The notes beneath the pieces are model-generated. The model saw only the letters and a list, made by a program, of their open reading frames with translations. It made no database searches and was not told the DNA's origin. Positions 1 through 64,000 of a stretch of 64,000 nucleotides of DNA are shown one piece after another. Every line of letters begins with the position of its first letter. Position 1 is the stretch's first letter. Position numbers and translations under genes: made by a program. The DNA lies in contig NC_043005.1 of NCBI RefSeq assembly GCF_006345805.1, positions 21,452,001 to 21,516,000 on the forward strand, read 5' to 3'. This stretch comes from Octopus sinensis (lineage: Eukaryota).

Positions 1-239
1 GCTAGATTTAGTGAATTGAAAGAGAGTGGCATTTCATCAGGACAGTGCAAGACTCCACACTGCAAAGATCACATCACAGAAGATCAAGGTGGATTAACTC
101 TTGAAACAACTGAAGAAGTTGAAACTGACCTTTCAGAGTTCTTCTCTTTGAAACCAAAAGAGGTTTTCACAAATGGGATTAAAAGCTTACAAGTAGATGA
201 AAAGATATCATAGATAATTATGGAAACTATACTGATTAA
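1..239 (+). mobile_element. Mariner transposase C-terminal remnant, internally deleted and frameshifted
   Basis: Frames give HQDSARLHTAKITSQKIK (HDNARPH-like) and EFFSLKPKEVFTNGIKSL/TSR*KDIIDNYGNYTD* (mariner-type C-terminus). Confidence 0.7.
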
Positions 240-299
240 ATTTCATTAAAATGTAAGATTTGATTACTTGTTTTTTTATTATTTAAAATCTGAACATTA

Positions 300-810
300 T
301 TTATTGGATTAGTGGATAGAAACAATACTTTCAGAGCATCTACATCCGTTACTAGTTTGTAACTAAGTAGCAGAAACTATTTACTACCTCAAGAGTGCTG
401 CCTGGGAATTTGATAGAGTCTAAGTCATGTATGCTCTTTGTGCATATTGTTCCTGCACATCTGTCACACACAAAAGCAACCTTATCTGTTAATCTAGCTG
501 TGATTCCACTGCATCTCTTATGCATCCATAGCTTACACTGGGAGCAGCAGATGGAATTACTTCCCATTCCTTTCCTACATAATGAGTAGGGCCATTTACC
601 AGACAGAAAGAGAGTCTTATATGCTTTCTTGCTAACAACTTTAGTCTTTGCTACGTTAAATTTAAAGGTTTTGCTTCCATACCTACATTTATCCAATTGT
701 GCTTCAGATTCTAAAATAAGGGTGAGGTCATCAGCATATAGCAGTTCCCATGGGCATCCACATTTGAATTCCTCTGTTATCGCCTGGCGGACTCTGATGA
801 ATGAGAGTGG
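300..810 (-). mobile_element. RTE-clade LINE fragment: end of the RT plus the Cys-rich insert
   Basis: LLYADDL motif near 760-735, then SICCSQCKLWMHKRCSG...FVCDRC and LEVVNSFCYL; same family as 61500-63330. Confidence 0.8.
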
Positions 811-818
811 ACTATATA

Positions 819-879
819 TATATATCAGTTGAATAAAGTTAAAACATGATCTGTTTTAACTTTATTCAACTGATATATA
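819..879. repeat. Perfect 28-bp inverted repeat with a 5-nt loop (mini-MITE-like hairpin in TA context)
   Basis: tatatatcagttgaataaagttaaaaca-tgatc-tgttttaactttattcaactgatatata. Confidence 0.85.
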
Positions 880-998
880 CATTCACATGAATTCAAAACT
901 ATATGTATATATATTTTACTGGTGAAGGCTGGTTTATGGGGTTACCTTGGGTTTCCTGTGCAGAAAGGGTTTCCCATATATATATATATACATATATA

Positions 999-1841
999 TA
1001 AGCATCAGTTGTGGTGTGCAAGAGAGACGATTGCGCTGGTATGGTCATGTGGCGAGAATGGATGAAGATAGGTGTGTGAGAAAGTGCCAATCCCTAGCAG
1101 TTGAGGGAACCCGTGGAAGAGGTAGACCCAGGAAAACCTGGGACGAGGTGGTGAAGCACGACCTTCGAACGTTAGGTTTCACCATGGAAATGACTAGAGA
1201 CCGAGACCTATGGAAGTATGCTGTGCGTAAGAAGACCCGGCAAGACTAGTGAAGCCATAACCCATGGCCCCTACCTGGGACGTAGTCAGTCCACCTGTGC
1301 ATACCTTCCTGCTTGAGACACTTGTGAAGACCTGTTGAAGCAAGTGAAAATCAAATCAAATCAAACCAAATCAAAATAGATGAACATCAATGGAATTTGT
1401 ATCCTTGTGGTGCCGGTGGCACATAAGAAAACCATCCGAACGGGATCGACTGGCCTCCGTGCTGTGGGCACGTAACAAACACCATCCGATCGTGGCCGTT
1501 CGCCAGCCTCGTCTGGCACCTGTGGCGGTGGCACATAAGAAAACACCGAAAACACCATCCGAGCGTGGCTGTCTGCCAGCCTCGTCTGGCACCTATGTCA
1601 GTGGCACATAAAAAACACCATCCGAGCGTGGCCGTCTGCCAGCCTCGTCTGGCACCTGTGTCGGTGGCACATAAAATCACCCACTACACTCTCGGAGTGG
1701 TTGGCGTTAGGAAGGGCATCCAGCTGTAGAAACACTGCCAGATCTGACTGGCCTGGTGCAGCCTTCGGGCTTGCCAGACCCCAGTTGAACCGTCCAACCC
1801 ATGCTAGCATGGAAAGCGGACGTTAAACGATGATGATGATA
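999..1841 (+). mobile_element. 5'-truncated RTE LINE 3' end, with a 3' UTR containing about four tandem 60-65 bp repeats (1405-1680) and a (GAT)n tail
   Basis: CGVQERRLRWYGHVARMDEDRCV...GRPRKTWDEVVKHDL, tandem gtggcacata..ccatccga..gcctcgtctggcacc units, ends catgctagcatggaaagcggacgttaaacgatgatgatgat. Confidence 0.85.
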
Positions 1842-2049
1842 TATATATATATATATTAATAGATCGGTTTAAAAGACAGAATCTATTTCAAGTGGGTATT
1901 CGACTACTAGTAATGTTGGTAATATTATCTCACGTCTAAATAAATATAAGCTGAATAAATATTACTTTAAGAAACTAAATAATAACAGCAATAATAATGA
2001 TAATAATTCAAAAATTGTACTTGTAGAGATAAAAATAATTGTAAATTTA

Positions 2050-2132
2050 TTAATAATAATCTAACTTGAATGACATAGTATATAAATGTGTGGTAACCCT
2101 AAATGTAGATAGTAGTGGTAGTAGTAGTAGTA

Positions 2133-2183
<51 letters not shown>

Positions 2184-2500
2184 GCGAAAATCAAAATGTG
2201 ACTTACATTGGATCAACATCTAGTAAAATTAAACAGAATTTGTACTCTTTTAAGAATAAAAAATTGATGAACTCGACAGGCTTAAGTAAATATATATGGG
2301 AATTAAAGTCTAAAGATATAAAGTATAAATTAAAATGGGAAATAATATGTAAAACGAAATCATATAGAATAGGTAATGAATTCTGTCTTCTGTTTACACA
2401 CGAATTTAAGAAAATAATAAGAGCTAAAATAAGACTAATCAACATCCAGGATGAACAAAAAAATTAAATGTAAACAACATAAACTGAATTGTCTATTTAA
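2050..2500 (+). mobile_element. Penelope-like element GIY-YIG endonuclease remnant with an in-frame (AGT)n(AAT)n expansion
   Basis: DIVYKCVV...TYIGSTS...STGLSKYIWELKSKDIKYKLKWEII matches the C-terminus of Penelope-type ORFs. Confidence 0.7.
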
Positions 2501-3039
2501 TAAGATGAGATAACATTTGATTCTTTAGAAAATAAAACCCTAATTTTAAATCAAATAAAATTTAATCATAATACTTAGATATAATGTATAATCATATTTT
2601 ATTATTTAGTATAACTAAAATATATCTACTTATTTATATATAAATGTAAGATAATATTTGATTAACTTTTAATTTCAGATATTTTAGTTTCTTAATAAAA
2701 ATATAGTATGATATTAGATGGTATTATTCTAAACTTTTAATCTTAATTTAGAAACTCAAGTTTAAGAATAATTGTATAATCAATATATATTAATTGTATT
2801 ATAATTATAAATATAATAAAAAATTAGATTTTTATTGATTTTTTACGAATTTTATTGACTTCTGCCTATTTCAAAATATTTTAAAATATTTTAAAATTAT
2901 ATGTTGAGTAATTTAGTTTACCTATCTATCAAAGTTAGCATGTAAATAAAATTAATCAGACTTGCAGCTGCCCAGTTAATTAGGAAGAGAATTTCATTTG
3001 ATGAGATATAGTTTGGTCTTGTGCAAGGGAGAATGTTTT

Positions 3040-3810
3040 CCTTCTTGTAAGATAATTGCAGGAGAAATATTTAGTTAAATGTAAGCCATTGTACTTGGCA
3101 TTCATTAACCTAGAGAAAGCCTTTAATACAACACTTCAGTGTGTGATTTGGTGGTTTCTGAAAAAGTTAGGCATAGAGGTGACTTGATAGAGCCTTACAA
3201 GCCATGCACTATCAGTAAGGTGAAAATTAACAATGAGTATAGCAACAAATTTAGAGTATACCAGGGCTTTATTCTCAGTCCTCTATTAGTCATCATAGAC
3301 TTCTAAACCATAACAGGAGTTTAAGACTAGTTGCCCTTGGGAACTACTATATGCTGATGGCCTCTTTGTTATTGTAGAATCTGTAGAAGAATTACAATAG
3401 AAATTCCTGATGTGGAAGCAAAACTTGTATTTGAAGAGTCTCAGTGTTAATTAGTAGGCTTATAAAGAGACAGTACTTTACTCCCATCAGTTAAGTCACA
3501 CTGCTCAATATGAGAAAAAAGGTATAAGCAGGAATTCCATATGGTGTATCCAGGGCAAGCTAATCTATAAAAAAATTACTGTGAAATTACAGGAAATTTA
3601 ACAGAGTAAGTAGTTGATGTATATGGAAGATATGCAGGTGCAATAAACATTAAGTATGCACAGGAAACTGATTTTCTTCATTGCCCAGGATGGTCCTTAG
3701 AAGTACTAAATAGCTTCTATTACCTCGATGACTTAATTGGCAATGGAAGGACATGTTCTAAATGTATGCCACAAAAATAAGAATGGGATAGAGAAAGTTT
3801 AGAGAGTTAT
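3040..3810 (+). mobile_element. Degraded RTE reverse-transcriptase fragment
   Basis: KPLYLAFINLEKAF and LLYADGL motifs with many stops; homologous to 62040-62830. Confidence 0.7.
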
Positions 3811-4552
3811 TATCTAGAAAAATCCTCCTGTTACCTGCCATTTCTGCTCTACATTTTGGATCTACTACAATCAGACTTTGCGAAGAGCAGAACATTTTTT
3901 ATTTTCCTTTAACTTCCTTTTAAAATTTCCTTCTACCTGGTCAGGTACTGGTCAAAATAGGCTTAAAATAAATAGCAGAGTTTCTACTACTATTACATTT
4001 GTTAAATTTCTTCTGTTGCAGACATTATGGTTTAGCTCAGAAGAAGATAAATGGAGTCTGTTCTCTACTTTATTCAATTGTTTGGTTATGAAATTGATTT
4101 ATAAATATGATTACTGTATTAGGGAACTATGATACTCCAACCTTATCAGAAACATGTAAATTAACTGGAGTAAGATATGTAAATATCCATCATATTTGTA
4201 CCTTTCCTATAATAATCTGTAACTACATACCAATTTTACTTGGTGACTAAACTTTGGGATTTACAAATTGTACTCATATTTTGTTAAAGTACAGATTATC
4301 TGGATTTCTAAATCTGTCACAACACAATTATTTTAGCCAAGTTTCCTTTTCTTCACAGAGAGCTTACAAGATATTTCACCAGGATCCTTAATCATTTCCT
4401 TTCATGTGATATGTGTAAGTCTGTATCTGTGTGGATGTCTTCAGTTTGTTACACTCAGTATCTTTTATTCTAAATTTGTTATTATCTCCTCATTCTCACC
4501 CTCCTCCTAACATATATTCACCATTGATACCAATTTCTATTATCACTTCTAG

Positions 4553-4723
4553 CTATTACAAGAGTTGAATGTGGACCTCCAAAAGATGTTGTTGGTGCAA
4601 AGAAGTCCTACACTAACACCTCCTATAAATCTGAAGTGACCTACACATGTCCAGGAAATGAAATATTAAAATCAATATGCAAAGATAACTCTAAATGGAC
4701 TCCAGTTACATCTGATTGTGAAG
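4553..4723 (+). CDS. Exon S1, Sushi/CCP domain: ITRVECGPPKDVVGAKKSYTNTSYKSEVTYTCPGNEILKSICKDNSKWTPVTSDCE
   Basis: cacttctag|CT...GAAG|gtatat, 171 nt, 4 Cys plus Trp in the Sushi pattern. Absent from the ORF track because it has no start codon. Confidence 0.9.
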
Positions 4724-7700
4724 GTATATAGGTTCTCTCTTGTTGTCTTTGCCTACGTATTTTTAAAAAAATTATTTTGTCAAATATTTTTGTCAGAGGA
4801 AGAATAGTTGAATCCATGACAATTTCCATTGTATTTGAGGCTGGTTGGAGGGAGAGAGAAAGCTAAGCTCAGACCATATAACTTCCCAAACATTTGTGAC
4901 AGAGTGAACTTCATTGGAACTATCCAAGGATCAGGTAATGGAATTAATTTTGGTGATGAATTAAGCCTGCCAGCCAAGAACAACAAATGAGGAACCTTGT
5001 TCTCTCCAGCAGGCTTCTACTAGTTTCTGACCATTATATTTCATTCACAAGGCTTAGTTGTAAAGTAGATTTTTACCCATGCTGCCATAAGTCCAGACAA
5101 TACCACATTATTATTAAGTGAATTTATTACTTCCACAGCTCTACCTCAGCCCATCTTGGTCATTTTCTTCTTCACTTCTAAGTTGACCGTTTTCACCCAT
5201 ATTTTGTTTCATCCTCTGAAATTGCACATCATAAAACCCTAAAACCTCTGATGCTCTAATGATCTTCCATTTCACTATGCTAAATTATAATGAGACAAAT
5301 AATAATAATGGTTTCTGATTTTGAAAAAAAGCCAACATTTATCAGTAGAAAGGGTTTAGTTAATATCATTACCAGCAATACTTGATTTGCATTTTATGTT
5401 ATTGACCGCCTGCAAGAATAAAAGATAAAATTAATATTGGCTGGATTTGAACTGAAAACATGAAGAGCCTGAATACATGCCTTAAATCATCTCTTCCTAT
5501 AACCTAACTAGTATACATGTATGCATTTAAAATAACAGCAAGAATGACGATGAAATCCTCTTGAATGTAGAAGGATCTTTAACTAGGATCAATTGAAGAA
5601 TCCCCACCATCAAAGATCACTATGAACTCCAAGGGCAAGTGTGTTCTCTCATTAATATTCTTTGAGATACAGATTTATGCACTCGGGGACTCATCCATTC
5701 TCATGTCACTGAATAATTTTTCTTGAGGAGAATATCTTCCTCTCCATCCTCATCTTCTTTACAAGGGAAACTTTAAAAATACAGATTAGAGATTGACCAA
5801 AGAGGGAAGTCAGACCTTTCAGTCTCAACCACCACACCTCTTTTGCTACAGCTACCAGAGGAAAAGCATCTCCTCTGCTCAATTAAAGTAGGATGTGGGG
5901 CAATCATCATGATTGACTTCACTGTTGTCCAGATCTATCCCACACACAATAACAGCAGTTTGACATAAATATACATGTGACAACTGCCTGGACACTGAAT
6001 GAGTGCATGTAAAACTTATTTGTTGCTCAGTGCACATCTTGGATGACGCTGTAGGTTATATGATTGTAGATTATATTTTGGACCAGTATACAACTTATAC
6101 TACTTTGGCAGCACTGCCAAGGACTTCAGAAAGTGGTTCATAGTATTTCCTGACCAAAAATATCTTTGCCAGTCCATTCTCATTGATGCCAAGAGTGTTT
6201 CTAAGAAAGTCAGTGCTCTTTCCCCTACCCTTATTCTCTATAGATCCCATTGCCAGATTTGATTTAGCATACTGAGTATTAAATTAGATAATCTAGCCAT
6301 CCCTTTTCTAAGATATTGGAGTGCAACTGAGCGAGATTTTTTTAATATATCTAACATGTTGGGCATCCATACAGGGGGTTTGCACATTGAACTTACTATT
6401 GCAAGCTAACAGATCTGACACAGTTTATGGTTTGGTATAGTTTGTGCCTGGTTCAACAACACCACCTGGCCCATCAGAAGGTTATAGTGATGGTGGTGAA
6501 CAATATTTGATCCAATGATAATATATTTATTAAGTGGCAAATATTCACATTGAGAATGGACAACACGAATCATACAAGTTTAGGAGGGACAGTAGCATGA
6601 ATATATCATGGCATAGCCCCTTAAAAAATAAAAATACTACCTCATTGTCGTCAATATTTTATTCATTGTTTATGGACATAACCAGTCATAATTAGAGAAA
6701 GTAACAAGACTGTGTGATATTCATGTCTTTTTCAAGAGCACTAACTGTATGTATGAATCAAAGTGACTTAGACTGAGAATCAAGAACTGATTATTGACTC
6801 ACACCACTCATTCCATATTTGTGCTACAAGAACAACTATGGAGAAATACTCAAGGTCACTTCTTGCATGAAAAGCAATTAATGAAGAGATTACATATTGA
6901 ACCAAGTTATTATGATTAATTAAAATTTCATCCTCAGTGGGTGGTAAAATTATTATGTTAATAACTAATTCTGGAAAAGAAATTCAAAAGGGACGACCTT
7001 GTAAAGTTAATCACTTTCTTTCTTCATCTCACTAAAAGTATAGTTTTGATGAAATTAAATTTCTTGGCTTACTATATAGAGTTGTGAGTGTCTATCAACA
7101 TTTACTACATTTTTGTATGTGTTCATTAGATGAGAATGAAAATGAAATTGCTTTTGTTTTTCAGATCAAAACATCATGAATTCAATTAAGTAATGGGCCT
7201 TTTCATGATTAGCTGTATTTATCCATTTACATTATGGGTTCAAATACTACAGGGATATATAGAGTGATCCAAAAGTCATAGACCAAAACATTTGATATTT
7301 TATTCTTTATTACGTAGTTGTTGTTGTTCATTTTGCTCATCATGTACATGTGTATTCATTATAGATTTTTATCTATTTTATTCAATTTTAGAAAAATCGA
7401 AGCATGTCTTTGACAGCCCCACAGTCTTTGGACTTATTTTCTGCATCATTTTTGGCCCGTTCTGTACTTCACCTTTCATACTTTGAGGTTGATAAAACAA
7501 ACACTGTTCAAGTACTGATCTTCACTCATTTTGCAGAATATGTGGCCTTGTGCTTAAGTTAGAAACTGTCATCATGAATGTTGTTACCATCAATAATAAT
7601 TATAAATTTTCATGTTGTTAAGGGATTGACAGAATCATTTGAGCATCAGACAAAATGTGTTGAGATATTTATTCTAGCTCTTTAACTTCTGAATTCAAAT

Positions 7701-8370
7701 CCTGCTGATGTCAGCTCTACCTTTCCAAGATCAATAAAATAAAATACCTATCAAGTAGAGGGGTCAATTTAATTGATTGTCCTCAAATTTTTGTCCTTTA
7801 TACATTAGAAATTATTATTATTGTTGATTTTGTTATCTACATTTTTGCATTTGTCTCAATTTTACTTTAATTTCAGATGCTAAGCTCCATTTTGTGAAAG
7901 TAAAAGATGCAATCCTTGATACACCTAAGAAAACTTTGTGGAATAAGAAACATGTAACAGCAGATGAATGTGCTCATAAATGTTTATTTTATACAGATTG
8001 TTTAATATTTGAAATAGATAGAGGAAGTAGAACATGTTACTTCTCAAAGCAAAGTGCAGCTTCCGCCAAGAAATTAAAACCAAAGAAAGGCAGAGATTAC
8101 TACCAACGAATAAACTGTAATTATTCTCCGTGTTTCTCTTTACCTCTTTTTCTGAAAACTGTGATTTCATTTGTACTTCATAGTATACAGAAATCCACTT
8201 CTGCAAAGACAGACAAGTTTATCTATAAGGACAGACATAAGTACATTCCAGAAATAAGCAATTTTACAAAGTGTAATAACAGCCATTATTAATTTTGAAC
8301 ATTTTGAGCATGTTTTCAGTTGTTTCTTTCTCTGTGTGTAAGCAAGGAAATTCTTATTATTTTACTTAAA

Positions 8371-8408
<38 letters not shown>

Positions 8409-10988
8409 TTGATAGAATGGATTGATAGAATAGCTATGGACTTGTACTCCTTGGAGGAGCAAAAGTGGGAGGGTATCAAGGTAGAAGATGTAAGATCTGC
8501 TCTCAGGAGGTCAAGCAAATGGAAGTCTCCAGGAAAGGATAAAATTCCTAACTTCTGGTTGAATGCCTTCCCAGAGAGCCATGAACTGCTAACAGAACTT
8601 TACAATGATGTTTTGCAACACCCTAGTAGGATGCCTGCTTGGCTAGTTAATGGTTTAACATTCCTGCTCCCAAAAAGTGAAGAAACAAACGAACCAAAAA
8701 ACTATAGACCCATGACCTGCTTAACAACTATGTATAAAACGCTAACATCTGTCCTGACGGAATATACCTATAGTTTTTTAATAGACAGCAGCATATTCCC
8801 TAATGAACAGAAAGGATGTAAATGTGGATCATATGGTTGTAAAGATCAGCTACTCATCAAAATGATGATTTTAGAAGATTGTCACAAATGACACAAAAAC
8901 TTGTCAATAGCCTGGATAGACTATAAAAAGGCTTTTGATGGCCTACCATATAGCTGGATTAAGAAATGCCTGGAAATGTATAAAATAGCACTTACTCTGC
9001 GAAACCTTTTGTCTGTAAATATGAGATCATGGAGAACCACACTAACTTTGAACAGTGACGTTGAATCTCTAAATGCTAGTGATGTAAAAATTTCATGTGG
9101 CATTTTCCAGGGCGATTCACTATCACCACTCCTCTTTTGTTTAGCCTTAATACCTCTCTCAAAATTGCTCAATGATGCACAGTACGGGTATAAAATGTTG
9201 GATAAAAATATAAATCATCTCATTTACATGGATGATTTAAAGCTCTTTGCAAAAAATGACCAACAACTCAAGGGCTTACTAACGATTGTTAAACAATTCA
9301 GTGATGACATCAGAATGCAATTTGGCCTCAATAAATGTACACAAGCTACCTTTATCAAAGGGAAAAGGACAGAAACATCTAACGTTTACTTTGACCAGCA
9401 GAATGCCATAAAAGAGTCAGACCCAGCAGAGTGCTACAAGTACATTGAAGGGGACGGAATAAGGCATTCAGTGATGAAGGAAAGGATCAGGAGAGAATGT
9501 TATCACAGAGTAAGAGCAATACTCAAGACAGCTGAATGCGAGAAACAGGATTGAAGCGATCAATGCATTAGCCATACCAGTCATGACTTACAGTTTCAAT
9601 ATCATTAACTAGTCAATTACTGAAATATGTAATCTTGACAGAAAAATACGAAGACTGTTGACAATGCATAGAATGCACCACCCTAAGGCAGATACAGAAC
9701 AACTTTATCTGCCAAGAAAAGAGGGAGGCTGTGGACTTTTACAACTGACAATAACAATGAAGATTGCTACAATTGGCCAAGACACCTACCTGAAAAACTC
9801 TGAGGACTGGATGTTAAAACTTGTCTCAAAACATGAAAACAAGAAAGCATCATACTCAGTAACAAAACAGGCAAAGGAATATCTAAGTGAATTCTGAATA
9901 CAACAAAGTTCATACAAGAAACAAGCACAGAAAAAGCTAAGCGCATGAAAACCTGTACTAAAACTGCTGCCTTAGATATTCTGAATGATAAATGGCAAGA
10001 AAAACCTCTCAATGGCAAATACCCAAAGAGAGCAAATAATGCAGATATTGACAAAGCCCTGACCCATCAATGGTTAATGGCCTCTGGCTTAAAATGTGAA
10101 ACAGAAGGGTTTATCATAGCAGCTCAAGATCAATGCCTACCTACAAGGAACTACCAGGCCAACATATTAAAGAACGGCAGTAGCCCAACATGTCGTGTAT
10201 GTCAACAACAAAAGGAAACCATTGATCATGTTGTCTCCAAGTGCAGTCTTCTTGTGCCTACGGAGTATCTCAACAGGCATGATAGAGCTGCACAATATAT
10301 TCACTGGGTAATTTGTAAAAGCCTGGACTTGCCCCATGATAGAAACTGGTGGGAACACAAACCACCTCCAGTGCTTGAAAATGACCACATCTCACTCCTC
10401 TAGAACTTCACCATTCAAACTGACAGAAAGATAGATGTGAATAGGCCAGGCATCATAGTAAAAGACTTCAGACAAAAAACATGCCTCCTCATTGATATGA
10501 CTGTCCCAATCGATATAAACGTATCTGTCAAGACCTACCAGAAACTGAGCAAATATAAAGATCTGGAAATAGAAATCAGCAAGATGTGGAACCTGAAGAC
10601 AAAAACAATACCTGTTGTCATAGGTGCCCTGGGAATGATAGCAAAAAGGGCTGATTGCTACTTAACTCAGATACCAGGAAACCCCAAAATGGCAGAAATT
10701 AAACAGATAGTGCTCATGGGAACTGCTCATATCCTATGCAAAACACTTTCTATATAATCTCAAGTTTTAAAACAAACATAATTTTTGTATGGTTTTTTAG
10801 CCATTCACTAGTACAACACGAAGTACAAAACCAAATATATGGCACCCTAGGCATAACACCAACACGAACTTCCAACCTGTTGTCTCTTGAGGTCTCTGGG
10901 TGAGACTTGGAGCCAGCTTGTGCATATGTAAAGCAAAAGTCAAACATAGAATAATAATAATAATAATAATAATAGTAGTAGTAGTAGT

Positions 10989-11060
<72 letters not shown>

Positions 11061-14000
11061 TAGTAGTAGTAGTAATTTCAAATTATGGCACAAGGCCAGC
11101 AGTTTTGAAGGGACAATATTAGTTTGTGACTCAGACCTCAGTTCTTGACTGGTATTATAGTGTATTCACACCAGAGGGATGGAAGGCAGTTTTTCCTGAA
11201 AGAGTTTGAATTTGGAATGTTATGAGATAGAAGACATACAGCATGGCAACATGGCTTTTGCAGGGTGTTTCACTATTAACTGTTCTCCTTATTCTGATAC
11301 ACAAAATAACAGCTCTTTTTATCACCTACCATTATACCCACATGAAAAGAGTACACCTTCCCATGCAACTAGAATTAGAGAAGTTTCAGCTAAGACTAAA
11401 GAGCTCACACAACATAAAATAAGATTAAGTCCATAGTATTAAAAAGAAAACAGTTAGCAAATTCACTTATATTGATCTCAAGTATTTTATCTTTCCTATC
11501 AGGACCCTTTCTTCTTGATATACTGTGTTCAGGGAAAATTCAATAGATTTAGAAACCTCAGTATTAGAGTACTAATGAATACCAAGATGCCATTTCTATT
11601 ATGATGAATCTTTGTTAGTCAAAAAGAAATGTGAGCCATTTCTTTACATATCTATGAGGAACTTTAACTGGGTCAGAGTCAGCCTCAAAAAGTTCATTCT
11701 AAGGCTAGGTTCATACAGAAACAATTGCTTAACAATTTCAAGTTATATGAATAGCCATTCCATCAATATATTTAGAAAGAGTTTAATAGGTTTCTTCAAG
11801 AAGTTTGATTTAAACATAAGGATTACTACCAATATAACAACATTCAATTAAATTGACATCACTTCAATCTTCAAGTTAGGTATCACACAGAAAACTGAAT
11901 AAGAGAACAGACACCAGCATAAGAATTTCAGTTCTTACTCCCAAGCTATAATATAAAACTTAGTAACAAGCATTACTAATACAATCTCCAATTTAACCAG
12001 AAAATAAGACATTTCAGACATTTTTTAAAAGTACAAGATGTTAGCTAGGACTGACTTTAGTAAGAAATAAAAACAAAGCATCCTCCACATCTGAAGGGAT
12101 TTAATATGATAAAATAAACTGAGCCAGTCCTCCCTTCAGCTAAAATGTCTCCATGAATACGGCCAAGAACTATTTATTACACATTAGACATAATTTCTCA
12201 AGCACTCATAAGTATCATAAACTTATGAATGTGCATACTATTAAAGTTTGTTATCCATATGTACATAGCACGTATTGAATGTACAATAGGAAAAGCCTGC
12301 ATATATCCAGGCTTTATCCCAGAACACCCATCTCCAGGTGACTGTCAATATCAATCCACCTCTCTACTGTGAGAATTCGGTCTTTCTAACACGGTGGTAT
12401 ATAGTTTAACCATCACATCTAATAGTTTCTGAATGAATTACTGGATCATACAACCAGTGGCTTCAAGGCAAGTTGACATTTCTCCTGGAGCTGGCAGAAG
12501 ACAAACACCATGTCCATGGTGTTTTGGTTTGTTCTAAAATAACAGTGGTTCTCAGGAAGATGATCCACAGCAATGGTCAATGTTAGTCTATTGAGTAGTA
12601 TTCAAGCCAGGATCTTTCCTGTGATGGTGGGGTGATGCCTCTGTAATTGGAGCTATATAACTTTTCTGCTTATTCTTATAAATTGTGATGTTGATTGCAT
12701 TATTGATGTCTGGAGGAAGTATACCATGCTCCCAGCATTATTCAAAAATAAATTGTCCTTTAAAAAGTAATTATGCATCAGATGCTATATGACATTTAAT
12801 GTGTGTGAGTAGGAAATGTATTCCTTATTTTCTTCCTTTTTCCTTTCTAGCGAATGATGAGGTTTTACGAATTAAAAGCACTTCCATACCTGGGCAGGAT
12901 ACTTTTGGACGGCTGGAAAATGTGAGCTTAAAGGAGTGTCATAAAGTTTGTCATCAAACTCCAAGATGTAGATCTTTTGAGTATAAGGAAAAAGCTAAGA
13001 CCTGTAGTCGAAGTAATGTAACTCACTTGACACATGACCTTGAACCCAATAAAGAGAATTGGGATACTTACATCATTAACCCAGGTCAGTAGAGTTTTAT
13101 TTATTTTATTTATTGTGTGTTTCCACACATATATGTGTGTGTTTGTGTGTACTTACACATACGTACAAGTGTGCATACGATATACATACATATATCATCA
13201 CCATCATCATTTAACATCTGTTTTTTTATGCTGGTGGGAGTTGGCTGGTTTGACAGGAGCTGGTAAGGCCAAGAACTACACAAGGCCCCATTGTCTGTTT
13301 TGCATGGTTTCCAAGTTAGAGAGATAAAGGGAGCAGGTGAGTGAGAGGGTGAAATAAAGTGAGCAATAGTGAAAAAAGATGGTGATGAAGACGTGCTGAG
13401 GCATGCCCTTGACGGATATCGTTGGCGGAGGTGAGAATAAGTAAGGTGATACAGAGGATGAGTGGGTGATAAAGAGGTGACAGAAACAAATGATGTGTGA
13501 AATATAAGAGAGACTTGGGTTGGGGTTGCAGTAGATATGAGACAGCATTCTGGATGATAGCAAATAAGCAAGGTGTGAATGAATGAGAATAACACAGAGG
13601 CAAGACGGGACAGAAAGGTGGTGATTGGTGGAGACAGTAGGTGGGGGGAAGAGAATGAAAAATGGAAGAGTTTTTATGAGGATGTGGAGGGCAAAAGGAA
13701 GGCAACTGAGAAAGCAGGGGTATGTAGTATGAGCCTACTCTGCTCTCAGGTGATAGAGAAGTGATGGGTGTTAGGGGATGAAGTGTGGGGAGGAAGGTAG
13801 ACAGGTCAGAGAGGATGGCAGTGGGGGAGGAACAGAGTCCCTCATGGACAAGCATTACCTAGGTGATTTTAAGATCAATTTCGCTGTGGTGGATGGGTCT
13901 TCTGGAGGTGCCAAATATCTTGGTCCTATATAATTTCCTTCATTAGGCTCAACTTCTTTATGCAGCTGTCTACATCCATACACACCACATAATGAAATCA

Positions 14001-17000
14001 ATGCTTGCACACTGCATCTAATTGTTTTTATGCCTGACTTTTCTCTTAATACATGAGTGCTCTGTTGCACATGTACACTGACTTTTCACATCCAGTGGAG
14101 CAACTAACGTCATTCCTCTCTATTCTTTGCATGTACTCTGCATTCAAGGCCTACATCTCACTGCCATATAGCATTACTGCTGTACATACATAATCATCAT
14201 ACAGTCTTCATTTCACTCAGAGAGAGACAAGTTTGGTTGCCAACAGAGATAAAAACTGTCTGAATTTTCTCCATCCTATTCTTATTTGAGCAATTGCACT
14301 GCTGAACTAAGTGGCAGAAATTGTCTACTGCCTTTAGAGAGCCTGAAACAAATGTTAACAAAAATATGCATTCACTGATATTCCTAGCAATAATAATAAA
14401 TCAATGATAACATGGTAAAAAAAAAAAGACAGAAGCATTAGGATTTTCTGTCAATGAAATGGGGGGATCAAAGGAAGAAAATAAAATGATTGGGCAGCAA
14501 GTTACATATTATCAACAAAAGAAAGAGAAATTTGTTAAGGGACTTTTCTCTGAACATGTAGAATAGGGAAAGGAAAAAAGAATCTTTGTTCATATTTGCT
14601 CACCAGCAAAAATATATTGAAGGCAGGTGCTCATGGGTCTTTGCTTCAAACACATGGGTTCATCTAGAAGGAGATTTTAAAATCTATGTGCACAAACAAG
14701 AATTTGAATAAGCTTTCATACTTCCACTACTATGACTATGATAATCAATAATGATATTTATTGGTATGGACTCTGACAGAATGGGGAGAAACTGTAGTGA
14801 AGCAGCAGAAATAAATAATGTTGTAAAAAAATAATCTAAAAACTGAAGCATTGGGATTTTCTATCAATGAAACCAAGGGATTGAAGGGAGAAAATAAAAC
14901 GATTGAGTAGGAAGTTACATTTTATTGACAAGAGAAAGAGCAATTTGTACATATATACATACATGCAGGCATAAATAAATAAATAAATAAATACATACAT
15001 ACATACATACATACATACATACATACATACATACATACATACATACATACATACATTCATTCATTCATTCATTCATTCATTATGACTGCCCCCTCGTTAT
15101 CGGGTATGGCCATTGCACGAAGCTTAACTGTTACTAGTACTGTGATCGAATGTGACTTTTTAGCCCAGCTAAAGATCTACAATGTCTTGTACAAAATTGG
15201 CAACTAAGACCTTTACTGGTAATAGCCGGCTGTAGTTGTAACTGGGCTTCATGTACCTTTGCATGTCGTTTAAGTCCTCCTGCCGAAATACACTCTCTTC
15301 CACATGCCCGACAGATATGATTAGTATGGTGTGTTACACCACCACCAGTGGCCAGGTTGTCACTCATCTGTCTCATTTTATGACTACGAAGATGACTCAT
15401 GAGTCCAGCTTTACTGAGGCAGGGTCTTGCACAGACATTGCATGTCAGAATCAAAGGATGACCCTCCCTTCTGGAAGTGTAACAGCAATGCTCTTCCTGA
15501 CATCCCTCCTTACTTTCTCATGTGCAACTCAAGATTTCTCAAACGTGGCTGTCCCCTCATGCACAATCCTTCTCCACCTGCTACGATCAATAGCTATGCC
15601 TTCCCATGTGTCAGGAGAGATGCAAGCATCTCTTAAGGAAGCCTTCAGTAAGTCCTTATACTTCTTTTTTGGTTTATGTGGAGGTCGTTCTCCTTTAGCT
15701 AACTCTCCATAAAAGAGTTGTTTTGGCATCCTTGAATCCTACATTCTGACCAGATGACCACTCCATCTGAGCCTTTGCTTAAACACAAGAGCTTCTATAC
15801 TTACACATCGAGAGCCTTTGAGTATTTCAAGATCACTGATGCGGTCATCCCACTTAATGCTATAGATCCGTCTGAGGCACATCTGATGGAAACGTTTCAG
15901 ATGTTTAAGGTGGGATCGATATGTGACCCACGTCTTGCAGGCATAGAGAAGAGAAGGGAGCACACATGCCTTGTACACCTTTATCTTTGTCTTTCTGCAT
16001 ATGTCTCGCCGACTCCAGAGGTGCTTTTCTGGCCTTCCGAAAGCAACACTTGCTTTCCTAATTCTATATGGAACTTCATCATCCACATTGCCATATCTAT
16101 TAATAGTGCTTCCCAGGTAGACAAACTGAGCGACTACATCAAGTCGTTTACCATTCACATAGATATTTGGTACACTATACTGCTTACCAGGGGCAGGTTG
16201 ATGCATGACAACAGTTTTCTTGAGATTGACTGTCAATCCTAAGGCAGTGCAAGCATCAGAGAATGCATTCAAAATGTGTTGCATGTCAATCTCTGTGTGT
16301 GCTACTAGCTCACAATCATCAGCATACAAAAGGTCTCTTATGATAGAGGTAAATATCTTTGTTTTTGCAGCAAGGCGCCTGATACTAAATATGCTGCCAG
16401 AGGTTCGATAATGGATGTAAACACTGTATCTGCAGTTTCTGAATGCAATACAGAACACCATCGCGAAATATATGGAAAATAGGGTCGGTGCCAGAATATC
16501 CCCCTGTTTCACTCCATTTTGTATTGAAATGGGCTCCGACATCTTCCCTCTAACATTCACCCTACCATTCATGTCTTCATGAAAAGACCTAACCAAAGCA
16601 AGGAACTTTTCAGGACACCCAAGTTTCTGGAGGACTTTCCACAATGCTTTTCTATTGATGGTATCAAAGGCTTTTGTCAGATCGACAAACACCTGATACA
16701 AATCCAGACCCTGTTCCACACACTTTTCCTGAAGCTGTCTAGCTGAAAAGATCATATCAGCAGTGCCACATCACACACGAAAGCCAGATTGACTTTCTGG
16801 AAGAACACAATCTGCAATGAATTTCAGCAGATGATCCAGAAGTATCCTGCATAAAACCTTTCCTACAGCAGACAGCAATGATATTCCCCTATAATTACCA
16901 CAATCATTCCTGTTGCCAGATTGACTTTCTGGAAGAACACAATCTGCAATGTATTTCAGCAGATGATCCAGAAGTATCCTGCATAAAACCTTTCCTACAG

Positions 17001-20000
17001 CAGACAGCAATGATATTCCCCTATAATTACCACAATCATTCCTGTTGCCCTTTCCCTTATACAGGACCACCATTACTGCATCTCTCCAGTCCTCAGGTCC
17101 ATACCTTACCACTAGTCCATACCTTACCAAACAAAGAGTGAAGTTTCTGCAGAATTTTCTCACCACCATGCTGTAACAACTCCGCATGTATGCCATCATA
17201 CATACATACATACATATATACATGCATGCATATATGTATGTACCGTCATAGAGGTCAGCTGCCATGTGGATATAAATATCTCTTTGAAAATCCTTTGGTC
17301 AGCATGCCACAACTCTCTGCTTTGATGGTATCCTGCAATTTCTGCAGCAGAGAAGCATATGCCACGTAAATCGTGGTGCCCTTTGCCAGAGAATATCTAT
17401 GGACAACTGCTTCAAAACCTCCTACTTCTGTATCCAGAACATGAGTTCATATTCATACTAATAATATTTGGAGCACTAGGTTTTGTTAGTAAATGCTTAA
17501 AAGAGAATCTGGATAAACTGGGATTTTCAGAAAATTCATACATAATTCAGCTAATTCATACATAATTTAGTTAATTCATACATTACAAGTGCAATCTGTG
17601 AGTGGAACAGTAAAAATATGCAAGACTTTTCTCAAGTTCCAAATCTGAATTTGTGTTAAGTACTTCCCAAAGATGGAGCCTTGTCTCTTTGTTGGAAACT
17701 GGCAGTGGAAAATTTATAACAGTTAAACAATAGAAGAGACATACACACATACATACATACTTCATCCTCATCATTATAATTTTCCATGCTGACGTGGATT
17801 GGATGGTTTGACAGGAGCTGGCAAGTCAGAAGATTGTGCAAAGCTCCACTGTCAGCTATGACATAGTTTCTATGGCTGGATGACCTTCCCAATGCTAACT
17901 ACGTGGAGTGTTCATTAAAAATTTCCCTTGACTCACTTCCCAAGGACAAGGATAAATGAAACTTGGCATGGTTATTAGTCCTTCTCTACTTAACCACTAC
18001 CACCAATGGTAACACACTTCTCCCACCATTTTATGCAGCTGTGAAGACCTCATCTATAGAAGTCAGTATGTTGCATCTGGAGCTAAGACTTTACCTCAGA
18101 AATAAGTTCATCATCATCCAAAAAGTGCTTCCACTTCAAAAAAGACTCCATGTTTGGAAAGACATGGAGGTCAGATTATGTGAGATCAGGAGAGTAAGGG
18201 GGATAAGAAAGGATTTCATAATTGCAGGAGTGTGTTTTCATCTGGGCAACATGCACATTGTGAACTAGGGCATTGTCTTAGAAGAAGTGGACTCCTTTGG
18301 TCAGCATGCCACTCTGCTTTGATGGCATCCCACAATTTCTGCAGCAGAAAAGCATAATATGCCATGTAAATTGTGGTGTTCTTGCCAGAAAATCCATCAT
18401 CACTATTCTGTGCTAGTCCCAAAAGACTGAGCTTCACCTTACCTGCTGAGAGTTGAACATGAGCCTTCTTTGGAGGAGCTAAGTTATCATGCTTCCATTG
18501 CTTTGACTGGACTTTAGTCTCAGGATAATAGTGATTGACCTATGTTTCAGCCAGTGTGATAAGTCTGCCAAAAATAGTCCTCCTCATTTTCTTGGCACAT
18601 TACCAAAAGAGCTTGGGAGCAATTGATTTATTCCTGCTTTTGAAAAGGTGTGAGCATCTGGGGAATCCATGCAGACAACTTCTGCAAATGCAAATGGTCA
18701 AGAATGATTTTTTCCATGGACCTCACACTTATCCTCACTTCTTGGGCTAGTTTCTGAATAATTATGCAGTGATCCTCCAAAATGGTGGCTTCCACTTTAT
18801 GGAGGATCTCATCATCAATGGCAGAATGTGGTCATCCAGGAATAGGAGCAGTTTCCACCGATGTCCGACCACATTTGAACTGATGATGCTAGTGCTTGAC
18901 TACATTGTATGATGGTGCATTGTCACCATAAACTTCTTTCATTTCATTGAAAGTCTCTTTTGGTGTACTACCTTTCAAGTTTAAGAATCTAATCACTGAT
19001 TTACATTCAACTACATCCATTATAACACCGTAGTCCACTTCAGCAGCCATAAAAGATAAATGAATACTAGTGGAAAGTAGCAATTTAAAATGTGAAATGT
19101 TGAGATATGACTATATTTGTACAAATTCTGTTTCCTGCAATAACCAGAAGTGACTCAGGGAAAATCTTTAATGAACACCCTTCGTACTTTATAGAGTGTA
19201 CTGGGTACTTTTTATGCAGCATCAGCAGCAGTGAAGTCACCAAATATTTTACAAGACAAGACCTCTTGGTTGAGGTGGACAGTAGTATTAAAGATGGTGG
19301 CTCTGTGCCAGATGAGATTTTAAAGTAAGAGCAGTGAGATAGAAACAAACATCTAGTAGTAAAGAAGAAACATGGCCACTTCAGTAGGAGGAGGTGGAGG
19401 ACAAAGAATGGAGCCAGGGAAAAGAGAGAGAGGAAAGATGAAGATGTCACAAGGAGAACATGCAGGTTATAGGAAGGTGTGCAGGTGGTATTCGTTCATA
19501 ATTTTGTTGTCTAAATTATACAAAAATGAAAATAACATTGACATCTCATTTTAAGATATATTTACCAAAATTGCATAAAAATATCTTGAAATACTAAGGA
19601 GTAAATTTATTCAATACAATCGCCATTGGCTTCAGTCACATTCTCCAGATGACTTTGGGATCTCCTGCAAATCTTCTGGATTGTTTCCTTGTTTAAATTG
19701 GTGAGTACTGTCATAATCCTTGCCTTCTGTTCATCTTTGGTGTCACAAGGAGTTTTGTTGGTCTCTCATTCAACTGTACCCCATGCATAATAAAAATGGG
19801 GGTTGTAGCCTGGGAGGTTAGTTGGCTAAAGGTTAGGGGTGGTGTGGTTGCAGAAATTGTCTGACAGCCATGACTGGGTTATCTTGCTTGTGTGACAGGT
19901 ACAGAGTTCTGTTGCCAGACATAGGGTCTTCCAGCAGCCACCCTTTTGACCCAGGGCAGCACTACCTCCTGTAGGCACTTGATGTAGACCTCCGTGTTGA

Positions 20001-20070
20001 GTCTCAGGCCATGTGGTAAAATGAATGTAGGCATAACATCGCATCACTAGGGATCACTCCAAACACCATG

Positions 20071-20144
<74 letters not shown>

Positions 20145-20155
20145 CACACATACAT

Positions 20156-20188
<33 letters not shown>

Positions 20189-23100
20189 GGTAGGTAGGCA
20201 GGCAGGCAGGCAGATTACTGTTCCATTATAGGTAGAATCAACAAAAAAAAAACTACACCATCCAGTGAGATAACAATCATTTAAAATAAACAGTATTTAG
20301 ATATGAGCTACTACTAACAGTTTCATACTGTGAAAACACAAAAATTCATCAGAGTAATATATCATGCTTGATGGATTACTTCAGGACAAAGTTAGGACAT
20401 ATAAATCTGCTGAATTATTGTGTTTCTACTATATGAAGTTATTAGTTGCTCATACTGAAATTCTGTGATTATTAAATGATACATCTATATGTGTGTGTGT
20501 GTGTCTAGTTTTGACAGTGGCTTCAAAGTTTCAGCTATCTAAGTCATCATTGGACTGCAGTACATTTGAGTTAAAATTTAAGTTAAAATTTTCTCAGTTA
20601 AGCTGAGTTCTGTTGAATGATAATCATGTTGTACAGTAGGCCATGATGGCAAGGCATTATGGAGAAGCTTTAGTGATCAAATTTGGAGGTGCACTATTAG
20701 CCACAGATGTAGAATTTAGTAGCCAGGTGTGTATGCTTAGGTGCGTACGCTTCAGATAATAGGTGTTCACAAAAGATTGTAGTTAGGTTGAAGGTGTATG
20801 TTGATTAGCAGATGTGTCACCCAGTTCAGTTGCTCTTATTTTTATTTGGATATTAATGGAATACTTAATCTTTCATTTTTAGAACATGAAGGTTAAAATT
20901 CAAACTCCAGTCTTTGTAATTAGGTGTATTATTTAGGTGTATCAGCTTTTATGTAATGAGATTTTAAAGTTTACAAAGGTGATAAGTTTTAGTTTGTTGG
21001 CAAGCTGGTGTTATTTAGGTTTGTTCACCTGTTTGTATTAAGAGGATGTTGGTTATCCCTTAGGGTAGCCCCTAAATACAAAGGTTAAAATTTGTAGTGT
21101 ATTTTTATATTTCTTCTATATGCTTTCAATATGGATATTTTATAATATATAATTTTTAATTTATTAACACATGCAAAAGTAGGCATTGTTAAGAATGTGC
21201 AAAAAATTCTAAGCAAGATTATTCCTCTATTCTCTTTGCATATATGTATGTGTGTTTGTGGATGTGTGTTCATATTTTAGAACATTTTAGTGTAGAGCTG
21301 TAATATCAGTTATGTGTAGTATGGAGGTAGTTCATGGTGAAGGCGAAAAGGAGAAAAGAAATGTGGTGAAATATTTTTATATTTCGTTGTTCAAAAAAAA
21401 CAACAAAAAACAACTGATTTGAAATGTTTTAGTGTTTTAAAAATTTTGTGATTTAAAGTTTCAGTTTAGAATTTGGTTCTTGAATATAAGAATGTGGTAA
21501 GATTCATTGGTACAAAGCTGGCAGGGTTTGTTGTTACCTTTGAGTGGTTGCATGAGTAACAATATTTTGCAGTTAATGGTAAAAGGAATATTTCTTGATT
21601 TTGAAGTCCATTTAGGTTTGGTTAGTGAAGTACTGTTTTTATCATTTAAGTTGCAAATGTGGTGGTTGTATCATGTTTTGAGGTGGTTTTCTGTAGACCC
21701 TATATATGTGTGGATGTAGTACTTAGTGTAGTGTTTGAGATTATACTTGCACAATAGAATATTGCTTAAGAGACAGTTACATTCTAAAGGGCAGGATGAA
21801 GAGGTTCTACAGTTGCAGTTGTTGCCATGTTTGGGTTTTGATCCTCAGTGCTTCACAGTCTATTCTAAAAACAAAAGTCTCAATATCCCATTAATATACA
21901 AATAAAACCAACAGCTAAACTTGGTGAAACATACACCTTAGTGAAACATGCTGATCAACATACACCTTCAACCTAACTACATTCTTTTGTGAACCCTTAT
22001 TGAATGAAGAATACACACTTAAATATATACACCTGGCTACAAAGTTCTACATGCATGAATGAACTAGAAACAATAGAATGACCCTAAATTTAATTATCAA
22101 AACTTTTCCATAACTCATTGCCTTCACACCCTCCTGCACAACATAATTATCATTTAACAGAACTCAGCTTACCCTAGGAAATTTTGACTGAACAGAGATT
22201 ATATAAAGCCAAAATGAATGCAAATGTATCACAGTCCAATGAAGGCTTAGCTGGTCGAAACTTCAAAGTCACTGTCAATGCAATTCTTGTTAAAGAATTA
22301 TATGTGTGTGTGTGTGTGCACACATGTATTCACTATCTTCATGTAAGATCACAGTGGCTTTCACATCAAGTCACAATACATTCATTCGGCTTAAATATAA
22401 CTTTATATACATAGATATTTATATAGCTGATTCTATTGTTGATAGAATTAAAGAAGAAATTTCAGGGGAGGAACAAAGATTGAAATCGAAGTGCCTAAGA
22501 GTTAATTTAGACCAAAGTCATAGTGAGCAGGAAAGCATATAAATTACTAATCCTAACAAGAAAATGGCTCTGCTCAATATGTTGAAAGGTTGTAGGTAGA
22601 AATTCCATATGATTTTCCCAGTGCAAGTTGTAGACACATAAGTGGAATTACTGGAATTTTAATTTTAAAAAAATCTTTACATATGTCAGATGTGCAGAAA
22701 CAATAAACACTAAACCTCACAAGAAATAGATTTCCTTAAAGTCTAGGAAGATCCTTAGAAATAGTAGATAGTTTTTATTAAGTAGGGACTTAATTTGTAG
22801 GGGAGAAGGATGCTCTAAGAGTGAAGTTGCTAGAATCAGATCTGGCTGGGAAAGTGCAGAGAGCTATTACTTTTGTTGATAAGAAAGGTCCTTTCTCTCA
22901 GAGTAAAAGGTATGATGCTTATGTTCAGACATAAGTGCTACATGGCAGCATAATGTCAGTAGGTTATGTGCAACAAAGTGTGTTTTGAGAGAAAAATTGG
23001 GCATAAGAGGCATCAGATGTAATATGCAAGAGAGAAGACTTCACTGGGATTGTGTGATGCTTATGGATGAGTACAGCTGCAAAAAGAATTATTGATCACT

Positions 23101-23523
23101 AATTGTAAATGAAACTTGTGATAGAGGAAAACCCAGGAAGATGTGGGACAAAGTGGTAAAAAATGTGCTTCAGTTGTTGAACTTCTTGGAAGAGGTTATA
23201 AAGGACAAAGATGATTGGCAAGTTCTTATGCTTGAGAAAATACATCTAAGTGAAACTGGAACCTTAAAGGTGCATCATATATGTCTTCACCCATACTCAT
23301 GATTTGTTCCTGACAAATCACACCCTAACAACTCATTTTCTTAATATCCTCCTCTCCACCCATGTTTTTCACTTACTACATTCCCTTCTCCCTCCAACTC
23401 TGTTTTTGCTCTCTCATGAAATTATCTGCCCATTCATCCTATTCAATCCTCTGTACCACTTCACTTAATTACTCTGCCCTGCAAACTGATGATATGCCCA
23501 GACACATCTTTATCATCATCTCA

Positions 23524-23555
<32 letters not shown>

Positions 23556-26500
23556 GAGCTGTGGTAGCCAAGAATCTTCTCTTCAGCAGGACACCTGTTC
23601 CCATCCTAGTATCATATTCTAATCTCTTATCACCTTGCACAAAGCTTCCTCTTTCAATAGCATTTCTCACTCAGTTGAAGTGTATAGCCATGAGAGTTAC
23701 TTGATGACCTCACTGGCGCTCATGTCAATAAAAAACACCCAGTATATTCTGTAAGGACATGTTTTCACAAAAGATTGGAAATGAATGACACTCCTTGCAT
23801 GAGAGTGACAGTAAGTAGATATGTACATCTATGCACACACACACACTTATTTGCTTGTATATGTTCATATACATATATAGGTATATAGGCATGGGTTGTA
23901 TATATATAACATTATAAATTTCTTCAATTTTTTTCACTCAATATTATTCTCTAAATTTTTCTTGTGTGTATATACAGTGTACTGACATACATTTTATTTC
24001 ATTAGGCATTATGTTACTAATAACCTAGTGTTAGAACTCAAAATATTTTGTTCCAAAGCATATGTATATTGAGTTATATACATATGTATGTATATATGTA
24101 TGTTTGTATGTTAATGAGTATATAAACAAATATATGCATATATTTGTATGCATATTCATACGTACAGGTATACATATAAATGTTTATGTTCGTATGTATG
24201 TATATCTTCAGTTTTATTCATTCATTATCTACATTTCACCTTCCTCATAACATACACACTCCATTGGTATCAATTTCTCTTATCAATCCCAGCTCTCTTC
24301 AATATTGACTGTGGACCTCCAAAAGAAGTTGTTAATGCAGTGAAGTCCTACAAAACCACCACCTATAAATCTGAAGTGACCTATACTTGTCCAAAAGGAG
24401 AACAACTAAAATCAACATGTGGAAAGGACAACAAATGGACTCCAGTAACATCTGCTTGTAACGGTAACATAAATAGCTTCACTCCAGTTGTCTCTGTCAA
24501 AGTAATTTTGTTCCATCTTTGCATGTTAAATGTCTTTGTCAGAAGAAAATTGAGTCCATAATAGTTTCCATGATGTTTGTGACAGGTGGGAGAGAGAGGG
24601 AAGCTCTCCCCACAATCCCCATGAATGTTGATGAAGCAATCCCCATGAATGTCGATGGATTTCCATTTAAGACCAAATGAAGAACCCTACCTTTGAAAAT
24701 CATCCTGAACTCCCTCCAATTATTGTATATTGACCTACAGGTTTAGGTACTGTTGTCCTCATGCACTCTTGCCATTTATTGCCTATTTTACCTTGCTTTC
24801 TATAATTTCCATTCTGGTCATTACCTTCTACACCATCCTCATTTTCTTTACAAGTGAAGTTTTAAAAATGCAGATGTAAAATTTACCAAATTGGAAAGTC
24901 TATGTCTTTTACCTTTCAATCTCATCCACCATACAATCTATTTTGCTATGGCAATCATAAAAATAAAAACTGCCTTCTCTGCTTGATTAAAGGGAGTATG
25001 TTGCCATCACCATGTTGGATTTGGCTGACAACCAGGTCACTCCTTCACACAACAGCAGCTGTTTGACATAACTCCATAAATCAGCAATGCATGGACAATG
25101 AAAAAGAACATGCAAAAATGATTTGGTTTAACAGAATACATTGTTGGACAGGCTTGTATTTCCAAGGGTTTATCTTGGACCTTTATTAGCCCTGCCAAGC
25201 CAAGGACTTCAGAAAGTTGTCCATAGTATTCTGTGACTAAAAGTTTTCTAAGACAAAGTTGTCAATTTGTTTTTCATCTATGCCCACCACAACCTTGGGA
25301 ATGTGTGCTATCTCTCAAGTAACTCTCAGTTGCTTGCTAGAATAGAAAATCCACAGGTCAGATTTGATCCTGAATACTATATCTTCAGCATTCCTTAGAA
25401 ATACATTAGATAATATGACCTAAACGTTTTAAGAGGGTCAGATGTGAAGATGATGATCTAGCATGTTAGGTGTTCACATAGGCCAATCCAAAGTAGTTCA
25501 TCCGCAGTAAATTTTGAACTGAATATTGCATCCTACCAGCTCTGACATAGCTTAGTTTCTGATATAATTTGTTACCTTCTCTAACCCAGCTCATGGCCCT
25601 TCAGATAATAATGGGCATGAACCACATTAATCTCAAAGCTGTGAGAGGGAGGGTAAGAATTTCACAACCTAGCTTCTTCTGACATGAATAGCTTCTTAAA
25701 AGATATAAATATCAGCTCATTGTAATTAGTTGCAAATTCATTGTTTAGTCATACAAAGCATAATTAGGGAAATCAATTAGAATGTGATATTCAAGTCTTT
25801 ATCAAGGGCTATGTAAAGTGAACTGAACTGGACTGACAATCAAACTGTAATCCTTGGCTTACACCATTCATCCCATATTTATGCTAAATGAACAACTTGG
25901 GAAAAATACTCAGGTTTACTTCCTGCATGGAAAACAAATAGTAAAGGGGCTACTTGTTCAATGAAAATATTTTTATTAATCAAAATTTCAACCTCATTTC
26001 ATGTTAAAATTAGGCTTATTCTGATCATGAAATTAAGAAGAGTCAGTCTCATAAATATATTCACTTTTTTTTTTCATTTCATTGAAAGTATAACTCGGAT
26101 GATTTAAAATTTCTTAGCTTGCTACCTTAAGGTGTGAGTGTACACATTTACTACATATTTATATTCATTCATTACATGATAGTAGAAGGAAAACTATATT
26201 GTTTCCTAGGTCAAAACATGACAAAATCAGTAAAGTGATGGGTTTTAACTTTTCCATAGCTAGTTGCATTTAGTTACATCTTTTTACATTCTCAGTTTAA
26301 ATTCAAACAAGATGTGCTTCACCTTATTTACTTCTGAGGTTGGTAAAACAAGTGCAAGTCAAGTACTGAGTTTAGTTTATACTCATTTATATTCACTACA
26401 CAGTGTGTGGCCTTGTGTTTGAGTTAGGAACTATCTTCAGTAATATTGTTACCATTAATAATTATAATCATTCTTGTTATAAAGACTGATAGATTGACAA

Positions 26501-27335
26501 TCATTTGAGTATCAGACAAAATGTGTTGTGCCATTTTTCTGGCACTTTAGCTTCAAAGTTCAAATGCAACTGATGTAAGCATTGCTTTCCCAGAGTCAAT
26601 GAAATATACTAGTGGTCAGGTGTATAAGCCAATTTCATTGATCAATTTCTACCTCAAAGTTTTGACCTAGTTTCTTTGATGAAAAGTTATTGTTGTTAAT
26701 ATTATTGTTTATTGGCTTAAATTTTCCTTTAATTCTAGATACTCAGATCCATTTTGTGAAAATAAAAGATGCATCTCTGGATGAAACAGGGAAAACATTG
26801 TGGGACAAGGAAGATGTAACAGTACATGAATGTGCAGGAAAATGTTTGTTAGATGAAAAATGTTTATCATTTGAAATGAATAAAGAAAATAAAAAATGTT
26901 ACTTATCAGAGAAATCTGCAAGTTCCTCCGACAAACTGAAGAAAAACAAAAACAAAGATTACTACCAGCGAGTAAAACGTAATTATTCTTTGTTTTATCA
27001 TTGGAATTCTCCTTCCTTTTTTTCCCTGAGATTTGTGATTCCATTTCTACTTCATAGTATGTAGACAACCAAATCTGTAAAGACATTGACAGGTTTACAA
27101 ATGAAGACAGAAAAAAATGCAATATTAAGAATTGTAAATACTTTTAAGTTATTCTTACTGAGAATTTATTCACCTTGAAAGATTTTATGCATGCTTTCGA
27201 TTGTATTTATATGTAAGAAAAGAAACTGTTCTTATTTTCCTTAAACCTGAATAGTAGTGGTTGTGGTAACACTTTTATGCATAAGTTCACTTGCATTTTC
27301 ATGTAAGAAAAGAAACGTCTTATTTTCCTTACACC

Positions 27336-27372
<37 letters not shown>

Positions 27373-28603
27373 TGGTGGTGGTAGTGGTGGAGTCGGCAGC
27401 AGTGGTGGTGGTGGTGTTAGCTGGGCATGTTGAAGACACATGCAAAGTGATAAAATTGTTCTGCATGCACTTGTTCAAGTCCTGAGTTGTCCTGATATAT
27501 GGTGCTATGTCAAAACCTGCTGTCACATGTATGGTGGATCTGGCTATCAGCTGAATCCTTTATGAAAATCATCTCACTGCTTTTGACTGGGAAGGACAGG
27601 CAGTCTTTATGTTTGCTGGCTTAGGTAAAAGTTGTCACAAGCTGGACAAAATTGATAGGGCTGAAGACAGCACACCTTTGTCATTAGCCAAGTTTTCATC
27701 AACTTTATCAAGTTTCAATTGAAAAGAAAGTTGCATGTAGAGAAAGAAGGGTTGCTCACCAGAAAATTTGCTGATGGGGGATGAGAGTGGTGAGCATAGT
27801 CCACAAGAACTGAATAAATATGGACATGTGCCTGTAAACTGGAAACTGACTACTAGAAGATGGAACTTGTCTTAGTGGTCAGGGTGACTAAGGTTTTGTG
27901 GAATTTCCATAAGTAACTCTTGGAAGTTTCCCTTAGTTTGATGAAATTTTACTTTGAAGTTTTTGTTTCTTTGATATTTTACATCTTACATTTACTTTTA
28001 CATAAATCTTCCTCTACAATCCCAATGTCCTTGTCTACATTAGTGATTAATAAACAAAACGTTGTTGTTGTTATTATTGAGTGAAAGAGCAATGCATCTC
28101 AAAGTGACACGGGTAAAATATATGGAGCCCAGTATACCCATCATGACTACCCATCTGATAAGGGTACACCAGGCACATGCATCACAACCATATGTGTGCA
28201 ACAAGGTGACCTCATATCAAGATAAACAATGCATGACCTTCCAGATGGGGCCCAGTGAGAATTTTCTTCAAGTTGAGTAGCCCCACCTTCTCAAAAGGTT
28301 CCTGAATAAGGGTTGTTTAAGGACGTTGAATGAAACACCCATATTTCCAGAGGTCAATTATCCAAACTCCAAAGAATTCCTCTCAACACATAGCTATGAT
28401 TCTTCCCCACTACTTCTGCTTGTAATCAGAGATACACATATCATCAGCCACTAAGGGGCATGCTCATCTGGTTACAGTTAAACAACTGACAAGCCCATCC
28501 TTTATACTATAGCCCATCCTTTATACTGAGACAAAACAATGTACATGATAACACTTCCAGTCAGTTAAAATCAGAAACCATGAGATTATTATTTTCATTA
28601 TTA

Positions 28604-28660
<57 letters not shown>

Positions 28661-31600
28661 TTTATTGATAGTTATGTACTAGCAATTGAAATATTGACTA
28701 AAACATTACAAAACCACCAGGTACATTGATTTCTAGATGGACAATATATTTTTAAAAAACAATCCATCCAGAAAATTATTACTCAACATCAGACATACTT
28801 CTAAGAATCTATGTGAATTCTAGTACATTGTAGCAGAAGTGATTTACACTGTCATTGTGTGAAATGTTTTCGTTTTGACTCATCTAGTCTTAAATACCTG
28901 AAAATCGGCACCTCAAGGCCTTTTCATTCCAGCAAGTCACATGACTTCATGATTAAATGAACTTGTTTGTATTGGTTGGCTTTCAGCTGTCTAATCATAT
29001 TGGCACAACAGTTTATTTCTCCTTACATGAGAAATTAATCACCAGCTCCTGAGAGCCCACTATTCTCTATAAGAAAGGCAGTTCTCCATGTTTTAGGTCT
29101 TTGGCATGCACCACTGACCACACACAACTCATATCCGGCAACAATGCTCTGACACCAGTTAGTCTCTGCTTTCATCTCCACCAGATGCCTGTCTGAACAC
29201 TACATGACCAATAGACCACGACTACCTCTACACATCTCCAAACAGTATGTCAACTTTGTCTACAGATCAACAGTCCAGCCTAGACACAAAATCTCTCACA
29301 CATCTTTGTTGTGACCTGTTATTTTATTTTATTTCATGTATGACAATCATTGTTATTTTATAACTGAGAATAAATCATTGCTTACCAGTTCATTTCATTT
29401 CAAGTTATCTATCCACTTCAACATTTCCCCCATTTATCACCTTTGTTATAACATCATAACACTTAAACAAAAGCTCAGCCGAATGTTTCAGTTGCAGATA
29501 ATCCATTTGTTCATCCTTCTGATAGTGCACTTTTGTTTAAGATTAAATGACCATAACAACACTTAATTTGTTTAAGGGAATATTGACCTAACAAAAGCTC
29601 ACTATTAGAGAACACTTGAGCAAATGTATATTGTCTGCAGGCTAAGTATTGAGACAAAGTTTCAAATAACTTACAAGATATTCTATAAATCATATGAATT
29701 CTGTTAAAGGCATCATTTTGCGGATTAATTATTTATGTAAAATAAATTGTCTATTCACATGTCATCTGTCACATCCTTTACAATATTTAATGTTTGTGCT
29801 GCATGTAATGTGTTTGTGATTGATTGGGTGGGTTGATGAGTATAAAATGTATTCCTTGTTTTCTTTTTCTTTTTCCAGCTGATGAGCCTTTGAAGCTTAA
29901 AAGAGTTAGTGTACCAAGCAAGGCTATTTTAGGAAAACTTAAGAATAAGAGCTTAAAAGAGTGTAATGAGGCTTGCTTTCAATATCAGGCATGTAGTGCT
30001 TATCAGTACAATGAGAAAACTAAGTTGTGTGAGCTGAGTAATGCAACTCAGTTGAATAATGAACTTAAACCCAGCAATGAAGGTTGGGATATATACATTC
30101 CTCTGCCAGGTCAGTAGAAATTTTCCATTTTATCTATTGTATATATCTGTGTGTATTTATATATACATATATGAATGTGCATATATTTTTATATACACTA
30201 GTGACGTTGCTTGGGATTAAAATGGCATAGTTATGTTTTGTTTTAATTGTTTCTGTAATGTGACTGCGGCCATGTTGGAGCACCACCTTTAGTCAAAGAA
30301 ATCAATCTCAAGATTTATCCTTTGTAACCCTAGTACTAATTCTATCGATATCTTTTGCTGAACTGTTACACTACGGGGACATAAATAAAGCAACGTCGGT
30401 TGTGAAGTGATCATGGGGGTTACAAACACAGACACACACACACAAATATATACATATATACGACAGTCTTCTTTCAGTTTCTGTGTATGAAGTCCACTCA
30501 CAAGGCATTGGTCGGCCTAAAGCTATAGTATATATATATGTAGAAGAAATATGTTACAAAAAGAAAATATAAAATACACGTGGAACTGTAAGGGGAAAAA
30601 TATGAAAAATCAACGAAAATGCACATTGTAAATAAAAAAAGGCTTTTTATGAAAGGTAACGACAAATATATACATTTAGATGGACTGAGGTAGTAATAAA
30701 AGTCATAAAAGTCATTATTATGAGATGATTATAAAGTCAGAAAACAAAGCATACCATGGTTTCTGCAAAGCTATTCGTTGCTTTGAATACACCGGCTAAT
30801 ACACGATATCAGGTCTAATAGTTCCTGAGAAAAAAGATTATTTGTAAGGGAGGTAAGTAGTACTGGGTTTAGATATAGATTTATAATGTGAATGGTGTAG
30901 GGAGTGTATAGGCGTTAGTGGTTTAAATTGAAGGGTTAATGGTGTTCTGTATTGAGTTATGTGTTCATATTTAGTTGGGGGAGATATTTATTGATGAAAA
31001 ATGCCTCTTTATTCAACCTTTGTTGCATTGTGGTGTTCTGTGAACATTGGTAACTGCTATATTGGACAAACAGGAATTTCCCTCCGTCAAAGAACCACCA
31101 TTCACAAAGAGCAAATCCACCACCCACAATACAGACAGTTAAAGGTGAGTGAACACATAGAAAGGTGTGCCAGGAATATTAATCCTAATTTTCAAGTCTT
31201 CCCCTTCTATCAAAGGAGAAATTAAATATGTGCTTCATTACGATAGGTAGAAACTCTAAGCAATGAAAATATAGCCTGGACTGTGTTTAGTAGCATGAAT
31301 ATCAGACTTCAAAAACTAATTAACCATTTAATGGTTTTAGTAAATTTATACAGGAAAAGTAAGCATTATACCATCCAGCATAAATAAAAGTCAACTCCAT
31401 TATGCATATTTAAGCCATTTTTTTTTCCTGTAAAAATCTATTCTGACATTAAATGAGTCAACTTCCAGTATGAATTCCTATGTTTTGTACGTCATTTTCA
31501 ACAAAAGAATTCCAAAAATATTCTGGAAATGATTTACTCATGTAATTTACGCACCCACTAAAGTTTATTTTTATTTTTGTGAAAAAATGGGGATAAATTA

Positions 31601-34600
31601 GATAGGTTTAACACACACACACACAGATATATATCTGTCTCAAAAGTTATTTTTATTTATATTTTACTAATATTTTATTTACATAGCTTTTCATCATCAT
31701 CCAGTGTTTTAAATCTGGGTTTTGTCCCCATTAACAGGGGTGTCCAGATCTATCTCAGTGCCATAGCAACTGCCCTCAAACCATCTCAGCATCTTGCCCA
31801 GTTTTAGGCATCCCCCTTTTTATACCAGCCCTCCCAATCTCCTCTTCCACCTTTTCCTCAGTCTACTTTCTTACTTTTCTCCTAACATATATACACCATT
31901 GATATTAATTTCTCTTATCAACTCCAGCCTTGACAAAAATTGACTGTGGACCACCAAAAGAGGTTCCTGGTACATTTATATCTTACAATACTACTACCTA
32001 TAAATCTGTAGTAACCTATACTTGTCAAGATGGAGAAATTTTAAAGGCTGCATGTAAAGAGAATAATGAATGGACTCCAGAAGTGTCTTGTAAAGGTAAT
32101 GTAAATATGTTCTCTCTTTTTGACTCTGTCTAGTTAATTTTGTTTTAGCTTTGTGCTAAATGTCTATGTCAGAGAAAGACTAACTGTGTCCGTGACAATT
32201 TCCATGGTATTTGTGAGTGATGAGAGGGAGAAGAGAATTCATTCTCAGACCAGAGACCTTCCCAAATGCTTGTAACACAACAGACGTCATTAAAGATACT
32301 CAAGAGCTGGGTAATGATATTGATTTGGCTGATGGATTAAGTCTTCCACCAAAGAAAGTATGGAAGTATTTTCTCCCCAGCAGGCTTCTCCTAGTTTCCT
32401 TCCACCAAATTTTATCCACAAGGCTTAGCTGTGGAGCAGATTTTTAGCCACACAGCCAGAAGTCCAAACAGTACTACAATATTATGAAGTAAACTTATTA
32501 CTTCCATAGCTAAACCTCAGCTATTCTTGGTAGTTTTTCTCTTAATTTCTAACTTGAATATTCTCATCCACACATTCTGTATAATACAAGAGTTCTATAC
32601 TAGAAGTCAGCAATAATCTAAAACAGATTTCTGATTCTCAAATAATATTTCATTCAAACATCCTAAATTATAATGAAACAAATAATGATAGTTTCTGATT
32701 GGAGGTAAAAAAAATATTCTGTGTAATACATGAGTTCTTCTATACTAGAAGTCAGCAATAATCTAAAACAGATTTCTGATTCTGAAATAATATTCCATTC
32801 CACCATCCTAAATTATAATGAAACAAATAATGATGATTTCTGATTGGAGGTAAAAAAAACAACTTTTATGTTGCAAAGGTTTATTCAACATCATCTGTTC
32901 CATTACTTGACTGTTATTTTGTGTTCTTGACTACCACAAGCATGACAGAGGGAGTTGACTTGGTCTGTATTTGTTAAGATTTCATCCAATGCTGAAACAA
33001 GTATTTATGTATATATTTAAAATACAAATGAGAATGATGATGCTATCCTTTGGAATGTAGAAGGATCTCTATTTAGGATGATTTGAAGTGCTCCACCATT
33101 GCTCTGTACTTCAAGTACAAGTGTCCTGTCTAATTATTGTTCTCTGACATACAGGTGTATCCATTGTGGGCCCCCAAATGCTCTCACTATTTTTACAACT
33201 TTACAATACTTTTGCTAAATTTTCTTGAGAAGAGTATCTTCTTTTCCATCCTCAACTTCTTGACAAGTAAAACCTTATTAATACAAATTAGGGATTGACC
33301 AAAGAGCAAAGTCCCAATTACCAGGTCTTTGAATCTCATCCACTACACAAACTTTTTTCCTATTGCTACCAGACAGAGGAAAACTATCTTTTGCACTCAG
33401 TTAAAGGAGGATGTAGGGCAATCATCATGATGGAAGTTACTGACAGATTTGAAACACACACAATAACTGCTTCACATGAATCTATAAGTCAATAATGCTT
33501 GGACACTGAATGAGTGCCTGTAACATTAATTCGTTGCTCTGTGCACATCTTGGATGGCACATTCATGACTAGATTTTTTGTTTGGTCTAGTAGAGTCCTT
33601 TGTTAACATTGCCAGAAAGTTGCCCATAGTATTCCCAGACCAAAAAGATTTTTGAAACCAAATTGCCACCTCATTTACATGAAAGTTCAGAGCATCCCTA
33701 AGAATATCAGTGCTCTTTCCCCTCCACTAATCTTCTATATATTGCTAGAGTGCAATGCCCATCAATTCCATTACCTAAGTCAGGTTTGACCCTTTGACCC
33801 TGTATGCATAAGATCACATTATATAATCTGGCCTTCCCTTTTTAAGATTGAGGAGAGTGATTGAGAGAGATTTTGTTAATATATCTAACAAGATGGGCAT
33901 CTACATTGTAGGCTTTCACTGTCGCTGTTTCATGGTAACTGTTGAACTTAATATCGGTTTCAAATTATGGCACAAGGACAGCAAGTTTAGGGAGGAGGCA
34001 GATTTGATTACATCAAGCCCAGTGCTCAACAGTTATTTATTTTATTAACCTCGAAAGGATGAGAAGCAAAACCAACCTTGGCAGTATTTAAATTCAGAAT
34101 GTAAGGATGGACAAAATGCTGATATTTTTCCCTCATCACCTAAAATGTTGAACTTAATATATTTAGTTACATTTTGGGTTCAAATCTCATCAGGATGTAC
34201 TTTACATTTCATACTGCTAAGGTTGATTAAACAAGTACTATTCAAGTATTGAGGTTCATATATTGTCATGTATCCTCACTGTAGAATCTGAGGTTTTGTG
34301 CCGTGATGGGTTGAGTAATCCAATGGTTCCCAAAGTGGGTAGTACTGTCCACTTGGGGGCAGTGGAAAGATCCAAGGGGGTGTTGAAGAAAAGTGGGAGG
34401 ATAATGGGGTGGCCAAAATCAGGTGATAAATGTAAAAAAATATTAATAGGTTAATTAGGTTTAAGTTTTATTTGTTAAACACAGTTGTTTTGAATCTGCT
34501 GCTGAAAGTGGTCTATATTTGCGATGGGAATATGGCCTGGGTGCCAAGGAGGTGCCAGCCTGAGAAAGTTTGGGAACTACAGGACTAATCAACAGAGCAT

Positions 34601-37600
34601 CAGATAAAAAATGTTTTGTGGCATTTGTTCTGGCTCTTTAACTTCTGAGTTCAAATTTGGTTGATGTCAACTCTAACTTTCCAGGGCCAATAAAATAAAA
34701 TACTAGTCAATTATAGAGGCCGGTTTAATCAATTAACCCCTAGCTCAAATTTTTGTCCTTTTTGTTTTCCATGTTAGAAATTATTATTACTGTTAATGTT
34801 GTTTCCATTTGTCTAAATTTTTATTTAATTCTAGTTGCTCAGATCCATTTTGTGAAAGTAAAAGGTGCAGCTCTGGATATAGCAGGGAAATCATTGTGGA
34901 AAGAGAAAAAAGTAACACCAGAAGCCTGTGCAAATGAATGTCTGACTGATAAAAAATGTTTATCATTTGAAATAAAGAAAAAAAGTGGGAAATGTTACTT
35001 GTCAAAAGAAACTGCAGCTACCTCTAAGGAAATTAAATCAGACAACAGCAGAGATTACTACCAAAAAGTAAAACGTAATAATTCTTTGTGTTTTGTCATT
35101 GGAATTCTCTTTTCCTTTTTTTATTCATGAAATTTGTGATTCTATTTGTACTTCATTGTATATAGACAACTATTTCTGTAAAAGTATTGACAGGTTTACC
35201 TATGAGGACAGATATAGAAATTTTGATGAAAAAGGTCTTATCATGAAAGTATTGTTTGGGCATTTTCACACAGAATTGGTTCACATTGAACACTATTATG
35301 CATGTTTTCAGTTTTTTTCTGTGTAAGAAAGGAGACTCTTGTTCTTTTTCTTAAACCTGAGCAGCAGCAATCGCAGCAGCAGCAATCGCAGCAGCAGCAA
35401 TCGCAGCAGCAGCGGCGGTGGTGAAGGAGGTGGTGGTGGTGGTGGTAGTAGTAGTAGTAGTAGTAAGAATAATTTCAAATTTTGGCAGAAGGCCAACAGT
35501 TTTAAGGCAACAGTGTTTATTTATACCACCGTCCACTGTTCTTGACTGGTATTATGTTGTATTTACACCAGAAGGACAAAAAGCAGTTTTCCCTGACAGA
35601 GTTTAAAACATCTAGGGTCTTCCACTGTGTGCTTCAACCTTCCAGAGTTTAACAAACATCTTCAGCAGTATTAATTCTTGTGGAAGGATGTGAGGAGGCA
35701 TGATATGACCTTCATTGCCACTCCTAAAACTATTACTGCTGCTGAAAAATTAGTGACCATCAATTTACGGACATCAGTAAAATCTTTACTTAACTGTCAT
35801 TTGTTGATGAGGTAGTCTGCAAAAGGGTTGTCATAAAATCAGTTTTTTCTATTCATCAGTTATTCCACTTTGCAAAACTAGTTTTAAAGCTTAAATATTC
35901 TATCACATGCACTGACTACCTAAATTACCTAATCAACCCACGTCTTAGCAAGAAGTATGCACACACTATCAACCCCATGACTGTTTCCTACCCAGAAGAT
36001 TTTATACCTATGCTCTTTGACTGTGAGGAACCTGGCAGAACCTCATCTCCACCTTACTTCTTGGATACAACACACATCTGCATGCCTCCTTTCAAGTTTC
36101 TCATCAATCTCACCAGGCCTACCTTTCAGTGTGCTCACATGAAATGTGCCAACTCTAACGGTGTGGAAGGTGTAGGCAGGATCCACTTTCTGTAGAAGGG
36201 ATGTCCAGGTGCTCTATTTGCTGTCAATACCCACCTAATGGAGGACTGGGTATGTTATGGTTGATGATGCACTGATGTGCACTGAGGCTACAGCATCTCC
36301 AGAAATTCCTCATTGCTATTTCTCAGATGTGTGTTTCCACAGATTACTTCTTTAATAGAACCTAGTCTATTCCAAAAGACTTTCTATCTGGGGCTCCATG
36401 GATAATTACCAGAAATTCCTGGCCTGACTGTGCTAGTAGGAGAACATTGGCTGTCCAGATAAATTCTACAGCCATGGAAGCACCATTAGTCAATTCTATT
36501 CATGCTGCATGTAAAACGATGAAACTACTCTGCATGCATTTTTCCTTTGCCCATGTAACAACTGACTTGTAGAGATAAGATTTGTATACCTGTTGTCATA
36601 TGTAGGGCAGATCAAGCCATCAGTTATCAGCTATGTCCATTGTGAAGGTCATCCCACCACATACCTTTGCTCAGGAAAATCAGGCAGCCTTTATCTGTCT
36701 GGTGGTTTTGGCTAAGTAAACTGTGTAGTGGACCAAATAAAATTTTAGCTGCCTTTTGCTTTGGCCAAGTTCTCCATTTTTTCAAGTTTCACTTGAAAGG
36801 AAAACTGAACATGGAAAAGGAAATGTTACTTCCCAGAAAATTTTGAAAACTTGATGAGTGTGGCAGCTCTAAGCATGGACCTGTAGATTAAAGAAGGGCC
36901 ACTGAGAAAGGCACTTGCCTTAATGGTCAGGGTTACTGCAGTTTTATAAGGTTTCCACCAGTAACCCTCAGAGGCCTTTCTCCTTTTATAGAATCATTAT
37001 TTGAATTTTTTTATTATCTGTTTTTGTGATTTTAATTTTTAGAAACTTTTTTGTGAAATCCCATATTGTATTATCCTATATTATTCTAAACTTTTGTTAA
37101 ATTTTGGTGGTTAATGAAGAGATATAATTATTATTATTTAGGTTGCAAGTGGTAGAGTCATTAGCACACCTGACAAAATGTTTAGTAACATTTCCTCTGG
37201 ATCTTTATGTTCTGAGTTCGAATTTCACCAGTCAACTTTGCCATTCTTTGTTTTGTGGTCAATAAAATATGTACCAGTTAAGCCCTGTGGTCACTGAAAT
37301 TGGCTTACCCACTCCCCATAAAATTTCAGGCTTTGTGTCTATAATACAAAGAAATATCATCATCATCATCACTACTGTTATTATTTATTTCTTTATTGCC
37401 CACAGGGGGCTAAACATAGAGGAGACAAACAAGGACAGACAAAGGGATTAAGTCAATCTTATCGAAGTCAGTGCATAACTGGTACTTTATTTAATCAACT
37501 CCGAAAGGATGAAATGCAAGGTTGACCTCAGCAGAAATTAAACTCAGAATGTAATGGCAGGTGAAATACTGCTAAACATTTAGCCCGGCATGCTAACGAT

Positions 37601-40600
37601 TCTGCCAGCTCGTCATCCTTATTATTATTACAATTACTAAAGCAGTGAGCTAACAGAATCGTAAGCATGCCAGACAAAATGCTTAACAACATTTCATCTA
37701 CCTTTGTGTTCTGAGTTGAAATTCAACTGGTTAACTTTGCCTGTTGTCTTTTTGGGGTGAATAAAATAACTATTGGCTGGTCATTGGGTTCAGTGTAATT
37801 GATTAGCCATTTACCACAAAAGTTCAGGCCTTGTATTCATAGTAGAAAGAATTATTATTACTATTACTGCTACTAATATATTTGAATCTTGAGCATGTTC
37901 TGCTCCAGGCTTTGGCTGGAATAAAACTTGATGCTGATAGGCAGTTCAAGTGCATGAGATGCCACAGCAAACCTGTCAGCCTTTTCCTGAATTCCTTCCA
38001 ATGTGTCAGAAATCAGAGCACAATCATCAGCAAACAGAAAGACTTGGTTTTTTTCTGTAATGTGAAACTTTGCCATTTTAGGTTTAATAGACCTCCTTCA
38101 ATGCAAAACTAGAATTTTGCACCTTCATAGTAATCCCTGAAAGTATGTTAGAGCATCATTGAAAAAGGATGTGGTAAAAGCACTGGAGCTAAAACACGGC
38201 CCTGTCTGGTTCCTGTAACAACAGAAAATGAGTCTGAACATTGACTACCAGATATCACTGTCACCATCATTCCTTTATGCAGGAATACTATTGCACTTAT
38301 TGTTTTATCAGGAAGACCAACTTTTCACAAAATTTTCAAGAGTGCCTCACAGTTCATTGTATCAAAAGCCTTGGCCAAATCGACAAAGACGATGTAAAGG
38401 GCAGTATTTTGTTCATATGCTTTCTCTTAAATTTGTTAGAGGTCAACTATACCTCTCCCAGCCCAAAACATACATTTAGATTCAGGGTATATGCTATTTA
38501 TTACATGTTTATTGATGCAGTTAAGGATCACCCTTACAAAAAATTTTCCAGTTAGGCACAAGCTTATTCCTTTGTGATTATCATATACACTCTTCTTTAT
38601 CTTGTGTTTGTACAAGTACATTATAGATGCATCTTTGAATTGTTAGGGAAAAGATTCAGTTTCTCAGATCAAACAGATCAATCTGAAAATTTCTTAGTAG
38701 TTGTCTGCCACCACTCTTGTACACCTCTGTGGGAATACCATCTTGTCCAGGAGCTTTACCATTGGAAAGTTTTTTAATAGCAGTATTTATCTCTTCCTAG
38801 GAGGGATTTTCCACAAGTTCCTCTGTTATGCAAGGGTTTTCAAAATTAAGATAAACTAAGTCTAAAATATACTCTCCTTCATTTTCTACAATGCTCTTCC
38901 ATCTATTTAGTAGACTTTCAAGGCCCCTCTTACAAAATTCACTTACCCATGATAAAAAAATACTTCTCCAGTAATGTTCTGACCTTGTCTTCAGAATTCA
39001 TATTTTTTTCCGTCCAAATGATTTTGAAGACTGCGGAATAAATGATTATCAGATGAGGTAATGTCCAACGAATATGGTGGGTAATTCATTGTTTCCCATT
39101 CAAACTGCTCCAGCCTTTGGAATGTCATCCTTGCTGTATAAGCATTTTCCTGGTGGAAGAACATCTTTCATCTTGAAACCAACGATAGTCATTTTCCTTC
39201 AAGCACTGACTTAAGCTGCTCATGGTAGATCTCCTTTGTTATCATTTCGTTTGGGTTTAAAAGTTCAAAGTAGACTAAGCCTTTCATATCCCACCAAACA
39301 GATGACACCTTACATGGGTGAAGACCTCCTTTAGCCTGGGATACTGGTGTTTTTCCTTTCCCTACCCATTGCCTTCAGCACTTGGATTTTTATAGAGAAC
39401 CCATTTCTTGTCACTAGTCACTATTCGGTCCAAAACAGTTTCATTCGTAAGACATGACAACAAAGAAGAGCACACATTCACTCTCTACATGCAGTTAAAC
39501 TTAGAAAGTTTGTAAGAAACATATTGACCCAATTTGCTGACTTTTCCAATGGCATGTAGGTGTCGATGAATGGTTAAATGACCAACTCCAAGCATCTCTG
39601 CTAGTTCCTCAACAGTTATGATGGGATTTTGTTCTACCAGGTTTTGCAGGACATCCTTGTTGAGCTCTACAGATCTTTCAGGATAAGGTTCATCTTCTAG
39701 GCTGTAGTTTCCAGCTTGGAATTTCTGGAACCACGGTAGACACTAGCTTACACTTATTGTCCAATCCCCATATACTGCATTAATATTTCTTGCACTTTCC
39801 ATTGCATTATTGCCTTTATTGACCTCATAAAGCAAAATATGCTGAATATGCTCCTTTGTCACTTTCATTATAGCTTTGAAAAAATAACTGTTAAAATAGA
39901 ACTGCACTCTTCAAAACTTGCACTAAAAACAAGTACAAGTTAAAATTAGTACCTGCTTTTATAGCAAATTGATGCAGGTAATTTATCCCATCCTCTTCCG
40001 ACTTTTAGTTCATGCAATTAAGAAAACTGCATTATTTATGGGATGACCCAATATTTAAAGGTATTGAGCTGGCACATTAGAACTCATAACATAAAGACCG
40101 ATGAAATCCATTCTGAGTTCAAATTCTGCCAGGTTGACCTTGCCTTTCATCCTATTGGGCTTTTGTTTAACATTAAATGACCACAAGGACACTTCACATG
40201 CTGGTTGACCATTGTTTAAATTATGTTTAGATTCTACAAAAGCACACCATTAGAAAAGGAATGTACAAATGGATTACATGCAACTTAAATCTTGAAACAA
40301 GGTTTCAAATGAGTCTGAGGATGTTCTACATTCACATGAACTCTAAGTTGTCATTTTGTGGATCAATTATTTGTTTATAATAAATTTCCAATCCATGCCA
40401 GCATGGAAAACAGTTATTAAAGAATGATAATGATGATAATGATACTCATTAAAATAAAATTATGCACCAGATACTGTATAAAATTTAATGTGTGTATGAG
40501 AGAGTATAAAATGTACTTTTTATTTCCTTTCTATTTTTTCTAGCCTATGATGATCTTTTCACATTTAAAAAAACTTCTATACCAGAGAAGGATACATTAA

Positions 40601-43600
40601 AACGGCTGAAGAACAAGAGCTTAAAGGACTGTTATAAAGCTTGTTATAAAAATTCAGAATGTCACTCTTTTGAGTATAATAAAAAAGCTAAGTTCTGTGA
40701 TCAAAGTAATGCAACCCACTTGACTGATGACCTTCAACCCAATAAAAAGGGTTGGGATACTTACGTCTTTAACCCAGGTCAGTAAAATGCTTTCACTTTA
40801 TTTTTTGAGTGTGAATATGTATGTATATGTTCATGTGTATTTACATAAAGATATACCTGTTTATAATACACACATGCACATGCACATACATATAGTTGTA
40901 CATCAGTGCAAAGGGACCCTGTAGCTCATAGTCAACAGCTTGTTAGCATCTCACATACATGAGGCTTGGATAAAACAATCGAAGGAAAAACTAATCAATC
41001 AATAAGATTTATTAATTTATTTTTATTACATTCACTTCATTCCATAAATAACTTTATGAAGTAATTTTGATAAGATGACAAATTCTGCACAACTTCAGGT
41101 TCAGTTGTCACTTACTTTACACAGTATATGATAAACATATGAATAATAAAAATGAGCTAATCCATTTAAGTACAACATGTTTCTGAAGCTGATATATTCA
41201 CACTATAAGTGTAATTATGTCATAATATTACTATCAAATAAAATTCTACATTATGTATTGATGTGGAATTGAAGTATATTCTGACACAATTGCACTTATA
41301 TTTGAATTTTTGTTTTGCTTTACAAATATGTTGTACTTAACTGCATTTGATCATTATTATTGTTATCGATATGGTATTTCAGCCAGGGGAGTCTGGCAGA
41401 GTAAGTATCAAGCTTAAAAAGGGGTACTTGGTTGTGTTGTTATATGTATTTTGTGCATGTGCACATGACTGTGTGTGTGTATGGATAAATGTGTTTATAT
41501 ATATATATGTACCTAAACAAACCAACCATCATGTTCAGAATTCTTCTAAGGCTGGGGTCCTATACCATTCATGTGATACACTATTCAGGCTCACAACACA
41601 TAACAATGCAGCACAATTACTTCTCAGCAACAGACCCTGCTCTGTTTAATATTTTTCCTAAAACAAACCAAAAAAAATATTGTAATCTTGAAACGGTGTC
41701 TGGACAAATTTCTTACTAAATAAGTCACCTGTAGCTGGATATATATCATTCAATGCCAACTCCCTAATTGAATTGGCTATGACACCACAAAAGTTAACTT
41801 AGAATCAGTTTAACTGATTCTATCAGTTGGTGCTATTAAGTTACGCATGTGACAAAAGAGTAATTAATAGACCTAATACAGTGACCAGGCTCCCAAATTG
41901 TCTTAAGTATTGTGATCAGAGCAATCAAGGATAGGAAGGTAGGAAAAGTAGCTGGCCCATCAGGAATCATTACTGTTATGCTTAAAATATCTGGTAAATT
42001 GGATTACAGGCTAGTTACTAAAGTAGTCACTCATGTAATACAGGAAAAATCATAAACAATGATTAGAGTAGCCTCAACTGCTACAAATGCAACAGTTTTA
42101 ACATTGTCATAATCTCCTCATAGTCACTCTCCTCGTAAAATACTCACACCATTGATGTCGATTTCTGTTTTCAATTCCAGTTAATGACAAAATAAACTGT
42201 GGACCACCAAGAGACATTGTTGGTGCATCAAAGTCCTACAGTTCCACCACCTACAGAGGTGAAGTGACTTACACATGTCCACATGGAGAGAAACTAAAGT
42301 CAAAATGTGGAAATGACTATAAATGGACTTCAGTAAATTCTACATGTGAAGGTAATGCAAATAGCTTCTCTCTTTTTGTCTCTGTCTATGTAATTTTGTT
42401 TTATTTTTATGCTAAATGTCTTTTTCAGAGTAGGACTGGCTGATTCTATGGCAATTTCTGCAGTGATTGTGGGTGGTGGAAGGAAGGAAGGAAGGAAGCT
42501 TTCCTCAGATCAGAAACCTCTTCAAATGCTTGCAACAGAGTGTACATCATCGATTCTACCGAAGGGCCAGGTATTAAAATGGATGATGAATTAAGTCTGC
42601 CAACCAAATAATCAAATAGGAGAAATACAGAAGTTTCTCCTTCCAGCAGGCCTCCACATAGCTTTCATCTACCAAATTTCATCCTTAGTTGTGGAGCAAA
42701 TTTTTAACCGCATAAGCAAGACTCCACCCAGGACCACAGAGTTGTGAAGTAACCTTCTTAACCTCACAGTCATACTTGAAGGAGTCTATGTGTATTTTCT
42801 CTTGATTTCTCACTTTTTCACCAGTACCATGTACTATCATCGAAAACTCTGTACAGTATAATGCTTCCCAGAATTCAGCAATCCTCTGAAATAGTCTTCT
42901 AGTGCACTACTGATTCTTTCAATCCACCATCCTTAATTATACTTTCTACCATAGACACAAGGCCTGAAATTTTACAGAAGGTACTAGTCAATTACCTCAT
43001 CTCTAGTGCTTGACTAGTATTTATTTCATTGACCCCAAAAGAATGAACAGCAAAATTAACCTTGGTGGAGTCTGAACTTGAAACATAAAAACAGATGAAA
43101 TGCCACTAAACATTTTGCCTACTGTGCTTATGTTTCTTCCAGCTCACTACTATAAATACAACTTATAATAATAATGGTTTTCCCTTTATTTACAAGGCCA
43201 GGAATTTTTGCTGGAAGGAGTATAATTCTTACTATTAACTTCAATATTAAGATGAAACTATATTTTATAAACCTCAAAATGGACAGGAGTCAAAGTTCAC
43301 CTTTGTCAAATTTTAACTCAGAACATAAAGAACCTGAATACATAATGCAAAGGATTTCTGCCAATGTTCTAATGATTCTTTGGGTCAACAATCCTTAATT
43401 ATAAAATTAATAATGATGATTTCTTTTATTCCTCCCCAATGCCACAGTTTAGGTTGATGACAGAGAGACATATTTTGTGGTGGATTACAGAAAATATAAG
43501 TGCACGTGATATACACTTGGAAAAGATGATGTTACACTCCTGTTGATACAGGAATACTTCAAGTGCTACCAGTTGAAAGATCTGTATACTAGATGATAGC

Positions 43601-43900
43601 AAGATTCTGCACCTGTCCCCCTTCACTGAAATGAGATGCCCACTTGCTAGATCAACTGGTAATCAGGTTTCACTCAATAGTCTTCTAGCCATTGGTCCTC
43701 ATCTCTTTTTAACCAAATCCAGCAGCTTGTATTTTCCTCTGCAGTTTGGATATCACTCATGGTGGTATTTGCTTAACGATGAGCTAGGCTTATTGATAAC
43801 AACAGTTGCCTCACACTGTGTCCAATGAATCCTCTACATCCAACTTTGATTGGAAAATACTCCACACTCCAGCTTGCATCTTCACATTCCTTGAGGACGT

Positions 43901-43953
<53 letters not shown>

Positions 43954-44166
43954 CATGTGTATATATGTGTACATACAGATATGTATATATGTATGTGTAT
44001 ATACACACACACACACATAAATATATATATAGCCTATGGAGTGGTTAGTGTTAGGAAGGGCATCCATCCATCCATAAAAACCATGCTAAAACAGAAGCAT
44101 GATGCAGGCGCCTCCTGTCAAACCGTCAAACAATGCCAGTATGGGAGGAGGACATTAAACAATGAT

Positions 44167-44209
<43 letters not shown>

Positions 44210-44399
44210 GATGTATGGTATGTATATGTTTGTGTGTATGTATACATACACACAATAACACATATATTTATGAGTAAAATTGTTTACAGTAGAAGAGAAG
44301 AAAGGTGATTTAGTAAGATATTAAAAAGTAAACAGACAGTAGTGGTAGTGGAAATTAAGATTGTGCGTAATATGATAGTCAGATAGTTTATCATTAGTA

Positions 44400-44473
<74 letters not shown>

Positions 44474-47400
44474 ACAGAAGAAAGTTTAATGAGATGAGAG
44501 AAGAGTTTGCAGATATTGTTTTCATGAAGCATAGCAAGCAATATCAATGAAAAGAGAAACAAAATGAAAATAAAAATCATGATGAAAGAGAGGAAAACAG
44601 ATCAAGGAAATAAAATTAATATGGGAGGAGGATACTAAGCCATATAGATTAAACAAAACACAGTGAATATTTATCACAATAGGAAGAAACAGAGATACAA
44701 ATCAAACTAAATAGTATTTAGAAATGTCTTACAATAATTGTGCTTGTCATTGCATTACTTAACCTGTTGGTAACAGTTACACATGATTAAAGAAAAAGGA
44801 GATAGAAAAAGAAGATAAAGTGAAGAGTAAAACAGAAAGAGAGAGAAAGTAAAAGCGGGAGAGAGAAAAAACAGAGAGAGAAGCGTCCATGATAGGGGGA
44901 ACATAATATTTATTATGTGGTTAAAAAGTTGAAGATATTGATATAGAGGAGTGTTAGGAATATAATTTTAGCAGAAGGGTGATGTTCTGATGGTGAGATT
45001 AAAGAAAGGCAGAGAGAGGGGAGAGTGAGATGATGGTGATGGTGGAGTTGGCAGTAGTGAAAAGTAATTTTTAAAAAAAATTGAACTAAGCTTTTTATAT
45101 CACCTATCACTTTATACATGCACATTCGAAATCGATCAATGGAAATCGATCAATGGAAATTGCAGATGTGTTACCAGTGCCGGTGGCATGTAAGAGAACT
45201 TTCCGTTTCGCGACCGTTGCCAGCACCGCCCCGTTTTGTGTCCGTTGCCAGCCTCGCCTGGCCCTCGTGCCAGTGGCACATAAAAAGCACCATCCGTTCG
45301 TGGCCGTTTGCCAGCTCTGTCTGGCACCAGTGCGGGTGGCACGTAAAAAGCACCCACTACACTCACGGAGTGGTTGGCGTTAGGAAGGGCATCCAGCCGT
45401 AGAAACACTGCCAGATTTGACTGGGCCTGATGAAGCCTTCTGGCTTCACAGACCCCAGTAGAACCGTCCAACCCATGCTAGCATGGAAAACGGACGCTAA
45501 ACGATGATGATGATGATGATGATGATTCCAATCTTGCCATTCGCTTTAGAAAGAAACCGGTTTCCTATTCATCTGTCATATGCAACGACTATCAATAAAT
45601 CAAAAGGGCAGATATTTGATAAAGTGGGTTTGTTCATACCTGAACCTGTATTTGGCTATGGTCAGCTATATGTTGCATTCTCAAGGGCTCACAAATTATC
45701 AGATATGACTGACAAACCAGGAAAAAGAAGAAGGAGAACTTACACAAAGAACATAGTCTGCAAAGAAGTATTGGACTGAAAGATGTAAGCAAATTGAAAT
45801 GGGTATTGGCTTTGACCCAACCCCTTGACTTATAAGTTATCGACAATGTGGTCTTCAGAGCATGCCATCCATGTTGCATTAAATTTTTACCCCTGTGAAA
45901 TTGTGACTCCTATATTTTACATATAAAATATTTTTTTTTACGATAAAATGTTTGTTTTCTAGATATGAAATTGTGATCATGTAAATTTTAAAATGTAATT
46001 TTTTTCTGTTTATGGGGGAAATGGAAAAATAAGAGTAAATATTTATTTTATTAGTGTTGTGTATTAAGTCTATGAAATTATGCATAAATTATGTAAAGTA
46101 TATATATGAAGTCCATTAAGTAATCATCGTATTCCAGTTTCCTTCACTTTTCAATGAAAAGCAGATGAGCGACTATCTTTTAATACAGATACAATACAAG
46201 CTATACTTTCAGGTATAACCCAACAGGTTTTCTTTTAATTCCATGAAATATAGGTCCTGCTAGTATAATTATAAATATAAGACAGGTATATACAAAAAAA
46301 ACACATCAATAATTCATACCAGAAATAGGGTTAAAATTTAAAAGATCAACATATAGGGAGTTTGCTGGAAAATCCAATTTCTGTGTGTCCTCAGTGTTTA
46401 TTGTTCCTCCACATCTGCCACATACAAGACTAATTTCTCTATTAACCTTGCAGTAATTCCACTGCACCTCTCATATGTCCATATGTTACACTGAGTACAG
46501 CATATGGAATGCCTATCAACACCTCTCCTACTTATTTATCAGGGCACACATACATAATTTACATGCAACATTGATTTCTGTTTTGAATTTCAGCTTATAA
46601 AGACATTGACTGTGGAAATCCAAAAGACATTGCTGGTGCAGCAAACTCCTACGAAGCCACCACCTATAAATCTGAAGTGACCTATACTTGTCCAGAGGGA
46701 GAAAAAATAAAGTCAATATGTGAAAAGGACAACAAATGGACTCCAATTGTGGAAACCTGTGACGGTAACATAAGCTGCTTCTTTTTTGTGCTCTCTGCCT
46801 ATGTAATTTTGTTTTAATTTTGTATTAAATGTGTTTGTCAGAGGAAGATTGACTGAATGTGTGACAAGTTCCTCAGTGGTTGTGGTTGTTGGTGGGGAAG
46901 CTCTAGTTATCCTCAGACCAGAGATCACACAAATGCTTACAGCAAAATGGACGTCATAAATTATACCCAAGAGCCAGGTAATGGTATTAAACTAGATGAT
47001 GGATTAAGTCCACCGAGCAAGAGCTGGAAGTGTGAACAGTTTTTTCCTTCTGCTGCAGGCTTCCACATTACTTGCATCCTGTATATTTCATCCACAAAGC
47101 TTAGTTATGAAGTGAATTTTTAACCATGCAGACTAAACTCTACCTACTTCAATATCATTGTAAACTTATTACCTCCAAAGCTAAATGTCTGCAACTCATC
47201 TTGATAGCCATTCTGTTATTCAAATCTCTGCACAGTATAATATCCCATTTCTTCTTTACTAAAACTCAGCAGTTCTTATAATCTTCCAATCTACCACCCT
47301 TCATCATAATATTACTACTAATGCAAATAATAATGATTTCTGATTTAAGCACAAAGCTAAGAATTTCTGAATGGAAGTGTTTAATCAATACCATCAACCC

Positions 47401-50400
47401 TGAAATTTGGTTGCAATTCACGTTATTCACCCCAACTTATATGAAAGGCAAAATTGACTTTGGTTTGATTTGAGCTGATAGCCAACAGAACCTGATTACA
47501 TATTGCAAAGCATTTCTTCCAATTCTCTAACTTGTATGCATCTCCACATGATCATCATCACCATCATTTAACATCTGTTTTCTATGCTGGCAAGTTTTGG
47601 ACAGTTGTATACTGTCCAATTAACTGCAGAGCTGCATTAGGCCTAATATCATCTTTGACATGGTTTTTAGAGGCTTTCCTAGCACTAACCACTTTACAGT
47701 GTGTACTGGATCCCTTTTGTTGGTATTTGTAAGGTCACAAATAACTTGCAACACGAAATAAAGAAAAGGAAACAAAAATCTCCCTCAACTGAGTGGGAGT
47801 GTTTTGAGAGAGCAGGACGTAGATTTGTGCCATGTGTTGAAGGCTAAGGTATGATAAAGTGACAAGCATAGGTATCTTGCTATAGAGGAGATACACTGCT
47901 TTTCCATATTATGTGATGATGGGTAAGAGTAACAGGAAGATAGATTAAAGTTGGTGATAGCCGAGTACTAGATCTTGCTCTCAAGGTAAAAGATGATGAA
48001 TATAAAGGAGAATGTAGATTGTGGATGAAGAAGGAAGAAAAGGATAGATAATTTCATAAAGGTGTGGGAAGACATTGCACTAGAAGTGGGTGTATTGAGT
48101 GATAAAAGGTGAAGCTTTAGCTGATGGTAAGTATCGGTATGAAGAGAGAGGTGAAAGATAGAAGTGGCACGGCAAGGAGGAGGTGACAAACTGCAGGACA
48201 GAAGGAGTAGAGGAGGTGACAAACTACAGGACAGAAGGAGTATCATATATCTGCAAACAGATCAGAAAGTAGGGAGAGGGAGGTGAGGAGGTGATGATAG
48301 GGGTCTGAGGGTGGCTTTAGTAAGTGGGGCAAAAAATATCAGGGTGGGGTAATCGATAGCAAATATGAGAAGGTATAGAGAATGATAGCAAACGGGAGAG
48401 GTGTTAAAGATGAAGTATGGTAGATCTAAGCTGTTGCTCAAAGAGGATGTAGAGATTACTGAAGGCACTAAAAGAGGGTGGTCAACTGAAAAGAGCCTGA
48501 GGAGGGGATGATTATGAGAGTGAGGTAATCAGTAGTGCCAAAGTGAGGTTGAAGTGTGTGCTGATTCTGCTTTCAAATGATTCCAGCAGCTGAGTAGTAC
48601 TATGTACACATTAAAAATAAAGGTGAGGATGATGATGCAATCCTCTTGAATGTAGTAGAATCTCTATCTAGGGTTAGTTGAAAACACCCATAATCAAAGA
48701 TCACCTTGAACTCCGAGGTCAGGTGTCCTCTCCAAGTATTGTTCTCTGAGCTACAGGTTTATGCACAATAATCCCCATTCACTTAAGCCACTTTTGCCAC
48801 TGCTACTTTGCTTTCAATAATTTCCCTTGAGGACAGTGTGTTCCTCTCCATCCTCCCCTTCGTTACAAATGAGATTTATAAATGTAGAGAAGGGATTGAC
48901 TAAAGAGTAAAGTCACTGTTGTCTGACCATTTAACCTCATCCACCACACAACATCATTTGCTATAGCTACCACACAGAAAAACTGCTTTCTGCTTGCCTG
49001 AAGGAAAGTGTTGGGTAATCATACCACATACACCAGCAGCTGTTTGACAGAGTTTCATAACTCTGCAATGCTTGGACATTGAATGAATTTATGCACCTCA
49101 AAGAGGCCTGCTTGATAGCACTTACATGACTTTAGATTTTATCTTGGACCAGTAGTGCCCTTTAGTAGTAGCATTGTCAATCAAAGAACTTCAAAATGTT
49201 ATCCAAGGTGTTTGCTGATCAAAAGACAACTTCAGAAAAATATTCAGGATCACTTCCTGCATGGAAACCAATAGCAAAGTGGTTACTTATTGAACCAACA
49301 TATGGTTAATTAATGTTTTACTCCCCTCATTGTGTGGTGGAGGGGTAGAATTATGTTGATGTCTTATTTTGGCCATAAAATTCAGAAGAGAGAGAGCCTT
49401 GTGAAGATAATCACTTTTTTCATCTCATTTAAAGTAAAATTTCATCAAATTAAAATTTCTTAGCATGCTACTTTAAGTAGAGAGTGTCCATATTTACTAC
49501 ATAGTTATATGATTCACTAGATGGTGATGGAAGGGAAAGGATTTTTGATTTCCCAGACAAAACTTTTCAAAATAGTAAAGTGGTGAGTTACATTCTTTTA
49601 CATTTTCAGTTCAAATCTAAACAACTATTATAATTCTGAGGTTGATTTATTTTCATTTATATATTTACTACTCTGTGTGTGGCCTTCTGTTTGAGTTAGG
49701 AACCATTATCGTTAATATTGTTACCATCAATAATAATTATAATTATTCTTGTTGTTAAGGGTAATAGGTCGACGCAATCATTTGAGCATCAGACGAAATG
49801 TGTTGTAGCATTTGTTCTGGCTCATTAGCTTCAGAGTTCAAATGCTGCTGATGTTAATTTTGCCCTCGCAGGACCAATGGAATATGATACTGGTCCGGTG
49901 TAGAAGCCAATTTCATTGATCAATTCCTACCTCAAAGTTTCTATGATGGTAAATTATTATAGTTGTTGTTGATGTTATTGTTTATTGGTTTAAATTTTTC
50001 TTTAACTCTAGATCCTCAGATTCATTTTGTGAAAATAAAAGGTGCTACTCTGGATGTACCAGGGAAGATATTGTGGAAGAAGAAAAATGTAACAACAAAA
50101 GCCTGTGCAGAAAAATGTTTGTCAGACAAAAAATGTCTATCATTTGAAATAAATAAAGAAATGGGAAAGTGTTTCTTATCAAAGCAAGCTGCAAGTTCCT
50201 CCAAGAAAATTAAGAAAGTCAAGAACAAAGATTACTACCAACGAGTGAAACGTAACTATTCTTAGTATTTTATTTTAAGAATTATCCTCTCCTCTTCTTC
50301 AGAAATTTGATTCCATTTGAATTGCGTAGAATACTTATGGACAACTATTTCTGTAAAGATATTGAAGGTTCATCTGTAAAAGAAACAAAAAATATTAAGA

Positions 50401-52421
50401 ATTGAAAAAATTCTAAAAAGACATTGTCATACAGCATTTGTTCACCTTGAACACTTTTATGCAAGTTTTCAATTGTATATTGTGTGCATGTCAGAAAGGA
50501 AATTCCTGTTCTCTTTCTTAAATACAAATAGTTGTAGTAGTGGTGGTGGCAGTGGTAGAAGCAACAACTGTGGACTTTCTTCACATCCCCATGTTGACAT
50601 GGCTTTGACAGTACTGTTAGAACACAATGTCTCATATCTTGTAGCTGTGCTACATAATCCAATATACAGAATAACAGAAAAAAATAATACCAAGCTATGT
50701 AGTTGTGTATTTCCTATATTTTCTAAAGGATAATGTAGTAAGATACCCTTCCTGTCACCAACCATTATATCACATGAAGAGAGTACATTTTCCCATATTT
50801 CTGGAATCAGAGTAGTTATCTGCAGAGACAAAAGATGATTTTCTGCTTAAAGAACAACACAGCAAACAAAATCACTCAGTGCAGCTCAAGGATTTTGTCC
50901 TTTCCTGTTGAAATCCTTCTTTGCTGAAATCCTGGACATCAGAGGAAATTCACAAGTTTTAGTGATCTCAGTAGTCAAATATTAATGGTTGCCAGGATGT
51001 CATTGCTTATGATCAAACTTTCTGGCTCAAAAATAAAAGGTGGGATCCATTTCTCTGAATATTTATGTGGAACTTTAACTGAGATGAAGTTGCAGATTTC
51101 ACTCCAATATTTATTCTTGGCACTCTCAAGAAGTTCAAGCACATTCCCAGATCAGGTTTATACAGAGGTAAAATTCAAGCAATTTCAATAATATGAACAG
51201 CTATGGCATGAAAAGGTTTAGCAAGAAATGGACATGAATCTTCAGAGAGTTTGATTTAACCATACATTACTACCAATCTATGTTCAACAAAGTGGATATT
51301 ACCTTAGAATAGAAGTCTGGTATCAGACAAGTAATATTCTTACAAAAAGTCTGAGGAGGAGAACAGATATCTTCATAGGAATTTGAGCTCCTTCTTCCAA
51401 GCTATAATAAAACATTACAAAAAGAATCTCCAATTCATCCTGAAATAGAGATATTTGTGACAGCATCCAATGCTGGGTTGGGTTTAATAAGAAGTTAGTA
51501 TAAAAAGAGCATCTTCCACCTCCACCCTCAAAAGATATTTAGAAAGAGGATAATTTGATTCAGTTCATCCTTCAAACTAAATATGTCCATGAATATAACA
51601 AGAGAATTTTTGTACTCCATTTGACACCATTTCTCAGGCATGCTTAAGTATCAAAAGCTATTTAATGCAAAGTGTTAAGCTTTGTTACTCCTGTCTAGAT
51701 AACCCAACATGCAGCATTGTGTGTTATAGCAGGAAAAGCATACACTTATCCAAATTTTATTGCAAATATCTTCTTGTGTCTGTCAAAATCACTCCACATC
51801 TCTACTGAAAGAATTCTGGCTATTTATGACAGTAATCTATAGAACAGCCTTCACTTCACATAGACTCATACCTATTAACTTCAAGAAGAGTTTCAAACAG
51901 CAAGCATACTCCTTCAAGTTCAGGTATAGGAAAAAGTCCACCTCTCTTGTTCTGTTTTATCTGGGGAGTTCAAGAACGGGAATTATTTTCCCATATAACT
52001 TCAAGTATACTCACCAAACCTACTCCCTAATCATGAGGCAATTATTGTTTCTTGGAAAAAAGGAATAGGTAGCAAGTGGTGGAGAGAAAAAAAATAAGTG
52101 GGAAAAGACTGAATGATATAGCATTAAAGAGGATGGAAAGTAAGGGTATACTAGTAAATAATTAAATAGAAAAATAAATAAATAACTGAAATGGTGAAAC
52201 ATATATAGGAACTAAATATTTATACTGGTTTTTATCTTATTTCCCATTATGCATGCTCTGTATATTATAATTAGTACACTGCTAAGTACAGTGGAAAGAA
52301 TATCCACTACACTAGAAAGATAAATAATAAGGGTAATCTACATGGAGAACTCTAACTGATACAATAGTAGCTATATATATAACTGTACACACAATATAGA
52401 TAGACAGACACACAGACAGCA

Positions 52422-52460
<39 letters not shown>

Positions 52461-55400
52461 CTAGCAGAGACTACCAGCATTTCCCGTGTTACATACAATT
52501 GAAGAATTAGACTTTTCTGTTATATTTTCTGGAATGAACTGGAATATCTATGTTTCAAATTTCATCAAAATTGCAGATGAGGGTTATTTCCCTCTTTACA
52601 CACCCTAAAAAAATTGTAATCGTGTCACATATATCCCATACTACTGATTTTTATGTGCATATTCCAAAATTCCAGTCTTATTGAACCTGTTAAAAAGATT
52701 TTGCTCCTGAAAAATGGAGTTCATGGAGCTCTAAAATGTGAGAGTTAAGGCCCCTGTTGAGGGTGGGCATCTTAATTTCAACCAGAGAAGTTAAACTGTT
52801 GAGAATCTTGTTAACTTGGGTTTAATATCTATTGTTTGAATTTCTTTGAAATAGGAAATATATATTCACTGGGTTTGTAAAAGAGAGCAAAGCTACCGGA
52901 AACCAAAAGACGAATGATCACAATAAGTAGTCAGCTACCCTACCCTAGTCGTTACCACTCCCAATATAGTATTCCTCACCATCCAGGTGACAGGCACAGC
53001 CATAAGATGCATTGCGAATCTATAGCAATTGGAAGGGCATGACCCATCTGAAATAAACATTAACAACTGTGTGACATGAGGGCTAAGGAGAAATGAAAGT
53101 GTCACCTCTGGAGTTTGCAAATAACCACTATACTGATATGTAACTGGACAGAATAAATTTACGATATATAAATATCTTTGAATAACCAGTCACTCATCTG
53201 GGAAGGCCTTGAAATCAATGTTACCATCTGGGGACTATGTGTGACCCTGTGATAATAAAAAAACTGAAAGGAGGTCTGCAATCAAATAACTTTACTCAAC
53301 ACTTAGCAACTGAATCAATGGAGTCAAAGATGCTTCTCATTTACTCAACAATTTATGCACTACATTGCAGAAACCACAATGTAAGTGTATGTCAAAGCAA
53401 ACTGTTACACTGTTGTACCATTGAATTAAAAATAATGCTCATCTTTTATGCTCGGGTAACCCTACAGCTTCCAAGAGCACAACTGTATTCATTTTTACTT
53501 AGATAAAATGACAAAATTGTGGGTATTAAGTCCCCATGGAGGGGTCTTTCTAAGTTGTAAGATGATGAAATTTTATAAATATTACTTCATTTGTGTCTAA
53601 ATTTTATGGTTAAAATTTTATCAAGAGCAAAAATATATGAGTTGTCATGGGGGTTATGGCACTTATGCATAGAATATAATTTCCAAATTTCATAAAGATC
53701 GATTCAGTACTTTTGACCTAGTTTTGGATCATAAATGACTAAAATTGGGTGTTAAGGCCCCCATAAGAGTGTTATATATATTTTTATATATATATATAAA
53801 TAATAATAAATATTAGGGAATAAATCCAAATTTACAGGGAAAAAATCAGATTTAGGATTAAATCCAATTTTATAGTAAAATATTATATAATATTAATTAG
53901 AGACAAAACCACTATTTTGCAAAACAAACAAGGAAAGACTTAATCAATACATAACATTTTAATAAAAAGTAAAAAAACCGCCACTACAATTGTTTCATGT
54001 CTTGATCGACAATCTTCAGGTGGATTTCCGATCTAAAATATCAATATTTTAAAATATAAGTATAAAAAATAATTTTAAAATAATTAAAGTATCAATGAAA
54101 AAATATAAATATATAATCTATATATAACCTATATATAATCCATATATAATCAATATATAAACTAAAATAAACCTATCAACAATTAAATATAAAACAAAAT
54201 AAAAATAAACTATATATACACCCATACACATATAACTAATTATATATAACCATATCTAAATACATACACTAACTCACACACCTATATATACATCCCTATA
54301 CATACACATAAAAACGTCTAGGCAACGATAATTAAATAAAATAGCCAAATACTTCAACACAATACTTATTCATACTCCCTCACACACACATACAACCCAC
54401 ATTCATAAACAATATACGTATACCCGCTCACACATACATATACAAACATACAGAACTCGATATATACACCAATATATTCACACCCACATCTATACAGATA
54501 AATAAATTACGCAAATAATCCCCCCCCCCACACACACACATTCACACATACATAAACACTCAAAAGCAAAATAAACAATTCTTTGCACGTGGTGATCGAA
54601 CGTTTTTTTTTTAATTATGAATGGAATAATATATAATCAACTTAAATATACAGAATCTACTACAAAACACCAATAAACCATCATGATAAATGAAACCCAC
54701 ATACATATAATGATAAAACTCCCCCTACCATACACAATTACACCTATATAGCAATCCCATATACACATTCACACACAAATATACATACGTAAAACACACA
54801 CACACAACATATACGTATACCCCCTCACATATACATATACATACTTACTAAACTCGATATATACAACAATATTTTCACACCCACACTCATACAGATAAAT
54901 AAATTACACAACTAAAATACGCACACACACACACACATTCACACATACATAAACACTCAAAAGAAAACCAACATTACTACACATAATACAATATATAAAA
55001 TACTTCATAATTAACCAGAATATCATAAGTAACAAGATTAACATAAGGAGAAAAAATATACATACTTTCAAGTCAGTTTCAAATTATGAAGTGAAATTAA
55101 ACTCTAGCCGTTAAAAACGTCAAACAAAATTACGTTACCATAGGAACCTAACATATGTATAAAAAGTATTCGCGCTCTGGAAACGAACGTCATTTAAAAT
55201 TATGAATGGAGAAATGGAATAAATGGAATTAAAAATTATATTCACGTGGTAAACGAACATTACTTAAAAATTATGAATGGAATAATGTAATAAAATAACA
55301 AACATCATAAATAGACATAAATTACTACGAATTCTTTAATAAAACTACCATGATAAACTAAAACTCATAAATACATATAATGATAAAACCTCCCTTTACT

Positions 55401-57420
55401 AAACTCTATAACATACCTATATAGCAATCCCCCTAACCTATACATTCACACACAAATACACACACGTAAACCACACACCCACGACATATACAAATACCCA
55501 CCTCACTCACACATACCTATACATACGTATAAACCTCAATATATACACCAAAAACCCACTCCCACCCCACACAGACAAATAAACACATACATCCCCAAAA
55601 ATGGGCGCAATCCCACGCACACCAATCATGCATGTATACAATTGCACACACAAGAACAATACATAATCAACCCAAATATACAGAACCTACCACAAATCAC
55701 CAACAAACCACCATGACAAATGAAACCCAAACACATACAATGACAAAACTCCCCCCACCATACACAATTACACCCACATAGCAATCTCCATATATACATC
55801 CACACACAAACACACATACGCAAAACACACACACACACAACACATACGTACACCCCCCTACATACCCATATACATACGTACCAAACCCGACATACACAAC
55901 AATACGCTCTCCCCCTACCATACACAATTACACCTATATAGCAATCCCATATACACATTCACACACAAATATACATACGTAAAACACACACACACAACAT
56001 ATACGTATACCCCCTCACATATACATATACATACTTACTAAACTCGATATATACAACTATATTTTCACACCCACACTCATACAGATAAATAAATTACACA
56101 ACTAAAATACGCACACACACACACACATTCACACATACATAAACACTCAAAAGAAAAACAACATTACTACACATAATACGATATATAAAATACTTCATAA
56201 GTAACCAGAATATATGTATTTATATATATATATGTATTTACATATATATATATATATATAGATATAGATATATATATACATAGATATAGATATATATACA
56301 CCCACACACATACAAAGATGAATTGATAGATACAACTGACTGGGCAAACAAAAATATGAGACACTGCCTAGTGTTTTTTTTATGTTGATAAGCCTGGTAC
56401 TTATTCTATTAGTCTGTTCTTGTGAAACCAGTAAGTTATGGGGATGTAAATAAATGAACAGTAGTTGTGAAACAGTGATGAGGGTGAAACACATAGACGA
56501 TTGATTTCAGTTCCTGTCTAAGAAATCCATATACATATATATGGATTTCTTAGACAGGAACTGAAACAAATCAATCATATTTATATGTATGTATATATGT
56601 AAGTGTATGTGTGTGTTTTTGTCTCTGTGTTTCATCCTCATCACTGCTTCACAACTGCTGTTCATTTATTTACATCCCCATAACTTACTGGTTTCACCAG
56701 AACAAACTAATAGAATAAGTACCAGGCTTATCAACATAAAAATATATATATATATCGTTTAGCATTCGCTTTCCATGCTAGCATGGGTTGGACGGTTCAA
56801 CTGGGGTCTGGGATGCCAGAAGGCTGCACCAGGCCCAGTCTTATCTGGTAATGTTTCTACGGCTGGATGCCCTTTGTATACACACACACGCACACACACA
56901 GAGACAAATTGATAGATACAACTGAGTGGGCAAAAAACAAAATATGAGACACTGCCTAGTGGGTTTTTTTATTTTGATAAGCCTTGTACTTATTCTTTCA
57001 GTTTCTTCTAGTGAAACAAGTAAGTTATGGGGATGTAAATAAATGAACACCAGTTGTGAAGCAGTGATGAGGGAGAAACACAAAGACACACACATATACA
57101 TAGATACATACATATATATACAATTGATTTCTTTCAGTTTCTGTCTTCAAAATCCACTGACAAGGCTTTGGTTGGTCTGAGGCTATAGCAGAAGATGCAT
57201 GCCAAGTTACCACACACTGGAACTGAAACATGTGTTTTGGAACCAAGTTTGTTACCACACAGCCACACCTACACCTATGTATGTGTGTGTGTGTATATAT
57301 ATGTATGCATGTATATATGTGTATATATATGTGTACATATTACATCTATATCTATAGAAATACATCTATACATATACATGTGTACATATACAGCTGTACA
57401 TATACATGTATATATATACA

Positions 57421-57476
<56 letters not shown>

Positions 57477-59841
57477 AATTAAAATTTAAAATAATAAGGG
57501 TGAAAAATTGAATATTAATTTGATTAATATGAATTGAAAATCAGTGGTGTAGCATATAAGACCATAGCGGATCTTCTGCTAGCAAAATGGATTTCCACTG
57601 TTAATGGTTCATCCCTGTTATATAATACTTTCACTTTAATAGTTTCAGTATTAAAGTGGAAGTGTGTGACATTACAATAGAGAGATCTTTTTGTTTCACT
57701 TTGAACATGTAATACTGAAATAGTGGAGCAGATATGATATTGCTGTGAGCTTGCCCTAGGCAAGAAGTTAAAAATGTTTTTTGCCCATGACACTACATGG
57801 ACCCATGTGTAAAATTTAAATGAAATTGGTTGTGTAGTTCTCAAGTTTTAGGGATTCACACAGACTGACAGACAGCCACACATTCTCAGTTTTATATATA
57901 TATATATATATATATACACTCTCACATACATATAGACATGTATATGGTTGTGTGTATATAAGTTTTGTTTATTGTATGTATAGGAGGAAGGAATCTGGGG
58001 CCCTGTTTGTTTTTTCCTTATCAAACTCCAAATTGCTCAAATGCACAGGCAGAAAATTTGGGATGTGGTATTTACGTTTAATTCCTGCAGCTTTGGCACA
58101 CCATTTTCCTGCTGATATAATATATATAAATATATATATAGACATATATATCATCATCATCGTTTAACGTCCGAGTTCCATGCTAGCATGGGTTGGACGA
58201 TTTTGACTGAGGGCTGGCGAACCAGATGGCTGCACCAGGCTCCAATCTTGATCTGGCAGAGTTTCTACAGCTGGATGCCCTTCCTAACGCCAACCACTCC
58301 GAGAGTGTAGTGGGTGCTTTTTACGTGCCACCGGCACGGGGTCCAGTCAGGCGGTACTGGCAATTACCTTGATCAATTCTTTTTACACATGCCAGTGTAG
58401 TATAATATAATATAGATGTATAAACAAAATCAAAAATCAATAAATAGCAAGATACAATTATATAAAGCAAATTACCTCATTAAGAAAATCTCTGTAAGAG
58501 TTGAAAGCAGTATCTACACTGAGAAGTAATTTTTATTACCATCTAAACATGGGTGTCCTCTAAGAACATAGAATACTGATATTTCAACCCCAGGAGGATG
58601 CCTCCTCCTGCTGGTTACCCAGTGTGCTTCGGACTCAATATACATTCCCAGTTATCAAGACCATCAGATCATGAGGTTTCGACCTTATTATGATCATCCT
58701 TGGTGATAGATAATCATCTACAAGACATAGCAGTAGTACACCCCCCAGCTTGCAATATAAAGAAAATAATTGACACACAATCACTGATTTTGCAACAAGC
58801 AAATTAGCTTGTTAAGAAAATCTCTATAAGGGATGAAAGTAATATCTATACTGAGAATTAATCTTTATTGCCATCTAAACATGGGTGTTCCATACATACT
58901 GCAAAATGGTGTGAACTGCTGCTATGTCTAGTAGACAAGTAGCCATCACCATAATAGAGTTCAATACTGCATGGCCTAATGGTCTCAATAACTGTGGTAT
59001 TAGGGAGTTCTCTTTTGCTTGCAATATATATCAAGTGCAAAGTGCACTGGGTAACTCCTCTGGGGGTTAAAATAGCTGTATTGTCAACTCTAAGAGAACA
59101 TCCATGATTAGATTGTGATAAACGTTACAAATGTAAAATGTCTAAATATTTTTCCTAACTTTTATCTAATTTTCTTTTACATGCAGATTAATTTTTTTAT
59201 ATATATTTCGGTCATTTTTCAACAAATATAAATTTTTATTATGTTTGAGGAATTCATTATGATAGGAATGCTGCAAAGCATCGATTTCAAGTCATAAAGT
59301 GGCAGAGCTTGTCATACAGAGCAAAAATAAACAGGATTGGATCTGCACACAATTAAAGGAGAGGTGTACAAATGTATTGTTCACAGCCTAACTATGGAGA
59401 CAAGATTTCAAATAAGTCTGAAGGTGTTCTACAAATCATATTCTGATTAGGGTGTCATTTTGCAGATCAATTATTTGTTTTTAATAAATTGGCCATTTCG
59501 CACCACATGCTTTACAATATTTAACATATGCTAGGAAATGTGTGTGTGTGTTTGAGTGGGTAGATGTATATGTAATATATTTCTTGTTTTCTATTTTGTT
59601 TCAGCTGATGAAGGGCCTATTATACTGAAAAAAGTTAGCATACCAATCCAGGCTACTTTAGGACGGCTTAAGGATAAGACCTTAATGAAGTGTAAAAAGG
59701 CTTGTCAACAATATGTAGGATGTAACTCTTATCAGTACAATGCTGATGATAAGTTGTGTGATCTGAGTAATGTGACTCAGTTGAGTGATAATGTACTTAA
59801 ACCCAATGATGGAAAGTGGGATATATACATAGCTAACCCAG
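4553..59841 (+). CDS. Partial multi-exon gene (13 exons seen) encoding a large modular, probably extracellular protein of Sushi/CCP and PAN/Apple repeats: (S-A-B)x3-S-(S-A-B)
   Basis: All 13 exons have AG/GT boundaries and lengths divisible by 3 (168-240 nt), all are phase 1-1, and the joined frame has no stop (2748 nt). Cys/Trp patterns match the Sushi and 4-Cys PAN/Apple folds. No first or last exon was found in the window. Confidence 0.9.
5535..6150 (-). mobile_element. Old L1/Tx1-like LINE 3' fossil; homologous copies at about 24780-25250, 33025-33660 and 48620-49225
   Basis: Minus strand reads VLHALIQCP (zinc-knuckle-like) and VAVAKEVWWLRLKG. The same DNA block is at the same place in each Sushi to PAN_A intron. 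Confidence 0.6.
7625..7820 (+). mobile_element. SINE copy just upstream of the PAN_A acceptor; homologous copies at about 26490-26690, 34590-34790 and 49770-49960
   Basis: gagcatcagacaaaatg...ttctgagttcaaat...aataaaataa...attattatt matches the abundant SINE also at 37140-37860, and has the same position in all four units. Confidence 0.7.
7877..8116 (+). CDS. Exon A1, PAN/Apple domain type A: AKLHFVKVKDAILDTPKKTLWNKKHVTADECAHKCLFYTDCLIFEIDRGSRTCYFSKQSAASAKKLKPKKGRDYYQRIN
   Basis: tttcag|AT...AACT|gtaatt, 240 nt, C-x3-C-x5-C...C pattern and terminal DYY motif typical of PAN domains. Confidence 0.9.
8409..10949 (+). mobile_element. 5'-truncated R4/Dong-clade non-LTR retrotransposon (RT, CCHC knuckle, restriction-like endonuclease), pseudogenised
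   Basis: WKSPGKDKIPNFWL, YRPMTCL, AWIDYKKAFD, GIFQGDSLSPLLF, HLIYMDDLKL, CRVCQQQKETIDHVVSKC, RP(D>G)IIVKD...LLIDMTVP...KYKDL. Several stops and frameshifts. Flanked by (AAT)11 at 8375-8407 and (AAT)8 at 10950-10973. Confidence 0.9.
10950..11072. repeat. Compound trinucleotide microsatellite (AAT)n(AGT)n(AGC)n(AGT)n; other long microsatellites at about 14990-15080, 20077-20190, 28600-28660, 44403-44472 and 59920-60015
   Basis: Directly visible. Confidence 0.95.
11200..12740 (+). mobile_element. Very old LINE-like fossil; homologous block at about 50600-52050
   Basis: Shared words such as ccattata(cc/t)cacatgaa(a/g)agagtaca and ccaagctataat in the same order in both introns; no intact ORF. 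Confidence 0.45.
12851..13084 (+). CDS. Exon B1, PAN/Apple domain type B: NDEVLRIKSTSIPGQDTFGRLENVSLKECHKVCHQTPRCRSFEYKEKAKTCSRSNVTHLTHDLEPNKENWDTYIINP
   Basis: ctttctag|CG...CCAG|gtcagt, 234 nt, 4 Cys, SFEY and WDTY motifs. Confidence 0.9.
15056..17195 (-). mobile_element. 5'-truncated RTE-BovB-like LINE with RT, C-terminal C2H2-type zinc fingers and an (ATGA)n tail; pseudogenised
   Basis: NYRGISLLS, VFVDLTKAFDT, GVKQGDILAP, LLYADDC, LRWSGHLVRM, KQLFYGEL, three CxxC...HxxxH-like motifs. Three in-frame stops (16771, 15739, 15529) and one frameshift before the fingers. Confidence 0.9.
17902..19184 (-). mobile_element. Full-length (1283 bp) mariner element with terminal inverted repeats of about 38 bp and TA target-site duplications; transposase decayed
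   Basis: Left TA-cgtggagtgttcattaaaaatttcccttgactcacttc versus reverse complement of right TA-cgaagggtgttcattaaagattttccctgagtcacttc. Minus-strand SVIRFLNLKG...EMKEVYGDNAPSY (HTH), WIPQML, and a YR*GLHSCIKWWEKCV C-terminus. A second small fragment lies at about 17295-17396. Confidence 0.9.
19620..20060 (-). mobile_element. Decayed RLE-type (HERO/R2-like) retrotransposon C-terminal fragment; a related fragment lies at about 43630-43885
   Basis: The 43.8 kb piece reads LKECEDASWSVEYFPIKVGCRGFIGHSV, typical of the end of the HERO-like endonuclease. The 19.6-20.0 kb piece is more degraded. Confidence 0.45.
20511..22278 (-). mobile_element. Penelope-like element: GIY-YIG remnant (about 21440-21870) between inverted pseudo-LTR arms of about 310 bp
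   Basis: 20511-20820 is the reverse complement of 21945-22278 (e.g. tagttaggttgaaggtgtatgttgat / atcaacatacaccttcaacctaacta). Minus frames give CNCRTSSSCPLECNCL...TYIGSTENHLKT*YNHH...NKPCQLCTNESYHIL. Confidence 0.8.
22231..22275 (+). ncRNA. Degenerate hammerhead motif at the end of the Penelope pseudo-LTR; mirror copy at 20514-20557 (-)
   Basis: ACAGU CCAAUGA A GGC UUAGCUG GUC GAAA C UUCAAA GUC ACUGU. Stems I-III are present but the core CUGA is mutated to CCAA. Confidence 0.5.
22760..23270 (+). mobile_element. Degraded RTE 3' ORF fragment
   Basis: LGIRGIRCNMQERRLHW and RGKPRKMWDKVV motifs. Confidence 0.6.
24293..24463 (+). CDS. Exon S2, Sushi domain: LFNIDCGPPKEVVNAVKSYKTTTYKSEVTYTCPKGEQLKSTCGKDNKWTPVTSACN
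   Basis: aatcccag|CT...AACG|gtaaca, 171 nt, paralogous to S1 including the flanking intron. Confidence 0.9.
26739..26978 (+). CDS. Exon A2, PAN type A: TQIHFVKIKDASLDETGKTLWDKEDVTVHECAGKCLLDEKCLSFEMNKENKKCYLSEKSASSSDKLKKNKNKDYYQRVK
   Basis: aattctag|AT...AAAC|gtaatt, 240 nt. Confidence 0.9.
29879..30109 (+). CDS. Exon B2, PAN type B: DEPLKLKRVSVPSKAILGKLKNKSLKECNEACFQYQACSAYQYNEKTKLCELSNATQLNNELKPSNEGWDIYIPLP
   Basis: ttttccag|CT...CCAG|gtcagt, 231 nt. Confidence 0.9.
30540..31270 (+). mobile_element. Penelope-like fragment: GIY-YIG (about 31049-31225, +) preceded by a probable inverted pseudo-LTR segment
   Basis: CYIGQTGISLRQRTTIHKEQIHHPQYRQLKVSEHIERC; hammerhead-like remnant on the minus strand at 30745-30785. 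Confidence 0.65.
31928..32095 (+). CDS. Exon S3, Sushi domain: LTKIDCGPPKEVPGTFISYNTTTYKSVVTYTCQDGEILKAACKENNEWTPEVSCK
   Basis: aactccag|CC...AAAG|gtaatg, 168 nt, one codon shorter than the other Sushi exons. Confidence 0.9.
32575..32860 (+). repeat. Direct tandem duplication with a 145-bp period
   Basis: ctatactagaagtcagcaataatctaaaacagatttctgattct starts at both 32595 and 32740. Confidence 0.85.
34835..35074 (+). CDS. Exon A3, PAN type A: AQIHFVKVKGAALDIAGKSLWKEKKVTPEACANECLTDKKCLSFEIKKKSGKCYLSKETAATSKEIKSDNSRDYYQKVK
   Basis: aattctag|TT...AAAC|gtaata, 240 nt. Confidence 0.9.
37140..37865. mobile_element. Cluster of three SINE copies (+, -, +)
   Basis: cagaatcgt(t)agcatgcc...aaaatgctta...ttctgagtt(c/g)aaatt...actttgcc consensus at about 37140, 37620 (minus) and 37645. 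Confidence 0.75.
37870..38760 (-). mobile_element. Old RTE-BovB-like RT fragment
   Basis: LFADDCALISDTLEGIQ and DNHKGISL...FVRVILN...YPESKC. Confidence 0.7.
38850..40051 (-). mobile_element. Near full-length mariner element, transposase pseudogene (about 39868 to 38860)
   Basis: MKVTKEHIQHILLYE...VYGD...WFQKF, SDKKWVLY, SVWWDMKG, FHQENA, YPPYSLDITSSDNHLF (YSPDLAPSD-like), RWKSIVENEGEY. A 5' TIR-like ttgggtcatcccataaataatgcag follows TA at 40052-40053; the 3' TIR was not recognised. Confidence 0.85.
40544..40777 (+). CDS. Exon B3, PAN type B: YDDLFTFKKTSIPEKDTLKRLKNKSLKDCYKACYKNSECHSFEYNKKAKFCDQSNATHLTDDLQPNKKGWDTYVFNP
   Basis: ttttctag|CC...CCAG|gtcagt, 234 nt. Translated by hand; this frame is not in the ORF track. 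Confidence 0.9.
42181..42351 (+). CDS. Exon S4, Sushi domain not followed by PAN exons: NDKINCGPPRDIVGASKSYSSTTYRGEVTYTCPHGEKLKSKCGNDYKWTSVNSTCE
   Basis: aattccag|TT...GAAG|gtaatg, 171 nt, translated by hand. Confidence 0.88.
45118..45522 (+). mobile_element. Copy of the RTE 3' UTR (SINE-like); further copies at about 56760-56870 (-), 58160-58400 (-), 63780-63990 (-), 13200-13310 (-), 17760-17900 (-), 47560-47700 (-)
   Basis: ggagtggttggcgttaggaagggcatccagc...ccaacccatgctagcatggaaa..ggacg..aaacgatgatgat. Confidence 0.8.
45525..45779 (+). mobile_element. Helitron RepHel/PIF1 helicase C-terminal fragment
   Basis: LPFALERNRFPIHLSYATTINKSKGQIFDKVGLFIPEPVFGYGQLYVAFSR corresponds to PIF1-family motifs V/VI (TINKSQGQ, HGQLYVAxSR). 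Confidence 0.75.
46594..46764 (+). CDS. Exon S5, Sushi domain: YKDIDCGNPKDIAGAANSYEATTYKSEVTYTCPEGEKIKSICEKDNKWTPIVETCD
   Basis: aatttcag|CT...GACG|gtaaca, 171 nt, translated by hand. Confidence 0.9.
50012..50251 (+). CDS. Exon A4, PAN type A: PQIHFVKIKGATLDVPGKILWKKKNVTTKACAEKCLSDKKCLSFEINKEMGKCFLSKQAASSSKKIKKVKNKDYYQRVK
   Basis: actctag|AT...AAAC|gtaact, 240 nt. Confidence 0.9.
53800..56200 (-). mobile_element. CA-rich, internally repetitive non-coding element carrying a hammerhead motif (Penelope-related or non-autonomous)
   Basis: Near-identical 292-bp blocks at 54719-55010 and 55909-56200, plus degenerate copies; hammerhead near the left end; no credible ORF. Confidence 0.5.
53981..54023 (-). 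ncRNA. Minimal type I hammerhead ribozyme of the Penelope-associated kind
   Basis: 5'-CCAC CUGAAGA U UGUC GAUCAA GACA U GAAA C AAUU GUA GUGG-3'. Stem I CCAC/GUGG, core CUGANGA and GAAA, stem II UGUC/GACA, palindromic stem III ACAAUUGU, GUA cleavage triplet. Confidence 0.75.
56373..56745. repeat. Large inverted duplication of a SINE-like repeat with a perfect 29-bp hairpin at its centre (56505-56566)
   Basis: tttcagttcctgtctaagaaatccatata-cata-tatatggatttcttagacaggaactgaaa. 56373-56498 is nearly the reverse complement of 56620-56745. A third, direct copy lies at about 56890-57090. Confidence 0.85.
59605..59841 (+). CDS. Exon B4, PAN type B: DEGPIILKKVSIPIQATLGRLKDKTLMKCKKACQQYVGCNSYQYNADDKLCDLSNVTQLSDNVLKPNDGKWDIYIANP
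   Basis: gtttcag|CT...CCAG|gtcagt, 237 nt. Confidence 0.9.
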
Positions 59842-59917
59842 GTCAGTAGAGTGTTTCCATTTTATTTATTTTGTGCATGCCTGTGTGTATTATCATATTC
59901 ATATGTGTGTGTATACA

Positions 59918-60027
<110 letters not shown>

Positions 60028-60929
60028 TATGTACACACATTATATATATATATATTACTAGCTGCTAAGCCTGGTTTCACCTGGTCTGTTTGGATGATGT
60101 GGCTGTGATCGTTTTCAGTTAAGCATAATCTATAACAGTGTTTCTCAACCTTATCATTTCGGGTCCCCTGTTCCGATTGGAGCCTCCAGCTGTATGAATA
60201 TTTCCTGACTCCCACCACCTTGTCAGAAAACAGCTTTGGGATTTGTGAAGAATGAATTTGTATGTAGTCTGTTTCTGAGACCTATTCTATTGGACCTCTG
60301 ACTAATCATTAAAACATTGATTTAATTATGAACATAGAAAGAAATTATACATAAATTAAGTTCAGACCTCTACATGGTAGCTAGACCTGGTAGAAATTGC
60401 AGTCAAATCTCCCTCAAAACACCTTACTGTCTTAATCTGACAATTCTGTCTATAATGTAGTTTGAATGAGAAGCTGTAACTAAAGATTAAGATTATTAAC
60501 TCCACAAAGAGGTGAAAGAAGAGAGACAGTAGCAAATGTTTTGGCTGACTGTCATCCTGTCATCCCCTTGTTGCTAACAAAAGGGTATATGCCAGCTGTG
60601 TGAGCAAGTGATTATCTTAATGGCAGAACAAATGGGAATTCCTTTAGAAAAAGTTTTAATCGATTTTCGTGGTAACTATGAGGGTTAAGAAAAAATACAA
60701 ACCACAGTACAATCTATGCACCCATCTCCACCTGTGTGCCATTTTTTACGTGAATCCACCCAGTGGTGAACCTCAAGACAAGAAAGAATACAATGATTAC
60801 CCATATCCAATTTATATAATAGATATATATATATGGACACATACATATATGTATAGCATCAGTATATTCCATTACAATTTGCCTTTCTTCATTGTTAAAG
60901 TTATAGCTAGGCTGTCTTTAATGTTCTAG

Positions 60930-61460
60930 AAACACCTTCAAGCAGTGCTTCTCCAACCACAAATCCTCATTCAGGATCCCAGAGAGATGGTACACCACAT
61001 CTTTGGCCAGTCATGTGTAGCACCTGAAGGACAAAGGGTCTCCACGCATAATATCATAGAAGATCTTAGAAGAACCAGGCCCCTACATCAACAGGAGCAA
61101 GCATTGGAAGCTGTGCATAGCTGAACAGGCGAGAATATTAAAGAATTCCCTTGACCCAAGGAACAGCTTAAATTCCAGGACAGATATCTTCAGACCCTGC
61201 TTATGTGTTAGAAAGTTTCCTACTGAAGTCTTGGAACCCATAAGCTGATAACGTCAATTATAGACACTGGTCTAAGGAAAACAATCCTTGTGCATAATAC
61301 TTCTTTGTGCAATTAGCTACAAAATCTTTTCTCCCTAAATTTGAGAGAGTTTATAGACCACCGGCCATTAAAGTCTGAAGAAACGCCATAGAGCCAAGCA
61401 TATTATGGATGTGAAACCCAGAATAATCCCATAGACCAGCCATAACTATCTTTATCTTAA
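60930..61460 (+). mobile_element. Penelope-like GIY-YIG C-terminal remnant plus 3' region with a hammerhead-like core
   Basis: TFKQCFSNHKSSFRIPER...SLASHV*HLKDKG...RPYINRSKHWKLCIAE; CTGAAGA (61375)...GAAAC (61413). Confidence 0.65.
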
Positions 61461-61499
61461 TATATTTATATATATTCAGATTGCTAGATTGCTAGACAG

Positions 61500-63765
61500 T
61501 GTGTGAGAGAAAATTGTGACATCACAGGAGAGAAATGCGTCCACATGAATGATGGTGCACTTGCTTTTAATGTTTCTGAAAAGAAAGAGGGTTGGAGAAG
61601 CCATTATGAAAGACTGCTGAATGTGGAGAATGAATGGGAGGAGGAGAGCCTGCAAAATGTTGACCCAGTAGAGGGACCAGCTATCACAATAGAAAGCTCC
61701 CTAGTAGATAAAGCAACTAAGGGTATGAAGCCAGAAAAAAACCTCCATCCCATCAGGAATCACTGCTGAGATGCTTAAAACATTGGTGGTGTGGGCTATG
61801 GTCTAGACACCTGCATTGTAAACCAGGTAGTTCATAATGGAGTCATACCCAATGACTGGCATAGCAGCACCATAGTCAACTGCTACAAGAGTAAAGGTGA
61901 CCCTCTAGATAGAAATAACTACATGGGTATCAAGCTGCTGGATTAGATGATGAAGGTCATGGAGAATGTTATAGCCCATCTCATTAGGGAGAGAGTCTGC
62001 TAAGATGAGATGTAGTTTGGTTTTGTTCTGGGTAGAAGCACCACTGATGCCATATTCCTGGTTCGACAACTGCAAGAGATATACCTAGCTAAAGATAAAC
62101 ACATCTACTTAGCTTTCATGGACTTGGAGAAAGCCTTTGACAGGGTTCCCCGATCCCTTATCTGGTGGGCAATGCAGAAACTGGAGATTGACTAATGGTT
62201 AATAAGGGCTGTACAGGCCATATACAGAGAGGCCATTAGTAAGATTAGGATTGGCAACGAGTATAGTGAAGAATTCTGGGTAGAAGTAGGGGTCCACCAA
62301 GGTTCAGCCCTCAGCCACTTTTTATTCATCATAGTCCTCCAGGCAATAACAGAGGAATTCAAGTCGGGTTGCTCCTGGCAGCTCCTCTATGCTGATGACC
62401 TGGCCCTAATTGCAGAATCACTACCGGAACTAGAAAAGAAATTCCGTGTGTGGAAGCTAGGTTTAGAATCAAAAGGCCTTAGAGTCAATGTAGCAAAGAC
62501 TAAAGTTCTAATAAGTAGGAAGGTGAACTCATCACACACCCCTCATCACACACCCCTGCTCGATCTGTAGAAAAGGTGTAGGTAGAAACTCCATAAGATG
62601 TACCCAGTGTAAGCTATGCATGCATAAGGGTTGCAGCAACATCAAAGGTAAATTAACCAAGAAGATAGCTTTCGTGTGCAACAGATGCACAGGGGCAATA
62701 GACACCACAGATACTCAGAAAACAGATTCCATCACACTCCAGGAGGAGAAACTAGAAGTAGTTGATAGTTTCCACTACCTAGGTGACCAAGTTAGTAGTG
62801 GAGGTGGATGCTCAGAGAGTGTTACCAATAGAATATGAATAGCCTGAGCAAAGTTTAGAAAGCTTCTACCCCTACTGGTGACAAAGGGTCTCTCACTCAG
62901 AGTGAAAGGTAGATTGTACAACACATGTGTGAACTACCATGCTTCACGGTAATGAAACATGGGCTGTGACTGTGGAGGACATGCATAGGCTTGAAAGAAA
63001 TGAAGCTAGCATGATCTGCTGGATGTGTAATGTCAGTGTGCACACACGACAGAGTGTAAGCGCCCTGAGAGAAATGCTGGACATAAGAAACATCAGATGT
63101 GGTGTGCAAGAGAGACGTTTGTGCTGGTATGGTCATGTACTACAGATGGATGAGGAGAGGTGTGTGAAGAAGTGCCACTCCCAAACAGTTGAAGGAATCC
63201 AGGGTAGAGGTAGACCCAGGAAGACATGGGATGAGGTGGTCAAGCATGACCTTCGAATGTTAGGCCTCACAGAGGCAATGACAAAGACCAAGACCTCTGG
63301 ATATATGCTGAGACTGCGAAGACCTGACAAATAACGTGAGTTCATGGCTGTTTCCTGTACCAGCTTCACATAGCAGCCCCAGCCCATCCAAAGTACCTTG
63401 GATCGCAAGACAGCCTGCTGTGCTTACCTTGGATCGTAAGGCGACCTGCTGTGCTTGAGGAGATCTACATCAAAATAAAAATCAAATGGAAATCGTAGTT
63501 GTGATACCCATGCCAGTGGCACATAAAAAGCACCATCTGAATGTGGCTGATACCAGCGCTGCCTTGACTGTCTTCCATGCCGGTGGTATGTAAAAAGCAC
63601 CCACTACACTCACAGAGTGGTTGGCATTAGGAAGGTCATCCAGCTGTAAAAGCACTACCAGATCAGACTCGAGCCTAGTACAGCCTCCTAGCTTCCCAGA
63701 TCCCGGTCAACCCGTCCAACCCATGCTAGCATGGAAAATGGACGTTAAATGATGATGATGATGAT
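61500..63765 (+). mobile_element. 5'-truncated RTE LINE (RT, Cys-rich insert, C-terminus, 3' UTR, (ATG)n tail), pseudogenised
   Basis: YLAFMDLEKAFDRVP, VGVHQGSALS, LLYADDLAL, CTQCKLCMHKGCS...CNRC, LHGNETWAV, RLCWYGHV, GRPRKTWDEVV; multiple stops and frameshifts. Confidence 0.9.
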
Positions 63766-64000
63766 ATATCATCATCATCATTTAACGTCCATTGTCCATG
63801 CTGGCATGGATTGGACAGTTTGGCTGGTCTGGCATGCTGGAAAGCTGCATCTGATTTGGGATGGTTTTCTACTGCTGGATGCCTTTCCTAACATCAACCA
63901 TTCCGAGAGTGTAATAGGTGTTTTTATGTGCCACCAGCAGGGGTGTCATTTGTTTGACTCCTGAGTGTGTTTATGTGCCAATTTGCATGACACCGGTATC

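Follow-up and report, generated by a model that had tools for sequence, protein, structure and literature searches.

The 64-kb stretch of Octopus sinensis DNA analysed here (the window, 64,000 nucleotides) is an internal slice of a far larger array of exons, all on the same strand, each of which encodes a single Sushi (S), PAN_A (A) or PAN_B (B) domain. The joint explanation that best fits our results, and that we regard as probable, is that this array slice originated from a cassette of the coleoid GON-domain family and encodes part of a giant secreted protein with a multivalent binding or matrix role. The initial annotation had described a protein of ~916 codons lacking its first and last exon; the chain is instead part of an array of ~0.6 to >1 Mb that has been cut into truncated gene models.

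The window is eukaryotic in character, with 35.6% GC, a CpG observed/expected ratio of 0.21 and abundant microsatellites and transposable elements. Its exon chain consists of 13 exons on the + strand between 4553 and 59841, all phase 1-1, which join into 2748 nt, a stop-free reading frame of 916 codons. Each of the 26 splice sites is canonical, with a polypyrimidine-AG at each acceptor and a GT at each donor, and the exon coordinates of the initial annotation were exact. The features, with the evidence for each and with reference to the existing RefSeq model XP_036361601.1, are as follows.

1-4552, + strand: intron upstream of S1, with retroelement debris; the preceding PAN_B exon, present in XP_036361601.1, lies outside the window
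4553-4723, + strand: S1, Sushi/CCP, 171 nt, phase 1-1, Pfam Sushi; region of residues 1666-1722 of XP_036361601.1
7877-8116, + strand: A1, PAN_A, 240 nt, Pfam PAN_1 E 7.7e-10, basic (pI 9.7)
8892-9551, + strand: RVT_1, transposable element in intron
12851-13084, + strand: B1, PAN_B subtype I, 234 nt, PAN_1 E 5.3e-09, conserved SN[AV]T sequon
15742-16770, - strand: RVT_1, transposable element in intron
18219-18539, - strand: mariner Transposase_1 fragment, transposable element in intron
24293-24463, + strand: S2, Sushi, from splice boundaries, phase and Pfam
26739-26978, + strand: A2, PAN_A, from splice boundaries, phase and Pfam; within the triplet modelled with AlphaFold2
29879-30109, + strand: B2, PAN_B subtype II, 231 nt, from boundaries, Pfam and subtype comparison
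31928-32095, + strand: S3, Sushi, 168 nt, one codon less than the other Sushi exons
34835-35074, + strand: A3, PAN_A, from boundaries and phase
40544-40777, + strand: B3, PAN_B subtype I, from boundaries, phase and subtype comparison
42181-42351, + strand: S4, first Sushi of a Sushi-Sushi pair, the pair being a higher-order repeat boundary
45501-45776, + strand: helicase fragment, transposable element in intron
46594-46764, + strand: S5, second Sushi of the pair, from boundaries and domain strings
50012-50251, + strand: A5, PAN_A, pI 9.95
59605-59841, + strand: B5, PAN_B subtype II, 237 nt, from subtype comparison
59842-64000, + strand: intron downstream of B5, with a LINE reverse transcriptase fragment; the next Sushi exon, in XP_036361601.1, lies outside the window
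62196-62567, + strand: RVT_1, transposable element in intron

There is one domain per exon, in three size types (Sushi, 171 nt; PAN_A, 240 nt; PAN_B, 231 to 237 nt), and exon lengths in the window and in the O. bimaculoides loci differ by whole codons only. Splice signals are class specific: CAG|GTCAGT stands at the 3' end of all four PAN_B exons, and the Sushi exons have near-identical acceptor regions. Pfam recovered eight PAN_1 stretches (E 3e-66) and five Sushi stretches (E 7e-12) in the spliced product, in the order (S-A-B)x3-S-(S-A-B) that had been read from the sequence initially, and the two PAN_B subtypes alternate (B1 and B3 versus B2 and B5). A tblastn search of the window with the exon peptides found no extra exon copies, pseudo-exons or remnants, and no trace of a PAN_A or PAN_B lost between S4 and S5. 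The introns were rightly called rich in transposable elements, and Rfam and tRNA scans of the window gave no matches.

The spliced product matches residues 1666-2580 of XP_036361601.1 letter for letter. This entry, "uncharacterized protein LOC118764742 [Octopus sinensis]," was retrieved by an exhaustive phmmer search of 1.84 billion representatives. The 13-exon chain is therefore already a computed RefSeq model, and the locus is already annotated as a predicted, uncharacterized gene; full-text literature searches returned no papers on this locus or its neighbors. The model (P0008 in our set) has 2,643 amino acids, and its gene spans 152.7 kb of the 109.7-Mb chromosome in GCA_006345805.1. Its domain string, ABSABSSABSaBSABSABSSABSABSABSABSSABS, adds a PAN_B before and a Sushi after the window, so that the chain is open at both ends, as supposed at the outset. 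The model is visibly truncated: it starts mid-pattern, its first 17 residues resemble the tail of a retroelement open reading frame such as that at 1190-1240 of the window, and it ends by read-through one Sushi exon beyond the window chain. A junction-spanning query of protein collections found no spliced fragments matching the window junctions, and short Logan-derived proteins were rejected as transcript evidence, since all were single exons with intron read-through and hence genomic DNA.

In the same exhaustive search, the repeated Sushi-PAN-PAN architecture came from Octopus species only, and below this family the scores fall to generic multi-Sushi or GON proteins. The view that the repeat has no characterized counterpart is borne out by this result. 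The unit does have relatives, however: it corresponds to the PAN_A-PAN_B-Sushi cassette of compact coleoid proteins that carry a signal peptide and end in a GON domain. The nearest relatives of the window product are all Octopus models, labeled "uncharacterized," "SVEP1-like" or "hypothetical," and a collinear orthologue among the first seven of these matches was rejected, as the best identity of 57% reflects a paralogous register; the true match, P0008, emerged from the exhaustive search only.

Beyond the window, the array runs through the annotated model boundaries in three species. Its extent is 0.57 Mb or more in O. bimaculoides and ~1 Mb or greater in both O. sinensis and O. vulgaris, the candidate interval in O. 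sinensis being ~20.37 to 21.6 Mb of CM016867.1, and the annotated array residues that are visible sum to more than 14,000. Extrapolation from exon density (one exon per ~2 kb in O. bimaculoides and per 4 to 5 kb in O. sinensis), and not a count, puts the whole array at roughly 240 to 280 exons. The extra Sushi of the S4-S5 pair recurs every two to four triplets in XP_036361601.1 and its relatives and forms a higher-order pattern, and some models are without expected modules, such as the BSBSBS stretch in P0154 of O. vulgaris.

In O. bimaculoides, the models P0001, P0006, a 1,865-aa model, P0003, a 4,083-aa model and P0002 are arranged head-to-tail on a single strand of CM046610.1; the series starts at 88.248 Mb at the latest and reaches 88.816 Mb. 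The last of them, P0002, ends in a GON domain (PF08685, E 6e-33) and is followed by a CACHD1-like gene. This GON terminus was seen in O. bimaculoides only and is absent from the window and from XP_036361601.1, both of which are internal to the array. Searching the O. bimaculoides loci with the window exon peptides and then refining the boundaries gave ~74 of 77 intact array exons of 171, 240 and ~234 nt, all with AG/GT boundaries and in phase 1-1, which keep the S-A-B order across the "intergenic" intervals between models; the "broken" exons and two of the model ends coincide with runs of N. Array exons are likewise present on both sides of LOC118764741 in O. sinensis. In O. vulgaris, a 4,470-aa model (415.7-kb gene) spans the position at which P0001 and P0006 are separated in O. 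bimaculoides, a 2,247-aa Sushi/PAN model ends 2.9 kb upstream of it, P0005 begins 4.5 kb past its end, and P0004 begins 2.9 kb past the end of P0005.

These relations bear on a rival view, which we consider unlikely, namely, that LOC118764741, LOC118764742 and their neighbors are distinct paralogues in a tandem cluster, each encoding a medium-sized Sushi-PAN protein. Three annotation efforts did split the region into several models, and P0001 of O. bimaculoides and P0154 of O. vulgaris share a start methionine in the same PAN_B exon that could be a real internal start. However, the boundaries vary by species, with the O. vulgaris model bridging the O. bimaculoides breaks, the model ends fall mid-domain, at assembly gaps or in sequence derived from transposable elements, and intact in-phase exons lie between the models. 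Only one array model has a distinct C-terminal domain, and no array model in the three Octopus species carries a signal peptide even though all of the domains are extracellular and disulfide bonded. A query from the most upstream O. bimaculoides exons returned no upstream (5') array model; it returned GON-Abd-1 instead. The continuity of the exons suggests a single or a few giant transcripts, and internal promoters or several large transcripts would also be possible.

GON-Abd-1 of Abdopus aculeatus is a protein of 465 amino acids with the layout signal peptide-PAN_A-PAN_B-Sushi-GON. It shares 44 to 51% identity with the array cassettes (E 2e-135), and 48 to 51% over ~215 residues with those of O. 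bimaculoides P0002. Its 90% cluster includes O. sinensis LOC115215708, O. bimaculoides LOC106874924 and O. vulgaris CAI9728787, and these short GON genes have the same one-domain-per-exon layout as the array. All three are located 0.1 to 0.9 Mb upstream of the array, on its chromosome and its strand.

O. sinensis short GON gene: 20.34 Mb, same strand, upstream of the array; LOC118764741 is at 21.27 Mb
O. vulgaris short GON gene: 23.25-23.29 Mb, same strand, upstream; the 4,470-aa model runs from ~23.60 Mb
O. bimaculoides short GON gene: 88.124-88.135 Mb, same strand, upstream; the first sampled array exon is at 88.248 Mb

In O. bimaculoides, an NDUFV1-like gene stands between the short GON gene and the array. 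The wider family, which shares its modules and layout with the array, includes GON-Abd-1 and GON-Abd-2 (UniRef R4G2C1 and R4G7D0), LOC115215708, LOC106874924 and GON-Sep-2 (R4FJA6) of Sepia pharaonis, the last with the layout signal peptide-Sushi-GON and 47% identity over the GON domain to the O. bimaculoides array GON. A further relative in S. pharaonis ends in PAN_A-PAN_B-Sushi-Sushi-GON. The short proteins have one cassette, 291 to 489 residues and a clear signal peptide, called by inspection, whereas the array has dozens of cassettes. They are also better conserved, with 89 to 91% identity between genera and an omega of 0.49 against ~0.84 for the array; in the comparison of the short gene between O. 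bimaculoides and O. sinensis, dS was 0.090, the same level as in the array. The PAN_A-PAN_B didomain also occurs at the N terminus of other secreted proteins of Argonauta and Octopus (with VWD-C8-TIL-VWA, or with mucin-like and WSC domains), and all of these other octopod proteins carry a signal peptide.

The window also records how the exons multiplied. Paralogous exons share 20 to 850 bp of flanking intron at ~70% identity, the exons themselves are 65 to 82% identical at the nucleotide level, and the O. bimaculoides loci show flanking-intron similarity to the window as well. What was duplicated was thus an exon together with its intron. The array would then have grown as segments of a PAN_A-PAN_B-Sushi cassette were duplicated in tandem, each exon with the intron beside it, the likely source being the compact secreted coleoid protein represented by GON-Abd-1 and LOC115215708, whose gene would still be standing upstream on the same strand.

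The window exons are coding sequence under selection, and their intact reading frame is far outside chance expectation. In a neutral simulation in which the class consensus was mutated at the observed divergence of each exon (11 to 22%, 3,000 runs), the mean number of in-frame stops was 28 and the minimum 11, against none observed, and 62% of the Cys codons were kept, against 52 of 52 in the window. Across 17 aligned triplets, taken from four species, the 12 Cys of each triplet, the Sushi W48 and a DYYQ motif where PAN_A meets PAN_B are fully or almost fully conserved, as is an S-N-x-T sequon in PAN_B; within the Sushi module, C6, C32, C42, C55 and W48 are all invariant.

Outside this framework, the sequence changes quickly. 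Omega between paralogous exons of the window ranges from 0.46 to 1.33. Between array orthologues of O. bimaculoides and O. vulgaris (853 codons), dN is 0.078 and dS 0.094, giving an omega of 0.84 by NG86 and 0.92 by YN00. The scaffold columns of these orthologues have an omega of 0.21, and in the non-scaffold columns dN (0.113) is about equal to the median K2P distance of the flanking introns (0.115). Together, the two values indicate a conserved disulfide scaffold with surfaces that change at near the neutral rate. On these codon comparisons, the predicted array protein is evolving fast. Relaxed constraint, too, would produce an omega near 1 at ~60% of the positions, and the data may reflect either relaxed or diversifying selection.

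The same figures bear on the idea that the array is a largely decaying or inert by-product of runaway exon duplication, of which few modules, if any, are used. Orthologue dN/dS values of 0.84 to 0.92, variable-position dN equal to intron divergence, exon identities between paralogues that are close to those of the flanking introns, and the one case of a partial duplicate PAN_A fragment (53579-53719 of locus L006) are all in keeping with decay. Such an array would not, however, be expected to show an uninterrupted frame of 916 codons, a full set of cysteines, canonical sites at every splice junction, length changes in multiples of 3 only and an omega of 0.21 on the scaffold, nor ~74 of 77 intact exons in O. 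bimaculoides with the exceptions cut by N gaps. We consider an inert array very improbable.

Pfam and structure prediction, as proposed in the initial annotation, upheld the Sushi and PAN calls. A single Sushi module reaches 20.0 bits against the PF00084 cut-off of 20.7, and the five stretches together have a summed E of 7.4e-12, while single PAN modules score 36 to 46 bits against the PF00024 (PAN/Apple) cut-off of 21.4; we assign the modules to these two families. An AlphaFold2 model of the S2-A2-B2 triplet, made from the 17-sequence alignment, had a pLDDT of 82 and a pTM of 0.69, with the PAN_A-PAN_B part modeled best and one helix plus strands in each PAN module. Foldseek against the PDB found apple-type folds, namely, factor XI and prekallikrein apple domains, MIC4 apples 1 and 2, the galactose-binding lectin SML-2, plasminogen PAp and the HGF N domain, and a profile search of PDB sequences found the CCPs of DAF, CR1, CR2 and MCP and again MIC4 and SML-2. 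The window product is lysine rich (15.5%) and has a pI of 9.0, and its 915 residues include 12 N-glycosylation sequons; basicity is highest in the PAN_A modules, with a pI of 9.4 to 9.95 in three of the four.

One parallel to the array is offered by Toxoplasma MIC4 and Sarcocystis SML-2, in which tandem PAN/apple domains serve as extracellular carbohydrate-binding units and which match the array in both sequence and fold. These proteins have two to six apple domains, are without Sushi or GON and belong to an unrelated lineage, and the sequence identity is ~16 to 18%. The best Foldseek matches, the apple domains of factor XI and prekallikrein, plasminogen PAp and the HGF N domain, have a four-Cys core in common with the PAN modules, and the basic PAN_A modules further resemble the HGF N domain, which is likewise basic and binds heparin. 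In those proteins, however, PAN is joined to kringle or serine protease domains, neither of which was found in the array products. The factor XI/prekallikrein group would call for four apple domains and, after them, a trypsin-like protease. Membership in it was rejected, as neither the window product nor any family model contains a protease domain and the likeness is at the level of the fold.

The array S modules share the Sushi/CCP fold, with its four Cys and conserved Trp, with complement regulators and SVEP1-type proteins. Those proteins have long CCP runs, whereas the CCPs of the array stand in runs of two at most and alternate with PAN didomains. A complement-regulator label was rejected on domain content. 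The SVEP1 label carried by P0010, P0154 and P0005 was also rejected; these contain PAN and Sushi only, and the lack of VWA, EGF or pentraxin domains in the products marks "SVEP1-like" as a naming artifact. The ADAMTS9/GON-1 label of O. vulgaris CAI9728787 would call for a reprolysin catalytic domain, a disintegrin-like domain and TSP1 repeats before the GON domain, and it was rejected because Pfam found PAN, Sushi and GON only in P0002, P0017 and P0155. The SE-cephalotoxin family combines LDL-receptor class A, TSP1, EGF and Sushi domains (bioRxiv 10.64898/2026.04.09.716377). It too was rejected, since the window product has no LDLa, TSP1 or EGF and is dominated by PAN domains.

Extracellular recognition, adhesion or a matrix role appears to be the best reading of these domains. 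One version of it is a diversified immune or prey/microbe-recognition array, in which the PAN modules would be under positive selection and exon skipping would create repertoires of isoforms. The lectin nature of the MIC4 and SML-2 apple domains fits such a role, as does the combinatorial skipping that phase 1-1 exons would allow and the modules missing from some models (BSBSBS in P0154). Those missing modules may be annotation errors, however. The variable columns of the orthologues have an omega of 1.71 by NG86, but the columns were chosen for their variability and dS differs between the partitions, which makes the partition partly circular, and dN does not exceed intron divergence. A repertoire of this kind thus seems to us rather improbable.

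For the array as a slice of a giant binding or matrix protein, the reading that we prefer, the following picture can be proposed. The product would be a giant secreted, N-glycosylated and lysine-rich protein of the "beads-on-a-string" type. Each disulfide-locked PAN_A-PAN_B didomain may act as an apple-type ligand-binding unit for a glycan, a polyanion or a protein, and the Sushi modules may serve as spacers, so that dozens of units would provide multivalent binding. The symmetric exon phases would allow exons to be gained, lost or skipped without a frameshift, and surface residues would drift at near the neutral rate on a conserved scaffold. Secretion of the array product is suggested by its domain content and its signal peptide-bearing relatives. 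The setting is our weakest inference, and it could be exocrine secretion or an apical matrix. The short members GON-Abd and GON-Sep reportedly owe their names to Ruder et al. (in 2013), who are said to have found them in cDNA of the coleoid posterior venom (salivary) gland. On that account, a search for the product would best begin in the posterior salivary gland. A more far-reaching version, possible but in our view doubtful, is that the whole array is one octopod-specific gene, transcribed into a single enormous mRNA or a few of them, with a secreted product of ~14,000 to 20,000 residues. It would have arisen when the cassette of a small GON-domain protein of the coleoid salivary/venom gland was amplified more than 60-fold, and its product would act as a rapidly diversifying multivalent binder in saliva, mucus or an apical matrix and might be related to the as yet unsequenced high-molecular-weight glycoprotein fractions of octopus saliva.

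Huge secreted proteins made of many small disulfide-bonded modules, typically encoded by symmetric-phase exons, are known from Drosophila Dumpy, hemicentin, SCO-spondin and the mucins. Long PAN arrays also occur elsewhere, as in proteins of the annelid Dimorphilus with SUEL and 20 to 22 PAN domains but without Sushi. Dumpy, hemicentin, SCO-spondin, the large mucins and the Dimorphilus proteins are built from other module types and have neither the Sushi-PAN_A-PAN_B unit nor the GON terminus.

In conclusion, the initial observation holds, and its interpretation was of the right kind but drawn too narrowly. What is new here is an undescribed and hugely amplified octopod architecture built from known domains and linked to a known but uncharacterized small family. 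Should the array prove to be a single gene, this would be a case of extreme exon-cassette amplification, from a secreted protein of 465 residues to one of more than 14,000 within the octopod lineage; the gene would then probably be among the largest in cephalopod genomes and its product among the largest animal proteins. If it comprises several ordinary paralogues instead, it would be a gene family of modest interest, specific to the lineage. The case shows that automated annotation breaks up such loci at assembly gaps and transposable element insertions and misnames the pieces "SVEP1-like" or "ADAMTS9-like." The array offers a natural system for module diversification under strong scaffold constraint, and the link to the GON family provides a lead that can be tested in salivary gland, mucus or matrix as to what the uncharacterized GON-domain proteins of coleoids do.

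The PAN_B domains of the array fall into two subtypes that alternate along it, represented in the window by the following exons:

12851-13084, +, PAN_B exon B1, first subtype
40544-40777, +, PAN_B exon B3, first subtype
29879-30109, +, PAN_B exon B2, second subtype
59605-59841, +, PAN_B exon B5, second subtype

Identity between these exons is 54-56% within a subtype versus 43-47% between subtypes, and the similarity of the flanking introns is likewise specific to each subtype. Both patterns suggest that the amplified unit comprised at least two triplets. The sole clear pseudo-exon among all gap-free loci examined was a 47-aa PAN_A fragment in O. sinensis (L006 53579-53719, a locus on CM016867.1), a partial duplicate of the next PAN_A exon, the intact copy of which lies 1.6 kb downstream.

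The introns of the window contain fragments of transposable elements and other ORFs:

8892-9551, +, LINE reverse-transcriptase (RVT_1) fragment
15742-16770, -, LINE reverse-transcriptase (RVT_1) fragment
62196-62567, +, LINE reverse-transcriptase (RVT_1) fragment
18219-18539, -, mariner transposase fragment
45501-45776, +, UvrD/Pif1-like helicase fragment, possibly a Helitron
15137-15517, -, intronic fragment or ORF
355-855, -, intronic fragment or ORF

The listed set includes C2H2-zinc-finger and PHD-like ORFs, which are probably parts of retroelements. The 9.3-kb A5-B5 intron harbors an A/C-rich low-complexity block (54000-56100) with an extreme GC skew of -0.63, and a 157-bp tandem duplication (55749-56061).

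The annotated N-terminus of the LOC118764742 product (XP_036361601.1 residues 1-17, MTKDRDTWHLAQHKKTN) is 59% identical to the C-terminal end of an ORF of the retroelement type seen in the window (MTRDRDLWKYAVRKKTR; 926-1246, +, especially 1190-1240). Because of this resemblance, the RefSeq start codon of LOC118764742 probably lies within a transposable-element fragment.

In O. bimaculoides (CM046610.1), an NDUFV1-like gene with Complex1_51K and NADH_4Fe-4S domains (L010 26150-30609, from ~88,140,288 onward) intervenes between the array and the short GON gene, its compact upstream relative, and the two are therefore distinct transcription units. The fragmentation of the array in the annotation of this species is in part due to assembly gaps, since runs of N (L001 9189-9982, L004 34777-34894, and L002 36719-37229) cut exons precisely at the starts or ends of the gene models LOC106869402 and LOC128248838.

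The word-indexed homologue search did not return the window's own protein (P0008) or several close relatives, namely P0009, P0010, and P0154 (an O. vulgaris array model), all of which were recovered by an exhaustive search of representatives; the 4470-aa O. vulgaris protein belongs to a 90% cluster whose representative is a 380-aa fragment.

Other secreted proteins of octopods reuse the PAN_A-PAN_B didomain, DYYQ junction included, as an N-terminal cassette (P0117, "zonadhesin-like" of Argonauta hians; P0132, LOC106869731 of O. bimaculoides; and P0035 of A. hians). In these proteins the didomain is joined to VWD-C8-TIL-VWA, joined to a Thr-rich mucin-like stretch and three WSC domains, or merely doubled.
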